From positions 8,128,001 through 8,192,000 of the forward strand of contig OZ244207.1 of NCBI GenBank assembly GCA_965216875.1: 64,000 nucleotides of DNA, given 5' to 3'. The notes under the pieces are model-generated. The model made no database searches and was not told where the DNA came from. It saw only the letters and a list, made by a program, of their open reading frames with translations. This document shows positions 1 to 64,000 of the stretch, piece after piece. This DNA comes from Rubripirellula sp. (lineage in GTDB: Bacteria; Planctomycetota; Planctomycetia; Pirellulales; Pirellulaceae). Numbering within the stretch: the first letter of the stretch is position 1; the number at the start of each line of letters is the position of its first letter. Position numbers and translations under genes: made by a program.

Positions 1-118
1 GCGTCGATTGTTGAAAGAAATTCTCGCTCTTCAAACTGAAAACAGTGACCATTCCTGCAAGCACAAGCAGCAACGCACCGTAGTCGGTCGCGAGGTTCAT
101 GAGTTTCTGGCGATTCAT
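1..118 (-). CDS. rbsC: Sugar (ribose-type) ABC transporter permease, 5' part only (runs off the window)
   Basis: Manual translation gives MNRQKLMNLATDYGALLLVLAGMVTVFSLKSENFFQQST, a typical RbsC N-terminus. Its ATG overlaps the stop of the ATPase gene (ATGA). Confidence 0.75.
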   Translation of the reverse strand, partial: MNRQKLMNLATDYGALLLVLAGMVTVFSLKSENFFQQST

Positions 119-1659
119 GCCGGCCTCCGATCAAGGTAGCCGGAAAACGCCGCTTCCATCATTCGTTTTTGCGACCAATTGTCGCGCGTAAAGGTCTCGA
201 CGATCCGACCATCGGACATGACGGCGATGCGATCGCATACCTCGAGAAGTTCATCGAGATCGCTGCTGACCAAGAGGATGCCTTGGCCCTGTTCGGCCAG
301 CCCGTCGATGAGTTGGTAGATTCGACGTCGCGCCGCAACATCAATGCCGCGTGTTGGTTCATCCATTAGGAAGACTTGTGCGTCGCGAACCAGCCATTTC
401 GCGATGGCGACCTTTTGCTGGTTTCCGCCACTGAGCGTTCCGATGCTTTGTTCAATGTTCTCGCAGCGGACTTCGAGCGAGTCGCATTGCTCGCGTGTTG
501 TTTCGGACTCGGCGTTCTGGCGCGCGATTCCGAACGCAGAAAACCTCTGCCACATCGATGCGATGGTGGTGTTGAAACGAATCGGTTTTGAAAGGAGCAA
601 GCCGTTCTGTTTGCGATCTTCGGTGACCATCGCAAGCCCAGCAGAAACAGCTTGGTTGGGATGACGAAACCTTCTTGGAGACTCATCACGTTGAAAGGAG
701 ACGCCGCCTGCGCTTGCGGCGTCAGCACCAAAGATCAAACGTAGCAACTCGGTTCGCCCGGAACCAACCAGTCCGGCGATCCCGAGTTTCTCTCCACGAT
801 GCAGATCAAAAGAAACGTCATGGACTTGGCATCCACTCGAGCGAGCGTCCCCGCAGAGCCCTTCGACGCGAAAGATGACATCGTCGCGTCGGCAATACGA
901 TGTGTGCTTGGCGTGCGTAGCGGCCGATTCACCGCTCATCAATTCGACCATGCGCTGCGTCGAACAATCACCGGGATCAAAAGTGCCAACGAGTTGTCCA
1001 TCACGCAACACGGAAATCTGATCCGCAATGCGGGCCACTTCATCCAATCGGTGGCTGATATAGATGATGCCGACGCCGTCGTCTCGCAAATGATCCAACC
1101 ATTGAAAGAGCGATTCCGATTCAGCTGGGCTGAGTGCAGCGGTCGGTTCATCCAGAATCAACAAACGACATTGGCGCATCAGCGCGGCGCAGATTTCGAT
1201 CATCTGCTGCTGGCCAACGCCGAGTGATGCGACCTTGGACAGGGTTGAAATGTGAGTCAGCCCGAACCGGTCCAAGGCATCACGTGCTCGATCGTGAAGC
1301 CGCTTGGTGCTGAGGATGCCGGCTGTGTTGGGCAGGCTCGTCAGCAGCAAGTTCTCGGCAACCGTCAGCGTGTTGATGAGGTTTAACTCTTGCTGGACAA
1401 TTTCGACGCCGACCGACTCGGCATCACGTTTGCTCGCAGGTTGATAGACCCGATCGTCGAGCAGCATGCAACCTGACGAGGGTGCAACGAGCCCGGCGAT
1501 CATGCGGACAAGTGTGCTCTTCCCGGCACCGTTGGCACCCAGCAATGCATGCACTTTGCCTGGCTGAAAGCCAAGGCTGCATTGATCGACGACGGTCGCC
1601 GCGCCGTAACGTTTTGAAAGCCCCTGCAATTCAAGCAAGTTGGAACTTGTTGCGCTCAC
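115..1659 (-). CDS. rbsA: Sugar ABC transporter ATP-binding protein with two ABC domains
   Basis: Walker A GANGAGKST, LILDEPT, GLVGSGRTEL, LSGGNQQK and DEPTRGID are all present. Confidence 0.9.
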   Translation of the reverse strand: MSATSSNLLELQGLSKRYGAATVVDQCSLGFQPGKVHALLGANGAGKSTLVRMIAGLVAPSSGCMLLDDRVYQPASKRDAESVGVEIVQQELNLINTLTVAENLLLTSLPNTAGILSTKRLHDRARDALDRFGLTHISTLSKVASLGVGQQQMIEICAALMRQCRLLILDEPTAALSPAESESLFQWLDHLRDDGVGIIYISHRLDEVARIADQISVLRDGQLVGTFDPGDCSTQRMVELMSGESAATHAKHTSYCRRDDVIFRVEGLCGDARSSGCQVHDVSFDLHRGEKLGIAGLVGSGRTELLRLIFGADAASAGGVSFQRDESPRRFRHPNQAVSAGLAMVTEDRKQNGLLLSKPIRFNTTIASMWQRFSAFGIARQNAESETTREQCDSLEVRCENIEQSIGTLSGGNQQKVAIAKWLVRDAQVFLMDEPTRGIDVAARRRIYQLIDGLAEQGQGILLVSSDLDELLEVCDRIAVMSDGRIVETFTRDNWSQKRMMEAAFSGYLDRRPA

Positions 1660-2630
1660 TGCTGTAGCGTCTCCGCAGTGATCAAGTCGACGGGAGTTTC
1701 TACGTCTGCAGGAGCTGAGCCCGGTTCCGCGAGCATCTTGAGTGCCGCCTCGATTCCGAACACTGCAAGTTGGTCGCCGTGTTGGTCTGCTGTCGCGAGG
1801 ACTTTGCCTTCCTTGATTGCCGTTTGCACGGCTGAGATGTTGTCAAATCCGACGATCATCACGCTGTCGCTTTTTCCCGCACTCTTGACCGCTGCGACAG
1901 CCCCTAAGGCCATTGAGTCGTTGGCGGCAAGGATTGCTTTGGCTTGTGGGTGTTCGCTCAGCATCGAGGCAGCGATCGTGTTCGCTTTGCTCATCTCCCA
2001 TTCGGCCGATTGGCTGTCGGCGATCGTCACTCCCGCGTCATTCATTGCGACCTCGAATCCCTCACGCCGCTGCTGGCCGTTGAACGAAGTGCGGATCCCT
2101 TCCAGCACGAGGACCGAGTCGCCTTTGTTGAGCTGGTCGGCTAAGTGATCACCAACCTTTTTTGCGCCGGCTTTGTTGTCAGGGCCGACGAAGGGAATCG
2201 AAATGCCTTCCTGACTTAGCACACTGGCATCGAGTCGATTGTCGATGTTGACTACGACGACGCCCGCATTTTGAGCCTTGCGTAGTGCTGGGACGAGTGC
2301 TTTCGAATCAGCCGGTGCAATCACAATGGCGTCGACGCCACTGGCGACCATTTCGTCGACCAACGCGACTTGGCGGCTCAAGTCGCGTTCGTCCTTGATC
2401 CCATTGATTACGAGATCGTACTCGCCTGCGTTTTCCGCTTGATGCGAACGCGCTCCTTCAGCCATGGTCGAGAAAAACTCGTTAGCCAACGACTTCATGA
2501 TCAACGCAACTCGCGGCTTTGTGTCCGACGAGTCCGCGGTTTGGTTCGGCTTGTCACCGGGAGTGCTTGAGTTGCTGTTGCAGCCGACCAGGCACAGAGC
2601 AACGAACAGTAGGGATAAGTTTCGGTTCAT
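1656..2630 (-). CDS. rbsB: Sugar ABC transporter substrate-binding lipoprotein (RbsB-like)
   Basis: Lipobox LVGC; periplasmic binding protein motifs KSLANEFF, GPDN, NDSMALGA and VGFD. Confidence 0.8.
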   Translation of the reverse strand: MNRNLSLLFVALCLVGCNSNSSTPGDKPNQTADSSDTKPRVALIMKSLANEFFSTMAEGARSHQAENAGEYDLVINGIKDERDLSRQVALVDEMVASGVDAIVIAPADSKALVPALRKAQNAGVVVVNIDNRLDASVLSQEGISIPFVGPDNKAGAKKVGDHLADQLNKGDSVLVLEGIRTSFNGQQRREGFEVAMNDAGVTIADSQSAEWEMSKANTIAASMLSEHPQAKAILAANDSMALGAVAAVKSAGKSDSVMIVGFDNISAVQTAIKEGKVLATADQHGDQLAVFGIEAALKMLAEPGSAPADVETPVDLITAETLQQ

Positions 2631-2642
2631 TCTTTCTCTCGC

Positions 2643-3590
2643 TTAATTCGCACCTTCATTGTGCGTGCATTGGGCTATGATTTCGGAGCGTGTCGGAAGA
2701 CTATGCTGGGCGCCACTGCGCGATGCGGCGATAGAACCGGCCGCGTTACCAAAGCGGATCGCCGCTGACAAATCGTTGGCCTGAGCCCAGTGGACGGCCA
2801 GTGCTCCCACGAACGCATCCCCAGCGGCCGTTGCATCGATGGCATCGACGGGGAACGGTTGGACCATTTCCAACTGGTCGCCGTCAAACAGCAATGTGCC
2901 CTCGGCCCCCAAGGTGATGGCGACTGCAGCAGCGCCGCGCGCGTGCAGCTTGCGTGCAGCCGCTTCGATTTGGCTTCGAGTTTCGACGGGCTCGCCAATC
3001 AATGCTGCGGCTTCCGTCTCATTGGGACAAATCAAGTCAACGTGCAATAGCTGTTCGGGCCATTGGGGAACCGCGGGGGCCGGATCAAGGATCACGCGCG
3101 TGTCGTTAGCTTTGGCAACCTCGATGGCGAGCAGAACGGAGTCGATGGGAACTTCCAATTGCAGCAGCAAGACATCGGCAGCGGCGATCAACGATTCGTG
3201 TTGCACGACATCGCTTGGCTTCATGCAGCCGTTGGCTCCAGGGACAACAATGATCTGATTCTCGCCATCGTCAGCGACAGTAATCATTGCGACTCCCGAC
3301 GGTCCCGACGATGTCTGGATCGAATCGACACCGATGCCTTCGCGCTGTAGTCCATCGACAAGTTGACCGCCATAGAGGTCACTACCAACGCGGCCAATCA
3401 TCGAAACGGTTGCGCCCGCGCGGCTGGCAGCCACCGCTTGGTTGGCCCCTTTTCCGCCAGGGATTTCCGCAAACGAGGTTGCCGTCAGTGTTTGCCCGGG
3501 TAATGGCAAAGATTGACAACAGGCAACAAGATCGATGTTGATCGAACCAAGCACTACGATGTTGACGACTTCGTCCTGGTTCTCCATCAC
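2643..3590 (-). CDS. rbsK: Ribokinase
   Basis: GSINIDL, PGGKGANQAVAA, PNETEA and the PfkB motif DATAAGDAF. Confidence 0.92.
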   Translation of the reverse strand: MMENQDEVVNIVVLGSINIDLVACCQSLPLPGQTLTATSFAEIPGGKGANQAVAASRAGATVSMIGRVGSDLYGGQLVDGLQREGIGVDSIQTSSGPSGVAMITVADDGENQIIVVPGANGCMKPSDVVQHESLIAAADVLLLQLEVPIDSVLLAIEVAKANDTRVILDPAPAVPQWPEQLLHVDLICPNETEAAALIGEPVETRSQIEAAARKLHARGAAAVAITLGAEGTLLFDGDQLEMVQPFPVDAIDATAAGDAFVGALAVHWAQANDLSAAIRFGNAAGSIAASRSGAQHSLPTRSEIIAQCTHNEGAN

Positions 3591-4645
3591 TGCTCCGAAT
3601 TGGTGGCCAGGTTGGGCGGTTGGCTCGATAATTGAACCAGCGATTCGGTCGTTCTCGGTTTTTGTTCGTCTCGAATGATCAGGTATTGATCGCGTCCTTT
3701 GTCGATGGCTTCGAATGTGGTCAAGCCGTCATCGGCAACATGAACACGGCCGGGCGAGGAGAGGTCAAAGTAGGATCGGTCGGGGCGTATTGCGTACAAG
3801 ACCGATGTCAGGTCCCAGGTGGGGCGGTCGTGAGGCGGCGGGTTGTACAGCGTGTAGGCTTCGGCGAGTGGGTGATGTTCGACGTAGCGATAGTCTTTCA
3901 AAATGCTCTGGTGCGGGTAGGTCAAGTTCTTTCCGATTTCAAACCCGCTCCAAACGATCGGCGTCGGCCAGTTTGCAGTGATGTACTTTGCGGACGGAAT
4001 GTCCTTGATGATGTTGTATTCCTTGTGGTCGTAGAGATGCCCCGTGTCCCCGCGGATCTGACGAAAGGCACCCGCCATGATGGAAAGGAGTCGCACCTTC
4101 TTTTTGACCAACGCCGCTCCGCTCAGGGGACTGTGATCGTCACCGCCCGACTTCAAGAGGTTTGCGAGGTTGGTTGAAAAACCAACCTGTGCAATCACCA
4201 CCGCGCCGTCGTCGGCCGCAGCAAGTGTTTGTCGGAGCACGTCAACGGCGTCGGGAGCATCCTCGCCCGATTTCAAATCGTGTGGGTAGCGGAGTTCGCC
4301 TTGGTCTTGTTTGATTGCAAGTCCGTTGAATTTTCCCTCGTGCGGAGTCACCCCACTACGACACACGCCGACGGGAATGGATCCGCGTCCGTAAAACGTG
4401 TTCACCGCATCGGCAAAGGGCGCGGCATATTCGTGATCTTTGGTAATCGTCACCGCCAACAGTTCACATTCGCCTCGAGATTGCAATGCGTGAATCATGC
4501 CAAGGGCTAAGACGTCGTCACAATCATTGCCAATGTCGGTGTCGAAAATGATCGGAACCGGCGCGCCGTCTTCGGCCATGGTCGGCGGTGCATTGAAAGC
4601 CATGAGCAACAACGCGACGAGGGAAAGCCAGTGGTGCGTTTTCAT
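3587..4645 (-). CDS. Nucleoside hydrolase (IU-NH family) with signal peptide
   Basis: Asp-rich Ca-binding motif IIFDTDIGNDCDD, plus EYNI and TWD motifs; hydrophobic N-terminal signal. Confidence 0.85.
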   Translation of the reverse strand: MKTHHWLSLVALLLMAFNAPPTMAEDGAPVPIIFDTDIGNDCDDVLALGMIHALQSRGECELLAVTITKDHEYAAPFADAVNTFYGRGSIPVGVCRSGVTPHEGKFNGLAIKQDQGELRYPHDLKSGEDAPDAVDVLRQTLAAADDGAVVIAQVGFSTNLANLLKSGGDDHSPLSGAALVKKKVRLLSIMAGAFRQIRGDTGHLYDHKEYNIIKDIPSAKYITANWPTPIVWSGFEIGKNLTYPHQSILKDYRYVEHHPLAEAYTLYNPPPHDRPTWDLTSVLYAIRPDRSYFDLSSPGRVHVADDGLTTFEAIDKGRDQYLIIRDEQKPRTTESLVQLSSQPPNLATNSEQ

Positions 4646-4678
4646 CGATGGTGATCTCCTGGTGCCAGTCCAATCCGG

Positions 4679-5710
4679 CTAGCGTGGTGGTTTGCCAATC
4701 GAATCTCGGTGTCGTACATCGACACCGATCTCGTGAAGGCGTTTACGTGAGGCTCGGCCGCCCTGCAGCTGTTTGAGAATGAGTTCGGCGGCGCGTTGCC
4801 CGAGCGATTCGACGTCTTGGGCGACGGTCGAAATCGGAACCTGCATCAAGTCGGCGAATGGTGAATCGTCAAATGCGACAATGGATAGATCGTCGGGCAC
4901 ACTCCGCCCCGCTTCGGTTGCGGCTCGCAACGCGCCGAATGCGTTGGGCATGCTAAACGCAAAGAGAGCGGTCAGTTCGGGATGCTCATCAAGCAGTTGT
5001 GAGGCCGAGGCGTAGCCTGATTCAGCGGTGAAGTTGTCGCCACGAATGAAATCAGGATTCAGTGACTCGCCGACACGTTCCAGCGCATCGCGAACACCGC
5101 AGAGCCTCGCTTCGTTGGGGAGCGTTCCGGGGAGTCCCTGCAGCACACCGATCTGGCGATGCCCTTGAGCCGTCAACAATCGCATCGCTTTTTGTGCGCC
5201 TGCCTCATGCTTTGACGTCACCTGCAAGAAATCGGATGACGGAAATGTTCGATCAACCAGCACCATCGTGGCACCTGATTGTTCGGCCTGTTTGAGGTGT
5301 TCCTGTTCGACTCCGACAGGACAGATGACGATCGCTTCCACTTCGCGAGCAATCAACTCGGAAAGCAACTTTGCCTCGCGCTGCGTTTCCTCTCGACTGT
5401 CAGCCAGCAGTACTGAATAGCCCGCAGCCTCCGTCGCCAAGGTGACTTCGCGCGCGATTGCGGAAAAGAAGGGGTTCGAAACATCGGGGACAACGATCCC
5501 GATCAAACCGGTCTTCTGCAGCCGAAGTGATCGGGCCACCCGACTTGGCCGAAATCCAAGTCGCTCCGCCGCAGCCCGGACGGTGGTGGCGGTTTCCTCG
5601 CTAATTCGGTACGCCTCGGCTTGGCCATTGAGTGAACGCGAGGCGGTTGAAACGCTCACGCCGGCGGCTGTAGCGACGTCGTTTAAGGTGACTCGGGTGG
5701 CTGCGGTCAT
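4679..5710 (-). CDS. LacI-family transcriptional regulator
   Basis: HTH TLNDVATAAGVSVSTASRSLN and C-terminal VPDDLSIVAFDD. Start placed at MTAATRV (5710) rather than the ORF-track start. Confidence 0.92.
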   Translation of the reverse strand: MTAATRVTLNDVATAAGVSVSTASRSLNGQAEAYRISEETATTVRAAAERLGFRPSRVARSLRLQKTGLIGIVVPDVSNPFFSAIAREVTLATEAAGYSVLLADSREETQREAKLLSELIAREVEAIVICPVGVEQEHLKQAEQSGATMVLVDRTFPSSDFLQVTSKHEAGAQKAMRLLTAQGHRQIGVLQGLPGTLPNEARLCGVRDALERVGESLNPDFIRGDNFTAESGYASASQLLDEHPELTALFAFSMPNAFGALRAATEAGRSVPDDLSIVAFDDSPFADLMQVPISTVAQDVESLGQRAAELILKQLQGGRASRKRLHEIGVDVRHRDSIGKPPR

Positions 5711-5733
5711 CGCTTGTTCAGTAAAAAACACGT

Positions 5734-5751
5734 TGCACAATCGTTTGTGCA
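5734..5751. promoter_or_regulatory. Candidate LacI-family operator
   Basis: TGCACAATCGTTTGTGCA is an 18-bp palindrome with a central CG and one mismatched pair, 23 bp upstream of the LacI start. Confidence 0.7.
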
Positions 5752-6072
5752 TCGTATTCGACGGAGGTTTGGCTTTCAACCCTGCTGCCGATCGCTAGGC
5801 GGCCGAGAGGACGTTTTGCTTCCTGAAATGCATTTGCGGCAACGGAAACGGCTCGCTTCGATCGTCAAGGACGTTACAAACAATCAACGCGGAAAAAACA
5901 GTGAAGGCAATCGTTGCGACGCCTCAGATCGGGTACTGAAACAGAGCCAAACAAGCTCTATAATGAACGTCTGTCGACAAGTCTCGAAGACGAATGGCCG
6001 CTCTTGGTTTTTGAGCGGGTATCTCGCCGGGTTCGAGCGCAGAAGAGCCTCCCGCCTTTAGAAACACGGCCA

Positions 6073-6345
6073 ATGTCCACTTCCCAACGCTGTGCGAACC
6101 TGATCTTGGACGAAACCTTTTTGGAGGTGCGTGCCAAACTCTTGGAGGTTGCTGCGACACTCGATCGGATTGACCGGTCATCCGATGAGGGCCAGCCGCT
6201 CGACGATGCATCGGGCAAACGCCGCGCGAAGCTGGACGATGCGATTCGGATTCTGCTTAGTGAAGGACCCGACCGAGCGGAACGACTGCAAAAACTCTTC
6301 TCGCGAGAGTATGAGCCCGAGTGGCGAACAACGATGAACCTTTAG
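6073..6345 (+). CDS. Small hypothetical helical protein (90 aa)
   Basis: ORF MSTSQRCANLILDETFLEVRAKLLEVAATLDRIDR..., protein-like and co-oriented with the downstream hydrolase. Confidence 0.7.
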   Translation: MSTSQRCANLILDETFLEVRAKLLEVAATLDRIDRSSDEGQPLDDASGKRRAKLDDAIRILLSEGPDRAERLQKLFSREYEPEWRTTMNL

Positions 6346-6400
6346 TCATCACCCGTCGAATTTTTAGACCACCAAACCTTGCGCCACCGATTGAGCTGTC

Positions 6401-7234
6401 ATGGACTACATCGATCCCCACATTCACATGGTTTCTCGAATCACGGACGACTATGCGACGCTTGCTCGCATGGGGTGCGTTGCGATGAGCGAGCCAGCGT
6501 TCTGGGCAGGTTTTGATCGCGGGAGCGTTGACGGGTTTCGTGACTACTTCCACCAGTTGACTGATGTCGAACCCAAACGTGCCGCTCAGTACGGCATTCA
6601 GCACTTCACTTGGCTTTGCATCAACGCCAAGGAAGCTGAAAACGTGTCGCTGTCGCGCGAAGTGATCGCGATGATTCCTGAGTTTCTCGATAAGCCCAAT
6701 GTGTTGGGTATCGGTGAGATCGGTCTGAACAAGAATACGAAGAACGAAGCGACGGTCTTTCTCGAGCACGTCGATCTTGCGGTCAAGTACGACCAATCAA
6801 TCTTGATTCATACTCCGCATCTCGAAGACAAGTTCCAGGGGACGAAGATGATCCTGGACATGTTGTGTGACGACTCGCGGATCGATCGTGGCCGCGTGCT
6901 TGTCGATCACGTCGAAGAACACACGATCGCCGAAGTGCTTGATCGCGGTTTCTGGGCCGGAATGACTCTTTATCCGGTCACCAAGTGCACGCCCGAAAGA
7001 GCTGTCGACATGATCGAAGCCACCAATGGGGAGAGATTGCTCGCCAATTCGGCCGGGGATTGGGGGCCAAGCAAGCCGACAGCCGTGCCGGATTTGATTT
7101 TCGAAATGCGTCGTCGCGGCCACAGCGAATCGCTGATCCGGAAAGTGGTCTACGAGAATCCGATCGAATTCTTCTCGCAGAGCAAGAATTTTCATTTCAC
7201 GCCAAGAGATGCGGGGCTGGAACCAGCAAACTAG
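6401..7234 (+). CDS. TatD-family metal-dependent hydrolase (EboB-like)
   Basis: IDPHIH, EPAFW, GIGEIG, IHTPH and VDHVEE motifs. Confidence 0.85.
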   Translation: MDYIDPHIHMVSRITDDYATLARMGCVAMSEPAFWAGFDRGSVDGFRDYFHQLTDVEPKRAAQYGIQHFTWLCINAKEAENVSLSREVIAMIPEFLDKPNVLGIGEIGLNKNTKNEATVFLEHVDLAVKYDQSILIHTPHLEDKFQGTKMILDMLCDDSRIDRGRVLVDHVEEHTIAEVLDRGFWAGMTLYPVTKCTPERAVDMIEATNGERLLANSAGDWGPSKPTAVPDLIFEMRRRGHSESLIRKVVYENPIEFFSQSKNFHFTPRDAGLEPAN

Positions 7235-7245
7235 CAAAAACTCTA

Positions 7246-7317
7246 TGAGCCGTACGCGCTAGCGTCGGGCCTTGCACTCCTTTTCATCTCGTAGGGCCCG
7301 ACGCTAGCGCGTTCGGC
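7246..7317. repeat. REP-like inverted repeat, family A (TGAGCCG-ACGCGCTAGCGTCGGGCC)
   Basis: Inverted arms of about 23 bp. The same unit recurs at 9821, 16206 and 16352, and degenerately near 20683. Confidence 0.8.
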
Positions 7318-7470
7318 AAGACACAGCCTGGAAAAAAGGTGCGTGCAAGCGCACACACTACCTGTTTGCATCTCCGGGGCTTCTCTGAACTTCGACTTCG
7401 GTCGATTCGCCGCGTTTGCTAGACTGCGGGCCAATGTGGGCAGCCCAATTGGCCATGATGGCACGGATTA

Positions 7471-9660
7471 ATGAGTCAAGACTCCGACCAAGGAAATCGC
7501 TTCGGAACCTTTGCCGGGGTCTTCACGCCATGCGTGTTGACGATCCTCGGCGTGATCATGTTCTTGAGGTTTGGGTACGTCGTCGGTCAGGCTGGCGTGA
7601 TGGCAACGATCTTGATCGTGCTTGCCAGTAAGATCATCACCACGCTCACCTCATTATCACTCTCGGCGATCGCAACCAACACACGCGTCGAAGGTGGTGG
7701 TGCCTACTTTCTGATCAGCCGAAGTCTGGGGCCGGAGTTTGGCGGTGCGATTGGGTTGCTGTTCTTTGCTGCTCAAGCGTTATCGGTCGCACTTTACGTG
7801 ATCGGTTTTACTGAGGCGCTTGTCCAATACTTGCCTGACGGAACATCGCCCGTTCTCGTCGCGACGCTGACCAACATTGCGGTCTTTGCATGTGTCGCCG
7901 TGGGAGCCGGTTGGACGATCAAGATTCAATTTGTCATCTTGGCAACGGTCATCGTTTCGTTGGTGTCGTTTTACCTTGGCGCAATCCAATCGTTCGACTT
8001 CAACTTGCTTGCCGTCAATATGGAGTCGGGATATCGCGAAGGTGTCGACTTCTGGATGATGTTCGCGCTCTTTTTCCCTGCGGTGACGGGCATCATGGCG
8101 GGGGCAAATATGTCAGGCGATCTCAAAGAACCGGCACGTGCGATTCCGACCGGCACGCTGATGGCCGTTTTTGTGACCGGGATCGTTTACCTCAGCCAGG
8201 CGGTGATGTTGGGTGGATCGCGGACGCGCAGCGATCTGATCGATGACTCGTTGATCATCGAAGACATCGCATTGCTCCCGGCGTTGATTGTTGCAGGTGT
8301 TTTTGCCGCGACCCTTTCATCCGCGCTCGGCAGCATGATGGGCGCTCCGCGTATTCTGCAGTCGCTAGCACGCGATCGCCTGTTCAAATCGCTCACGTTG
8401 TTTGGTGCCCAGTCGGGTCGAAACCGCGAACCGCGTCGTGCGATCCTCGCGACCTTTATGATTTCGCAAGCCGGTATCTTTCTAGCGGACCTGAACACGA
8501 TCGCCCCTCTGATCACGATGGCCTTCCTGGTCACGTATGGTCTTCTCAATCTTGCGACATTCTACGAAGCGATCACAAAAAACCCGAGTTATCGGCCGCA
8601 ATTCAAGTTTTGTCATTGGTCCACCTCGCTCGCCGGTGCGATCGGGTGTGGCATCGTGATGATGTTGATCGATTGGCGTTGGGCGCTGGCTGCATCAGGA
8701 ATTGTCGGCGCGATGCACTGGTACCTTTCGCGGATCAAGTTGTCGGCCGGATGGGGCAATTTGCAAAGTGGCTACCTGTTCGAAAAGACACGCCGCAATC
8801 TGTTGCGGCTTGAGGACGAACTGTACCACCCCAAGAATTGGCGTCCTTTTGTTCTGGCGCTGAGCGGCACGGGATTCAGTCGTCTTTACCTGGTTGTGTT
8901 CGGAAGCTGGTTAACGTCCGACACTGGGATTCTGGCTCTGGGGCAAGTCATTCCTGGCGAACTTGATGATCGCAACGAGCGACGCGTGTCGCAGGAAAAG
9001 ATTTTGCACAACATGATCAAAGAGCGATCGCTCAGTGCCTTTCCCGCGGTGGTCGTTTCGTCGGATTATGTGACGGGCGTCGAAGCGCTTGTGCAGTGTC
9101 AGGGACTGGGACGTTTGCGTCCCAATATTGTGCTGTTGGGATGCCCGCTTTCGGCCGATCGAATGCGCGTCTTTGCAAAACTGCTCCGCAACCTCGATGG
9201 GCTTGGCCGCAGTGTTGTGATCCTCCGACGCAATGACGATCCCGACGACGAGTGGTCGGCGCCAAGCGGGACGGTCGATGTTTGGTGGCGCGGTCGTGCC
9301 AACGGCGAACTCATGGTGTTGCTCGCCCATTTGGTTCTCAATCATCCGCAGTGGCAAGGGCGTCGTTTGCGACTGTTGCGCGTCGTTGACAACGAAGCCG
9401 GAATGGATGAGGTGAACGCCCACCTGCAAAACCTCTTGAAGGAAGCTCGCATCAAAGGGACGACCAAAGTGGTGGTGTCCAACGATCCAGCGACCGCGAT
9501 TCAGACAACCAGTCGCGATGCTGCCTTCGTTTTTCTCGGTTACCAAACGCCGGCACCTAATCAGGAAGACGAGTTCTTTGAACGAACCGAACGTCTGATT
9601 GGAGGCCTGCCACGCGTTGCACTGGTCCGAAGCGCGGGTGGAATGCGTTTGGAATCGTAG
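7471..9660 (+). CDS. Cation-chloride cotransporter (SLC12-like) / amino acid permease
   Basis: FGTFAGVFTP..LTILGVIMFLR, GGGAYFLISRSLGPEFGGAIG, FFPAVTGIMAGANMSGDL, KNWRP and DVWW, with a cytoplasmic C-terminal domain. Confidence 0.88.
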   Translation: MSQDSDQGNRFGTFAGVFTPCVLTILGVIMFLRFGYVVGQAGVMATILIVLASKIITTLTSLSLSAIATNTRVEGGGAYFLISRSLGPEFGGAIGLLFFAAQALSVALYVIGFTEALVQYLPDGTSPVLVATLTNIAVFACVAVGAGWTIKIQFVILATVIVSLVSFYLGAIQSFDFNLLAVNMESGYREGVDFWMMFALFFPAVTGIMAGANMSGDLKEPARAIPTGTLMAVFVTGIVYLSQAVMLGGSRTRSDLIDDSLIIEDIALLPALIVAGVFAATLSSALGSMMGAPRILQSLARDRLFKSLTLFGAQSGRNREPRRAILATFMISQAGIFLADLNTIAPLITMAFLVTYGLLNLATFYEAITKNPSYRPQFKFCHWSTSLAGAIGCGIVMMLIDWRWALAASGIVGAMHWYLSRIKLSAGWGNLQSGYLFEKTRRNLLRLEDELYHPKNWRPFVLALSGTGFSRLYLVVFGSWLTSDTGILALGQVIPGELDDRNERRVSQEKILHNMIKERSLSAFPAVVVSSDYVTGVEALVQCQGLGRLRPNIVLLGCPLSADRMRVFAKLLRNLDGLGRSVVILRRNDDPDDEWSAPSGTVDVWWRGRANGELMVLLAHLVLNHPQWQGRRLRLLRVVDNEAGMDEVNAHLQNLLKEARIKGTTKVVVSNDPATAIQTTSRDAAFVFLGYQTPAPNQEDEFFERTERLIGGLPRVALVRSAGGMRLES

Positions 9661-9663
9661 AGG

Positions 9664-9778
9664 GGAGCGAGGGCGTTCAAAAGTCGCCTTTCGCTCCTAC
9701 GTTAGGATTTTTGAATGTCGCCTTTCGCTCCGCGAAAGTTGCGTTTGCGTGCGCTACTTTCGCGGAGCGAAAGGCGAC
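9664..9778. repeat. REP-like inverted repeats, family B (GTCGCCTTTCGCTCCGCGAAAGT)
   Basis: Perfect 23-bp inverted repeat at 9717-9778 and a short related hairpin at 9664-9697. Another copy lies at 23429-23490. Confidence 0.8.
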
Positions 9779-9820
9779 GATGTTGAAGCTCGGATGACGC
9801 GAAACCACAAATGCTCTATG

Positions 9821-9900
9821 TGAGCCGAACGCGCTTGTAGCGTCGGGCCTTGCACTCTTTTTCGCGCAAGGAGCCCGATCGCTCACGCGATCACGGCTCA
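9821..9900. repeat. REP-like inverted repeat, family A
   Basis: TGAGCCGAACGCGC...GCGTCGGGCC...GCCCGATCGC...CGGCTCA, lying between convergent genes. Confidence 0.75.
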
Positions 9901-9915
9901 GCGCAGGCGTCTGGT

Positions 9916-11259
9916 CTAGACCTTTAGCACACCGTTGCTGTCGCCAAATTTGTTGGTCTTGGCGCCCATCTGTTGCATCATCCAAGTGTAGAGGTTGCAC
10001 AGCGGAGTGCCGTTCTTGTAGCGGATGTGGCGGCCTGTACGAATTCGCTTGCCAGCTGAACCGGCAAGGATGATCGGCAAGTTGTCGTGATTGTGCCGAT
10101 CGCCATCACTGATGCCACTGCCGTAGACAATCATGCTGTTGTCCAACAGAGTGCCGTTGGCTTCAGAGACTTGTTTCAAACGCGACAAAAGGTATTCGAA
10201 ACGGTCGATTTGGAAACGATTGATCTTGGCGATGTTCTCTTGCTTGTGAGGACTCTTGCCATGGTGAGATGATTCATGATGCCCTTCGCTGACGCCGATT
10301 TCGGGATAGCTGCGGTTGCTACCTGCGTTGGTGAACATGAAGGAGATGATTCGCGTGCTGTCGGTTTGCATCGCAAGCGTGATCATGTCCATCATCAATT
10401 CACTGTGCTTGGTCAGTTCACGTGGGACACCACTGGGGCGTGGATAGTCGGGGACGCCCTCTTCGGTCATCGTCAATCGATCGGCACCCGCGAGTCGCTT
10501 CTCGACGTCGCGGACAGCGTACAGGTATTCATCCAACTTGCGGCGATCGATCTCAGGCAATTCCTTGTGCAAACGTTTTGCGTCGTCGAGGACAAAATCG
10601 AGCACACTCTTGCGGTACTTTTCGCGAACGCTTTTTGCACGCCGCGTTTCTTTGACGGTTTGCCCGGCGAACAGCCGATCGAACAAGGCTCCTGGATCGG
10701 TTTCTTTTGCAACAGGATTGGTTGGTCCGCGCCACGACATGTTCGACGCGTAGGCACAGCTGTAACCGCTGTCGCAGTTGCCGGCTTGGGCGCTTGCTTC
10801 GAGACCAAGTTCAAGCGACGCGAAACGAGTCGCATCGCCGACGTACTGGGCTGTCGCCTGGTCGACGGAGATGCCGTTTTGAATGTCGGCGCCGTTCGTT
10901 TTGCGCGGATGAGCACCAGTCAAGAACGCGGCCACACTTCTCGCATGATCCCCACCGCCATCGCCATGGGCGCGAGCTCCATCGAGCGTCAAACCGGTAA
11001 GCACATTGAAGTCATCTTTGTGTTTGGCCAGGCGTTGTAGCGTTGGCGGCAGATCGAATCGCGTCCCGTCCTTTGCGGGCGTCCAATCGGGCATGTGCAT
11101 CCCGTTGGGCACGTAGAAGAAGGCCATCCGTACCGGTGGACGACCCGCCGGGCCAGCAGCGGAAAGCAAGCGTGTCGGCGACATGACCTCCAACATCGGC
11201 AGTGCCATCGCTGTGCCCATTCCTCGCAACACCGTTCGGCGTGACAGACTTTTTGGCAT
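9916..11259 (-). CDS. DUF1552 (HXXSHH) domain protein with Tat-like N-terminus
   Basis: LSRRTVLRG, YVPNG, HHESSHH, TLLDNS and HNHDNLP; lies downstream of a DUF1592 gene. Confidence 0.88.
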   Translation of the reverse strand: MPKSLSRRTVLRGMGTAMALPMLEVMSPTRLLSAAGPAGRPPVRMAFFYVPNGMHMPDWTPAKDGTRFDLPPTLQRLAKHKDDFNVLTGLTLDGARAHGDGGGDHARSVAAFLTGAHPRKTNGADIQNGISVDQATAQYVGDATRFASLELGLEASAQAGNCDSGYSCAYASNMSWRGPTNPVAKETDPGALFDRLFAGQTVKETRRAKSVREKYRKSVLDFVLDDAKRLHKELPEIDRRKLDEYLYAVRDVEKRLAGADRLTMTEEGVPDYPRPSGVPRELTKHSELMMDMITLAMQTDSTRIISFMFTNAGSNRSYPEIGVSEGHHESSHHGKSPHKQENIAKINRFQIDRFEYLLSRLKQVSEANGTLLDNSMIVYGSGISDGDRHNHDNLPIILAGSAGKRIRTGRHIRYKNGTPLCNLYTWMMQQMGAKTNKFGDSNGVLKV

Positions 11260-11263
11260 CGTT

Positions 11264-13582
11264 CTAATCTCGCTGGCCCTGTTTTTGGAAAGGATCGCTG
11301 GAGACAATTCCGGCGATCAGATAGGCAAACTTGTAGTCGTGATCATTTGCGTAAGCGACAATTTCGTCGATCGCGCATTTGTCGTAGTACTCGGTCCCGC
11401 GCCCGATCGCGTAGGTCATCATCTTTTCGGTGACGCAACGAACGAATTGTTCGCCCCTTTGTTCGGCAAGCAACTTGCGTAGGTCACCAACGCCTGCGAA
11501 TTGGGTTCCGTCCGGGAGTTTTCCGGAAGCGTCGACCGGTCGACCACCTTCTTTGGAACGCCAGCGACCAACCGCATCAAAGTTCTCGAGTGCAAACCCG
11601 AGTGGGTCCATCATGTTGTGGCAGGCCGCGCAGGCTGGGTTCTCGCGGTGCTGTTCCATCCGCTCACGTAGCGTTCCCACCAAGCGACTCTTTTCGAGTT
11701 CCGGAACGTTCGGTGGGGCTGGTGGCGGCGGAGTGTTGAGCAGGTTGTCCAAAATCCACTTGCCGCGTTTAACAGGACTTGTTCGCGTGGGGTTGCTTGT
11801 TACCGTCAGGACGCTGGCATGGGTCAGCAGGCCGCCTCGCTGGGTCCCTTCGAGCGAAACCGCGCGGAAGTTGTCTCCCGTGACACCTTGGATTCCGTAA
11901 AAACGTGCGAGGTCTTCGTTGAGGTAGGTGAAGTTTGCATCGATCAGCGTCGTGACCGGCATGTTTCGACGCATGACCGCGGCAAAGAAGGTCAACGTTT
12001 CTTCACGCATCAGGTCGCGAATGTTGTCGTTGTAGCCTCGGAAGATCTTTGTGTCGGGTTTGACGTTGTCGAGGTTACGAAGTTGCAGCCATTGGCCCGC
12101 AAAATTTTCGATGAACTGGTTGGCACGTCGATCTTGCATCATGCGACCGATTTTGTCCAACAGACGTTTTTGGTCCCGCAGTTGTTTGTTGTGCGCTAGT
12201 AGCAGCAGCTCGTCGTCCGGCATGCTGCTCCAAAGAAAATAAGAAATCCGAGTGGCGAGTTCGTAGTCGTTGATCGGCGGCATCTCGCCGTCCGGGCCGA
12301 GCTTGCGCGGCTGTTCGACTTTGAAGAGGAAGTGGGGCGAAACCAGGATCGCCTGCATCGCGACCTGAATGCTCTCTTCAAACGATCCGCCGTCTTGGCG
12401 CACTTGCGATGCGAGTGCAACCAAGCGTTGGGTTTCGGAAGGTGTTGCGGGGCGGCGAAACGCGCGACTCGCAAAACGACCAAGGACTTGAGCTGCTGCC
12501 TGATCAGGCGTCGTGTTTTGATCGGGCGTCTTGAAGATGATTTTCCGATGACTCAGGGGCAAGTCGTGGTCGGAAACGATCGACAACCGTTCTTGTTGAC
12601 CGCGAATGTTGACGTGATGAATGTGGAGGTTGCGGTCCGCTTTTCCAGCGACATAGTAGTCGTTGATAAAGCTCATCTCGATCTTGCGTTGTCCACGGCC
12701 AAGACGAAAGCGAACTTCGTATTGTTCGGCGGTTTTCTTAGGAACGTTGATGATCCGTTTTGTCTTGCCGTACTTCACCTCCATCTTGACCGGCTCGTCA
12801 CCACCTTGATCACCGCTGGCCGTGATGGTGAATGTGTACAAACCGGCAAATGGAAAATCGGTTTGTACTGCGACGGTGCCCTGGCTAGCGAGACTGGCTC
12901 GACTTCCACGAAGGAACTTTTCGACGCCAATGAAAGACGATGGCGCTTTGTCGAGTTCAAAGATCTCGGGTGGCGGCGGTGTGTAAATTGCTTTGCCCGA
13001 AATGTATTCAGCAGCGTCGAGGTACTTTTCCATCAACAAAGGTGGCAAGGAAAGAACATCGCCAATGTTATCGAAACCGTACCCGACATCATCTCCGGGA
13101 AAGCCTTTGGCAGGTTTGTAGTCGACGCCGGTCAGGTCGCGAATGGTGTTGCGATACTCGGCGCGGTTTAATCGACGCATCGCAACCTTGCCGGCGTTTG
13201 GGTTGCGAACGCAGTTGACCGAATTGGCAAGATCGTCAATCAGGTCGCCAAGCCGCTTGCGAGTTTCGGGATCGATCGCGTCGCCATCTTCAGGTGGCAT
13301 CGTTCCCAGCCGAACTTGCGCAGCAGCGCGGACCCAGATCTTTCGATGCGACAGGATGGCGTCGGCTGAATCATCCTCCGAAAGCGCGATCTCCGACCCG
13401 GCGTCGTGACAGTCGTAGCAATAGGTGCGAAGCAGCGGCAGCAGTTGGTCGCGGAAAACCTGCTCGTGACCGGCATCGCCATAAGACCGACTCGCGCACA
13501 CTGATAGCGAGACGACCGCTGTGATCAGCAAACCGATTCGTGTTTTGCGGGAAGTGAGGCGGGGGATGGCGGGGATTCGCAT
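11264..13582 (-). CDS. Planctomycete PSD / cytochrome c protein (DUF1587/1595/1592/1588/1585) with a CBM-like insertion
   Basis: Haem-type motifs CYDCH and CAACH; RRLNRAEYRNTIRDL, YELATRISYFLWSSMPD, TSPVKRGKWIL and GFALENFDAVG. Confidence 0.88.
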   Translation of the reverse strand: MRIPAIPRLTSRKTRIGLLITAVVSLSVCASRSYGDAGHEQVFRDQLLPLLRTYCYDCHDAGSEIALSEDDSADAILSHRKIWVRAAAQVRLGTMPPEDGDAIDPETRKRLGDLIDDLANSVNCVRNPNAGKVAMRRLNRAEYRNTIRDLTGVDYKPAKGFPGDDVGYGFDNIGDVLSLPPLLMEKYLDAAEYISGKAIYTPPPPEIFELDKAPSSFIGVEKFLRGSRASLASQGTVAVQTDFPFAGLYTFTITASGDQGGDEPVKMEVKYGKTKRIINVPKKTAEQYEVRFRLGRGQRKIEMSFINDYYVAGKADRNLHIHHVNIRGQQERLSIVSDHDLPLSHRKIIFKTPDQNTTPDQAAAQVLGRFASRAFRRPATPSETQRLVALASQVRQDGGSFEESIQVAMQAILVSPHFLFKVEQPRKLGPDGEMPPINDYELATRISYFLWSSMPDDELLLLAHNKQLRDQKRLLDKIGRMMQDRRANQFIENFAGQWLQLRNLDNVKPDTKIFRGYNDNIRDLMREETLTFFAAVMRRNMPVTTLIDANFTYLNEDLARFYGIQGVTGDNFRAVSLEGTQRGGLLTHASVLTVTSNPTRTSPVKRGKWILDNLLNTPPPPAPPNVPELEKSRLVGTLRERMEQHRENPACAACHNMMDPLGFALENFDAVGRWRSKEGGRPVDASGKLPDGTQFAGVGDLRKLLAEQRGEQFVRCVTEKMMTYAIGRGTEYYDKCAIDEIVAYANDHDYKFAYLIAGIVSSDPFQKQGQRD

Positions 13583-13603
13583 CGTGGCTAGATGTTACTG
13601 TAC

Positions 13604-13670
13604 ATAGGTCATGGATGCATGACGGCGAACAGGGATGGGCTGCTCTGTTAACTTCAGTCGCACGACCTAC
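13604..13670. repeat. Degenerate GTAG-type REP pair, family D (TAGGTCATG..CATGAC)
   Basis: ATAGGTCATGGATGCATGAC ... GTCGCACGACCTAC, related to 26204-26224. Confidence 0.45.
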
Positions 13671-13791
13671 ATTTTGACGCAATCAGACCGATTTCATCTC
13701 TCCGTTTCGCTTTGCCCGGTCGATTCCGTCCGTGTGAACGTGCGAACCTAACGATCGCAGCGAAAAACGGCTCCCCATGTGGGTGGGTTGT

Positions 13792-14277
13792 TTACTGTTT
13801 TTGGCGGACCGATTCGGCGTCCACGGTGTAGCCCGCACCACTTTGGGCGGTTTCGCGGTAAGCCGACTGGTCGCCAAAATCACCCGGTTGCGGCCCCATC
13901 GAACCGATCTGAACGTTGAACCGCTGAGCATAACGCGACAGAACGAGGCGTCGCATCAACTCGCGTCCTGGTGGGATCAGCAAAAGGAAGCCAAAGGCGT
14001 CGGTCAGGAGCCCCGGCGTCAGAAGAAGTGCGGCAGCAAAAACGATCATCAGCCCGTCTTGGATTTCGCGTCCGGGCATACGTCCCTCAGCCAGCGCGGC
14101 GTGAAAACGGGACCATGCATTGAGGCCTTCGCGGCGTGCCAGGGCCGAGCCGATGATGCCTGTAATGATCACGACGGCAAACGTCGTCAACGCGCTGGTC
14201 GCTTCAGCCAATTGCAGCAGTAGGTACAATTCAACCAGCGGAATAACGATGAAGGCCGCAAGAAGTCGAATCAGCAT
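13792..14277 (-). CDS. fxsA: FxsA family membrane protein
   Basis: FIVIPLVELYLL and the signature LLLTPGLLTDAFG. Confidence 0.88.
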   Translation of the reverse strand: MLIRLLAAFIVIPLVELYLLLQLAEATSALTTFAVVIITGIIGSALARREGLNAWSRFHAALAEGRMPGREIQDGLMIVFAAALLLTPGLLTDAFGFLLLIPPGRELMRRLVLSRYAQRFNVQIGSMGPQPGDFGDQSAYRETAQSGAGYTVDAESVRQKQ

Positions 14278-14518
14278 GAGTTCATCTTTGAATGTGACGG
14301 TTTCTATTGAGTATTCGATCAGGGCCAAGTGATCTTGGCCAAGCCATCTTGGCAGGTGGCTGGATCGGATGGTTTCAAAAGAGCACGATTCGTACCAAAC
14401 CCCTTCTCGAGTACCCGATTCCGCCGCCTCAACCTTGGTTTAGGTCGTTTGAAGCTCCGAATGGGGCGCCACCACCCTTCCCTCCTGCCGGTTTTTCCGC
14501 TTTTCAAGAGCCCACCCC

Positions 14519-15319
14519 ATGACGTCCAAGACGCTTTTTTCCCTCATCGCTGCACTTCTACTCCTATCGGCACCCGGGTTTGTCACATCAGCCAAAGGGC
14601 AAGAGTCGGGATCGTCGGACGCGAAATCGGGTTCCAAGATCAACGCATTGATGATCTGTGGTGGCTGTTGCCACGACTACAACAACCAAAAGCGAATCAT
14701 CAGTGAAGGACTCAACCAGCGAATCGATCGGCCGATCGATTGGACGATCTTGGAGTACGGCAGCAAACGCGACGTCAAAGCGGACATCTACCAAAAGGCT
14801 GATTGGATCAAAGGCTTTGACATTGTTGTTCACAACGAGTGTTTTGGTGGCATCACCGATGGTGATTTTGTAGAAGGCATCGTCAAAGGGCATGTCGACC
14901 AAGGCGTGCCAGCAATCGTCGTTCACTGCTCGATGCATTCGTATCGCAACGCTCCGACCGCGGACACTTGGCGCGCGTTCCTTGGTGTGACCAGCAAGCG
15001 TCACGAAAAGTCAAAGCACCCGTTGGTCGTGAAGACAACCGAGGCCGGCGCCGACCATGCGATCATGAAATCGGTTGATGGCCAATGGACAACCCCCAAC
15101 GGTGAACTTTACATCATCGAAAAAGTCTGGCCCGAAACGACTGTCTTGGCGAAAGTGTTTAGTGAAGAAACGGAGAAAGAGGAGCCGGTGATCTGGACGA
15201 ACACGTACAAAGGCGTCAAGGTTTTTGGAATCTCATTGGGTCATCACAACGAAACGATGGAAGACCCAACTTGGCAATCCATCGTTGCCCAAGGGTGGCG
15301 ATGGTCGCTCAACAAGTAG
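14519..15319 (+). CDS. Secreted ThuA-like (trehalose utilisation / class I GATase-like) domain protein
   Basis: Signal peptide; GGCCHDY, VHCSMH, GELY and SLGHHNET. Confidence 0.75.
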   Translation: MTSKTLFSLIAALLLLSAPGFVTSAKGQESGSSDAKSGSKINALMICGGCCHDYNNQKRIISEGLNQRIDRPIDWTILEYGSKRDVKADIYQKADWIKGFDIVVHNECFGGITDGDFVEGIVKGHVDQGVPAIVVHCSMHSYRNAPTADTWRAFLGVTSKRHEKSKHPLVVKTTEAGADHAIMKSVDGQWTTPNGELYIIEKVWPETTVLAKVFSEETEKEEPVIWTNTYKGVKVFGISLGHHNETMEDPTWQSIVAQGWRWSLNK

Positions 15320-15350
15320 TTGACCTACCCAATCGGTTGTAAGCTCGTCA

Positions 15351-16193
15351 GTGTCGGTTGAATACATCTCACTTGTTTCTCGGTCAGCCGGCGAGTTGCA
15401 TGCGCGATTGTGGCATGCATCGGGTGATGCACGTGGCGCCGTCGTTTTCATTCATGGGCTCGGTGACCACATCGGCAGGTACAGCGAGCTTGCCGAGCGG
15501 CTAGCAGACGCGGGCTACTATGTGCTCGCGTTTGACTTGCCCGGTCATGGCAAGTCGCCGGGCGTTCAAGGACGAATCGACAGCTATGACGACATCTTGA
15601 AAGTCATCGCGAAGGCTTCCGTGCAACTTGCTGAATGGTTTCCCGAATTGCCGCAAGTGGTTATCGGTCACAGCATGGGGGGCAACTTCGCGCTCAATTA
15701 TGCGTTGCGACACCATCAATTCGATGGCGTGAAGCCGTCGGCGTTGGTGTTGGTCGGACCGATGCTCCAACCAGACAAGCCACTGCCGAGACCACAGATC
15801 TTTGCCGCATGGTTGACGGGGCGTGTCCTGCCTGGCTTACGCGTTGGCAAACCGGTTGCCATCGAGCAGTTGACGCGTGATGAAGCACTTGGGCAAGCGT
15901 CGCGTGAGGACCCGTTGACCCATTCCAAGATCTCGCTTTACCTGGCCACGCAGCTTGTCGCACAGGGGCGTTTTGCGATTGATCATGCACGCGAACTTGA
16001 CGTCAAAACGATGATCACGTTTGGGGAAGAAGACGAGTTGATCGACCGCGGTGCCTGCGAAAACGTCGCTGTGCGAATTGGCGACAACGCGACGACGCGT
16101 TGTTGGCCCGCGGCAAAGCATGATCTGATTCACGAGATTAATCGCGATGAAATCATCGATTCGTTGATCGCATGGATTGACCGCGCGATTTAA
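15351..16193 (+). CDS. Alpha/beta hydrolase (lysophospholipase / monoacylglycerol lipase-like)
   Basis: IHGLGDH, FDLPGHG, nucleophile elbow GHSMGG and C-terminal HDLIHE. Confidence 0.88.
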   Translation: MSVEYISLVSRSAGELHARLWHASGDARGAVVFIHGLGDHIGRYSELAERLADAGYYVLAFDLPGHGKSPGVQGRIDSYDDILKVIAKASVQLAEWFPELPQVVIGHSMGGNFALNYALRHHQFDGVKPSALVLVGPMLQPDKPLPRPQIFAAWLTGRVLPGLRVGKPVAIEQLTRDEALGQASREDPLTHSKISLYLATQLVAQGRFAIDHARELDVKTMITFGEEDELIDRGACENVAVRIGDNATTRCWPAAKHDLIHEINRDEIIDSLIAWIDRAI

Positions 16194-16205
16194 AATGCCC
16201 TTCCC

Positions 16206-16447
16206 TGAGCCGAACGCGCTAGCGTCGGGCCTTACACTCTATTTCACGTTAGGCAAGCGTTTGTCACGCGGAGCATGGACCTACGGAGAGGACGCGGAGC
16301 GTCCGAAGACCCGTTACCACGCGGAGCGGGGTAACGAGGGCCGAACGGCCGTGAGCCGAACGCGCTAGCGTCGGGCGTTACACAATTGCCTGCCGTCGCC
16401 ACGCTCGCCCGAACGCGGTGGTCCACCTTCTGGCGAAGGTAGCTACG
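16206..16447. repeat. Composite intergenic repeat cluster
   Basis: Two family A units (16206, 16352), three ACGCGGAGC copies including a CGTTACC...GGTAACG hairpin, and a CCTTCTGGCGAAGG-TAGCTAC palindrome. Confidence 0.7.
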
Positions 16448-16466
16448 GGGCAGAGCCAGCCCTCTC

Positions 16467-19400
16467 CTACTTCTTCGCTTTGCGTTTGGCTTCGAGCAAG
16501 CGTTCGGTGTAGGTCTTGCTGTCGGCTTCGCTCGAAGGTTTCTCTTCCGCCTTTGGTTTCGGCTTGGACGTTGGAGCCGAGACGTTTTCGAGATCGACAG
16601 GTTCGTCGCCTGCATCGACCGCAGTGGGTTCAAAGCGAACACTTGCGCGACGCTTTTCGAGCGACTCATCAATCGCATCTTTGTTCTTCTTCAATGCGTC
16701 CAAGCGTGCTGTGACCGCCGATTCCTTGTCATCGTTGCCACGCATGCGGTCGAGTGTGCGACCGACCCAATCGAAGTTGATCGCGACTCGACGAACGAAG
16801 ACATCACCTAGGAAGAGACAGCAGCCGCCGAGGACAAACCAGGGCCAAGCGTCGCGAATGCTGCGAGCCAAAGACAGACCGCCGCGAAACGCGTTGGTTT
16901 CGATCAGTTCGGCGCTCGGCTGGTTCTCGAGCGGCACGGTCACCTGTCCCGCTTCACCATCGCGCGGGGTCACACCGGCGAGCGCTTCGATCAGGGCACG
17001 GTTGGTGTCGCGAACTCGGAATTCGTCGCTATAGGGCACCGTGACGCCAGTGGTCAGTGGTGCCGAGCCTGGTCCGGGAATGACATTCACAAAGAAACTG
17101 CCAGCGCGGTCGGCCGGGAACGAGCCCATGTAACGTCCAGGAGCGACCTGCTTCATTCGCAACGGGATCGGATTCAACTCGGGGTCGAGGGCCGAGGCGT
17201 TCATGTCCAAGAAGTTCAAGAACGCGTCGTCTTTGGTGAGCGCGTTGACGATCACTTGGACTTCGCCATCTTTGACCTGGGTGGCCATCGTGAACTTGCC
17301 CGTGTCGCCCGTCGGACGCATGAGCCAGCGAACGAGTTGACTGTGGAATTTGTCGTAACCTTCCCACTGTGTCCAATCGGCAGCCCACCGTGCACCGCCA
17401 TCGGTCGTGAGCACTGCGGTGCGTCCGAGCCCATAGGTCCAAACGGCGAGGACTGTCGCATTCTCAGGCGAATAGGGCTCAGGCGTTTTGGGGGACCGAA
17501 TCAAGACTTGAGCGAGCGGGCTCTCTTTGGCTTGTGTTAAGACAAACCCTGAGATGTTGGGCAGGGTGCGATCGATTCCGTCGAGCAGCGCGTGCGGGAA
17601 AATGACCTCGGGGCGTGCGCCGCCTGGTGGTTCATAGACCAGCGGTTTGGAAACACGGCGCGCTTCGCGTTGAAAGATTCGCGGCAACGCTTTGCCGTTT
17701 GCGACGGCGTAGTATTTGCCGCCAGTGGTTTGGGCGATCTGCTGCAGTCGGCGACTTTCGGTCAAACCGTGCGAGGCGACCGCCACCGTGCTGATCGTGA
17801 TGTTGTTGTCTTTGAACGCCTTGAGCGTCGAAGGTGCGGGGTCACTGGGGTCACCATCACTGATGATGATGCAGTGTTTGACCGAGGCGGGCGTTCGTGC
17901 CAAGCCTGTGACCGCCATCTTCATTGCCGGGTCAAACTGGGGCATGTCGCCCGGTGTCATACGTCCGATCGCGGCCAACATCGCCTTTCGGTTCGGTCCG
18001 ACTTCGAGCAGTCCATTCTTGCCGCCCCATAACCAAGCGTCGCCACGCATCGTCCAATGCAAGACGCCACCAAAGTCGGCCGGTCCAAGTTGCTCGATCG
18101 CTGCGCGTGCGATGACTTTTTGCCAATGGTTGCCGTCCGCCATCTCGCTGGCGTGCATGATGCAGGCCAACGCCCCGACGGCTTGGATCTTGGTGTTCTT
18201 GATCTTAAAGTCGACCGGCATCGCCTTTTCGATTTTCGTTCCCGTCCAACCACCGGCGCCGAATGCTTCAGGACCGCCGATCATCAGCAAACCCGCGCCG
18301 AGCTGCTGTGTGTTGCTGACGAGCATGTCGATCTGTTCGTCCGAGAAGGACGTGATCTGATCACTTGATTCGCCCGAGACGCGGGGCACGCCGGCGAGGA
18401 TAACGGCGTCGTAGGCTTGCAGTTCCGCGAGCGAACTGAACAGCTGGTTGCTCGGCTGCATGACCACTTCGATATTGGCGTCACGAAGCGATTCAACAAG
18501 CAGATCGAAGTCGCCGAGACGTTTGGGATCTTCGATCAACAACACTCGGCCTTTGCCGCGAACGTACGTGTAGGCGGTGGCCGCATTGTTTTGCCTGAGG
18601 CCATCGCTCTCTTTGGTCGAAGGTATCCACTCGGCGTGATACTGATAAGGAGCTGGCTGTTCGATCTGGTGACGAAGCGGAATGACATTCTTGCCCGGAT
18701 CGAGCGTGATGTCTTCCTCCAACAACAGCGAGTCTTCGCCGGCAACCGTTTGCGTCAGCCGCAGTTTGCCTTTGCTCGGCGCGGTGACTTCGCCATCGCC
18801 AAAGTTGTTGACGACGATCCGCATTTCGAAAGGTTGACCTTTGCGAATGTTCGTCGGCAGGTCGAGTTTTTCGACGAGCACTTCGTTGCTGGTATCAAGT
18901 TGGACCGGCACAACATCGATACCGATCCCCGATTCGGCCAATCGACGCGCGAGGCGGCGGGCTTGTCCTAGGTTCTCGTTTCCATCGGTCACAATCACGA
19001 TGCGCCGTGATGTGTCCTCTTCCATCGAGGCTTGCGCGAGACTGAGTGCCGATTCGAGGTTGGTTGCATCCGACCTGCCGAGCGTGGACTCGAGTCGATT
19101 CAGCGGAATCGCATCATCGTACGGTGGGATTTCGATGGTCGCGTCACGCCCAAAGACAATGATGCCCGCACGGTCTTCACGCGCCTCATCGCGATGTTTC
19201 AGAACATTGTTCTTGACGTACTTGAGCATCACCTGGCGTTTGGCCAACGGAATGCTCTCGGATTGGTCAAGCAGGTACATCACCGTGACGCGGTCGTTGA
19301 TCCAAACCAATTGGACGCCCGCCATTGCAAAGACAATCGCAATCCAAACCGACGAACGAAACAACAACGCAAGGGCGCGTCGGAAACGTCCCAAAGCGGC

Positions 19401-19490
19401 AAGCGACGAGAAACCAATCCACCACAGCAGTGGAAGCGCAGCCAGGAGCCACAAGTAAGTTGGATGATCGAAACTCAGTCGAAATGGCAT
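16467..19490 (-). CDS. Membrane protein with BatA-like N-terminus, two VWA domains and a GATase-like (DUF1355) domain
   Basis: FDHPTYLWLL, MIDAS DQSES...TDGNEN, GLLMIGGPEAFGAGGW, second VWA IISDGD, and WTYGLGR. Confidence 0.8.
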   Translation of the reverse strand: MPFRLSFDHPTYLWLLAALPLLWWIGFSSLAALGRFRRALALLFRSSVWIAIVFAMAGVQLVWINDRVTVMYLLDQSESIPLAKRQVMLKYVKNNVLKHRDEAREDRAGIIVFGRDATIEIPPYDDAIPLNRLESTLGRSDATNLESALSLAQASMEEDTSRRIVIVTDGNENLGQARRLARRLAESGIGIDVVPVQLDTSNEVLVEKLDLPTNIRKGQPFEMRIVVNNFGDGEVTAPSKGKLRLTQTVAGEDSLLLEEDITLDPGKNVIPLRHQIEQPAPYQYHAEWIPSTKESDGLRQNNAATAYTYVRGKGRVLLIEDPKRLGDFDLLVESLRDANIEVVMQPSNQLFSSLAELQAYDAVILAGVPRVSGESSDQITSFSDEQIDMLVSNTQQLGAGLLMIGGPEAFGAGGWTGTKIEKAMPVDFKIKNTKIQAVGALACIMHASEMADGNHWQKVIARAAIEQLGPADFGGVLHWTMRGDAWLWGGKNGLLEVGPNRKAMLAAIGRMTPGDMPQFDPAMKMAVTGLARTPASVKHCIIISDGDPSDPAPSTLKAFKDNNITISTVAVASHGLTESRRLQQIAQTTGGKYYAVANGKALPRIFQREARRVSKPLVYEPPGGARPEVIFPHALLDGIDRTLPNISGFVLTQAKESPLAQVLIRSPKTPEPYSPENATVLAVWTYGLGRTAVLTTDGGARWAADWTQWEGYDKFHSQLVRWLMRPTGDTGKFTMATQVKDGEVQVIVNALTKDDAFLNFLDMNASALDPELNPIPLRMKQVAPGRYMGSFPADRAGSFFVNVIPGPGSAPLTTGVTVPYSDEFRVRDTNRALIEALAGVTPRDGEAGQVTVPLENQPSAELIETNAFRGGLSLARSIRDAWPWFVLGGCCLFLGDVFVRRVAINFDWVGRTLDRMRGNDDKESAVTARLDALKKNKDAIDESLEKRRASVRFEPTAVDAGDEPVDLENVSAPTSKPKPKAEEKPSSEADSKTYTERLLEAKRKAKK

Positions 19491-19517
19491 CGGCCTGACC
19501 CAGTGCGACGAAAAACG

Positions 19518-20537
19518 TTAGACGGCTGCGCAGCCGTCTGCGGGGCGCGGTGGGTAAAAGTAGGACGCCGCCAACGTTGCCAACATCCCTGTCGAGCCGG
19601 CAAAGATCACAAACAACGAAATTGCAATGATCGGCAACGCCAACACATCGGTTTGACCTTCTGGGGCAAACACCACAGCCACCACGCTTATCACATTATT
19701 AACGAAATGGGCGAGCATTGCAGGGAAGAGGGACCCGCTGCGCCAAGCGACGACGCCTAAAAAGAGCCCGAGCGGGAAGACAGCAATGACGTGCACCAGA
19801 TCCATGTGGAAAAGTGCGAAAAACAGCGAAGCGACCAAAACGCCAATCGCCGGACGAAATGCCCGTGTTAGACGCGTTTGGACGTAGCCACGGAACAGCA
19901 ATTCCTCGCAAATCGCGGGGGTCGCACCGATCATCAACGCAAGCGGGATCAGGAACCCGGATTGCCCATGGTCCCGGAAAATACCGGACATCTCCTTCAG
20001 CGTTTCGCTCTCGTCCAGAAAGAGACCCACGAAAACGCCCGAAACCATTCCGACCAGGGGCGTCGCGGCCGCGGCGCCAAACCACGCCCAGATCGGCCAA
20101 TTGCCACGCACCAACCCCAGTCGCTCGCGAAGCGGCACGGGGGACGCAAACGCCGCGGCGATCGGTGGAATGATCAAGCCAACCTGTGGGATCACGACCA
20201 AGATGAACAATCCGAGCCGCGACTTGGTGACTTCCTTGAATGAATCCGGGTTTCGCAATAGTTCGAGCGACACTTCGCCATGCACCACGCGAAAGGCGAT
20301 CAGCGACATCACACCGCTGAGAAACAGGAACAGAGCGAGAGAGCTCCCAATGACGGCAAACGGAGACCACCAACGCGGAGGTTTTTCCACTGTGCCAGCT
20401 GTTGTGGGCTGGCTAACCAATGCGGCATCCAAAACGCCGGGATCGCCGAGCGAATCAGGGTCCAGCTCGACGGGCGATTGAAATGGGTCGGGCGTTCCGC
20501 CAGAGAGAGGGTGGTTCGGTTCCATGTAGCTCGGCAA
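19518..20537 (-). CDS. CPBP (Abi/CAAX) intramembrane glutamic endopeptidase
   Basis: EELLFRG, FALFH and AHFVNN motifs with multiple TM segments. Confidence 0.88.
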   Translation of the reverse strand: MPSYMEPNHPLSGGTPDPFQSPVELDPDSLGDPGVLDAALVSQPTTAGTVEKPPRWWSPFAVIGSSLALFLFLSGVMSLIAFRVVHGEVSLELLRNPDSFKEVTKSRLGLFILVVIPQVGLIIPPIAAAFASPVPLRERLGLVRGNWPIWAWFGAAAATPLVGMVSGVFVGLFLDESETLKEMSGIFRDHGQSGFLIPLALMIGATPAICEELLFRGYVQTRLTRAFRPAIGVLVASLFFALFHMDLVHVIAVFPLGLFLGVVAWRSGSLFPAMLAHFVNNVISVVAVVFAPEGQTDVLALPIIAISLFVIFAGSTGMLATLAASYFYPPRPADGCAAV

Positions 20538-20682
20538 AGTGCGTCGTATGGCGGCAGAATAGGTCCGCGGCGAAACAGTTTAAGCGGTATCGACCTTCAA
20601 TACGCTCTCAAAAGGGCCGAAGTTGGGATGGGAAAGGGCGACCCTCCCCATTTTTTCCGAACTTTCCGAACCGAGCCGTGGT

Positions 20683-20770
20683 GGAGTGCAGGGCCCGACC
20701 GCTGACCGTTTGTCGTCCCGCCTTTAGGCGGTCTGTGAGAAGATTCCGGCTAAAGCTCGGTACTACGAAC
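20683..20770. repeat. REP-like repeats: degenerate family A plus family C
   Basis: 20739-20770 (GAAGATTCCGGCTAAAGCTCGGTACTACGAAC) matches the reverse complement of 26242-26273 at 30/32 nt. Confidence 0.7.
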
Positions 20771-20808
20771 TGCGTTCCAAGCCGGTCGGCTCACAAACCG
20801 ACGACGTC

Positions 20809-21819
20809 CTATAGACCGGTAGATTCGTCGAGTCCAAACATGACGTTCATGTTTTGGATCGCAGCGCCACTTGCCCCTTTGGCCAAATTGTCGATCGCAC
20901 AAACAAGAACGATGCGGCCACCATTTTGACGCGCGGTCATTTGAACGTAATTCGTTCCACTGACATGCTTCGTTGCTGGCAGATGATCGACCACTTTGAT
21001 GAATTCACATCCTTCGTAAGCCTTGCGCCATGTTTGCATGACGTCGTCGCACGACGACCCGCTGGTTGGACGCACGTAGATGGTCGACAAGATGCCTCGA
21101 TCCATCGGCGTCAAATGCGGCGTGAACAGCACTTCGACGTCGGTGCCACTGATGCGTTGGACGAGGTCCGCGATTTCGGGTTGATGACGATGCTGGCCAA
21201 CGGCATAGGCCGAAACCGACTCGTTCGTTTCGCAGTACAGCATCGCGACTTTCGCACCCCGGCCGCCACCACTGACGCCAGTCTTGCTGTCGACAATGAT
21301 ATCGCTCGGTTCGATCAGCCCCGCATCAACAAGAGGCGCGATCGGCAGAATGGCTGATGTTGGATAACAACCAGGATTAGCCACCACGTCAGCCTGGCGG
21401 ATTTGCTCGGCAAAGAACTCGGGCATCCCGTATGCCGTTTTTCCGATTCGCTCTGGCCACGGGTGTTTGACGCCGTACCACGATTCGTACGTCTCAAGGC
21501 TCGAGAGGCGAAAGTCGGCGCTAAAGTCGACGACGCGAAGGTTGTATTCAACAAGTTGTTTGACCGTTTCGGCTGATGCACCGTGCGGCAAACAGCACAT
21601 GGCCACATCACACTTGTCCGCAAACGTCTTGGCGTCAAACGTTTCGATGGTGACGTCGACTCGGCCAGCCAACGAGGGATGAACCTCGTGGATCGGTTTT
21701 CCGGCGTCACCACGGCTCGTTGCGGTGACAAGTTCAGCGTCCGGGTGATTGCATAGCAGTCGGGCGACTTCCAGAGCGGTGTAACCCGTTGCGCCTACGA
21801 TGCCGACACGAATCGTCAT
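20809..21819 (-). CDS. argC: N-acetyl-gamma-glutamyl-phosphate reductase
   Basis: GATGYT, CLPHG, DFSADFR, ANPGCYPT and IDNLAKGASGAAIQNMN. Confidence 0.96.
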   Translation of the reverse strand: MTIRVGIVGATGYTALEVARLLCNHPDAELVTATSRGDAGKPIHEVHPSLAGRVDVTIETFDAKTFADKCDVAMCCLPHGASAETVKQLVEYNLRVVDFSADFRLSSLETYESWYGVKHPWPERIGKTAYGMPEFFAEQIRQADVVANPGCYPTSAILPIAPLVDAGLIEPSDIIVDSKTGVSGGGRGAKVAMLYCETNESVSAYAVGQHRHQPEIADLVQRISGTDVEVLFTPHLTPMDRGILSTIYVRPTSGSSCDDVMQTWRKAYEGCEFIKVVDHLPATKHVSGTNYVQMTARQNGGRIVLVCAIDNLAKGASGAAIQNMNVMFGLDESTGL

Positions 21820-21857
21820 GAAAGTGTTGTGTTTGTTGAGGTTGATTCGGTTGTGTT

Positions 21858-23108
21858 TTAAAGCATGTCTTGATCGACCGCTTCACGTTCATCGGCACTC
21901 AGTTCATACATATCACGAATCAGTTGCCGGTCGCATTCTCGTTGTTCGACCTTGCGTCGCGAGAACATGCGTTGCTGCGTATTGATCATCACGTCAGGCG
22001 GCAGCAACGAAGTCTGGCCGAAAAGCCGAGCGTAGTTGACATAGCTGGGAACGTTTGACGTCACGAAGCCGTACATCATCGTACACACGCCGATGACTTT
22101 GCCAGTGAAAATGCTTGTGTTGATTGCGGTCTTGGAGTAATCGCCGATAAAGCACCCTAAGAACTGCATTCCGGTGGCAACTTTGCGATTGCCGTACGTG
22201 ATATTGATGCGTCCGTAAGTGTTTTTCAGGTCACTGTTGCAGGTGCCGGCGCCTAGATTGATCCAGCTGCCGAGATAACTGTGACCCAGAAAACCATGAT
22301 GCTGTTTGTTCGTAAAAGGTTCGATCACCGACGCTTCGACTTCGCCGCCGATCTTGACGGTGTGCCCAAGTGAGACGCCATCCTTGAGGGCGGCATGTTC
22401 AATCACACGCGTTCCAGCACCGGCATAGACGGGCCCTGACAGAAAACAGAACGGGCCAACTTGGACGTTTTCGTCAAGCAGGATGGGGCCATCGCTTGTG
22501 TCGACAACGGCGTAGTCGCCAATCTCGACCCCTTCTTTGACAAAGACTCCGTCTTCGCGCTGCGTGTAGTTGTCGTTGGCCAGTCGCCATTGCAGTGACG
22601 TGTCCATCTCATTCATGTGCCACTGAACGACATCATGCGGCCAGCCGAATGCGGCCAGAGAAACGTCCGAGGTCGCGGCGTCGCCGGCGATGCGGAGCAG
22701 AGTTTCGACGAGGCTATCTTGTTCGATCGGTTTGCCCGCCAAGTCTGCGGCGCAAATTTTCGCTGCGAGGAAACTGTCATCCTCCGCATCGCGAATGACG
22801 GTCGATTGGCCGCTGTTGGCAATGGCCGCAAGCGAGTCAAAGAGCTCGACACGAGGAACAAGCCTCGCATTGACCAACATGACATCGCCATCGGGAACGG
22901 TGGGTGAAGTCAGACCGTGATCGAGTTCCTGGATCGCACGCAGGTAGGGGCGGACTGCGCCGTGAGCAGTTCCACCCACTCGGTCGGCCAGCCGCTTGAC
23001 GGTATCGACTAAACGCAAACTTGCGCACGTGATCGCGTAGGCAGGGCGAGCTTGTGTGATCGGCCGAAGTTGTTCGACCTGAGCGTCCTCGAAACAAATG
23101 ATCTGCAT
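21858..23108 (-). CDS. Putative sugar nucleotidyltransferase / hexapeptide-repeat acyltransferase (GlmU-like)
   Basis: Start MQIICFED, LRPITQARP, left-handed beta-helix repeats, KQHHGFLGHSYLGSWINLGAGT and GDYSKTAI. Confidence 0.8.
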   Translation of the reverse strand: MQIICFEDAQVEQLRPITQARPAYAITCASLRLVDTVKRLADRVGGTAHGAVRPYLRAIQELDHGLTSPTVPDGDVMLVNARLVPRVELFDSLAAIANSGQSTVIRDAEDDSFLAAKICAADLAGKPIEQDSLVETLLRIAGDAATSDVSLAAFGWPHDVVQWHMNEMDTSLQWRLANDNYTQREDGVFVKEGVEIGDYAVVDTSDGPILLDENVQVGPFCFLSGPVYAGAGTRVIEHAALKDGVSLGHTVKIGGEVEASVIEPFTNKQHHGFLGHSYLGSWINLGAGTCNSDLKNTYGRINITYGNRKVATGMQFLGCFIGDYSKTAINTSIFTGKVIGVCTMMYGFVTSNVPSYVNYARLFGQTSLLPPDVMINTQQRMFSRRKVEQRECDRQLIRDMYELSADEREAVDQDML

Positions 23109-23428
23109 GGTGCCAAGGGTCCGTGCGAATGGCTTGAAGAGCGGCAGTAGCGTTGGGGAAAGCGTGCAGCGGTAACACGCGACGTTCCCGACGAAGACCG
23201 AAACGAGTGGGGCCAAAACGTGTATGGCCGTATTGTGTACGCCACCCACCGTTTCTTGGTAGGGAGGGCACCTGTTTGTTGTTTCATCGAATCGCCCGCG
23301 ATTGGGGATCTGCGGAATATGCGGGATGTATGGCAAAGGAGGAAGGCGGCGAATCGCCGACGACCGGTTTGATTGGGCGGCCATCGTCTCGGCTGGTTAG
23401 ACTCGGCAGTGCACGTGGATGGGAAATC

Positions 23429-23490
23429 GTCGCCTTTCGCTCCGCGAAAGTTGCGTCCTCAAACGCGTCTTTTGCCGAGCAAAAGGCGAC
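23429..23490. repeat. REP-like inverted repeat, family B
   Basis: GTCGCCTTTCGCTCCGCGAAAG ... CTTTTGCCGAGCAAAAGGCGAC. Confidence 0.78.
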
Positions 23491-23591
23491 TGTTGTTACG
23501 ATCGCCGCCGCATTGCCATCTCCGATCACGCCACGTGCCCCACATCTCTTGTCCTCCACTCGTCTCGGCATTCGGCACGCGCGTTGTCGCT

Positions 23592-24710
23592 ATGTTGCTA
23601 ATGCTCGGCTGCTCGCAAATCGCCACGGGACAATCGATAGCGGCTCGGGACGATGATTCGGGTGTTCATCGGTTGGCTGGCAAGCTTGCCAGTGAGAGTT
23701 TTCGAGAACGCGAAATCGCACAACGAAAGTTGCGTCGACTTGCCTCGCAAGATCTGACGATTCGGCAACAGGTGATGACGGCTCTTCAACAGGCCGCGAT
23801 TGAACCCGATCTCGAATGCCGGATCGCAGCGCAGCGGTTGCTCGAGGACATCGAACAAGACGCGTTCGACCACCAAGTTGCGTCGCTGGCAAATCTTGGC
23901 TTGAGTCCGCGGCAAATCGATTTGCCTGGCTGGGACGCCTTCATGCGACTTGCTGGCGACGACCATCATGCAAGGACGGTGTTCGCGACATTGGTGCGCC
24001 GGTTTCAAAAACTGCTTACCCATCCGGATCATCAAAGGCGAGTGGTGACGTCATTGGATCTCTATCAGATTGCGCCCGATGACAAAACGACTTGGATTCT
24101 GGTTCTTGGATCTGCGACTCAGGACGATTCACCTTTGTCGAAGGCCTTCACAGCCAAGCTCGCAAGTCTCTTGGCACACTCGACGATCGCTCCCACGGTT
24201 GCAAGCGACTCCAGTAGTGTTGTGTTGAAACGATTGATAGGGCGATGGATCGAGCGGAACAAAACCACGGTCGCTGCTCGCCAACGCTTGCGCATCGCGA
24301 TGCGATACAAATGTTTTGAAACGGCACGCATGGTGTGCAACGCAGTGTTCGAAAACATGGACGCGCCGGCGTCGTCTCACGTCGCCGCGTTGCTGTGCGG
24401 TTCGGCGGTTGATTTGGATTCGATCGACACACGGCTGCAACATGCCCTGACCGATGAACGCGTGTCGCACGTTTGGCAGATGGTTGTTTCGAGAGAGACG
24501 AAGATACGTACTCAAGTCCGCGACGTCGCATTGGCATTGTTGCTACACCGCGAAGGGATTGACCCTCGAAGCGTCGGTTTCAGAGACTTGCAAGCGGATC
24601 CGATCGTCGTTTACCGCGAGCACAGTTTGGGATTTGCCCTCGATGCCGATCGCGCGGAAGCCCTTCGCAAAGCAACTGCCCTGTTAAAGGCACGAGGGAT
24701 TTCGCTTTAA
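23592..24710 (+). CDS. Hypothetical helical-repeat (HEAT-like) exported protein; start uncertain
   Basis: Long ORF with a LASESFREREIAQRKL HEAT-like segment and TQVRDVALALL. The upstream ORF extension overlaps a repeat. Confidence 0.65.
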   Translation: MLLMLGCSQIATGQSIAARDDDSGVHRLAGKLASESFREREIAQRKLRRLASQDLTIRQQVMTALQQAAIEPDLECRIAAQRLLEDIEQDAFDHQVASLANLGLSPRQIDLPGWDAFMRLAGDDHHARTVFATLVRRFQKLLTHPDHQRRVVTSLDLYQIAPDDKTTWILVLGSATQDDSPLSKAFTAKLASLLAHSTIAPTVASDSSSVVLKRLIGRWIERNKTTVAARQRLRIAMRYKCFETARMVCNAVFENMDAPASSHVAALLCGSAVDLDSIDTRLQHALTDERVSHVWQMVVSRETKIRTQVRDVALALLLHREGIDPRSVGFRDLQADPIVVYREHSLGFALDADRAEALRKATALLKARGISL

Positions 24711-24814
24711 GGTAGTGGACGAGGCAACGAGTCCCATTGGGGCAAACTCGAGAATGCGACTTGAAGATGAGCGGAAGGACACTCGCGGATCGTCATGCAC
24801 AGCATGACCTACGA

Positions 24815-26101
24815 TTACCGCCAATCGGCGGCCAACGCCGGGTTGCTGACCGGTTCCTCTGCTTCGCATTCGGGAACGGCAATGCCGAGGTCCGCGGCAA
24901 GTTGGTCGATCGTTTCCGAATTGAATCGACGGCTGAAAAGGAATTGCTGTTCCCTGTCGTCGATGGTCGCTTTCACGCGGTGGATCACCCAGCCTTTGCA
25001 AATCGATGGATTGCAATCGGCGGGAAGCGGGTGAGATTTTGACGGCATCCACCACAGGCCTTCGTGCAGCGTCCAACCGTCACCCGTATCGTCACGGCGC
25101 AACTTCAATTTGCTCTTGGCCTTAAACGGACCAATCGCCTCGCGTGAAAACACGACCAGCTCTTTGTGCTTGGGTATTCCGTAACTACCGAACACACTCG
25201 ACAAGACCGGATCGAGCACCATGGTGCGATAGAAACGAACTTGTCGGTTGATCCAGCGAAACACGATCGCCGCCATGACCAACAGACAGAGGTTGATGAT
25301 CGTGGCAAGTGTTGGGCTAAACGCATAAACGGCAAGCAACGCGGCGCACAGCGTTTTGTTGCAGATCTCGAAGATCCCGTCGAGCATCGGTACGGGGGTA
25401 AGCCAAACGAGAAACTCGAAGAAGAATTTCACGCTATTGATCACGACGATGTTGATCACCATCGCCAAGGCAAGCAGCGTGTCTGCCGTGAAGCTCATGA
25501 ATCCCATTTGAATCATCGCCACGTCGGTGTCTGCACTTGATGCTTCGAGCGAAGCGGTGACTTTGATTGCCAACAGGATCACGATCACCGAATAGGCTTC
25601 GAGTTGATCGACGGCTTGGGCGAAGGGTTTGCTGACTTTGGTAAATCGTGGCACGCTCGTGATCGTTGTCAGCACCGCAAACGCGATGAACAGCCATTCG
25701 TTTTTGAGCGGCCCCGTTGACCCGACAAGAGCGTTGTTGCTGAGCGATTCGGGGCCCCAAAGTGCGAGTGCGGACAAGCAAGTGACGCCAAAGAACGGAG
25801 AAATCGCGACCGGCGCAAGCGGGCCCATCCATTCCGCGACACCCGATGAGGCGAGCCAAGTGTTGGCCGCTGTGACCTTTTCAGCAGAAAAATCTTTGCC
25901 TTCCAATTCCGATTGCACCTTTTGCGCAATGTCAGAATCGGGGCTCAGGTCCAACGTGGCGGCATCGTCGGCCGCGGCCGCTTCTTCCTCGGTCGCCTGA
26001 GCAACCAGGCTCACTGCGGGTTGCGCCGTGAATTGCTCGTTCCAGCGGATGGTCGGAGCAACCGCAATCACGCAAGCGAAACAAAGAAGGAGAGGTCGCA
26101 T
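24815..26101 (-). CDS. Hypothetical multi-pass membrane protein
   Basis: 428-aa ORF with a signal-like N-terminus and several hydrophobic helices. Confidence 0.7.
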   Translation of the reverse strand: MRPLLLCFACVIAVAPTIRWNEQFTAQPAVSLVAQATEEEAAAADDAATLDLSPDSDIAQKVQSELEGKDFSAEKVTAANTWLASSGVAEWMGPLAPVAISPFFGVTCLSALALWGPESLSNNALVGSTGPLKNEWLFIAFAVLTTITSVPRFTKVSKPFAQAVDQLEAYSVIVILLAIKVTASLEASSADTDVAMIQMGFMSFTADTLLALAMVINIVVINSVKFFFEFLVWLTPVPMLDGIFEICNKTLCAALLAVYAFSPTLATIINLCLLVMAAIVFRWINRQVRFYRTMVLDPVLSSVFGSYGIPKHKELVVFSREAIGPFKAKSKLKLRRDDTGDGWTLHEGLWWMPSKSHPLPADCNPSICKGWVIHRVKATIDDREQQFLFSRRFNSETIDQLAADLGIAVPECEAEEPVSNPALAADWR

Positions 26102-26203
26102 GGTCCACCTGGAGTGTATCGGGAAGTGACTCGCACGCGTATTCTATCGTCGGCCCGCGATCTTGGTTTCACCACGCCAGGAAGCCCCAATATTCCCGAC
26201 CGT

Positions 26204-26304
26204 GTAGGTCATGCTCCGCATGACACGTTCACCAAACGCCCGTTTGTAGTACCGAGCGTTAGCCGGAATCTTCACGTCTTCCGGCCAATGACGGTACTAC
26301 GAAC
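26204..26304. repeat. GTAG-headed REP-like elements (families D and C)
   Basis: GTAGGTCATGCTCCGCATGAC, then the inverted pair GTAGTACCG...CCGGAA ... TTCCGG...CGGTACTAC. Confidence 0.7.
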
Positions 26305-26352
26305 AAATACTGACGGCTCAACGTGTGAGCGTTTGATCCCAATCGACCTGGC

Positions 26353-28443
<2,091 letters not shown>

Positions 28444-28513
28444 TCAAAATGGAGACTGGGAAAGACTCGGAAAGAGAGAAAAAACGGCCACGGCACGATC
28501 GCAATCGCCTCCT

Positions 28514-28602
28514 CGCTCCCTTCGTCGGAATGATCCGTATCAGGTTCAAAGGGTCTTTTCGGCGGCGAGCCAAAAATCTCAGTCCAAACGGACTCCCCTG
28601 CG
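28514..28602 (-). ncRNA. TPP riboswitch (THI element)
   Basis: Minus strand reads GGGGAGTCC...GGACTGAGA...ACCCTTTGAACCTGATACGGATCATTCCGACGAAGGGA, about 80 nt upstream of thiC. Confidence 0.95.
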
Positions 28603-28700
28603 GACGGTTCAGGATAGCGATCACCCCGCTCAATTCAAGGGAGCAAGTCGTGGTCGCGGCGTGCGAGGATTCCCCCTCCGTGAGGTCGATCAATCATCAA

Positions 28701-28746
28701 CACCCTCCTTTTCAAGGAGGGTCGGGCGCTAAAGCCCGGGGAGGTT
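28701..28746. repeat. Palindromic element (ACCCTCCTT-TTC-AAGGAGGGT plus CGGGC...GCCCG hairpin)
   Basis: Two adjacent hairpins in intergenic DNA; only one copy in the window. Confidence 0.4.
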
Positions 28747-29026
28747 TCCCTACCGCCCTCGATTCGCCACCACCGCATAAGCGGCTCACTTGCGATTGCC
28801 TCCGTGCCCCCTGTGAACTCTGTGGCAACAACCGAGGCCACGAACGCGGCAATGCAGCTAACACCAAAGCTGACGGAATCGAATAAAGGCGCGCTCCCAA
28901 AGCACCCCGGTTGAGCCTATCAGCCAACGAGGCGGACTTTTCCTTTTTTGGCAACACCGTCGGCGGCACACTCGCCGACACCCTGGCGACCCGGTCGTCG
29001 GCCCACGAATCGAGAAACCAACCAGG

Positions 29027-30217
29027 ATGACACCACAAAGTCTGCCCGAAACTGGCGGCGAGTCCGTTCAGCCGATCAAGAACCGAATTGCGTTTCTGGA
29101 CGTGCTTCGAGCGTTCGCATTGCTCGGCATCTACATCTCGATCATCCACAGCTTCAACGGCTCGGCTTTGTACGGCAACGAAGCGGTCGCCAGCAGTTTG
29201 GATCATTGGGTCGGCAGACTTGAGTCGTTGCTGATCAACAAACGTTTCATCGGCATCCTGTCGTTGCTGTTCGGCGTCGGCATTGCCATCCAACAAAAGA
29301 ACTTTCAGCAGAAGAACACGCCGTTTACGGGTTACTTCCTCAAACGGATGGCGATTCTGGGCTGTTTCGGGCTCATCAACACAACGTTCTACTTCAACGG
29401 CGAGATTCTCTTGGTCTACGCGATCCTTGGTGTCGTGACATTGGCCATGTCGCGACTGGAGCCCAAGGCGATCGTGTTGTTCGCGGCATTCATCTATCTC
29501 ATTCCCGCCCAGATCTTTGAGGTGACCGCGCGCGACCGTCTGATCGATTGGTTCCAGTGGTTCCCCGACGCCTACTCCGCAGAACGCGTGAAGGAGATCT
29601 ACACCGGAACGGACTTCACCCAGATGGCTCGTCTTCGTTGGACGGAGTACGCCTACATCTACACTGACAACAACTTTCACTTGGCGATGTCGCTGGCCAT
29701 GATCCTGTGGGGATACGTGATCGGCACCAAAGGCAATTACATGAAGTTGATCGATGAACCGATGCGGTTCGCACTGCCGTTTGCGTTCGCCTTAGTTTAC
29801 ACCCTCTTCTTTACGCTCTTTGGCCTGTTCACGGGGCAGACCGACATCATCTTTGCCTACAACCCGATCGGGTATGTCTTCTATGCGATCTTCATGCTGA
29901 CATCGATGTTCGTGTACATCTACCTCGTCCTGCTCGCGTTTCTGTTGCTCGGAAAAGAGAACGCGGTGATGAAAGTGGCAGCCAACAACGGTCGTCTTTG
30001 TTTGACCGGCTATATGGGTGGTGCGTTGGTGTATTCGTTCATCTTTTACGGCATCGGCCTCGGCTGGTACATGAAGTACTCCACAACAACATTCGTCGGC
30101 ATCGCCCTCGTCACCTACCTGCTCTTCACGATCGCAGCACAACTCTGGACCAAGAGATTCACCCAGGGCCCAATGGAATGGCTCTTCCGAAGACTTTCCT
30201 ATGCGCGAATCAAGTGA
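29027..30217 (+). CDS. DUF418 (YeiB-like) membrane protein
   Basis: RIAFLDVLRAFALLGI, LSLLFGVG, GEILLVYA, GRLCLTGY and QGPMEWLFR. Confidence 0.88.
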   Translation: MTPQSLPETGGESVQPIKNRIAFLDVLRAFALLGIYISIIHSFNGSALYGNEAVASSLDHWVGRLESLLINKRFIGILSLLFGVGIAIQQKNFQQKNTPFTGYFLKRMAILGCFGLINTTFYFNGEILLVYAILGVVTLAMSRLEPKAIVLFAAFIYLIPAQIFEVTARDRLIDWFQWFPDAYSAERVKEIYTGTDFTQMARLRWTEYAYIYTDNNFHLAMSLAMILWGYVIGTKGNYMKLIDEPMRFALPFAFALVYTLFFTLFGLFTGQTDIIFAYNPIGYVFYAIFMLTSMFVYIYLVLLAFLLLGKENAVMKVAANNGRLCLTGYMGGALVYSFIFYGIGLGWYMKYSTTTFVGIALVTYLLFTIAAQLWTKRFTQGPMEWLFRRLSYARIK

Positions 30218-30315
30218 AGAAAACGGGGGCAGGTGAATGGCTGAGTCCACGAGTCGAGCGGTCGTCTCCGATGCAGGTGATGCCGCCATCCGTCAGCGAT
30301 CGTTTGACGCGATGA

Positions 30316-33300
30316 CTATTTGCCAAGGTTAAGTCGAAAGAAGGTGAAGTCATCGGGTCCGATCATTCCATCGTTGTCGGCATCAAGGCCTTCGACATAT
30401 CTGGGATCCATCTCGTTGCTTCCAAAGGCGTGTCGGAAGGCGGCGAAGTCATACAAGTCGACCATTCCGTTTCCGTCCTGGTCCCCATATTTTCGATAGA
30501 AACCGTCGACTGCGCCGAATAGATGATCGTCGCCAGCCACACCATCTGCGTTGCCATCCAAAGCCAGCGAAAAGGAGGAGATCTTCGAGGCATCGATCCG
30601 CAATTCGTAGTCGCCATCGAGCAACCCGCCACCAAGATTCACGCTGCCGCCCGGGAGGAAGGTGATGTCCACGACGGATATTCCACTGGAGTTGTCGATT
30701 ACCGGGATCGGTACAACGCCATCGCTACTTCCGATTCGTCGGAACAGAAACGCGTCACTTCCGATGTCGACGATGCGATTGAATTCAACTCGCACGCTCT
30801 TGATTCCGGAGCGTTGTGGATCGCCATCATTGATGATCACTTGGTCAACAACCGGGGGGCCGGGGGAAATCGTGACAAGCACATCTTCGACTTCGCCACT
30901 GATCGCCATCCCGCCCACCGACAGACCACCTTCGTTGCTAATACGGACCCGGGCAAAGGTATTACCCGTCACCACTGCGTCGGTCACCGTGAAATTCAGT
31001 GTTTGCCATCCTGCGATAACGGGGACGTTATCTAGGATCTTTTCACCGATGTCATCCCAATCTCCGTCTCCATTGAAATCCAACCAAGCATCCACTTTCG
31101 CGTTGGCGGCATTTTGCAGATTGATGTTGACCGCGGCTAGCGAGTCGCTATCCGTTAGTGGGCCGAACATCACGCCATCTTCGTTGCCTACGTCCGCACC
31201 TTCAATATCGTCTTGCAGCGCATCGTTGGATGGCTGGCCATCGACTTCTGTATCACGTGAGTCGCCGAGTCGCGGTCCAATCGCACCGTGCACGGCACCG
31301 CCCTGGTCCGCAGTGACAGGATACGATGCGGGCGCGTCACCGTAGTCGGAGAATTGTTGCGCCAAGCGAACAAGGTCGCTTTGGTAAATGGTCTCATGAA
31401 TGACTTGAGTCCCGACGGTGTGGCCATCAGTGACGGCGATCTCCAAGGCAATGGCGGCGTTACTGGCGTCACCGTTGGCAGGAACGACGCCAGCGCGATA
31501 GACAACGGGGTCGATTGGCGGCGAAGGTTGAATGGTGCTGTGCTCGCTTTGATCGGCATCCATCCGCAGCTCTCTGCCGAAATCGAAATCACGGATCTCG
31601 ACCTGTTCCGCAGTGAACTCATCGAGTCCACTTTCGCCGAACAACCGATCGAGATCTTCGCTACCTGTGATCCGGTCGTCGCCGTCACCGCCACGCAATT
31701 CGTCGCGGTCGCTGGCAGCGTGTGAAAACCCAGCCAGCGGTGGTAGTATCTCGATCCCGAATGGACGCATTGGATCGTCGGGAGTCACTTTTATTAGGAA
31801 TGTCCCGGCCGGCCAACGTCGTAGGTCGATCACCCGACTTGGCGGCGATAGTCGTTGCCCCAAATCGTCGAACAACTCGGCTGCCCCGCCGACCACCGTA
31901 ATCTTATTGCCCTCCTGACCATCGCCCAAAGTTGTGAAGCGGTACCACGGCTGCGGCACGACTACGGCAGTGGGCGCGGCATGCCTGATGGTGGCATGAA
32001 ACGCGTTCGGCGTCGCGTCACGCAGTTGTTCATCTTGCGGCCCATCGAAATGGTAATAAGCCGCCAGTAGCGGTTCATCGCCGGCTGGTGGCTGCCCTAC
32101 AGAAGCGCGGATCTGATCCTCCGTGCGCGCCTCGTGCCAAATGCGCAGGTCGTCAAGTACGCCGCGGAGAGGGAAGAGACCTGAGCCCTGCTGTCCGACT
32201 ACGACCTCATCAATCTGGAAGGTTGGGTCGGCGTTGGAAGAGGGCTGCGAAGAATGCAGTTCCGTCGCGACGCCGTCAACGTACAGCATCGGTTCGTCAC
32301 TCTCGCCCCGCACGAGTGCATAGTGGTGCGGAAGACCGTCGATGACCGTGAGTGGAAGCGTCCAATCTCGTGACCCGAAACGAGGATCAAGAAGCCGCGC
32401 GTTGGGCCGATCACTGTCAGGCTGGACCACCAGCGAGAAGTTGTTGAGGGGGCCACTGGCGCCGGAGATGATCGTATGGATATCGGTGCCGGGTGCCAGC
32501 CCCAGTGAGAATTCGATCGTTAGCTCCTCACGGTTGTCCAGGACTTCGCTGGGGAGCATTAGCGAATCATCGAATCCTCCATCAGAATTGAATTGAAGGG
32601 CGAGTTTGCGATTGGATTCGCGAAACACGAACGGTTGCCCATTACCAATGTCAACCAGAAAATCGCCGCTGCCTGTCACGGTTCGATTGGTCAGGTCGGT
32701 CACCTGCGACTCTGGTGGCAGCGATATCCGCTGCGGTGCGCCATAGATGACGTAGGCGCGTCCCGCCGCTTGTTTGATGCGATCGATCCCTCCAGTGGCA
32801 TTCGGCGCGTTGACAATCAAGTCATCAATGCGATCGCCGTTAAGGTCGATCCCCGGCGCGCTCGATTCGGGACCGCTTGTCGTCAGGCCGGCAACGGGAA
32901 TGATCAGATCAGCCTCTGCCAAAGTCAAATGAACAACGGCGTCGGACGTCCCAACCGACCAGAACAAATGGGTTGCCATTGCGTCCCATGAAGTTAACGC
33001 CAGGTCGGTTTCCCCATCATCGTTGAAGTCGCCCGACGTCGCCGACAGCCGATCGGTCGTCGTCGAAACATGCAGGAGTGCGTTCAATTCGGTTGTAATT
33101 GTCGAGCCGCCCTGATAGACGTGCAGTCCCGTGTCATCCGTCCAGGCGATTTCCGCGTATCCGTCATTGTTGAGGTCGCCGACAACTTGGATCTGAAAAT
33201 CGTCGCTCGCATCGCGTAGGGGCGTCGGAATGATCGCGCCGACTGAATGTGTCGGCAACTCGATTCGTTCAACAAACGTTTCGTCCAAGCCGAAGTCGAT

Positions 33301-36300
33301 TGGATCGGAGACCACATTTCCGTTCGCATCTCTCATTGTGACAGTGAGTGCGTCGTCTCGATCCAAACAGCAATCGGTCCGCCCAAAGATTCTGATCTCT
33401 GACAAGATCGTCGGGTTGTCAAGCGTGATGGTTAGCGTCTCGCCAACGCCCGCTGCCCCGCTATGAAACACGGAACCGTTGACGTGATTGCCGTCGGTAT
33501 TACCGTCGATCGCGCGAGAGGCTGTCGCCAGCCCAAAGGGTCCGTCCCAAACCGAAGTTGCTGAGGCACTCCCGTTTAGGGCAACGTTTGAATTGGTCCC
33601 CAATTCAAACGCTTGCACCTCTGCAATGCTCAGGTGCTTATTCTGTCGCTGGCTGATCTCAATCGTCTTTACTTGTTCGCTTGTTGTTCCGGCGAAGACT
33701 GCAAAGGCATGCCGATCCAGGTCAACGCCGCCCGAGGCCAACTGGGGAATACGAAATCCCGTGACGGAGGCACCAGTAGGTTCATCCGCGACCTGCAACG
33801 TTACCGCTGGTCCCTTGAGTGTGGTTGTTGAGAATCGCAGTTTGCCACTACTTGAAGATGCAGCTAACTCACCGCCATGTATCGTCAAGAGTTGACCTTG
33901 CACGGCAGTCAGGAAATCGAAGCGTGATTCCGATTTCACCGCGATTTGAATGTTTTGGCTTACACCGTTTAACGTAATGTTAAACGCCACGGTATCTCCA
34001 GGAACTAGCTCCATACGCTCTGTGCCCGTGACTTGGGCAATCGCAGCCTCTCCGACACCAAATACGGCGCCGATTTCGTCGAGGCCGTCGCCATTGAGGT
34101 CACCAGGTACGGAAACTGACAAGCGAGACGACAACTCGCTTTCCAATGAAAGGGTTTTGCGTTGGATTGCCGAGATGTCAGTGCTATGATCCGCTCGCCG
34201 CGGCGTCGCAGTGTCGCTGAGCAGCGAGCCAGGAACGATGTATCCAAACGTTTCCGGCTCGTATATCCAGAATCCGGGCCATCCAGATGTTTGCGTCCGC
34301 GGAACCATCAGGATGTCTTGGTCCGTCAGCATGGGAAGGCCAGGGTCGACATGTTCGGCAACCAGAGTCGCTGTTGAACCGTCAAATCGCCATACCGAGA
34401 ACTCTGCGTTTTGCGAAGCGGCGGTGAAGTAAAGCTCGTCCCTAAATGCGACCAAGTTCGAAGGGTTGCCTACGAACGGGGCTTCCGAGAGCTGTTCAGA
34501 GACCGGATCAAAGCTCCACAGCGTTCGACCCTGTGTGCTGCTGACCGCAGTGAAGTACAGGACGCCATTGGCGACCGTTAGATCGCGCGGGGACGAACCG
34601 AAGTCTTCGACGGGAAAAATGTCCGCGACCAGCTGAGGGCTGGGATGGGATGGTGCGAGTCGATAGAGCTCTTTTCCAGTTTGATTGCCGTCGTCAAATC
34701 CGAAATAGACGGAACCGTCAATCGCTACTGCGTCATCGGGTACATCCGTGCTATTGGATATGAATTTCTCGACACCATTGACCCCAGCACTCGGAGTGTA
34801 GAGCCAAAACGCGGTGACGTGTTCGTTTTCAACAAGTTCCGTACCCGAGAGCAAAATGCCTTCACCAACATTCTGCATGCGAATCGCGTCCGGATTGTTG
34901 CCTAGATCGATCAGCGCCGTTGGAATGCCATCATGCTCAACATTCCCCGGGGTCAGCTGGTATTCGAGCAAGACATATGGATCGAGGCGGCCTCCATTTG
35001 CGGCGTTTCCTACAACCCGAAGGATGGTATACAGCGAATCTCCGTTCCCCGTAACGTCCAGCGGTGCACTATCAATTTGCCACGTACCGGAACCGTCCAA
35101 TAGCGAATTGAGCGAAGCCTGAAGTGCATTCGCCGTCAAGCCACGAAGCGGCCTTGCGTTCGCGCTCCCTGGGTCAACCGTCCACAACGGTTGTTCAAAC
35201 ATCACGCCATCCACTTTTGCACCAAAATACAGCGTGCCATCGAGTGACGTGAAGCCGACAAACTTGTCCACGCCATTGTTGTCATCAGCAGACTCGATCC
35301 TGATATTCGAATGGTCGCCCAACCTGTGAACGCTGCTGTCGCTAAAGTTGAAGATCTGTTCCCCCGCCTGAGCGTAGGCGCCGAGCGGATTGGTTAAGAC
35401 CGATTCTTGAAAACTCCCCAGCAGCGTTCGGTCATTCGAGGATGATGAAATCAGCAGGTCACTGTGTGGAAGACCCTCCGCACTGACATCACCGTAGTAA
35501 TTGAGCACGGATACCTGCGGGTCGGACGGGTTCAACTGCACGTCGTTCAGACGCAGCGTGCGATCGATGTTTATGCCCTCCAGGAATGATTGCCCCCATT
35601 GACGCGGCCAGTTGTCGACACCCCCGAATACGACCCGAATTTCCGTCAATGGAACTTCCACTCCATCTTGTGGCGTCGACGGCTTCATGAAGACCAAGTC
35701 AGCTAGACCATCGCCATTCAAGTCTCCGAGTCGATTCGCCGGTAGTCCAAGCGCCGCGTGCTCAATCACAATGTTCGCGTGCGCGAGAATATCATCCACC
35801 CGATCCAACGAAAGCGGACCGAACAGCAAGTAGCTGTGTGACTGTCCGCGGGCGATGAAATCGTTGTGGCCATCGCCATTGAAGTCGCCAATCGATCGCA
35901 TCGCGCCGAGTTGCTGATTCGTGTCTGACCCCTCGAGGGCAAAGACCTTCGATGCAAATGAATCATCCAGCTCAGCCTGCGTGATTGTCGACAGATTGAT
36001 CCCCTCGCGTGATGAATCCGTTGAAGGAGCAATAAATGGTGCCGCGAGGTCGAAGGTAAATGGCAGAAGAGCGGATCTGTCGCCAGGATTCGAGATCGGC
36101 GTCTTTCGGCGAACTTCGTCTTGATCGGCCCAGGCAATTGGATTGTGAAGCGTAAGCGTGTTGCTTCGATAATCCACCGCGCTGATGATTGCGGTATGTG
36201 CGGACACCTGGATGGTGTCGCCTGCGCGAAACGGTCTAGCGTTATCGACACCTATCTCTGCGCCACTACCATCACCCTTAGCGCGAACGGCGGTTTCATT

Positions 36301-39300
36301 CCCTGCGAGCGTATCGCCGCCCGCCCCGCCGTACACGAGATCGTCCTCCTGGCCACCGTTGATCAGGTCGGCGTCTGGTCCGCCGTCGATCGTGTCGGCC
36401 AGCGCCCCGCCAAAAAGAACATCTCGGCCATCGCCGCCACGAATGTCCAGTGCCGCGATCAATGCTCGCTGTTGAAAATCACCCGGGTCGATGCCCCACT
36501 CGCTGCTCTGGCCGGGGAACTTGTATTCGGAGTCGCCGCGGAAGATGTCGTCCCCAGCGCGGGTGTCGATGACGGTTCGCTCAACGTCAATGGTTGTGTA
36601 GAGCAGGTATTGCTGTTCGAAGACGTTGTCGGTGCCGGTCACGGTCAGCGGCTGCGGATCGATGCCATTGCCAAACCCAAGCTGCTCGGCTGCCTCATTG
36701 GGGGAACTGAATGTCAGCGTGTGCGATGCACCTGCGGCAATTGTCTGGAAAGTCAATCGTTGGCCATCGAAACCGGCCGAGACGGTGCCTGACAATCCCG
36801 CGTTGTCTAAGGCGGCATTCATATCGGCGACCAGATCGCGAATGTCTCGGTTGTCAAACGTGCCGCCATCGCCGCCTTTATGCCGCACGGTAACGGGGAC
36901 TTCATCGCCGCCATCGATACTCAGCAAAAACATTGCGTCATCGCCGAGGTTTGGATCACCAAGGTCCGCCGAAGCAACGAGTGTTGCGGGCACTGCATCA
37001 TCCGCGCTGATGAATCCCTGTCCGTTGATGTCCCAGACAAGATTCGTGAATTCGTAGCGGTGCAGCAAGCGGTTGTAGCGGAGGGCAGCAAAGTCCGGCA
37101 CGGGAATTCCATTGCGGTCAAAGTCGCCGCCCAGAAACAGCACGCGATCTCCTTGAATCTCGTCTTCGAATCCGCCGTCGAAGCGATCAGAGAACGAGGG
37201 GACGAAAGTCTCGTCAGGATTCTTAAGCAGCGGCAGAGCGTCGGTGATCAGTTGGAACGTGTCGTCGCCGCCTTCGCCAAACAACAGGTCGGGCGCCTGG
37301 CGGTCACGACCACCGGTAAGCACGTCGTTGTCCGGGCCGCCAAAGATCCAATCTTCACCCATTCCGCCCGAAAGAATGTCATTGCCCGCGCCTCCCAGGA
37401 TGACATCGCGTCGATTCAAGTCGACTCGTTGTGCCAGGTCCACCTCCTTGGGAGCGACGCCGTCAGTCAAGTTGAATGTGATGTCGTAAATCGTGGGTAT
37501 GCTGTCTGACTGGACACGCAAAAGAAAAGGACGTCCCACGTCAAGGGCCGCCAAGGCAACGTTGGTGACGCCGTCCAATTCGAAAACTTCGGCGATCAGG
37601 CCGTCATCAGGTGAGATGCTACTGGTGATCAAATTGTCCAGCGGTGTTGAAATCTCGAACTGGAACCAGTCAACATCATCAGGACTGTCCAGTGTCAGGC
37701 CGCTGAGTAGTCTGCTTTCGTTGGGATCAAGCGTCGGAAGCACAAAGGCCTGTGCGGGAGAATCGTTCCGCGAGCCGTATTCAGCCTGGTCGATCAGAAT
37801 TGAATTACCCCCGGTGATCTCGACACGGTCGTCACCAGCGCCTGCGTCGATCCAAACGGTTTTCTGAACGGTCGGTCCGACGGTGATCTGGTCATTTCCA
37901 TCCAGACCATCGATCAAGATAGCGAGAAAATCGTCTTCGACTGGAAGCAACCGACTCAGTTCCGGCACTGGAACAGGTCGGGGAACACCGGTCTGCCCGA
38001 CTTCCAAATGCAATTCGTCGGAGGCTACCGAATTCGCGCTTGTGACTTCAAGCGTCGACGCGCCGCCGTTCCCATTTGAATCTCTAATCCGAAGCAACGA
38101 GATCGCCCCATTGTCGATCCTTGCCTCAACTTGGTCACTGATGCCCGCTGCAGTCAACGCCGCGACAAGATCGGTTAGCAGATCGTCAACGTTTGTGTTG
38201 TCCGCTGCCTCTGCAAATGGAATCGTGACTTCGGTTTCGCTGTCATCAATCCTAAGTGAGAAGATGGCGTCCTCGCTCAGTTGCCCGGTTGCCGCCACGC
38301 TCTCAAGCCCGGTAAGGCCTATTGCGAAGGCGATGTCGGCGGAATTCCAGATTGGATTGCCATCCCTATCAATGGCATCAAAGTCTAGCTGAAGCTGAGC
38401 GGCAAAGCTGAAGTTGCCGTCGTTGTTGGTCAACCGAGTGACCAAGTGGTGATTGGTCAGTAGGCCCGGTTCGGTGACAAAGTCGACCGTGATAACGTCG
38501 TCGACGTTCGTGCCGCCGACGTACCACACTTTGTCGGTCTCTCTGGCGTACTGTTTCCACTCATCGCCAGCCAAACCACCGTCGACAGATTCAAGGTCCG
38601 TGCCGTCGGCGCGGAAAAGCGTATCGTTGCCACCGCGGCCGTACAAGAAGTCCAGTCGCGTTCCGCCAAACAGCAAATCGTCTTCGTCATTGCCGAGCAT
38701 TCGGTTCAGGCCGGTGTCTTCCAACTCAAGCGTGCCGTCGCTGTGATCGCTCCATTGGCCGGTTGTCGGGTCAAAGAAGACGCCGAATTGGGTTGGTGGA
38801 TCGTCAGCGAGATGAGGGAGCGAAGTTGCGAAAGTCCCCTGAGGATGGAAGGACCAGGCATACAGTTCATTGCGTCCCTGGCCGCCGATCAGATCGTCGT
38901 TACCGCCGCCGGCAAACAGCACGTCCAAATCTCCTGCACTTCCCAGGCCCCGACCGCTGTCACCCCAGAGCCGGTCGTCGCCTTGCAATCCGTACAGTGT
39001 GTCGCTGCCTCGCCCTCCATCAAGACGATCCCGCCCAGCCGATCCAATCAAGGTGTCATTGCCTGGGCCACCGTCCAATACGCCGATGAAATCGTTGCTG
39101 CGATCAACAAGTTCCGAGAGATCGAGCGCCTTATCGCCGCGGACAAACTCAAGAGTGTCGTTACCAAGCAGCCCCGACACGCGAAACTGTTCAACCAACG
39201 GACCCGTAGCATCCCGCCACCTGGCTTCGATCGCGCGAGTCGGCCCGTTTGTCCCTTCGGTGCCGCTTGCCCCTTCAGCGTTGGACGAGTACTCAGCCCG

Positions 39301-42300
39301 CAGTAGGTCAACCGACTGGTCGCTCTTCAGCAGCCGGATGAGATCGTGATCAGTCGTACCCTCAATTAGCATGATGTCCGTGGCGTTGTCATCGGGACCT
39401 TCGTCCAATTCATCACCATGACCGTCAAACGACTCGTTGGCAGCGGGTTCGTAACTGGGATCCACATCTAACACCATGATGTCAATTCCGGCACCACCAA
39501 TGAGCTGGTCGTTATGGTTTTGCCCTTCCAACCAATCCGAATCCGCGCCACCACGCAGCGTGTCATCGCCACCACCGCCGAACAGTTGGTCTTCACCGCT
39601 GCCTCCGCGTAAGTCGTCGGCACCGCCATCAAGGTTTGCGCGGGTGTTGCGCGCGTATCCCGGCCCAGCCAACCAATCACCGGCGAGGAAATCGTTGCCG
39701 CCGTTTCCAACGAGAATCTCGGCGCGAAGATTTCCGTACAGCCAGTCTCCACCGCTCCCACCGTGCAATTCGTCACCAATTTCGGCTTGTTCGTCTGCCA
39801 CGTCGTTCGACGGAGCGAATGCATGCAGAAAATCGATGCCGTCACCGCCCCACAACCGCTGCCCGAGCAGACTACCGTCCGCAGCGTTCCCCGCATCGCC
39901 ATACAGCATGTCACGACCAGCATCGCCATAGACTTGATCGATGCCATCGCCGCCGTGGATCTCGTCATCATTGGCTCCGCCACGAACCAAGTCATCACCA
40001 GCGCCACCATTGATGACGTCGTTCCCGACACCACCATCGACATAGTCGACTCCACTGCCGCCGTTCAATTCATCATCATCGCCGCCGCCAAACAGAAAAT
40101 CGTCATCGTTGCCACCGTCCAACTTGTCTTGACCGTCACCGATCGTTCCGTCAGATGACCGACCGCCAAAGCTCGCCGGCGTATTTGGGAAGTAGCCAAA
40201 CTGCGAATGGACGGCTTCGGCGAAGTTCGGCGGATCCACAAAGTTCGTGCGGTCATCCAGGTCAAGCTCGTCGACGGACAGCAACTGCATGCCGCCCCAC
40301 AAGATGTCGTTACCCGCGCCGCCATACAATTCGTCGTTGCCATGGCGGCCAACAAGCAGGTTATTTGAATCATTTCCTGTTAGGACATCGTTTCCGAGAC
40401 CGCCGAGCAATTGCTCAACATTTACGATGCCATGACCGTTCGATCGGATCCCGTCTTGCAGATTGACGGTGACGCCAGTCGTCCATGGCGCATAGTCGAC
40501 AACGTCTCGCCCGCCGCCGTGTCCATCCAATGTCCCGGTTAGCTGCACTCCATTCTCGAATCGAAACGCGTCGTCCTTAGCGCCTCCACTCAAGCTTTCC
40601 ATGTTCGTGAACGTGCTCAACAATCGAGTTGACGAAACCTGTCCAGCGTTATCGGCATCGAGAACGAACGTGAGCGATTCCCGTAAGCCAGTCAGGTCCA
40701 ACGTGTCCGATCCTGACCCGCCGTCGGCCAATCCGGAAATGGCCGATCCTGGCTCAAGCATAAAATGATCCGCTTCATTGCCCCCGGTCAGATTTTCGAA
40801 GCCCTCAAACCGAAACGTCGCTGGATCGTCAACATGCCCTTGGTCATCGCCGGTGAGATACCAAACGGCATCGGCGGATTCTCCGATCAAAAGGTCATCT
40901 CCGCTCGAACCACCGATAAACTGCTCAATATTTCGATAGCGGCTAACGTTCGTTCCGGCCTTGTTATCGCGATCTACCGTCACCGGATTGTCGCTTGCGT
41001 ACGCATAGTGAATCGTGTCGAAGCCGCCAAGCCCGTCAATGCTGCTTGAGACTCCGGCGTCGTTGCTCAAGACAAAGACATCGACTTGATTGCTGCCCAA
41101 CAGGTTCTCAACACCACTGAATTCGAAACCGAAGTCGTCGACGCGTCCTCGATTCAGCCCGTCGACCGACCACTGATTGGTTCCGTCACCCGACTCTTTC
41201 GACACGTGCAAGGTGTCAGAGCTGATGCCGCCGACAAAGCCTTCCACATTGCCCGCTAAAACAAGATCGCCAAACGCGTCTTGCGCTGTGACACCTGCGT
41301 TCGTAACACTGGCGTTCACGGCTTGGGTTGCCGACGCGAAATTCAGCGTGTCATGTCCCCCGTCGACTCGTTCAACAATCGTGTCGATTCCCCAATCGTC
41401 GCCAAAGACATAGGTGTCGTTTCCGATACCACCTCCGAGCGTGTCCGCGCCAGGACCGCCAATCAGCGTCGCCGGAATGGAAACAGGGACGGTCGTGTCA
41501 CTGGCCAGCAAGATCTTGTCATCGCCCTCACCACCATGGAAAAGGATTTGCTTGACGCCGCTATGCACTTCCTCGAACTCAAACGCGGTCACGCGGATGA
41601 CGCCGTCGGCAATCTCTTCGAGTAGAAAGTCCTCGGCAATGTCTTCGGATCCGCCCGCCTGACGCTGGCCTGCGAACTGCCCAGCATGAAGTACGAGGGT
41701 TCCGTCCGCGAAACCGTCTTCGCCGTCGGTTACGTGAGCCAAACCTGCGCCGCACGTATGCGAGAAGCTAAATATTTCTTCCTCGACAATCGGAACCTCT
41801 CCATCGAAGAATGGTGTCTCGTAAACCAACCGCAAAAACGCGTCGAGTCCCCCGCTGATATCAAATACACATGCCCCTTGTGATGTCGCAGGATGGGTAG
41901 GCAGATTGAAGGTGCGTTCCAATTCGTCTAGATAGACCTTGCCGTCGCCATCAGGGTCATTCCAGTTGAATCCGATATCGCCGCGAATGCCTCCCTCGAC
42001 GCCGGCCGATGCGATCAGCAGATCCAGCTCGGCACCGATAAAGGCCTCGAATCCAAATCCAAATTCATCTACATCGTCTCCCTCATCCACATCCTGGCGA
42101 TCGCCGAAATAGAAACCGTCGGCAAAGTTGTCGCTGGCGATACCCGATGTGTCGAATCCGATGGACAGGTCCAAGAATGTTTGCAGATTGATCCCAAAGG
42201 TAACGAACAGTGGGACAGCTGGTACGACAGGGCCAAACTTCTGTTCGAACGGAACTTCGAGTTCGAGTCGGGGAATATCCCACTGAACCAAGTCGGCGTC

Positions 42301-45300
42301 GACTGCTTGGCCGGTTAACAACTTGATGATCGATTGCGGATCAGAAAGGATCGGCAACTTGATGCCCAAGCCGCCGCTGAGCGCCCCATCTTTCATCTTC
42401 TGAAGCGCAGATCGTGTCTTTGATTTCTTCTCTTTGGTTGCATCATCATCGTCGGGCTTGCTGCCTAGTTGCGCGAGCACAGCATCAAAATCGACCCTGT
42501 CCTCGCTCGTTGCCGTGACTTTGGCGTTGGCATCACTCAAGTCCTGATCTTGGCCGATTGGATAGTCACCAAATTCGATTTTCAGATTGCTGTCGCCAAG
42601 GTCTTCGATGTCGGCAGAGAATTCGGTGATCTTGATCAACAGGTCCAAGACTTTCTGCGCCCTGCGCGACTGCCTAAGTGCCTTCTGGAGTTTCGCAGGA
42701 TCGGATCCCGCTGACGCCAAGATACCCAGCTGCAGGTTTGTGATTGGCGCTTCGCCAGCCAACTTCGCAATCGCTGACAAGCCAGGAACTTCTTGATTAA
42801 GAAATTCCAGGAGCGGTTTCATTGGACCGATGTATTTGTCGACGCCATCCAAGACCGGCTTGGCGACTTTGGTTAGAAACTGCCCGATGTCCAGCGTCAG
42901 ATCGTTGAACGCCACGCTCGGTTTGGAGAATTCTCCGCTTTGAAGCGTTTCACCTTCATCACCCGTGTCGCCATCATTGTTGAGGTCGAGTTCGCACGTC
43001 GGATCATTCTCATCGAACGTATTACAGAATCCCCAACCAACAACGAACCGTGTGGTAAGTTCGGGAAAGCTCGGATTGACATTCGCCGTTAGGTCCAGAT
43101 CGACGTTGGCTTGAGCTTCAATGCCGAAAGAAAGGAAGTCGCGAAAGCTCTTTCCATCGGCCCGGAATTCTGAAAACGTTAACTTGCCAGGGCTTTCGGT
43201 GTCCGCTTCCAAATCGGCAATATCGACGAACGCGGCGGCACGCACACCCGTGTTCTCTTTGGACAGCGTCAACGAATAGGTGTAGGTAACGTTCTCCTCA
43301 GCGGGAGGAAAAATGACGCGTTGGACTTCCGACGTCCATTGACTTTGATCGAATCCGTCGTTGTTACCTTCTTGAACAATGGTTGCTGTCGTCGTCGTCT
43401 CGGTGACAACATTGTTCGCGTCAGTACGAATAAAGGTCACCTCAAGCGGAGGAACATCGCCGAGGCGTTTGTTCAGAGTGATCAGGAACCCGTTGCCCGT
43501 TCCGTCATCAATCTCCTTTGTTGAGTCGACTGTATTGACTCCAAATGCATCGTCTTCTTGCAAAAGAGCAGCAAGTCCGCTGCCACCGGCATCGCTATCA
43601 ATCGATGTGTCAATCGGATAGGGGCCGGCTTTGTCTTGATGATTGGTGGCGTTCAGTTTCAAGCCAAACAAGTCGACGGTAAGCTCGGTGCCGGGCGCAA
43701 GTCGCGCATCCACCTCCAATTGAATCTCTCGGCCATCGTCGTCGACGGCCGGATCGTCGTGCAACAACTGGAAATAGAATCCATCCTCAACCGAAACACC
43801 GAATCCCAAGAACGCTTCGACGGAAACATCAACCTCGACTCCACCACTCGTCTCGATATCAAAGACAAGTGCATCCAAGCCGACGTCAAAATCAGCGGCA
43901 AGCGAGTACGTCTTGTCGATGTGTAGAAGCGCATCCAGGGACAAGGTGTTCAAGTCCAGATTCACGGGGACATCCAAGAAGCTGAGCGACTGCTTGCCAT
44001 CGACGTCCAAACTCTCCAACGGATCCAGTGAGAGAATGTTCAATCCTGCATTGCCGCTGCTGTCATGGCCGTTGCGGACGATCACTGAAGTCTCGTCGTC
44101 GTGCTGGTGCAAGAGCGGTCGCTCAAGCGATAGCGTACTTCCATCCGCAGACACGACGGTTAGCGATTCGAGTTTCTCGCCCGTGCCGATGACGATGGTC
44201 GCGCCACTTGGAATGTCGCCTTCAACGTCGATGGTTTGCACGACAGGAGTTGCTGGATCGAAAAGTAAGGTTGTGGCGAAACCATCTGTGACGGTCGAAC
44301 CTTCCGCGTAGCCGCGTGCCAACGGTTCGCTCAATCGCAATTCAAAAAGCCCATTACCCAAGTCTTCGACACCCATCACCTCGAAGAACTCTGGATCCTG
44401 ATTAATCGATATGATCGCGCCCGTATTGAAGACGTTGGTGCTGTCTGCATACGGACCAACCACAATCGTTTGCTCGGCCGGTACAGCCGCGCCATCAAGC
44501 TGTGTTCTGATCGCGTCAGCAATGCGAACGGTGGGCGCCGCATGGTCATTCGAAAGCCCGCCAGCTAGAGACAGCTTGTATCCCGATGGCGTTTGATCAA
44601 CCTTCGTCACTCGAATCGTTTCTTCGCTTTCCCCGCCCTCATCCAGAATCAGCTCGACACCAACGGATACCTCTTGATCAACCTCCAACGAATCCGGCCG
44701 TTGCTGAATGTCGTACAGCAACTCCAACGCTGACGTACCCTCGGGATCGCTGATTGTGGGCGCAAAGAAATGATCTTTGGCGAGCGGAGCCAGCAATGTC
44801 AGCACAAAGATCCCATCCTGTTCGTCAACGCCCGTGACGATGATGGACTCCTCGGTGGGATTGCCCTCATCCAGAATCAGAGACAGTTCGCCTCCGTCGG
44901 GGATGGTTACGCTTTGATTGACCTGCAAAGCCTTCGCGCCCGCTTCGACGCTGGAATAGAGCTGCAACCGCTCATCCACCGAAGTGGAAGCGGTAAAGGC
45001 GTTTTGAATGGGCAAGCTCAACGAAAGACGAAATTGGTCACCTTCATCGTCGACACCGATGACACGAACGGTTTCAGTGTCGGCCAAACGCAACGCTGTC
45101 CCGACAGAGACGTTTTGACTGACAAGGATTTCTGTTGAGCCGGCATTGACGGCTTCGAGCAGGACCAGCGGATCTTTACGCCCCACTCGAGGATTTAGCC
45201 GATGCGATGCGACAAGCGAGTTCTCAAGCGTCAGTTCGAACCGCGCCTCACCGATTTGCCTCGCAGCGACGACCAGAACATCTTCATCGTCCAATCGCAA

Positions 45301-48300
45301 TCGAGTTCCGACCGGGACTCTTTGATCAACCTCGATGGTTGGTCCAAGCTGGGAAACCACTTGAATTTCAGGAATCCCAGGGCCGAGATTGTTAAAAATC
45401 AGCTGCTGTATCTTTAGCTGCAATTCTTCCGTCGCTGCCGATCCGCTGGCAAGTAATCGATCCAATGGATCGACAAAGTCTCGACGGATATCGCCAACGA
45501 AGGTGCGGTCTCCGATACGGGCGTTTTTGTCGATCACGGGCAGTTGCCCGATCCCTTCTTTGCTTTCGATATGTTCTCCGATCTTATCGAGCATCGCGTT
45601 GAGTCCGTCGATCAGACTACGAAGATCGAATTTGAACAGGTCCTTGAGGTTTTCGGTGGTGAATGGATGTTCGATACGCAACGTCGACGGATGCGCGACA
45701 TCAACACTGACGGTCAAGGGAGGCAGAGCGGGAATCGCTGGGATTGCCAACTCTGCCGTCGCGATGGCGTTGATATCGAGGTCAAACTTGTCGACCAGTT
45801 TGGCAACGCCGTCATACTCGACACTCACTTTCCCTGTGGGTTTTGATTCGGGGAAGGTGATTTTCCAACTTGCTTCGCCATCTTCTTCGTCATAGCGAAC
45901 GAGTTCGACATCGGTGTTGCGTTCGATCCCGTCAACACGGATGGTCACACCATGATCGGCTGGAGTGGTTGTCGGGGTGTCGTCATCCGACAACCCCGCA
46001 AGCGCTGCTGGAACGTGGCTTAATTCAACTTCCTGGACGAGCGAGGAATACTCGATTTCGATTTTTCCGTTGATCTTAACGACTTGGTTGTTCGTATCCG
46101 TTTGGGTGATCTTGACACGATGTTTGCCCGCATCGGATTCGCCCTCTGGAATGATTTCAACCACGTGTTCGATTTCTTCCGCCGTTCCGTCACCATCCAA
46201 ATCGTGACGAACAACAACATCGCCCTCTGGCACTCTATCGAGGATGATCGTGCTGACACGAGCTCCACGCTTTGTTTGGGTGATATTCCCCGAGGAAGTG
46301 TCAACCACAGCCTCAATCTTTGCGATCGCGGGATATGTGACCTTGATGTCACCTGCCGGTTGACTGAATGCTGGGCCAATGAACTGGATCATCCATGGTT
46401 TTTCTGACTCATCGCTTGGAGCAATAATGTCGAAGGCGACACCTTGCTCTTGTGCGATGCCATTGATTTCAACGGCGACGCTTGATTCGTCGGTCGGAAT
46501 TCGCGAGAGCTCGAATTCTTGGACTTGAGTAGCAAACTTGATACTGACTTCGTCCTGACCGATCGGCTCCGCAAACGCAATGGTTGTTGGCTCGCTAGTT
46601 TCTCCAATCTCAACGACAAACCGCGTCGGTTCAAGCTTCGTGTTCCGTAGGAATCCGAGCTTGCGACGCTTCACAAAAACCTCGACCAAATCCGCATCCG
46701 CCGGTATTCCGGTGAGCGTGATCTCTTGATTCGATGCGTTCCCATCGATCGTGTGCCTTTCAGTCCTGACGCTGGACAATCGGTCTGTGATTTGAGTGAC
46801 TTGCTGACGCAGCTGGTTGAAGGGAATCGCAACGCCTGCGTTCAGCGGTTCCTGGCCGATTGTGTTGTTGTCTGCCGGCGTAAGATTCCGATCAATTCCA
46901 ACAGTCAGTGTGGCCGAAGCGAACGGCTCGTAAGTGACGATGACCGGATGTGCAGCAACGGGCGCCTTGTTGAACGTTATCGTTTTTCCGTTCAGCTCGT
47001 ATTCCGAACGAGGTACTTGCTCGTCGTCACGCGTAACACTAACAATCTCGGAGGGCACTTCGTCAAGGAAGAACGTCACCCGTTGGCCATCGCCAAAGAT
47101 TGTTTGCTCCGTTTCCGATGGCACGGCGTAGCGAACAAGAATCTCGTCCCCCGCGTTCGGGAAACTTTCAAGTTCCAAACACGCGGGCTCCGGACAATGA
47201 TCCAGATCGGCAGCCTCTACCTCGCCTTCAGAAGCAACCAGAATTCGATAGTCGGACTTATTCTGTTTTGATCCGTTGACGAATACCTCGGCAAAATCGG
47301 AGTCCTCCGTTTCGAAGGTCGCGGGTATGCGAGACAACGTGTACTTTTTCTTCAGCCCATCGGCTGCGAACACGTCGACTTGCTTGGGCGAAGCCGCCAA
47401 ATAGTTGACGTGGATGACGGCTTCATCAGCAGGTGCGTCACCGAAGCTGATTTTGTCACCCTCGGTAATCTTGTACGTGTTCGCGGGAACAGCCCGCCCG
47501 TCCACCGTCACGCTGACGACGCTATCAACAACAGTTGACAGGGTGAAGTCCGTGCCGCCGTTTCCGCGGAACACATCGCGTTCCGCTTGCCCAAGCCGAA
47601 CGGGTCCCTGCAATGACGCGGAAATGCCCAAAATACCAGCGGTAATCTCTAGGTCACTATCGGCGCCAAGTTGCAGTTCTAGCTCGGTTGGAAACCGATC
47701 CGTTGCGAGCACATAGGGCGTGAGGTCCGAGAAATTGAACCCGAACCCAAAACTCAAATCTGCGCCCGCGATCACCGTCACGTCACCCGCTGCGCCTACC
47801 GTGAACGGGCCGAGGTCCGGTGGCGCAAAGTCAAACGGAAGGTCTTCGGAGATGACTTTTTCAAATTGAACACCGACGAGAACAGCCGGTTGGAAACCGG
47901 GGCGTTCGTCATCGGCATCGACGTAGCTGAGCTTCAAGTCAAAAGTCGGATCGTCGTCTTCGAACCCAAGGGCTGCTTTAAACAAGCAACCAAGCTTGTC
48001 ACCAAGGTTTCCGCCCGACGTGATTAAACGGTCAAATGCGGAGTAGACGCTGACCATGCCGGCATAACCGGTCGGCAGTCCCGATTCCACAGCATATTCA
48101 ATCTGAAGGTTACCAGTCTTTTCGGCGTTGAAAGTGACTTTGACCCCTTCGGAGTCTGCTGTGACGTTCACATCGCCCGGCTCAATCGCTTCACCGTTCT
48201 GTTTCAGCTTCAGCACGGCGGAATCCAGCGTCGGGTACTGAGCTTGAATCAAACCGGTTTGTGGATCTGTGAAGCTCACTTTCTGAGTCGCAACGAAACG

Positions 48301-51300
48301 ATAATCGGTGAGCTTGAGTGGTTCGCCATCAAGCGTGACGGTGAAGGTGGCGTCGTCATCGGGACGCTGCTCGAGTTTGAGTTCGCTAAGTTTTTTGGCG
48401 TCGCTGGTCGTTTCGGTGTGTGGATTGCCTTCTACTTGATAGATGATTTCCAGCTGTCCGGTTTGCTTGTCAGCAAACTGAAGCGTGTACTCAGGAACAT
48501 ATTCGAAACCACTGGTGAGCTCCGTTCCGTCCACGAAGATTCGAACTTTCGCGGAGTCGGCCGCAACTGCGGAAAGGCTCATTTCTTGGACGTTACGCAA
48601 TCGCTGAGAGTCGGTCTTTATCGGCGTACCGGAGAGAGTCACCTCAAAGGGCTCACTGACATCTTCGATTGTCGCTTCATCGGTGGTTGTCTTTTCGATC
48701 AACGGAGAGATCATGCGCCCGATCGAACCAGAGATTCCAGTGAGGATTTTTTCAGTAGATAGCCGCACCGTTTGAACGCGGTCCGATTCCTTTCGCACGA
48801 TGACATCCAGTCCCGTTTCGCTCGTGCCGCTAAGTGCCTCCATCGCCGGCGCGTCGGAATCGAAAATGATCTCGAATGGGCCGCCGCGATCTCCCGTCAC
48901 CGATTCAACCACTGTCCTCTCTGTCTGATCGCTGGTCGTGAAGGTGCCGAACGCTTCGTCCAAAGCGATACGTACATCGGAGACCGAGGCATTGAACGGG
49001 ATCGATACGGTTTTCGAGGCTGGGATCTCGATGACGAAACTGCGTTCGGGAGATAGAGGTTCGAAAGTGAGCGTTTGAACCTCGGGCGTGCCCGTATCGT
49101 CGTCGTCATTCTCGCTGGGCGGGATTCCCTCGGTTGTGGTTGTGACAGTGACTTGCAGACGATTGGGGCTAGATGTCTTGATGGTTTCCACGTCACCAAG
49201 ATTGGACTGGAATGTGACCGTAAAAGTGATCAATTCATTGGCGTTTTCACGCACCACCGATTTAATCTTCCCTGGTCCAATAGCTGCCTCCAACGCTGCT
49301 TGCACTTCTTCAGCCGTCGCGTCTTGGCTAATCACGTCCGTTTGGCCGGCGAAACCAATCGCAAAACTGTGCTTCATCGTGGTAGACGCAAGCGTGACGA
49401 TTTGCACCTCTGATGTGCCCTTTGTCTTGTCGCCATGCGTTTGAGTCTTCACGGTCACTTCGACACCCTTTGAGCTGAGTCCCGACAGTGGCAACAAGTC
49501 GTCTTTTTGAGGATGAAATGTGATCGTGAATGGGCCGCCGTCGGCACCCGTTACCGACGTGACGACGTTTGCGTCACTGCCGTCGGGAAGCTTGAAAGTA
49601 CCCAGCTTGCTTTGTAGCGCCGTGGTAACCTCCGCAGCGCTAGCCATGATCCCGATCGCTGAACTGGTTAGCTCTCGTGATTCACTGCCACTCTCGTCGG
49701 TGAACTTCAACCGAAAGGTCTGGTTTTCACCGGGCGTCAGATCGACACCGATCACCGATCGCAGCTCGTTCATCGTGCTGCGAAGTGTTGACTTGACATC
49801 CTCGGGCGCCTGCAGCCGATGGATTGCATCCTCCAAAAGGTCAGTCGCACGGCGCAATTCCGGTAGATCCGGCCCGGCTAGTATGTCATCAGCCACCTTC
49901 AGAATGCTGTCTGTGAAATCGAGGATCTCGTTGGGCGTCTTGTTCAAGATCGGCACGTCCGAATTCAGCCCGGTCAAATCACTGTCTTGCAATAGATCAA
50001 CAAGGTTTCGCAAAACCGTCACCATGTCGGCTAGCGAAAAGTTGCCAAGGTTTTCAGTGAACTCTTTGAAAGAACTGGCGTCGAACTCGACCTTCGATCT
50101 GCTTCCCGTGTCAGACTCGGTCAGGCTGAACGCAATCACGGGCTGGGCCGTGCTGGCTGGCAATACATCCAACAGCGATGACTCGATCGGTAAGGTTCCG
50201 CTACCGCGGAAAGTGAATTCGGGAGTCACTAGCCTGCGTAGCGAACTGCGGTTCAATTCACGCAGTCTTATCTTTCCGTCGTTTTGCGCACCAACGCCGG
50301 GATCAGATAGATTGATGGCCGCGGCTACCTCAAAGTCCAATTCGCCGTCAACAAGGCCGATCTCGAAAATACTGATCGCTGCCGCCAGATCGATATCATC
50401 ACTCTCAACTTTTGATTTCGCCGAAATCGCGCTCGCCCCTGGCGATGCATCGATAAAGAAGCGATCGAGTCGGGTTTCTCCGTGCAATGGTGTGCCGTCG
50501 ATCCGATCAGTGCTGAGCGTGATGACTTGCACCTCCGAAACCACTCCATTGATTCCGGTTCCCCCTTCGGTCTCTGTGACGGTGGTCGCTTTGATACGAC
50601 TGTTACTGAAGTTCGCCGACAGCGGTCGGACGTTGCCTAGACCGCTGGCGAATGTCACCGTGAACGGCCCTCCGACATCGCCGACAACCGATTCAATGTT
50701 GCCGGCACCCACGATCGAGTCGAGTTCGGCCCTCAAATCCATCGCGGTTGCGTTGACGCTCAGGCCTGCTGTGGTTCGCGGGATCTGAGCGACGCCAGGC
50801 TCGTAGGTCAATTTGAACGTACCATCCAATGTCGCGAGGATCCCGAGGGCTGCGGCGACCGGGGAAACATCGATTCCGTCGCCGACCGGCTCGATCTTGA
50901 AGACGCCGCTTGGCGTTGGGTCAGAGGAGTCATGGATTCGAAGTGATTTGTCTTCAACGTTGATGGTCGCTTTCAGGCCATCGATTGCGTCAAACTTGTC
51001 CATGACGTCGCGAACGGTCGTCGATCCGTCGAGGCTAATGCGGTGGTGAGTCCCATCGCGAAGTGTCACCAGCAGATCATCTCGGTCACTCTGCTGCGCA
51101 TCACCAAAACCGAGGACACTGGCATTGGAGATGGAAAGAGAATTCAATCGAAAACGCCGCAACTCATATTCAATCCGCAGGTCCCCGTTGATTCCACCGC
51201 TCTGATGAAACGTAATCTTTACCTGGTTCTGTTCATTGACATCGACTTTGTAGTCCTCCCCGATTCGCAGCTGGGTTTCACCGACCTTAACGTCAATCGA

Positions 51301-54300
51301 CTCAAGATCGACATTCGTTTGGTCCAACACATGTTCGTCCAGCCCGCTAGCAGGCTTTGCATCGACAAACTTGTTCGCGTCTCCAAGTGTTTGGCCCGCA
51401 CTCAGTCGCAACCTCTCCGACGCGTATTCGAACCGCAGCTTGCCGGTAACGCCGTCGGTGTCATCAAAAACCACGGCGATCCCATCAACAACGTTGTAGT
51501 CACGCCCCAATTCGAGTCGTTGTCCGTCCAGGAAAACGACCACTGAATCTGGGTCGGCTAACGGTTCCTCGAGCGTGATCCGAACCTCACCTTGCACGTG
51601 TTTGACTTCAACTGCCGTTCGAGAAAACTCGAATGCCGGTGATTCGTTGCCGTCTTCATCCGAGATTCCGGAGGAGAATCCAGCGTCTCTTAGGGGCTGC
51701 AACAACGCTTTGTTCAAATCACGAACAAGATCGTCTAGGTCATGGTTGTCCTCGGTGTCCGCTTTTGAGAGTGCGACCTCAATGTTGCGTTCGTCATTGA
51801 GCGCTAGCGTTAGTGCCAAGTTGTCATTCAGCTTGCCGTCGGATGACGCCGGCATGCTGCCTGTCATACCGATGCGAGTCGAAACGCCGCGACCCGCATT
51901 CAAATCCGCCAGCAACGTGTCGCCGTTGAGCGTGAAGCCTGCGCCAAGTTCGCCGAGTTCGACCCCCAGTTTCAGTTCGATCCCCGCGGCGGCGCTGAAG
52001 GTGGCGTCAGCACCACCGACCACCGACAACGGCTCGTCGTCACCAATATCAAATGCCGTCCCAAAATCGAGCGAGATCTCTTTCGCAAACTCCTTGCCGA
52101 GCTTTAGATTCCAAAACAGCGTCTTCAGGTTGTCGTCATAAGAAACCTTTGCTTCAAAAGGGGAATCCGCGGACAGGACTTTGGCATGCTCGTTGACGAC
52201 ATCGATCAGACCCTGGAGGTTGTGCGCGCGGAACGCTGCCTTCGACTCGATTCCAGCAATGGGAATTCCAAGTGACTCGGCAGAGTTTTTGGTTTCTTGT
52301 CCGTCATCAAAACCGAGGGGCGCCGCCCCCGCAATCGTGACCGAATTGACACCCGGCGCGATCACTGAGAACTCCAACAGAGCCCCATTGGCAACGGCTA
52401 ACAACTGGGCGTCCAAGCTCGCATTCGCTAACGCCTGATTCACGTCATCAACCAGCGCATCGATCGTCAAATTGTCGGCAGTAGCGGATTCGTTTAGCCG
52501 CACCTCGACAGGAGCGTCGTCATTGATTTGAACATTCAACAATAGCGTCTGCGAAAGTTGAGTTGCGGGCGGAGACTGGGCTGTGAGCGTCAGTCCGGTA
52601 ACTGCCAAAGTCAACGCCTCGCCAGGCTGGGTCGTCGCAAGTACAAGATTTGCCGCGTTCGATGGACTGTTTTCAACAACGGCTGCAACCCGCCAATTCG
52701 GCGCCGAAAGTGAGATCCGCTGAGCTTCGCCCTGTTCGCTCGACCCCTCATCCAGCGTGATGATCGTCGCGTCAATGACGGGATTGTCGACCACAATTTG
52801 CAGCGTATCCATGTCGCCAAGACTCTCGTCGAACCTGACGATGAAAGGCCCGCTCGGTTCTCCTTCGACTTCGATCTTATCTTTACCTTCAGCATCTCCA
52901 ACCAACCTTATCAACGCAGATTCCACTGCTTCCTGGACTTGGGACGCGGTCGCGTTGACAGAGATTGCGTCAGTCGTCGCGTTGCTCTCGTTGCGCGTCA
53001 CCGTCAATCGGAAAGTCCCGGTCGCGCCGATGCCGGCGACCTCCAGCGAGGCATTCAAATCTTCTGCTAAGTCGCTCAGACTCTCGTTGGTCACATCTTG
53101 CGAGATGGAAACCCGTACCGGGTCGTCGTTCTCAAGGGTCACTACAAACGCCCCGTCCTCCTTCAATACGCCCTCGTGCACAATTTCGTTGCCTTGATTG
53201 TCGAGGGTGACCAGCTTAGGAACATCGATAGAAACTGATGCCGTTTCGTAAAGCGAGCGGGCCAGATCCGTCAGCGTGTCCGTGAAACGAATGACGTCAC
53301 TTGTCTTGACATTGACGTACGGGATCCCGCCCTCGGGGTCCAGTTCCGGCGCTACATCGTGGAGCGCAGTTCCCAAGTTCACAAAAAAGGTCGCGATCGT
53401 CTCCGGAGATAGGTCAGCGAAATCGGGAACAGCCCCAAGGTTCTTGGCCTGAATCTGCATCGCTGTTGTGTCGAATAGTGCCGTGTCCGGATTACTTGGC
53501 GGGTCTTCTTCCTGGACGACATCGACGATCGACAACGCGGCGTTCGCAAGCGTCAAAATCCCGCGCGCGTCATTGAGCGGCAGTTCAGCAGAGAAAGTTC
53601 CATCACCAGAGTCTGCTGCGTAATCAACCTTCAATAACGATTCATATCCTCCCGCATCAGCGAGTTGGCTGTACGTCAAGGTTGGTCCTTGAGCGTTAAC
53701 ATTGCCCAGGTCGCGGCGAATGATGGCAGTCGTTTCCAATTCGGCTCGACCACCTTTGACCTCCAACCCAAAGAATCCATAGTCGACTTCGAATCCGAGC
53801 GGACCAACGGCTGTCGCCTTATCGCCAAAGCCGAAGTTGGTTGCGATGACGTTTTCTGAGGGACGGTCCGCAATTTCGATCGAGACGATTCCGGTCTCCT
53901 CGGATCGCAATCGAAGTTTGCCATCAACGATCGATGCGTCGATTGCCTGGGGAGGCAAACCATTGGATGCCAGTGCGCCGCCCAGCGCAGATCGAATATC
54001 GTCGATGAGCAGACTCGAGGAACCACGCACGACTGGAACGTCGATGAGGGCCTCGCTGTTGTCGCCACCCCCTGGTTGATTCCACGTGACTTTCAAGCCC
54101 AACAACGTAGACTTGCCAACCTCGAATAGGTCTGGGTTAAGATCCTGTTCAGCAGTCAACGCAACCTGTTGAGATAGTCTTGCCGTCGTTTGCAATCCGA
54201 ATTGTTTGTCACGCAGTTCTGGATCCGCGTTTTCCGTATCGAGGTCGAATCGTATAAAGAAGTCGCTCTCGTCAACCGTTTCACCGGACAGATCAAGTCC

Positions 54301-54882
54301 GAAGGTGAATCGGAACTTCAAACCCAATTCAAGCGGGATCTTTCCTGCTCGCGCGTCGACTTCCAGTGGCAGCTCGTTGTGGTTCCGACTCAAGTCGATT
54401 CCGACGTCTTCGGTGCGGCTCGCTTCCACGAGCAGGCTGAATGTGATCTGCTCAGAATCAACCGATGTCGAAGGCGATTCGGTCTTGAATTGAACCTTTG
54501 CTGAACGATCCAGGCCGTCGAGCTGTGAGACGAGTTCATTGGGCGTCCGCTCCCCCGAATCCTTGTTTGCCTCGAGGAATTTGACCGTCGGCTTGGTCAG
54601 ATAAGTCGAGATGATGCCACCAACATCAAGTGACGCGCCGATCGACGTATCCAGAAATGGGAGGTTTTGACTGAGCGCACCAAAATCATCCATGCTTTCT
54701 GAGTAGGTCGCGAACTGCTGAAGCCCCTCGATAAGGGCATCTCGCTGGGGCGACGTGAACGGATTGTCAGCATTGAGCAGGTTTCGTTTCTCAAGCGACT
54801 CAATCATTATCCGGCGGCGGTTCCGCCTATTTTGTCGGCGTGCTTTGCGGCCAGTCACGCGAGAAGGGGCCTGTTTGGGCAT
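30316..54882 (-). CDS. Giant (~8,190 aa) extracellular mosaic protein: LEPR-XLL-type leader, beta-module repeats, RTX Ca-binding repeats, FG-GAP, ELWxxDGT-like propeller, F-type lectin, LamG, GEVED, dockerin-like end
   Basis: One uninterrupted 24.6-kb ORF. Contains RRRIMIESLEKRNLLNA, many GGxGxD nonapeptides, GDFNGDG/GDLNNDG, RTDCCLDR, LDDLRIW...YYHFD, DYGDAP...GEVED and GDQDGNGMVD...DADNDG. Start placed at MPKQAPSR. Confidence 0.9.
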   Translation of the reverse strand: MPKQAPSRVTGRKARRQNRRNRRRIMIESLEKRNLLNADNPFTSPQRDALIEGLQQFATYSESMDDFGALSQNLPFLDTSIGASLDVGGIISTYLTKPTVKFLEANKDSGERTPNELVSQLDGLDRSAKVQFKTESPSTSVDSEQITFSLLVEASRTEDVGIDLSRNHNELPLEVDARAGKIPLELGLKFRFTFGLDLSGETVDESDFFIRFDLDTENADPELRDKQFGLQTTARLSQQVALTAEQDLNPDLFEVGKSTLLGLKVTWNQPGGGDNSEALIDVPVVRGSSSLLIDDIRSALGGALASNGLPPQAIDASIVDGKLRLRSEETGIVSIEIADRPSENVIATNFGFGDKATAVGPLGFEVDYGFFGLEVKGGRAELETTAIIRRDLGNVNAQGPTLTYSQLADAGGYESLLKVDYAADSGDGTFSAELPLNDARGILTLANAALSIVDVVQEEDPPSNPDTALFDTTAMQIQAKNLGAVPDFADLSPETIATFFVNLGTALHDVAPELDPEGGIPYVNVKTSDVIRFTDTLTDLARSLYETASVSIDVPKLVTLDNQGNEIVHEGVLKEDGAFVVTLENDDPVRVSISQDVTNESLSDLAEDLNASLEVAGIGATGTFRLTVTRNESNATTDAISVNATASQVQEAVESALIRLVGDAEGKDKIEVEGEPSGPFIVRFDESLGDMDTLQIVVDNPVIDATIITLDEGSSEQGEAQRISLSAPNWRVAAVVENSPSNAANLVLATTQPGEALTLAVTGLTLTAQSPPATQLSQTLLLNVQINDDAPVEVRLNESATADNLTIDALVDDVNQALANASLDAQLLAVANGALLEFSVIAPGVNSVTIAGAAPLGFDDGQETKNSAESLGIPIAGIESKAAFRAHNLQGLIDVVNEHAKVLSADSPFEAKVSYDDNLKTLFWNLKLGKEFAKEISLDFGTAFDIGDDEPLSVVGGADATFSAAAGIELKLGVELGELGAGFTLNGDTLLADLNAGRGVSTRIGMTGSMPASSDGKLNDNLALTLALNDERNIEVALSKADTEDNHDLDDLVRDLNKALLQPLRDAGFSSGISDEDGNESPAFEFSRTAVEVKHVQGEVRITLEEPLADPDSVVVFLDGQRLELGRDYNVVDGIAVVFDDTDGVTGKLRFEYASERLRLSAGQTLGDANKFVDAKPASGLDEHVLDQTNVDLESIDVKVGETQLRIGEDYKVDVNEQNQVKITFHQSGGINGDLRIEYELRRFRLNSLSISNASVLGFGDAQQSDRDDLLVTLRDGTHHRISLDGSTTVRDVMDKFDAIDGLKATINVEDKSLRIHDSSDPTPSGVFKIEPVGDGIDVSPVAAALGILATLDGTFKLTYEPGVAQIPRTTAGLSVNATAMDLRAELDSIVGAGNIESVVGDVGGPFTVTFASGLGNVRPLSANFSNSRIKATTVTETEGGTGINGVVSEVQVITLSTDRIDGTPLHGETRLDRFFIDASPGASAISAKSKVESDDIDLAAAISIFEIGLVDGELDFEVAAAINLSDPGVGAQNDGKIRLRELNRSSLRRLVTPEFTFRGSGTLPIESSLLDVLPASTAQPVIAFSLTESDTGSRSKVEFDASSFKEFTENLGNFSLADMVTVLRNLVDLLQDSDLTGLNSDVPILNKTPNEILDFTDSILKVADDILAGPDLPELRRATDLLEDAIHRLQAPEDVKSTLRSTMNELRSVIGVDLTPGENQTFRLKFTDESGSESRELTSSAIGIMASAAEVTTALQSKLGTFKLPDGSDANVVTSVTGADGGPFTITFHPQKDDLLPLSGLSSKGVEVTVKTQTHGDKTKGTSEVQIVTLASTTMKHSFAIGFAGQTDVISQDATAEEVQAALEAAIGPGKIKSVVRENANELITFTVTFQSNLGDVETIKTSSPNRLQVTVTTTTEGIPPSENDDDDTGTPEVQTLTFEPLSPERSFVIEIPASKTVSIPFNASVSDVRIALDEAFGTFTTSDQTERTVVESVTGDRGGPFEIIFDSDAPAMEALSGTSETGLDVIVRKESDRVQTVRLSTEKILTGISGSIGRMISPLIEKTTTDEATIEDVSEPFEVTLSGTPIKTDSQRLRNVQEMSLSAVAADSAKVRIFVDGTELTSGFEYVPEYTLQFADKQTGQLEIIYQVEGNPHTETTSDAKKLSELKLEQRPDDDATFTVTLDGEPLKLTDYRFVATQKVSFTDPQTGLIQAQYPTLDSAVLKLKQNGEAIEPGDVNVTADSEGVKVTFNAEKTGNLQIEYAVESGLPTGYAGMVSVYSAFDRLITSGGNLGDKLGCLFKAALGFEDDDPTFDLKLSYVDADDERPGFQPAVLVGVQFEKVISEDLPFDFAPPDLGPFTVGAAGDVTVIAGADLSFGFGFNFSDLTPYVLATDRFPTELELQLGADSDLEITAGILGISASLQGPVRLGQAERDVFRGNGGTDFTLSTVVDSVVSVTVDGRAVPANTYKITEGDKISFGDAPADEAVIHVNYLAASPKQVDVFAADGLKKKYTLSRIPATFETEDSDFAEVFVNGSKQNKSDYRILVASEGEVEAADLDHCPEPACLELESFPNAGDEILVRYAVPSETEQTIFGDGQRVTFFLDEVPSEIVSVTRDDEQVPRSEYELNGKTITFNKAPVAAHPVIVTYEPFASATLTVGIDRNLTPADNNTIGQEPLNAGVAIPFNQLRQQVTQITDRLSSVRTERHTIDGNASNQEITLTGIPADADLVEVFVKRRKLGFLRNTKLEPTRFVVEIGETSEPTTIAFAEPIGQDEVSIKFATQVQEFELSRIPTDESSVAVEINGIAQEQGVAFDIIAPSDESEKPWMIQFIGPAFSQPAGDIKVTYPAIAKIEAVVDTSSGNITQTKRGARVSTIILDRVPEGDVVVRHDLDGDGTAEEIEHVVEIIPEGESDAGKHRVKITQTDTNNQVVKINGKIEIEYSSLVQEVELSHVPAALAGLSDDDTPTTTPADHGVTIRVDGIERNTDVELVRYDEEDGEASWKITFPESKPTGKVSVEYDGVAKLVDKFDLDINAIATAELAIPAIPALPPLTVSVDVAHPSTLRIEHPFTTENLKDLFKFDLRSLIDGLNAMLDKIGEHIESKEGIGQLPVIDKNARIGDRTFVGDIRRDFVDPLDRLLASGSAATEELQLKIQQLIFNNLGPGIPEIQVVSQLGPTIEVDQRVPVGTRLRLDDEDVLVVAARQIGEARFELTLENSLVASHRLNPRVGRKDPLVLLEAVNAGSTEILVSQNVSVGTALRLADTETVRVIGVDDEGDQFRLSLSLPIQNAFTASTSVDERLQLYSSVEAGAKALQVNQSVTIPDGGELSLILDEGNPTEESIIVTGVDEQDGIFVLTLLAPLAKDHFFAPTISDPEGTSALELLYDIQQRPDSLEVDQEVSVGVELILDEGGESEETIRVTKVDQTPSGYKLSLAGGLSNDHAAPTVRIADAIRTQLDGAAVPAEQTIVVGPYADSTNVFNTGAIISINQDPEFFEVMGVEDLGNGLFELRLSEPLARGYAEGSTVTDGFATTLLFDPATPVVQTIDVEGDIPSGATIVIGTGEKLESLTVVSADGSTLSLERPLLHQHDDETSVIVRNGHDSSGNAGLNILSLDPLESLDVDGKQSLSFLDVPVNLDLNTLSLDALLHIDKTYSLAADFDVGLDALVFDIETSGGVEVDVSVEAFLGFGVSVEDGFYFQLLHDDPAVDDDGREIQLEVDARLAPGTELTVDLFGLKLNATNHQDKAGPYPIDTSIDSDAGGSGLAALLQEDDAFGVNTVDSTKEIDDGTGNGFLITLNKRLGDVPPLEVTFIRTDANNVVTETTTTATIVQEGNNDGFDQSQWTSEVQRVIFPPAEENVTYTYSLTLSKENTGVRAAAFVDIADLEADTESPGKLTFSEFRADGKSFRDFLSFGIEAQANVDLDLTANVNPSFPELTTRFVVGWGFCNTFDENDPTCELDLNNDGDTGDEGETLQSGEFSKPSVAFNDLTLDIGQFLTKVAKPVLDGVDKYIGPMKPLLEFLNQEVPGLSAIAKLAGEAPITNLQLGILASAGSDPAKLQKALRQSRRAQKVLDLLIKITEFSADIEDLGDSNLKIEFGDYPIGQDQDLSDANAKVTATSEDRVDFDAVLAQLGSKPDDDDATKEKKSKTRSALQKMKDGALSGGLGIKLPILSDPQSIIKLLTGQAVDADLVQWDIPRLELEVPFEQKFGPVVPAVPLFVTFGINLQTFLDLSIGFDTSGIASDNFADGFYFGDRQDVDEGDDVDEFGFGFEAFIGAELDLLIASAGVEGGIRGDIGFNWNDPDGDGKVYLDELERTFNLPTHPATSQGACVFDISGGLDAFLRLVYETPFFDGEVPIVEEEIFSFSHTCGAGLAHVTDGEDGFADGTLVLHAGQFAGQRQAGGSEDIAEDFLLEEIADGVIRVTAFEFEEVHSGVKQILFHGGEGDDKILLASDTTVPVSIPATLIGGPGADTLGGGIGNDTYVFGDDWGIDTIVERVDGGHDTLNFASATQAVNASVTNAGVTAQDAFGDLVLAGNVEGFVGGISSDTLHVSKESGDGTNQWSVDGLNRGRVDDFGFEFSGVENLLGSNQVDVFVLSNDAGVSSSIDGLGGFDTIHYAYASDNPVTVDRDNKAGTNVSRYRNIEQFIGGSSGDDLLIGESADAVWYLTGDDQGHVDDPATFRFEGFENLTGGNEADHFMLEPGSAISGLADGGSGSDTLDLTGLRESLTFVLDADNAGQVSSTRLLSTFTNMESLSGGAKDDAFRFENGVQLTGTLDGHGGGRDVVDYAPWTTGVTVNLQDGIRSNGHGIVNVEQLLGGLGNDVLTGNDSNNLLVGRHGNDELYGGAGNDILWGGMQLLSVDELDLDDRTNFVDPPNFAEAVHSQFGYFPNTPASFGGRSSDGTIGDGQDKLDGGNDDDFLFGGGDDDELNGGSGVDYVDGGVGNDVINGGAGDDLVRGGANDDEIHGGDGIDQVYGDAGRDMLYGDAGNAADGSLLGQRLWGGDGIDFLHAFAPSNDVADEQAEIGDELHGGSGGDWLYGNLRAEILVGNGGNDFLAGDWLAGPGYARNTRANLDGGADDLRGGSGEDQLFGGGGDDTLRGGADSDWLEGQNHNDQLIGGAGIDIMVLDVDPSYEPAANESFDGHGDELDEGPDDNATDIMLIEGTTDHDLIRLLKSDQSVDLLRAEYSSNAEGASGTEGTNGPTRAIEARWRDATGPLVEQFRVSGLLGNDTLEFVRGDKALDLSELVDRSNDFIGVLDGGPGNDTLIGSAGRDRLDGGRGSDTLYGLQGDDRLWGDSGRGLGSAGDLDVLFAGGGNDDLIGGQGRNELYAWSFHPQGTFATSLPHLADDPPTQFGVFFDPTTGQWSDHSDGTLELEDTGLNRMLGNDEDDLLFGGTRLDFLYGRGGNDTLFRADGTDLESVDGGLAGDEWKQYARETDKVWYVGGTNVDDVITVDFVTEPGLLTNHHLVTRLTNNDGNFSFAAQLQLDFDAIDRDGNPIWNSADIAFAIGLTGLESVAATGQLSEDAIFSLRIDDSETEVTIPFAEAADNTNVDDLLTDLVAALTAAGISDQVEARIDNGAISLLRIRDSNGNGGASTLEVTSANSVASDELHLEVGQTGVPRPVPVPELSRLLPVEDDFLAILIDGLDGNDQITVGPTVQKTVWIDAGAGDDRVEITGGNSILIDQAEYGSRNDSPAQAFVLPTLDPNESRLLSGLTLDSPDDVDWFQFEISTPLDNLITSSISPDDGLIAEVFELDGVTNVALAALDVGRPFLLRVQSDSIPTIYDITFNLTDGVAPKEVDLAQRVDLNRRDVILGGAGNDILSGGMGEDWIFGGPDNDVLTGGRDRQAPDLLFGEGGDDTFQLITDALPLLKNPDETFVPSFSDRFDGGFEDEIQGDRVLFLGGDFDRNGIPVPDFAALRYNRLLHRYEFTNLVWDINGQGFISADDAVPATLVASADLGDPNLGDDAMFLLSIDGGDEVPVTVRHKGGDGGTFDNRDIRDLVADMNAALDNAGLSGTVSAGFDGQRLTFQTIAAGASHTLTFSSPNEAAEQLGFGNGIDPQPLTVTGTDNVFEQQYLLYTTIDVERTVIDTRAGDDIFRGDSEYKFPGQSSEWGIDPGDFQQRALIAALDIRGGDGRDVLFGGALADTIDGGPDADLINGGQEDDLVYGGAGGDTLAGNETAVRAKGDGSGAEIGVDNARPFRAGDTIQVSAHTAIISAVDYRSNTLTLHNPIAWADQDEVRRKTPISNPGDRSALLPFTFDLAAPFIAPSTDSSREGINLSTITQAELDDSFASKVFALEGSDTNQQLGAMRSIGDFNGDGHNDFIARGQSHSYLLFGPLSLDRVDDILAHANIVIEHAALGLPANRLGDLNGDGLADLVFMKPSTPQDGVEVPLTEIRVVFGGVDNWPRQWGQSFLEGINIDRTLRLNDVQLNPSDPQVSVLNYYGDVSAEGLPHSDLLISSSSNDRTLLGSFQESVLTNPLGAYAQAGEQIFNFSDSSVHRLGDHSNIRIESADDNNGVDKFVGFTSLDGTLYFGAKVDGVMFEQPLWTVDPGSANARPLRGLTANALQASLNSLLDGSGTWQIDSAPLDVTGNGDSLYTILRVVGNAANGGRLDPYVLLEYQLTPGNVEHDGIPTALIDLGNNPDAIRMQNVGEGILLSGTELVENEHVTAFWLYTPSAGVNGVEKFISNSTDVPDDAVAIDGSVYFGFDDGNQTGKELYRLAPSHPSPQLVADIFPVEDFGSSPRDLTVANGVLYFTAVSSTQGRTLWSFDPVSEQLSEAPFVGNPSNLVAFRDELYFTAASQNAEFSVWRFDGSTATLVAEHVDPGLPMLTDQDILMVPRTQTSGWPGFWIYEPETFGYIVPGSLLSDTATPRRADHSTDISAIQRKTLSLESELSSRLSVSVPGDLNGDGLDEIGAVFGVGEAAIAQVTGTERMELVPGDTVAFNITLNGVSQNIQIAVKSESRFDFLTAVQGQLLTIHGGELAASSSSGKLRFSTTTLKGPAVTLQVADEPTGASVTGFRIPQLASGGVDLDRHAFAVFAGTTSEQVKTIEISQRQNKHLSIAEVQAFELGTNSNVALNGSASATSVWDGPFGLATASRAIDGNTDGNHVNGSVFHSGAAGVGETLTITLDNPTILSEIRIFGRTDCCLDRDDALTVTMRDANGNVVSDPIDFGLDETFVERIELPTHSVGAIIPTPLRDASDDFQIQVVGDLNNDGYAEIAWTDDTGLHVYQGGSTITTELNALLHVSTTTDRLSATSGDFNDDGETDLALTSWDAMATHLFWSVGTSDAVVHLTLAEADLIIPVAGLTTSGPESSAPGIDLNGDRIDDLIVNAPNATGGIDRIKQAAGRAYVIYGAPQRISLPPESQVTDLTNRTVTGSGDFLVDIGNGQPFVFRESNRKLALQFNSDGGFDDSLMLPSEVLDNREELTIEFSLGLAPGTDIHTIISGASGPLNNFSLVVQPDSDRPNARLLDPRFGSRDWTLPLTVIDGLPHHYALVRGESDEPMLYVDGVATELHSSQPSSNADPTFQIDEVVVGQQGSGLFPLRGVLDDLRIWHEARTEDQIRASVGQPPAGDEPLLAAYYHFDGPQDEQLRDATPNAFHATIRHAAPTAVVVPQPWYRFTTLGDGQEGNKITVVGGAAELFDDLGQRLSPPSRVIDLRRWPAGTFLIKVTPDDPMRPFGIEILPPLAGFSHAASDRDELRGGDGDDRITGSEDLDRLFGESGLDEFTAEQVEIRDFDFGRELRMDADQSEHSTIQPSPPIDPVVYRAGVVPANGDASNAAIALEIAVTDGHTVGTQVIHETIYQSDLVRLAQQFSDYGDAPASYPVTADQGGAVHGAIGPRLGDSRDTEVDGQPSNDALQDDIEGADVGNEDGVMFGPLTDSDSLAAVNINLQNAANAKVDAWLDFNGDGDWDDIGEKILDNVPVIAGWQTLNFTVTDAVVTGNTFARVRISNEGGLSVGGMAISGEVEDVLVTISPGPPVVDQVIINDGDPQRSGIKSVRVEFNRIVDIGSDAFLFRRIGSSDGVVPIPVIDNSSGISVVDITFLPGGSVNLGGGLLDGDYELRIDASKISSFSLALDGNADGVAGDDHLFGAVDGFYRKYGDQDGNGMVDLYDFAAFRHAFGSNEMDPRYVEGLDADNDGMIGPDDFTFFRLNLGK

Positions 54883-54948
54883 ATCAAAACGCTGCAATGA
54901 GAGAGGTGCATTACGAGTGTTTCGCGGCGAAACGCCCGTCACGAAGTT

Positions 54949-54985
54949 ACGCACGAAGCCGACAACAACAGGGAGGCGAATTTTT
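54949..54985 (-). promoter_or_regulatory. Candidate ECF promoter of the giant gene
   Basis: Minus strand AAAAATTCG-CCTCCC-N14-TCGTGCGT, 66 nt upstream of the ATG, with the same boxes and spacing as 55784-55811. Confidence 0.65.
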
Positions 54986-55102
54986 CAGAAAAGACGCCGC
55001 GAGACTGTCGTCTGGCTGTTTCTCAATCGACGAGCTAGGAAATGCCGAAACCAGCAATCCTCAGCTATGATTGTGCGGGGGACTCCCTTTGGCTTTGATT
55101 CG

Positions 55103-55699
55103 ATGCACGACGACAACAACTCCGATACGACTCAAATCTTGTTAGAGCTCTGTAATCGTCAACCCGATGCCGCCGAACGGTTGATGCCAGTGGTCTACGA
55201 CGAACTCAAGGGGTTGGCGGTTGCCGCGATGCGGCGCGAACGCCCCGATCACACACTTCAGCCAACCGCTCTGGTCAATGAGGCTTTTCTGAGACTGATT
55301 GATCAGGAAAGAGTCAAATGGCGCGGCCGAGCGCACTTCTGTGCCATCGCAGCCACCATGATGCGACGCATCCTGGTCAACCACGCTCGAAATCGCGTGG
55401 CCATGAAACGCGGTAACGGAATCAGCCGAATTCCGCTACACGATGAACTCGTTGCTGTCGACTCCGCCAGCGAAGTCGATGTGCTCGATTTTGATCAACT
55501 GCTAACTGAATTGGCCGAACTGAATCCGCGGCATGCCAATGTGATTGAGCTCCGGTTCTTTACCGGGCTAAGCATCGCCGAGACTGCAGAAGTGTTGGAC
55601 GTTTCCGAGTGGACGATCAAGAACGACTGGCGAGTGGCCCGAGTATGGTTGTTGATGAAACTGAACTCCGAGTCAAAAGCCGAGAATTTGCATCGATGA
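55103..55699 (+). CDS. ECF sigma factor, kinase-associated TIGR02999 / ECF43-like
   Basis: TQILL, LMPVVYDEL, HTLQPTALVNEAFLRL, AHFCAIAATMMRRILV, ELRFFTGLS and DWRVARVWL. Confidence 0.9.
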   Translation: MHDDNNSDTTQILLELCNRQPDAAERLMPVVYDELKGLAVAAMRRERPDHTLQPTALVNEAFLRLIDQERVKWRGRAHFCAIAATMMRRILVNHARNRVAMKRGNGISRIPLHDELVAVDSASEVDVLDFDQLLTELAELNPRHANVIELRFFTGLSIAETAEVLDVSEWTIKNDWRVARVWLLMKLNSESKAENLHR

Positions 55700-55775
55700 T
55701 CGCCAGATTCTCTCAATCTAGATGGGTTAGGAATCGGATTCGCTTGACACTTTCGCGACAATCAACGCGAGACAC

Positions 55776-55811
55776 AAATTCTACCTCCCACTTTCGAACT
55801 CACTCGTGCGT
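55776..55811 (+). promoter_or_regulatory. Candidate ECF promoter of the kinase gene
   Basis: AAATTCTA-CCTCCC-N14-TCGTGCGT, 96 nt upstream of the kinase ATG. Confidence 0.65.
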
Positions 55812-55907
55812 TATGTGCGGTGGATAGCGTGCAACGTTCAGTCATGTCTCACAATTGCCAGCTTGCATTGACTGACGGCCGGGTAAACAAGCGAACGGGG
55901 GTGACGG

Positions 55908-58900
55908 ATGTCAACTGCTGATGCCGAATTCTATCGACGCGCTTCTGAGATCTTTTTGAAGGCATGCGACCTTGATCCGGATCAGCGTCAAGCATTGATG
56001 AGGCACGAATGTGCCGACGACCAGATGCTGGAGTATGTGCAGTCAATGATCGAGCAAGACGCACAATTGAGCAGCATCCCGACCGAGACAGTCCCGAGTA
56101 TCAAACAGGGCGACATCGCTACGGGGTGGGAAGGCGAGAATGACACGCTTGGCATCGAGCCGGCGGAGGCGTTTCACGCGAGTGCTACGTCAAGAAACGG
56201 AAGTTCGCTGGCCGACTACGACAACCTGAAGGAAATCGCCCATGGTGGGATGGGCGTCATTTACCGAGCCCATCAACGCAGCTTGAACCGGGACGTGGCG
56301 ATCAAGATGATCCGCGTCCGTTCTCATCTTTCGGCGTCGGATCTGGAGCGATTTCAGCTCGAAGCCGAGGCAACCGCCAAGCTCAATCACCCAAATATCG
56401 TTCCCATCTACGAAATCGGTGGACATGAAGGGCAGCCGTTCTTTTCAATGAAGTTGATTGAGGGTGGCAACCTTTCGAATTGGCTGAAGCAAGAACACGA
56501 TCTTCCATCCAAGGTATTGCTGCTGATCAAGACCGCCTTGGCGGTTCACTATGCCCATCAAAACGGTGTGCTTCATCGTGACATCAAGCCAGCAAACATT
56601 CTGATCGATTCCTCGGGTGAACCTCACATCAGTGACTTTGGATTAGCGAAACAACTGGATGGAGACGTCGAGCTTACCATCACCGGCCAAATCATGGGGA
56701 CGCCGGGGTATCTCTCCCCCGAACAAGCTCGCGGACAAAACTCGACGATTACCACCGCGTCGGACATCTATAGCCTTGGCGCAGTGCTCTACGAGATTTT
56801 GATCGGCCAACCGCCGTTCAAGTCAGATTCAATGATCGAAACGATCCGCAAGATCGTTGACGAAGCACCGCAGCGACCGTCGCAATTGAACCCAAGCGTC
56901 GACCTTGACCTGGAAACCATTTGCCTACGTTGCCTGGAGAAATCACCGACGGACCGGTACGCGTCGGCGGAAGCACTCGCATCCGAGTTGCAGCGATGGA
57001 TGCGAAATGAGCCGATCCTCTCGCGACCGATTACCGGCAGCGAACGCCTACTCAAATGGGCTCGCCGAAAACCCGCGCTCGCAACGCTCTCATCGGCAAT
57101 GTTACTTACCTTCGTTGTTGCTGGGTTTGCCGTCATCTGGAAATGGCGCGACGCCGAGTATCAGCGTGGGGAAGTTGTCATCCAACGGCAGCAAACCCGC
57201 AAGTACCTGTACATCGCGCACATGAACATCGTCCAGCAGGCCTGGGAAAACGGGATGGTGCACGAGGTACGACGTCTGCTTGATCGACACCTTCCGGTCG
57301 AAGATGAAGAAGACATCCGCACATTCGAATGGCATTTTTACGATCGGCTAAGCCGAGATGTGCTGAACCGAGCCAGCATGGACTATGGCGACATTGTCAC
57401 ATTCGTGGAAGCGTCGCCAAACGGTGATGAAATCGCAGCAACGGGCAACGACCACAGAATTCAGATATGGGACAAACAGTCCGCCAAACGCAAGTACACA
57501 CTGACGCCAGGACTTGGCCGAATCGAACGCCTGCACTATTCGCCCGATGGGAAAACCCTTGTCGGAGTTGGCCACCGGAGTTTTCGAGTTTGGAGAAAGT
57601 CCGGAGGCAAATTAAACGACGCGTTTACCGGTGCGACAGAGGATCGGTTTCTTACCAAGCTATCTCACGACGGCCGGTGGATTGCCGCCCCGATCAGGGG
57701 AAACAGCATTCAAATTTGGAACACTGCGGATCCCTCCGACACGCACATCGTTCCAGTCGGCGGCGGTGGCGTGATCGAGCTGCAATTCTTGCACGACAAC
57801 ATCCATTTCATTTCAGCGAGCCAGGACGGAGCGATCAAAATCTGGAACGTTGAATCCGCGACTGCCGTTGCCGAAATTCACGTCAGCGAGTTGCCGTCGA
57901 GTAAAGGAAATTTGAGGTCGCTTGCGATTTCAAGCAATGACAAGAGCATTGCGATTGCCGCTGATAACGCGATCAGCCTTTACCAACTCTCTCCTGATTT
58001 TGAGTGGACTTTGACCCGCGAGATTGGCCGACTCGCGAATACGATTGAGTCTCTCATACCTGTCGGCGATGGCGGGGTTTTCGCCGTGGTCGCCGGCGAA
58101 GCCACCACGCTTTGGGAATTCGAAACGGGAAAGCAATGCGGGACAATAGGCGATCCGACCCAATTTTCAGCTTGGTTCGATTCCTCGGCCAAGAGCAATC
58201 AATTTGCCACAATTGGCAGTGGCAATGCGGCGCATATCTGGGATCCCACGACGGGGAATTCGGTTGGAAAGATTCAAGGTCACAGTAACGCCGTCTACGC
58301 GATGGACTTTGTTGATGATGGATCCATCGTCACCGGAAGCCGGGACCATACGATCCGAGTCTCCAACGCGAACAGCGGAGAAATTGCTTCGACCTTCCGC
58401 GGCCATGAAGGCTGGATTTGGTCCGTCAACTATTCGATGGACGGGCAATTGATCGCATCGGGCAGCGTCGATGGAAAGGTAAAGGTTTGGGACCTGAGTT
58501 CTGGCACCGAATCATGGGAGGTAGAAGCAAGCTCTCGAAGCATTCAGTTCGTCATCTTTTCGCCTGACAATCGCACGCTCGCGGCAGCGGGGCGAGACAA
58601 GATCATTCGTTTGATTGACATCGAATCGCGAAACGTGATCGGCTCACTTGAGGATCACCATGCAGATGTCAACTCGCTTAGTTTTTCTTCCGACGGTCGC
58701 TACCTTGCCTCGGGAAGCAATGATCGATCCGTGATCGTCTGGGACGTCGCCAACCAGTCGGTCAAACATCGACTTGACGATTGTGGCGGAGACGTTTGGG
58801 CCGTCGCTTTCGCGCCGGACGATCAAAGCATCGCTTTCGGCGGTCGCAATAAGCAGATTCAAATTTGGGATCTTTCGAAAGTCGAATCGGTGCCTGATGC

Positions 58901-59276
58901 CGTGTCTTCGATTGCACAGTTGAATACTGACGTTACCAGTCTGATGTTTTCTCCGAATGGAAACACGCTATCGGCGACAATCGGCGGTGGTGCAATCCTA
59001 TTGTTCGACTATGGATCGCGCGAACTCATGAATGAGTTGACTGGCCACTCCAGTGATGCGATGTCAACCTCCTTCTCCCCTGATAGCCGCACATTGGTTT
59101 CGGGTTGTAGCGACGGAAAGATTCGTTTCTGGAACCTCGCGACGTTGCAACGCACGATTGCAATCCAAGGACATCCGCAACACATTCATTGCGTGCGATT
59201 CTCGCCTGATGGTTCGTCAGTCGCCTCGGCAAGCTGGGATGGGACGGTCCGCCTCTGGTCGGCGGCGGATCGATAA
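55908..59276 (+). CDS. Hanks-type Ser/Thr protein kinase with one predicted TM helix and C-terminal WD40 repeats
   Basis: GGMGVIY, VAIK, HRDIKPANIL, DFG and GTPGYLSPEQ; hydrophobic MLLTFVVAGFAVIW; many GH...WD/WN repeats. Confidence 0.95.
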   Translation: MSTADAEFYRRASEIFLKACDLDPDQRQALMRHECADDQMLEYVQSMIEQDAQLSSIPTETVPSIKQGDIATGWEGENDTLGIEPAEAFHASATSRNGSSLADYDNLKEIAHGGMGVIYRAHQRSLNRDVAIKMIRVRSHLSASDLERFQLEAEATAKLNHPNIVPIYEIGGHEGQPFFSMKLIEGGNLSNWLKQEHDLPSKVLLLIKTALAVHYAHQNGVLHRDIKPANILIDSSGEPHISDFGLAKQLDGDVELTITGQIMGTPGYLSPEQARGQNSTITTASDIYSLGAVLYEILIGQPPFKSDSMIETIRKIVDEAPQRPSQLNPSVDLDLETICLRCLEKSPTDRYASAEALASELQRWMRNEPILSRPITGSERLLKWARRKPALATLSSAMLLTFVVAGFAVIWKWRDAEYQRGEVVIQRQQTRKYLYIAHMNIVQQAWENGMVHEVRRLLDRHLPVEDEEDIRTFEWHFYDRLSRDVLNRASMDYGDIVTFVEASPNGDEIAATGNDHRIQIWDKQSAKRKYTLTPGLGRIERLHYSPDGKTLVGVGHRSFRVWRKSGGKLNDAFTGATEDRFLTKLSHDGRWIAAPIRGNSIQIWNTADPSDTHIVPVGGGGVIELQFLHDNIHFISASQDGAIKIWNVESATAVAEIHVSELPSSKGNLRSLAISSNDKSIAIAADNAISLYQLSPDFEWTLTREIGRLANTIESLIPVGDGGVFAVVAGEATTLWEFETGKQCGTIGDPTQFSAWFDSSAKSNQFATIGSGNAAHIWDPTTGNSVGKIQGHSNAVYAMDFVDDGSIVTGSRDHTIRVSNANSGEIASTFRGHEGWIWSVNYSMDGQLIASGSVDGKVKVWDLSSGTESWEVEASSRSIQFVIFSPDNRTLAAAGRDKIIRLIDIESRNVIGSLEDHHADVNSLSFSSDGRYLASGSNDRSVIVWDVANQSVKHRLDDCGGDVWAVAFAPDDQSIAFGGRNKQIQIWDLSKVESVPDAVSSIAQLNTDVTSLMFSPNGNTLSATIGGGAILLFDYGSRELMNELTGHSSDAMSTSFSPDSRTLVSGCSDGKIRFWNLATLQRTIAIQGHPQHIHCVRFSPDGSSVASASWDGTVRLWSAADR

Positions 59277-59303
59277 AAGACAGTGCCTCATGTTCGATCG
59301 ATC

Positions 59304-60383
59304 TTACGACCCAAGTGAAGTCCGCAACGCATCGCTGCCGCTGATGATGTCGATGGGCGGAAGTTTGGTTTCGTATTCGTAGGGTGGGTCGATCCAACGG
59401 AAGTCGTTGGGGTACAGGCGTGCGACCTGCGAGATGATTTCTACCGACGTTGCGTAGGGGCGAAACACGGTCGCATCGGTGACTTGCAGGGACAATCCTT
59501 CGCAAACTTGGCCGCTCCATTTGTCGAAGGTTGGTCGGAAGCGGATGGGCAGAAAGGTGACACCCTCAAGTTCAGTCGCCTGCAATGCGGCAAGCAAACG
59601 ATCCGAATCAATGAACGGTGCACCGACGATTTGAAACGGAATGGTCGTGCCTCGCCCCTCGGACAGATTGGTTCCTTCAAGAAGGACCTGCCCCGGATAG
59701 ACAAGGGTCGATTCAAAGGTCGGCAGGTTCGGAGAAGGAGGGATCCAAGCTCGACCCAATTCAGTCCAAAGGTCTTTGCGATTCCAGCCCGTCATCTCTG
59801 TGGTGGAGAGGTTGGCTCCGACTCCGAGTTCTTCGTTGAAGTAGGTCGCGAGCTCACCGATCGTTAGAGCATGTCGCATGGGAATCGAAGCGCCACCGAC
59901 AAAACTCTCGAATCCCGGGCGCAGTGGCGGTCCCTCGACAATCTCGCCGCCGATCGGGTTGGGACGATCAAGCACATGGACAGAGACTTCATGCGCTGCG
60001 CACGCCTTCATGCATTCCAGCAACGTCCAGACAAAGGTGTAGACGCGGGTGCCGACGTCTTGAAGATCAACCACGAGGCAATCGATGTCTCGTAGCATTC
60101 GCTCAGTGGGTCGCCGCGTTTCACTGTAAAGACTGTAGATTGGGACGCCAAGTTGCTCGTGGTGATCGTGGTCCGACTCAATCATGTTCGCTTGGGCGTC
60201 ACCCCAAAGGCCATGCTGTGGCGAAAAGAGCGCCGTCAGTTGGCGCGGCAACGCATCGTTGATCAAGTCGCATGCAAACCGAAGCTGGCGGTCGACCGAC
60301 GCGCGGTTCATCAGCACACCGATCCTCGCATCTCGCAGCTCGGGTGGCGGTTCGGCAACGAAGTTTTCCAGGCCAAGACGCAT
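59304..60383 (-). CDS. namZ: NamZ/DUF1343 family exo-beta-N-acetylmuramidase, no signal peptide
   Basis: LFSPQHG, YSLY, DLQDVGTRVYTF, LDRPNP, PSPNLPT and LEGTNLSEGRGT. Confidence 0.82.
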   Translation of the reverse strand: MRLGLENFVAEPPPELRDARIGVLMNRASVDRQLRFACDLINDALPRQLTALFSPQHGLWGDAQANMIESDHDHHEQLGVPIYSLYSETRRPTERMLRDIDCLVVDLQDVGTRVYTFVWTLLECMKACAAHEVSVHVLDRPNPIGGEIVEGPPLRPGFESFVGGASIPMRHALTIGELATYFNEELGVGANLSTTEMTGWNRKDLWTELGRAWIPPSPNLPTFESTLVYPGQVLLEGTNLSEGRGTTIPFQIVGAPFIDSDRLLAALQATELEGVTFLPIRFRPTFDKWSGQVCEGLSLQVTDATVFRPYATSVEIISQVARLYPNDFRWIDPPYEYETKLPPIDIISGSDALRTSLGS

Positions 60384-60424
60384 TTTGCGGCACACTTTGA
60401 TTGGTTAAGCAAGAACGGCTGGGA

Positions 60425-61633
60425 TTAGTAGATCAAGAAGGGTTGGCGACGCTTGATAAACGCGTCGAGCCGCGGTTGGTAGCCCAACTGGATCTCTTTG
60501 AATGACTGTCCTGCCTTGATCGCTTCGAACGTTCCTTGATTGCCAAGCAAGCGATTGAGCGACTTGGTTTCCCACTGATCCGGGTAGAGTTGGCGAAGGG
60601 TGGTCGCAATCACAATCCCGGTACGAATCGGATCGAAGGATTCGCGATCGGTCACAATCATGTTGATGCCGCCACACCGTTGGCCAGCGTATTTGCTGGC
60701 GTCGGGTTCGAAATAGAGCGGCACAAAACGAATGCCGGCTAACCGATGAGCGTTCAACGCTGCGGCAAGCGTGCGACTGTCAATCCAGGGCGAGCCCAAC
60801 ACTTCGAAGGGCGTGTCGGTACCGCGTCCGACCGAAAGGTTCGTCGTTTCAAGCAGTCCAATTCCCGGATAAAGAAACGCTTGGGTCAGATTGCGCATGT
60901 TCGGCGAAGGGTTGATCCAAACCATGCCTGTTTCGTCGAACGCCATTTCACGTTTCCAACCTTGGCAGTGAATCACACGCAGATCGAGGTCGAGATTCAT
61001 TTCGCTGCGAAACATCATCGCGATTTCGCCGATCGTCATTCCGTGACGGACCGCGATCGTGTGATAGCCAACGAACGATTCTTTGCCGGCGTCGAGAATG
61101 GGGCCACCGACAAGGGAGCCACCGATGGGGTTGGGGCGATCGAGGACGACGAACGTGATGTCATTTTTGGCCGCAGCACGCATCGCACCACCCATCGTCG
61201 AAATGTAGGTGTAAAACCGCGTGCCGATGTCTTGGATGTCAAAGACCAGCGTGTCAATTCCTTTCAGGCTCTCGTCGGTCGGGACGCGAGTCTTTCCGTA
61301 CAGGCTGATGATTTTCAAGCCTGTTTCGGTGTCCTGGTCGTCGTTGACGTTGGCTTGATCAAGCAGCCCGGCAAACCCGTGCTCTGGGCTGAACAGCGTC
61401 TTTAGGTGAACGTTGGACGCATCATGAAGGAGTTTTACGGTCGAGACTCCTTTGAGATTGACGCCGGTATGGTTCGTGATCAGCCCGACGTTGCGCCCCG
61501 AAAGCTGGCTGAACTTTTCTTGCTCCAAAACGTCGATTCCGGCCAGCACCGACGGATCCGAAGCAACGGCCGGGTGACTCGCTGAGACGATGGCAAACAT
61601 CGCCCAGAGAACTTGAAGCGGGAAGCGTGTCAT
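60425..61633 (-). CDS. namZ: NamZ/DUF1343 family exo-beta-N-acetylmuramidase with signal peptide
   Basis: GLITNHTG, LFSPEHG, DIQDIGTRFYTY, LDRPNP, RHGMTIGE, PSPNMR and SVGRGT; AVA cleavage site. Confidence 0.86.
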   Translation of the reverse strand: MTRFPLQVLWAMFAIVSASHPAVASDPSVLAGIDVLEQEKFSQLSGRNVGLITNHTGVNLKGVSTVKLLHDASNVHLKTLFSPEHGFAGLLDQANVNDDQDTETGLKIISLYGKTRVPTDESLKGIDTLVFDIQDIGTRFYTYISTMGGAMRAAAKNDITFVVLDRPNPIGGSLVGGPILDAGKESFVGYHTIAVRHGMTIGEIAMMFRSEMNLDLDLRVIHCQGWKREMAFDETGMVWINPSPNMRNLTQAFLYPGIGLLETTNLSVGRGTDTPFEVLGSPWIDSRTLAAALNAHRLAGIRFVPLYFEPDASKYAGQRCGGINMIVTDRESFDPIRTGIVIATTLRQLYPDQWETKSLNRLLGNQGTFEAIKAGQSFKEIQLGYQPRLDAFIKRRQPFLIY

Positions 61634-63126
61634 CACGATGGTTCCTCTGGTTTTAAGATGCGCCGCGACGTGATTCGGCTAGTGAACCAGCCAACGCCAA
61701 CGGTCGTTAGGCAGCCAACGACGGGGTACCACGGCCACGCGACGGACGTTTGGAATCGTAGAAAGGCGAGCGTGCCGATTGCCGTTCCGATGGCAACAAC
61801 GACACCAAATGCGTTCGCCGATTTTGTTGCAGCACCTAACAAAAAGACTCCCAGCAGAATCCCGGCTGTAAAACCAGCGATCGCCAATGCGTCGCCGACC
61901 ACACTCTTGGAAACGTAACTGGCGCCGATCCCGATGATGATCTGGACGACCCCGAAACAGATCGTGGCGACTCGGCTGGCTGCCAACAGTCGGCCGCTCG
62001 GTTTTTCGACATCGTCTGATTCGCTCTCACGTGCGATAAAGTCATTGACGACAGCTGCTGCGGACGAATTAAGCGAACTGGAAAGCGTTGACATGGCTGC
62101 TGCGAAAACGGCAGCGAGCGTCAAACCGACCAGTCCGATCGGCATGAAGTCGACGATGTAGCTCGCAAATACTTGATCGTTGTGCCGGAACGCTTGTGGC
62201 GAAACGATTGTGTAAAAAGCGGCAAGTGCGACACCGAGCAGCAGGAACAACGCGAACTGTACAAGGACAACAAGCCCGCTGGCGATGACGGCTTTTTTTG
62301 CGTCACGTTGACTGCGAGCGGACAGGTAACGCTGCACCATCATCTGGTCCGTTCCGTGTGTTCCCAATGTCAAAGCTGCGCCGCCAAGAAGTCCTGCCCA
62401 GAAGGTGTAGGGCTCACTCCAAAACGAAAACGATTCATTGGAAGAAACACGGAAATCGAAAACCTGGAATCGACCGGTCGATGTGCCAAACTCGATAAAC
62501 TGGTCCATGCCATTTGGGAGCGATCGAATCAACAGCGTTAGCGCGATGACCCCACCGATCATGTAGATCACAAGCTGCACGCAGTCACTCCAGATCACGG
62601 CCTTCATCCCGCCAAAGAAGGTGTAGACGATTGTGGCCAGCCCGATTGCGATGATCGCGTAATGCAATTCGATCCCGACGACCTTTTCGAGCGCGATTCC
62701 GGCAAGAAACAGGCGAAGACCGTCGCCAACGTTTCGTGCGACGAGAAACATCAAAGAGGCGACCTGTTTGACCGCGCCGCCAAAACGATGCTCAAGAACT
62801 TCGTAAGCTGTAAAGATCTTGCCGCGAAAATAAAGCGGCAACAGGATCGACGCGACTAGAATTCGACCAACGATATAGCCAAAGGTAAGCTGCAGAAAAC
62901 GCATGTCGCCCTCGGCGGCGAATGCGATACCAGGGACGCTAAGGAAAGTGGCTGTGCTTGTTTCCGTCGCGACGATGGAACCTAAAATGGCCCACCACGG
63001 AACGTCGCGTCCCCCAAGAAGGTAGCTCGACAGGTCTTGCTGGCCGCGCCCGATCCAGGCGCCGATCTGGACGGTCGCCAGCATGTACAACACGACGATC
63101 GTTGCGTCGATCCAATGAATCGCCAA
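61633..63126 (-). CDS. Sodium:solute symporter (SSS/SLC5), candidate amino-sugar transporter
   Basis: YLLGGRDVPWW, SIVATETS, TAYEVLEHRFG, GGMKAVIWSD, DQMMVQRYL and AAMSTLSSSLNS. Start placed at TTG 63126. Confidence 0.88.
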   Translation of the reverse strand: MAIHWIDATIVVLYMLATVQIGAWIGRGQQDLSSYLLGGRDVPWWAILGSIVATETSTATFLSVPGIAFAAEGDMRFLQLTFGYIVGRILVASILLPLYFRGKIFTAYEVLEHRFGGAVKQVASLMFLVARNVGDGLRLFLAGIALEKVVGIELHYAIIAIGLATIVYTFFGGMKAVIWSDCVQLVIYMIGGVIALTLLIRSLPNGMDQFIEFGTSTGRFQVFDFRVSSNESFSFWSEPYTFWAGLLGGAALTLGTHGTDQMMVQRYLSARSQRDAKKAVIASGLVVLVQFALFLLLGVALAAFYTIVSPQAFRHNDQVFASYIVDFMPIGLVGLTLAAVFAAAMSTLSSSLNSSAAAVVNDFIARESESDDVEKPSGRLLAASRVATICFGVVQIIIGIGASYVSKSVVGDALAIAGFTAGILLGVFLLGAATKSANAFGVVVAIGTAIGTLAFLRFQTSVAWPWYPVVGCLTTVGVGWFTSRITSRRILKPEEPS

Positions 63127-63175
63127 ATCAAGAAGTCCTTCAACGAGGGGATAGAATGAAGATTGTGAACAAGCG

Positions 63176-64000
63176 ATGACACCGAAACAACCGAACCACC
63201 TTGAGTCATTGACGACCGAAGCTCGAAATCCGGCCTCCGAAGCGATCGATTCGTTCTCGGCGACGCAGATCGTACGGTTGATGAACGAACAAGACGCTGG
63301 GGTGGCCTTGGCGGTCGGCCAGGAGGCGGACGCGATCGCGTTTGCGATCGATGCCATCGCAGCGCGGATGAGGCAGGGGGGCCGACTCATCTACACCGGC
63401 GCAGGGACGTCGGGTCGGCTCGGCGTGTTGGATGCAAGCGAATGCCCGCCCACCTTTAACACGCCGCCAGAAATGGTTGTTGGCGTCATCGCGGGAGGTC
63501 AACCTGCATTGACCACGGCGATCGAAGGCGCCGAGGACATCGCTGAAGACGGACGACGCGATCTCGAAGCCGTCGATGTTTCCGAGAGGGATGCTGTCGT
63601 TGGAATCGCAACCAGTGGGCGAACGCCCTATGTCATTGGCGCACTTCAATACGCCGGTCAAGTCGGCGCGGCGACGATTGGATTCAGCTGCAACGAGACC
63701 AGCGAGCTTGCGAAGCACTGCGAAATCGCCATCTGTCCGGTCGTTGGCCCCGAAGTGATCAGTGGCTCGACTCGTATGAAAGCGGGGACGGCAACAAAAA
63801 TGGTGCTGAACATGTTGACCACCGGCGCGATGATCCGGCTTGGCAAAACGTACGGGAACTTGATGGTCGATTTGCGGGCAACCAACGAAAAACTTGCGAT
63901 CCGGTCGCGCCGAATCGTTTGTGAAATGACGGGGCTTGATGCAGAGGACGCGCAACGATTGTTGGATCGTTGTGATGGCGAGTTGAAAACCGCAATCGTT
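63176..64000 (+). CDS. murQ: N-acetylmuramic acid 6-phosphate etherase (3' end off the window)
   Basis: Not in the ORF track. Manual translation gives [19 protein letters not shown]...[26 protein letters not shown]...[24 protein letters not shown]...[13 protein letters not shown]. Confidence 0.95.

Follow-up and report, generated by a model that had tools for sequence, protein, structure and literature searches.

A candidate phosphorylation-dependent sigma factor circuit beside a giant secreted-type protein gene in a planctomycete

Two Proteobacteria are known to activate a sigma factor by phosphorylation, Xanthomonas citri with EcfK-PknS and Vibrio parahaemolyticus with EcfP-PknT (PMC13147305, PMC8103513). 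EcfK carries the motif QATE, the ECF43 consensus being QTTA, and its residue T51 is phosphorylated by PknS (PMC13147305). For proteobacterial ECF43, GTC/CAG has been predicted as the promoter motif (PMC7826278 supplement). According to the entries consulted in the same supplement (Casas-Pastor 2021), the kinases of ECF62 carry WD40 repeats, and ECF217s1 has a conserved neighbour with Planc_extracel and dockerin domains; the consulted entries for ECF61, ECF62 and ECF217 give no conserved promoter and do not claim the secreted neighbour as a target. In addition, kinase-TM-WD40 proteins have been described from Planctomycetota, with the WD40 part predicted to lie in the periplasm (PMC11032199).

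A kinase-switched sigma factor is therefore already known. Here, we describe a planctomycete locus in which such a switch would control a giant secreted-type protein, and we find that giant proteins of this family are paired with such switches unusually often.

Layout of the locus and the giant protein

The locus lies in a single-contig genome of 8.26 Mb, within a stretch of 64,000 nt (the window). ORF calls and domain searches give a block of three genes, wherein the giant gene is divergent from the sigma and kinase genes, as the preliminary description had it. The features are as follows.

30316..54882, minus strand: giant secreted-type protein, 8,188 aa from its likely start (ORF, domain, profile and PDB searches)
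33334..33597, minus strand: lectin-like domain of the giant protein, aa 7096-7183 (PDB 1k12 'LECTIN', E 8.5e-5)
37333..41532, minus strand: main RTX nonapeptide cluster of the giant protein, aa ~4450-5850 (PF00353, E 1e-50; repeat positions)
54949..54983, minus strand: candidate ECF promoter of the giant gene, AAATTC-G-CCTCCC-N14-TCGTGCGT, with CCTCCC-N14-TCGTGCGT at 54949-54976 (sequence, promoter model)
55103..55699, plus strand: ECF43-like sigma factor, 198 aa from its likely start (TIGR02999, PF07638)
55776..55811, plus strand: second box, in the sigma-kinase gap, AAATTC-TA-CCTCCC-N14-TCGTGCGT, with CCTCCC-N14-TCGTGCGT at 55784-55811 (sequence, promoter model)
55908..59276, plus strand: Hanks-type receptor kinase, 1,122 aa (domain searches, alignment)
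55914..56072, plus strand: three-helix N-terminal head of the kinase, aa 3-55 (alignment, profile, model pLDDT 85)

The giant ORF as called (30316-54954, minus strand) has 8,212 aa and a GTG start at 54954. Since this GTG falls within the candidate promoter box and the ATG at 54882 is where the basic leader sets in, the gene likely starts at that ATG; the size of about 8,200 aa given before thus holds with a shifted start. Likewise, the sigma factor was called with 314 aa, a call that runs into the giant gene, and therefore likely begins at the ATG at 55103.

Pfam searches confirmed both flanks named earlier, DUF418 at 29027-30217 and namZ at 59304-60395 and 60425-61636. The gaps within the block are only 220 and 208 bp, and neither holds an ORF of at least 100 aa, so that a separate anti-sigma gene was not found, in agreement with the preliminary description. 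In a synteny test for insertion, DUF418 was not found in two congeners with the query used, and namZ and thiC lie apart from each other in genome G002. The block is unremarkable in its GC3, which falls at the 20th-36th percentile, and neither the two-congener synteny nor the GC3 gave evidence of recent transfer.

The giant protein starts with a basic LEPR-type leader, followed by ~4,400 aa with no Pfam match over the cut-off; a protein-atlas search with aa 3891-4400 matched unnamed clusters only. RTX Ca-binding repeats (PF00353) occur in 13 stretches, and FG-GAP, an ELWxxDGT-like repeat, an F5/8-type lectin-like domain, LamG and GEVED are also present. The protein ends in a weak dockerin-like region, and no convincing TM anchor was found in it. 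It had been called a LEPR-XLL surface protein. The leader, ESLEKRNLL, is indeed of the LExRxLL type, but its PF07595 match (E 3.6e-5, 23.7 bits) stays below the cut-off of 25.5 bits, and it has no NCBIfam match. The lectin-like domain matches PF22633 and PF00754 below their cut-offs. Its PDB match, 1K12, is what we take to be eel fucolectin, and its H..RxDx4R motif presumably resembles that of F-type fucose-binding lectins. Large RTX adhesins such as LapA, SiiE and MpIBP are giant proteins with Ca-binding nonapeptide repeats and distal sugar-binding domains, and the domain make-up of the protein here suggests that it is an adhesin too. No type I secretion genes adjoin the giant gene. No HlyD match in the genome reaches the TIGR01843 cut-off; 31 weak HlyD-like matches were obtained, the best scoring 69.5 vs 208.65.

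The sigma factor and its neighbouring kinase

The sigma factor matches TIGR02999 with 199 bits (cut-off 126) and PF07638 with an E value of 1e-51. Its residues 53-56 are QPTA in place of the acidic DxxD motif, and T55 (codon 55265-55267), which aligns with T51 of EcfK, is the predicted phosphosite. These features bear out its earlier assignment to the ECF43 type. For comparison, 160 GTDB and metagenome loci were collected by word-based scans, which returned mostly Acidobacteria, giving 148 distinct sigma homologues. In these other lineages the motif is QATA in 77, QPTA in 33 and QTTA in 20 (130 QxTA in total), and a kinase lies within 900 bp of the sigma gene in 102 of the 148. With a Sigma70_ECF/TIGR02999 domain, an uncharged QxTA with its threonine, a one-TM kinase at +1 and no anti-sigma gene, the protein belongs to ECF43 in the expanded sense. 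It falls outside the narrow group as that has been described, confined to Proteobacteria and with a TPR sensor and a GTC/CAG promoter.

Two further TIGR02999-like sigma factors are encoded in the genome, among ~108 ECF-like ORFs. There are 43 adjacent ECF-kinase pairings, and for the ~41 ECFs that lie beside kinases, our literature search found no known target of any.

The kinase consists of a helical head, a kinase domain (aa 104-359) with intact motifs, a single TM helix (aa 389-413) after RRK, and WD40 repeats up to the C-terminus. Judged by this topology, the WD40 propeller or propellers probably lie in the periplasm, and the cue would accordingly be periplasmic. Of the earlier picture, a membrane Ser/Thr kinase whose WD40 domain senses an external cue, the kinase, TM and WD40 parts remain, but direct sensing of the outside does not agree with the predicted location.

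The three-helix head is common to kinases that follow ECF43-like sigma factors, and an alignment of 25 such partner kinases shows it to be conserved. A head profile built without the window matches 5 of the 94 kinases of the genome, including all three beside ECF43-like sigma factors, which identifies the kinase as one of the ECF43-partner type. The head has no Pfam match and is a candidate sigma-docking or sigma-restraining module. A complex prediction for kinase residues 1-380 with the sigma factor scored 0.62, vs 0.49 for the control. Aside from this prediction, we consider it very probable that kinase and sigma factor form a cognate pair.

The head also raises the possibility that the kinase doubles as an anti-sigma factor, its cytoplasmic head holding the sigma factor at the membrane until phosphorylation or proteolysis releases it; the absence of an anti-sigma would then be true at the gene level only. 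The conservation of the head in the partner kinases and its rarity in the genome would fit this, and PknS likewise has a conserved N-terminal extension, whose role is unknown (PMC13147305). However, a fold search gave no stand-out match (best Z 6.8, unrelated; PupR with Z 4.8 at rank 46) and thus no clear anti-sigma fold, and loss of pknS in Xanthomonas abolishes the output instead of turning it on (PMC13147305). A built-in anti-sigma factor seems quite unlikely, and we retain activation of the sigma factor by its kinase.

A bipartite box upstream of the giant gene and the kinase gene

The bipartite upstream motif that the preliminary description noted for both genes was recovered. A search of the 8.26-Mb genome for CCTCCC-N14-TCGTGCG gives two sites and no more: one precedes the giant gene, where the box ends 67 nt before the ATG, and the other precedes the kinase gene. 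Because the pattern was defined post hoc, after the box had been seen, a null was run on random upstream pairs, and 60 of 6,000 pairs scored as high (~1%), with AAATTC excluded from the score. No sigma-70 consensus promoter was found in 54850-55950.

A two-block promoter model was then trained on 77 dereplicated regions, out of 148, downstream of homologous sigma factors that are not kinase-coupled. The training set was mostly from Acidobacteria and excluded the window. The model converged on GCCCnTTTT-N13-GCnTTnnT, with 28 sites at p>0.6, and upstream of both the giant gene and the kinase gene it picks the shared box as its best site, the spacer there being the modal 13 nt. Among 2,435 upstream regions, the kinase gene ranks 30, the giant gene 197 (top 8%) and the sigma gene, which itself lacks the box, 1,142. 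By a model trained independently of the locus, the geometry of the shared box is thus that of an ECF43 promoter, which supports its reading as a promoter. An earlier single-block model of 30 nt, which gave the giant gene rank 236 and the kinase gene rank 2,041 of 2,435, had locked onto the -10 element plus downstream sequence and was replaced by the two-block model. The common planctomycete ECF43 promoter, TGgG-N16-CGCAtTG (13 gaps), was also tried and rejected, the two boxes scoring 3.9 and 2.9. The sigma-4 helix of the sigma factor, TIKNDW, is closer to the acidobacterial TVKRDW than to the common planctomycete type, which would explain this misfit. Neither box copy fits GTC/CAG.

Alternatively, the box might be recognized by a different protein, for example by either of the two ECF43-like paralogues or by some other ECF, and the locus would then be part of a wider regulon. 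The existence of those two paralogues and the lack of a box before the sigma gene are compatible with such an arrangement; however, both the strict and the relaxed box patterns match this locus only, which argues for a private sigma factor and makes another reader of the box very unlikely. We consider the giant gene likely to be a direct target of the sigma factor of the block.

Giant genes beside sigma/kinase pairs and comparison with known systems

The exact trio does not appear to be conserved. No orthologous trio was found in 400 sampled genomes of the family, where the best sigma identity was 55-58%, nor in the 160 GTDB and metagenome loci, and no kinase with at least three WD motifs was found at the loci of the 148 distinct sigma factors. 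The 27 closest sigma loci (~50-58% identity, 1.5-kb flanks) have no giant neighbour; there, the sigma genes are mostly tightly paired with kinases whose C-termini look multi-pass, with unrelated genes beside them. One exception, from the first sample, is genome G022, where a giant gene, the gene of a sigma factor of the same subclade (57% identity, support 99/97) and a WD40 kinase gene follow each other in tandem, the sigma gene in the middle. The giant protein of G022 has more than 8,360 aa and shares only one region, at 26%, with the one described here.

Linkage was then surveyed from the side of the giant genes. One search gave 7 matches to the giant family besides the window and another gave matches in 65 of 401 genomes, and contigs of sufficient length were fetched. 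The 5' end could be located for 43 giant genes; matches on short contigs were left out, as were G022, G204, G129, G408 and G019:C138, where the 5' flank is missing or too short. A pair was counted when the first upstream gene was an ECF or a kinase gene and both lay within 9 kb; two tandem giants and one giant with an ECF43-like sigma factor and no kinase were scored as misses. By this measure, 20 of the 43 giant genes have an ECF and kinase pair at their 5' end (18 of 35 genomes, 12 of 23 genera), a count in which related genomes are non-independent and four giant genes are frame-broken, so that their 5' assignment is provisional. With a near-identical criterion of 7 kb, the background, taken from this one genome, is 75 of 5,182 genes (1.4%); six of 35 LEPR-leader proteins and three of 18 ORFs of at least 2,500 aa have such a pair, as do both ORFs of more than 8,000 aa. 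The enrichment of giant-family genes beside ECF/kinase pairs is strong. A survey for such pairs beside giant genes, as proposed earlier, thus reveals linkage at the family level but not conservation of the trio.

The partners of the giant genes are diverse. Only 3 of the 20 paired giants are accompanied by an ECF43-like sigma factor; 12 neighbouring sigma factors compared with Pfam all match sigma-70 families, and WD motifs occur in few of the kinases. A box common to giant and kinase genes was found at one of 15 other loci (G277, score 18), and 8 of 240 cross-locus box comparisons scored at least 13. In two genera with similar sigma factors, TTGGCACAC-N13-GGGCAT precedes the giant genes of both; overall, the similarity of upstream motifs barely follows that of the sigma factors (3 of 22 vs 9 of 176 pairs). 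The feedback on the kinase claimed earlier has its two box copies here but little recurrence elsewhere, and we regard it as somewhat more probable than not.

It might be argued that the sigma-kinase pair is real and the giant gene is a mere neighbour, both kinds of genes gathering in variable regions, and that the box arose by chance or serves the kinase alone. The 43 ECF-kinase pairings in the genome, the unrelated genes beside the closest sigma homologues, the 23 of 43 giant homologues without a pair and the 1% null of the box could all be seen in this way. However, a pair stands immediately 5' of 20 of the 43 giant genes against a background of 1.4%, and both box copies fit an independently derived promoter geometry, which makes simple neighbourhood an unlikely explanation.

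We thus lean, with some reserve, towards a private one-locus circuit, whose regulatory steps we infer from the observed genes, motifs, box and family-level adjacency. The kinase would be anchored in the inner membrane and, as its topology suggests, would expose its WD40 propellers to the periplasm, where a cue would activate it. It would then phosphorylate T55 of the neighbouring ECF43-like sigma factor, and the phosphate, by analogy with EcfP and EcfK, would restore the negative charge for binding of RNA polymerase. The active sigma factor would read two copies of one promoter, the first transcribing the 24.6-kb gene of a surface or secreted protein with Ca-binding repeats and a lectin-like domain, the second boosting the kinase. 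More tentatively, and with less than even confidence, planctomycetes may gate each costly giant surface protein through its own receptor kinase/sigma pair. Such pairs would be exchangeable: homologous giants would repeatedly be fronted by pairs from unrelated ECF groups, with WD40 or other sensors, each with its own box. If this is true, giant adhesin-like genes would rank among the chief outputs of sigma phosphorylation in the phylum, and promoter motifs would be gained for sigma groups without any. The interchangeable pairs fronting one giant-protein family are the part worth pursuing. Meanwhile, the present locus lends itself to testing: it is compact, its phosphosite and its single, huge target are predicted, and its candidate promoter comes in two defined copies. 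It also bears on when planctomycetes pay for 25-kb surface proteins, for which attachment, glycan binding and defence are possible roles.

In our literature search, no paper was found that names a giant secreted protein as the target of an ECF43 sigma factor, and further planctomycete studies may describe such neighbourhoods or motifs. The target pairing was said to be undescribed, which stands for a giant protein as an ECF43 target but not for the arrangement as a whole, as the consulted entries on the Planc_extracel/dockerin neighbour of ECF217s1 and on the WD40 kinases of ECF62 show. ECF59, ECF61, ECF62 and ECF217 are the planctomycete kinase-linked groups in those entries, whereas the sigma factor here is TIGR02999/ECF43-like. 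Like the Planctomycetota kinase-TM-WD40 receptors, the kinase has a cytoplasmic kinase domain, a single TM helix and a predicted periplasmic WD40 array; in the consulted parts of that work, no link to sigma factors or targets is drawn (PMC11032199). In contrast to LapA, SiiE and MpIBP, the giant protein has central RTX repeats, a LEPR-type leader, a dockerin-like end and no adjacent T1SS genes, but it shares with them the giant size, the Ca-binding nonapeptide repeats and the distal sugar-binding domains. With EcfK-PknS and EcfP-PknT, the locus shares the Sigma70_ECF domain, QxTA with a conserved threonine in place of DxxD, a one-TM kinase at +1 with an N-terminal extension, and the lack of an anti-sigma gene. 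It differs from them in that the sensor is WD40 instead of TPR, the sigma-kinase gap of 208 bp contains a box where theirs are tightly coupled, and the box is unlike the GTC/CAG predicted for proteobacterial ECF43. The predicted output here would be a giant RTX/lectin protein, whereas theirs is a T6SS or polymyxin resistance.

Flanking genes of the window block

The DUF418 gene (window:29027-30217) has a GC3 of 0.76, which is at the top of the values seen in this genome; no match was found in the two congeners searched with the window DUF418 query. This gene was possibly acquired, or its reading frame may be questionable. The namZ flank comprises:

window:59304-63390, two namZ paralogues in tandem and a sodium:solute symporter gene

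The paralogues share 42% identity, and the pair and the symporter gene likely form a peptidoglycan-sugar recycling operon.

Other giant genes and orphan kinases

At G000:C1:6626347-6655862, the source genome encodes another 8.5-kaa protein, a weak homologue. Here too, the giant gene and an ECF-kinase pair are arranged divergently, the sigma being of a different type from that of the window. Homologous open frames of 15,000-18,500 aa lie in comparison genomes on contigs G204:C35, G129:C61, G329:C1 and G340:C6.

At G000:C1:828979-836847 in the source genome, a kinase without an adjoining sigma weakly matches the N-terminal head of ECF43-partner kinases (E 1.5e-4), and its gene is divergent from that of a 1,386-aa protein with a LEPR leader. 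A second orphan head kinase (G000:C1:4796487-4798331) is adjoined by polysaccharide-type genes.

Promoter-like sites at other loci

At giant-gene locus L139, TGAGGGG-N14-GGTGAGTTAAT precedes the giant gene and the kinase alike, which makes this the second locus with a duplicated box:

G277:C163, upstream of 18005 and past the ECF stop codon (17192), duplicated box of L139; the sigma is non-ECF43

At L119 (G344) and L123 (G293), from two genera with similar sigmas, TTGGCACAC-N13-GGGCAT lies upstream of both giants.

Among acidobacterial ECF43-like sigmas, a conserved promoter-like GCCCnTTTT-N13-GCnTT occurs 3' of the sigma, followed downstream by GTGAAGGCGG; such loci include, non-exhaustively, L181, L187, L209, L211, L229, L264, L277 and L289. 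In common planctomycete ECF43-like sigmas, TGgG-N16-CGCAtTG is located in the sigma-kinase gap (L010, L011, L013, L015-L018, L020, L022 and L120), and this motif suggests that kinase autoregulation is widespread in the clade.

Follow-up and report, generated by a model that had tools for sequence, protein, structure and literature searches.

Matching promoter-like sites on both sides of an ECF43-type sigma factor gene suggest a local regulon of a kinase and a giant surface protein in Rubripirellula

Planctomycetes are rich in kinase-activated ECF sigma factors, and a locus of Rubripirellula sp. raises the question of which promoters a putative member of this group recognises. In the 64,000-nucleotide stretch of DNA analysed here (contig OZ244207.1, positions 8,128,001 to 8,192,000; "the window", within which features are numbered), a sigma factor gene stands between a divergent gene for a giant surface-type protein and a gene for a kinase (Table 1), and a short bipartite motif is found on each side of it. 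The original prediction read this motif as a -35/-10 site recognised by the sigma factor encoded between its two copies. A literature search found no mapped promoter for planctomycete kinase-activated ECF sigma factors; Wiegand 2020, Iyer 2020, their supplements and Todor datasets S1-S2 may already contain motifs for this group.

Table 1. Genes and predicted promoter elements at the locus, in window coordinates.
Feature	Position	Strand	Remarks
Giant surface-type protein	30316..54882	-	Divergent from sigma; ORF 8212 aa from GTG 54954, likely start ATG 54882
Site A, predicted -10 box TGCGTAA	54947..54953	-	17 nt past -35 box
Site A, predicted -35 box CCTCCC	54971..54976	-	Faces giant gene; register from relatives
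A/T tract, possible UP-like element	54978..54985	-	Directly upstream of site A; function inferred
ECF sigma factor, TIGR02999/PF07638 (ECF43-type), 198 aa	55103..55699	+	Profile matches
AAATTC tract upstream of site B	55776..55781	+	Read from sequence
Site B, predicted -35 box CCTCCC	55784..55789	+	Within 208-nt sigma-kinase gap, where family sites also occur
Site B, predicted -10 box TGCGTTA	55807..55813	+	Register from relatives
Hanks-type Ser/Thr kinase, 1122 aa, C-terminal WD40 repeats	55908..59276	+	Catalytic motifs intact

The sigma factor matches TIGR02999 at 199 bits (cut-off 126) and PF07638 at 177.5 bits (E 3e-52). It carries a QPTA motif, with Thr55, where other ECFs have DAED, and Thr55 is invariant in 30 aligned sequences; in RpoE numbering it has N84, K171, N172 and R175, within a helix region reading SEWTIKNDWRV for the last three. 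A PDB search returned no structure of a close relative. The kinase has a single hydrophobic helix (residues 392-410, by hydropathy only). The giant protein combines a planctomycete extracellular N-terminal motif, RTX calcium repeats, FG-GAP, laminin G, GEVED and a weak C-terminal dockerin, with the PF07595 and dockerin matches falling slightly below Pfam cut-offs; its longest reading frame opens at a GTG that falls at the -10 box of site A, hence the downstream ATG is the likely start. The genome as a whole contains three TIGR02999-like sigma factors, 98 kinase-domain matches and 104 sigma-70/ECF matches above cut-off. One paralogous TIGR02999 sigma gene (at 4142452) has a CTGCGG-N17-CGCATAG site facing a divergent ECF sigma gene (G000:C1:4142195, minus strand), a widely conserved arrangement that suggests a sigma cascade. 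Convergent on the focal kinase, two tandem NamZ-type exo-muramidase genes and a sodium:solute symporter gene occupy 59304-63390 of the window (minus strand).

The motif CCTCCC-N14-TCGTGCGT occurs at 54976-54949 on the minus strand (site A) and at 55784-55811 on the plus strand (site B), and there is no third copy in the window; none of 100 window shuffles matched it. The two copies are exact, as first described, their 14-nt spacers are indeed unrelated in sequence, and each points towards its gene, the giant gene in one case and the kinase in the other. AAATTC, noted before both boxes, is present at both sites, however its offset differs (1 nt at one, 2 nt at the other). The genome scan proposed with the original prediction returned sites A and B as the only exact copies with a 14-nt spacer in 8.26 Mb, with one exact copy each for the 13-nt and 15-nt spacer variants, both within ORFs of the other strand. 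Three one-mismatch copies exist at spacer 14 genome-wide, not commoner than at other spacers (0-6).

As the motif was defined from its own two copies, a fair test has to consider any bipartite match between two such regions. We therefore counted any exact bipartite match of at least 14 bases, with boxes of at least 5 and a gap of 10-20. This was reached in 14 of 3000 dinucleotide shuffles of the two focal regions, in 42 of 6000 upstream regions paired at random and in 14 of 1145 neighbouring region pairs (focal pair included). The match between sites A and B is above chance, being equalled in approximately 0.5-1% of control pairs, yet it is not proof by itself, and with control pairs matching as well at this rate the comparison with relatives had to decide.

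The genome-wide scan did not bear out the expectation that the motif would allow a wider regulon to be predicted. Intergenic, gene-facing matches with up to two mismatches numbered 7 at spacer 14 (two of them the focal sites) versus 1-7 at other spacers, hence near-matches are not enriched, and no wider regulon was found among them. Two of the inexact copies are recorded here in their own right. CCTCGC-N14-TCGTACGT, with two mismatches, lies 45 nt before a gene for a 3039-aa planctomycete surface protein (G000:C1:3577137, minus strand) and could be a third target or chance; an intergenic one-mismatch copy with an A/T tract (G000:C1:1571770, minus strand) faces antisense to two plus-strand genes. 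Other functions for the focal motifs were also considered and rejected: the reverse complement GGGAGG is not followed by an ATG, GTG or TTG in the sigma frame, as a Shine-Dalgarno role would need, and neither motif shows a sigma-70 promoter-like site, a terminator or an Rfam match.

Among 134 related loci with a kinase, 89 had the kinase coupled to the sigma gene (gap <35 nt), and 38 distinct gaps of 35-400 nt were used for motif discovery. Gibbs sampling of these gaps yielded TG(A/G)GG-N16-YCGCAYTG, a promoter-like motif which can also be written TGRnnn-N17-CGCAYTG, at 11.5 bits compared to 8.6-9.6 in four shuffles. When the 38-gap matrix was applied to 25 held-out gaps, a site at p <= 0.02 was found in 16, and the sense strand scored above the antisense strand in 24. 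Residue-base and spacing counts were based on the 50 of 83 loci with a kinase and a gap that had one unique -10 match, the other 33 being left out. In 31 of these 50 family sites the -35 box starts 23 nt upstream of the -10 box, which is the distance from the start of CCTCCC to that of TGCGT at both focal sites. The generic family matrix ranks site B at 63 of 624 and site A at 112 of 573. In one relative (L287, G315:C284), a KNDW-helix sigma gene is followed by an apparent Flp pilin/Tad cluster, not a kinase, with TTTCCC-N16-GGCATC in the gap.

In a tree, the focal sigma factor falls in a KNDW-helix clade on the side of a subgroup with an SKRTVESEW helix, away from most gap-type sigmas. This subgroup, 43-52% identical to the focal sigma, is the closest one with a motif: an A-tract followed by CTGCGG-N17-CGCGTA stands upstream of the sigma gene, facing a divergent gene, in 23 of the 29 loci examined, in the same position and direction as site A. 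The 8 nt upstream of these sites are 72% A+T, and one member (L384) reads CGCGTAAC versus TGCGTAAC at the focal locus. Under the subgroup's -10 matrix with the first base left free, the predicted -10 boxes rank first of 214 positions at site A and first of 202 at site B. Both sites are thus likely to be read as CCTCCC-N17-TGCGT(A/T)A in the family register. The promoter reading of the original prediction is backed by these comparative data, while its register is not: TCG becomes the end of a 17-nt spacer and the -10 box is TGCGT(A/T)A. The sites have what defines an ECF -35/-10 promoter, namely two boxes at the family's fixed distance, facing genes, in non-coding DNA, and transcription starts are predicted near 54940 (minus) for site A and near 55820 (plus) for site B.

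Nearer relatives of the sigma factor are known as proteins (53-81% identical, with W in the helix). A search of 401 family, 401 phylum and 67 genus genomes, together with two collection scans, gave no close-orthologue DNA above 58% identity, and no second example of the exact CCTCCC-N17-TGCGT(A/T)A motif was seen among the relatives' loci examined. In 53 loci (partly redundant) that share K171/R175 and K(N/G)DWR, mostly with coupled kinases, the predicted motif had no clear copy nearby. One genus (L298-L303) gave matches close to its sigma genes, but these lay inside a coding gene and were rejected. A separate feature of K(N/G)DWR-helix sigmas (L191-L215) is a shared TAAGCT or TATACT after TTCTCC, 40-60 nt upstream of the sigma gene, which resembles a housekeeping promoter; the focal window has TATGAT at 55066-55071.

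The sites could be real and regulatory, and still be read by another of the approximately 100 sigma factors of this genome, or by a transcription factor that co-regulates the kinase and the giant gene. The number of sigma-70/ECF matches gives this some room, as do the departure of the motif from the main family consensus, visible in the generic ranks above, and the two-mismatch copy before the 3039-aa surface protein, where no sigma-kinase pair was seen within 5 kb. We nevertheless regard it as improbable: position, 23-nt geometry and -10 sequence all agree with TIGR02999 relatives, the motif is not enriched elsewhere in the genome, and an evident sigma gene follows none of the seven intergenic near-matches at spacer 14.

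If the sigma encoded between the sites reads them, its DNA-reading residues should be reflected in the boxes. Positions 84, 171 and 172 set the specificity of ECF sigmas, and 175 also has a base-reading role (Todor et al., PMC7776599). Family sigmas were numbered after RpoE by an alignment made by eye, and loci with N84 were deliberately sought with a codon pattern. Across the 50 loci, position 2 of the -35 box carries G in 32 of the 39 sigmas with R172 versus none of 11 without, CCC ends the -35 box in three of seven sigmas with K171 versus none of 43 without, and a first -10 base other than C occurs in 14 of 15 sigmas with N84 versus five of 35 without. In the focal sigma the three residues are N172, K171 and N84, and its motif shows C at position 2, a -35 box ending in CCC and a first -10 base that is not C. 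The focal boxes therefore largely fit these residues. A residue-conditioned matrix built from other loci placed site B first of 624 (63rd with the generic matrix) and site A 12th of 573 (112th with the generic matrix), and a matrix variant chosen afterwards ranks both first. Other choices were likewise made after seeing the data: which five K171 loci entered the matrix, that the first -10 base was left free, and how the surface-protein pattern used below was written. The residue-base links involve two or three independent pairs on well-supported branches, all in the same direction and not significant (low power).

The fit is also not complete. The first -10 base in family N84 sigmas is G, not T, in 16 of 17 cases, with one T case (L255), and N172 favours A at -34 (PMC7776599), from which the focal N172 motif departs, and this counts against the reading. 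In favour of the reading, N84 accepts TG (0.19) in the published data where D84 does not (0.02) (PMC7776599). Our results agree with the general ECF promoter code in that positions 84, 171 and 172 track promoter bases and linked genes come under the local control of ECFs; at 84 and 172 the preferred bases are not those seen with the test sigmas of Todor et al. (PMC7776599). Their promoters were found via autoregulation upstream of the sigma gene (Todor et al. 2020, PMC7776599), whereas the informative site here lies downstream of it.

The layout of the locus, with one site in the sigma-kinase gap and a second before a divergent surface-protein gene, recurs in other genomes. Among 48 gap-type loci with enough upstream DNA to be compared for repeats of their own site, three (L356, L260, L231) have a divergent surface-protein gene, recognised by the planctomycete extracellular N-terminal motif, and in these the gap site is repeated before that gene at 13, 11 and 11 of 13 bases, respectively. 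A repeat of at least 11/13 bases before the divergent gene was thus seen in three of three surface-protein loci versus one of 45 others, with the protein pattern for this gene class written after the three had been seen. Foreign sites matched as well before the three surface genes in 0, 0 and 2 of 49 cases. A search with the predicted pattern gave 57 matches, and none of the 30 inspected precedes a surface-protein gene.

Of 400 family genomes, 15 gave homologues of the giant protein's N-terminus. Thirteen have upstream DNA; as raw counts, nine of these have a kinase there and ten a kinase or TIGR02999 sigma. In L317 and L321 the sigma gene is divergent from the giant gene, with TGACGT-N17-CGCATG approximately 130 nt before the latter; in G034:C5 (L288, L304) a giant gene of >8300 codons, a sigma gene (57% identical) and a gene for a 1112-aa kinase stand in tandem, a locus that is uninformative because the giant start is off the contig. 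In L322-L334, giant homologues lie beside sigma-kinase pairs that by eye seem to belong to several different ECF groups, as though the giant target had been retained and its regulator module swapped.

These comparisons bear on the suspicion that sites A and B match by chance, or are left over from a small duplication, with the true sites elsewhere. Candidates for the latter are CTAGATG-N14-TTCGCTTGA, 31 nt past the sigma stop, and CGAAACA-N14-CTCTCATTG, immediately before the giant gene. Both top the generic family matrix at this locus, the first is as far from the sigma stop as is usual in the family, and control pairs equal the focal match at the rate given above. Yet the two weak sites are unlike each other and score at background (8.4 and 8.8 bits, against a background of 9.4), the unrelated focal spacers are unlike a duplication, and matrices from other loci pick the focal sites. 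None of the sites of 50 other loci matches both focal regions at 10/13 or better, compared to 12/13 for the locus's own site. We judge this explanation slightly less credible again than a different reader. Least credible is that the same sigma uses the same sites in another register, with CGTGCG as the -10 box, T-32 and C-31 inside CCTCCC and starts 2 nt further upstream: it would fit the general ECF rules (R175 to T-32, K171 to C-31) and the preference of N84 for CG in Todor's test sigma, where it is accepted best (0.40) (PMC7776599), and TCG is conserved at both sites, but the distance becomes 21 nt versus the family's 23, C falls at -13, which family N84 sigmas avoid (14/15), and the match to CGCGTA is lost.

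We conclude that sites A and B are likely to be promoters read by the ECF43-type sigma factor whose gene they flank, and predict that they drive the kinase and the divergent surface protein of approximately 8,200 residues. Given the observed motif and its geometry, the identities of the genes and the recurrence of both layout and spacing in relatives, the best reading is a regulon that appears to be local, with two promoters and with feedback via the kinase.

The nearest characterised systems are EcfK/PknS of Xanthomonas citri and EcfP/PknT of Vibrio parahaemolyticus, both ECF43, which share the Sigma70_ECF domain (PMC13147305, PMC8999054, PMC7826278), the replacement of DAED by a Thr motif (QPTA here, consensus QTTA; PMC13147305) and a Hanks kinase with one membrane helix in position +1. 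The focal locus differs from them in its planctomycete-type host, in the 208-nt sigma-kinase gap with a predicted promoter, and in its predicted target, a giant surface protein rather than T6SS or polymyxin genes. Whereas ECF43 kinases typically have extracytoplasmic TPR, the focal kinase has WD40, with no TPR among the best 25 of 55 Pfam families, and the predicted motif published for ECF43 (GTC at -35, CAG at -10; PMC7826278) is absent from the focal sites and from the family motif. We call the sigma ECF43-type on sequence features: it shares with the group the PF07638 domain, the kinase in +1, the Ser/Thr motif for DAED and the one-helix kinase, and departs from it in the TPR sensor and the GTC/CAG promoter. 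The narrow ECF43 group was listed as Proteobacteria only and later widened to >900 members (PMC7826278). The planctomycete kinase-linked group ECF62 also has a kinase in +1 with one membrane helix, and WD40 fused in some subgroups (PMC7826278); unlike these, the focal kinase shows no N-terminal zinc finger in its translation or Pfam matches, and the sigma has the Sigma70_ECF domain described for ECF43. ECF62 promoters have been reported as not conserved (PMC7826278).

EcfP and EcfK are reported to be inactive until a membrane kinase phosphorylates them (PMC8999054, PMC13147305). By analogy, the focal sigma would be made in an inactive form; the membrane kinase, signalled via its WD40 part, would phosphorylate Thr55 of QPTA, and the phosphorylated sigma would then bind RNA polymerase. 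The active holoenzyme would start near 55820 to give more kinase and near 54940 to give the surface protein. As no motif copy faces the sigma gene, and own-site matches facing the sigma gene were found in only one of 42 relatives in an autoregulation search, positive feedback would run through the kinase. Read-through past the sigma gene could possibly provide a basal supply of kinase because no terminator-like site lies between the sigma gene and site B.

The kinase-gated sigma switch as such is not new, and the regulon described here comprises only two genes. The finding would tie one kinase-linked sigma to a giant surface gene and offers a direct test of what such sigmas turn on, and a promoter downstream of the sigma gene would explain why upstream searches missed it. 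More broadly, we lean slightly towards the view that planctomycete TIGR02999 sigma-kinase modules may be private switches for single surface proteins, each with its own promoter variant written twice, in the sigma-kinase gap and before the divergent surface gene, and readable from three or four sigma residues. The focal locus, whose sigma helix bears a tryptophan and whose sites have CCTCCC instead of TGnnnn, would then be an extreme re-coded member, insulated among approximately 100 sigmas, and modules of this kind are potential orthogonal kinase-gated switches.
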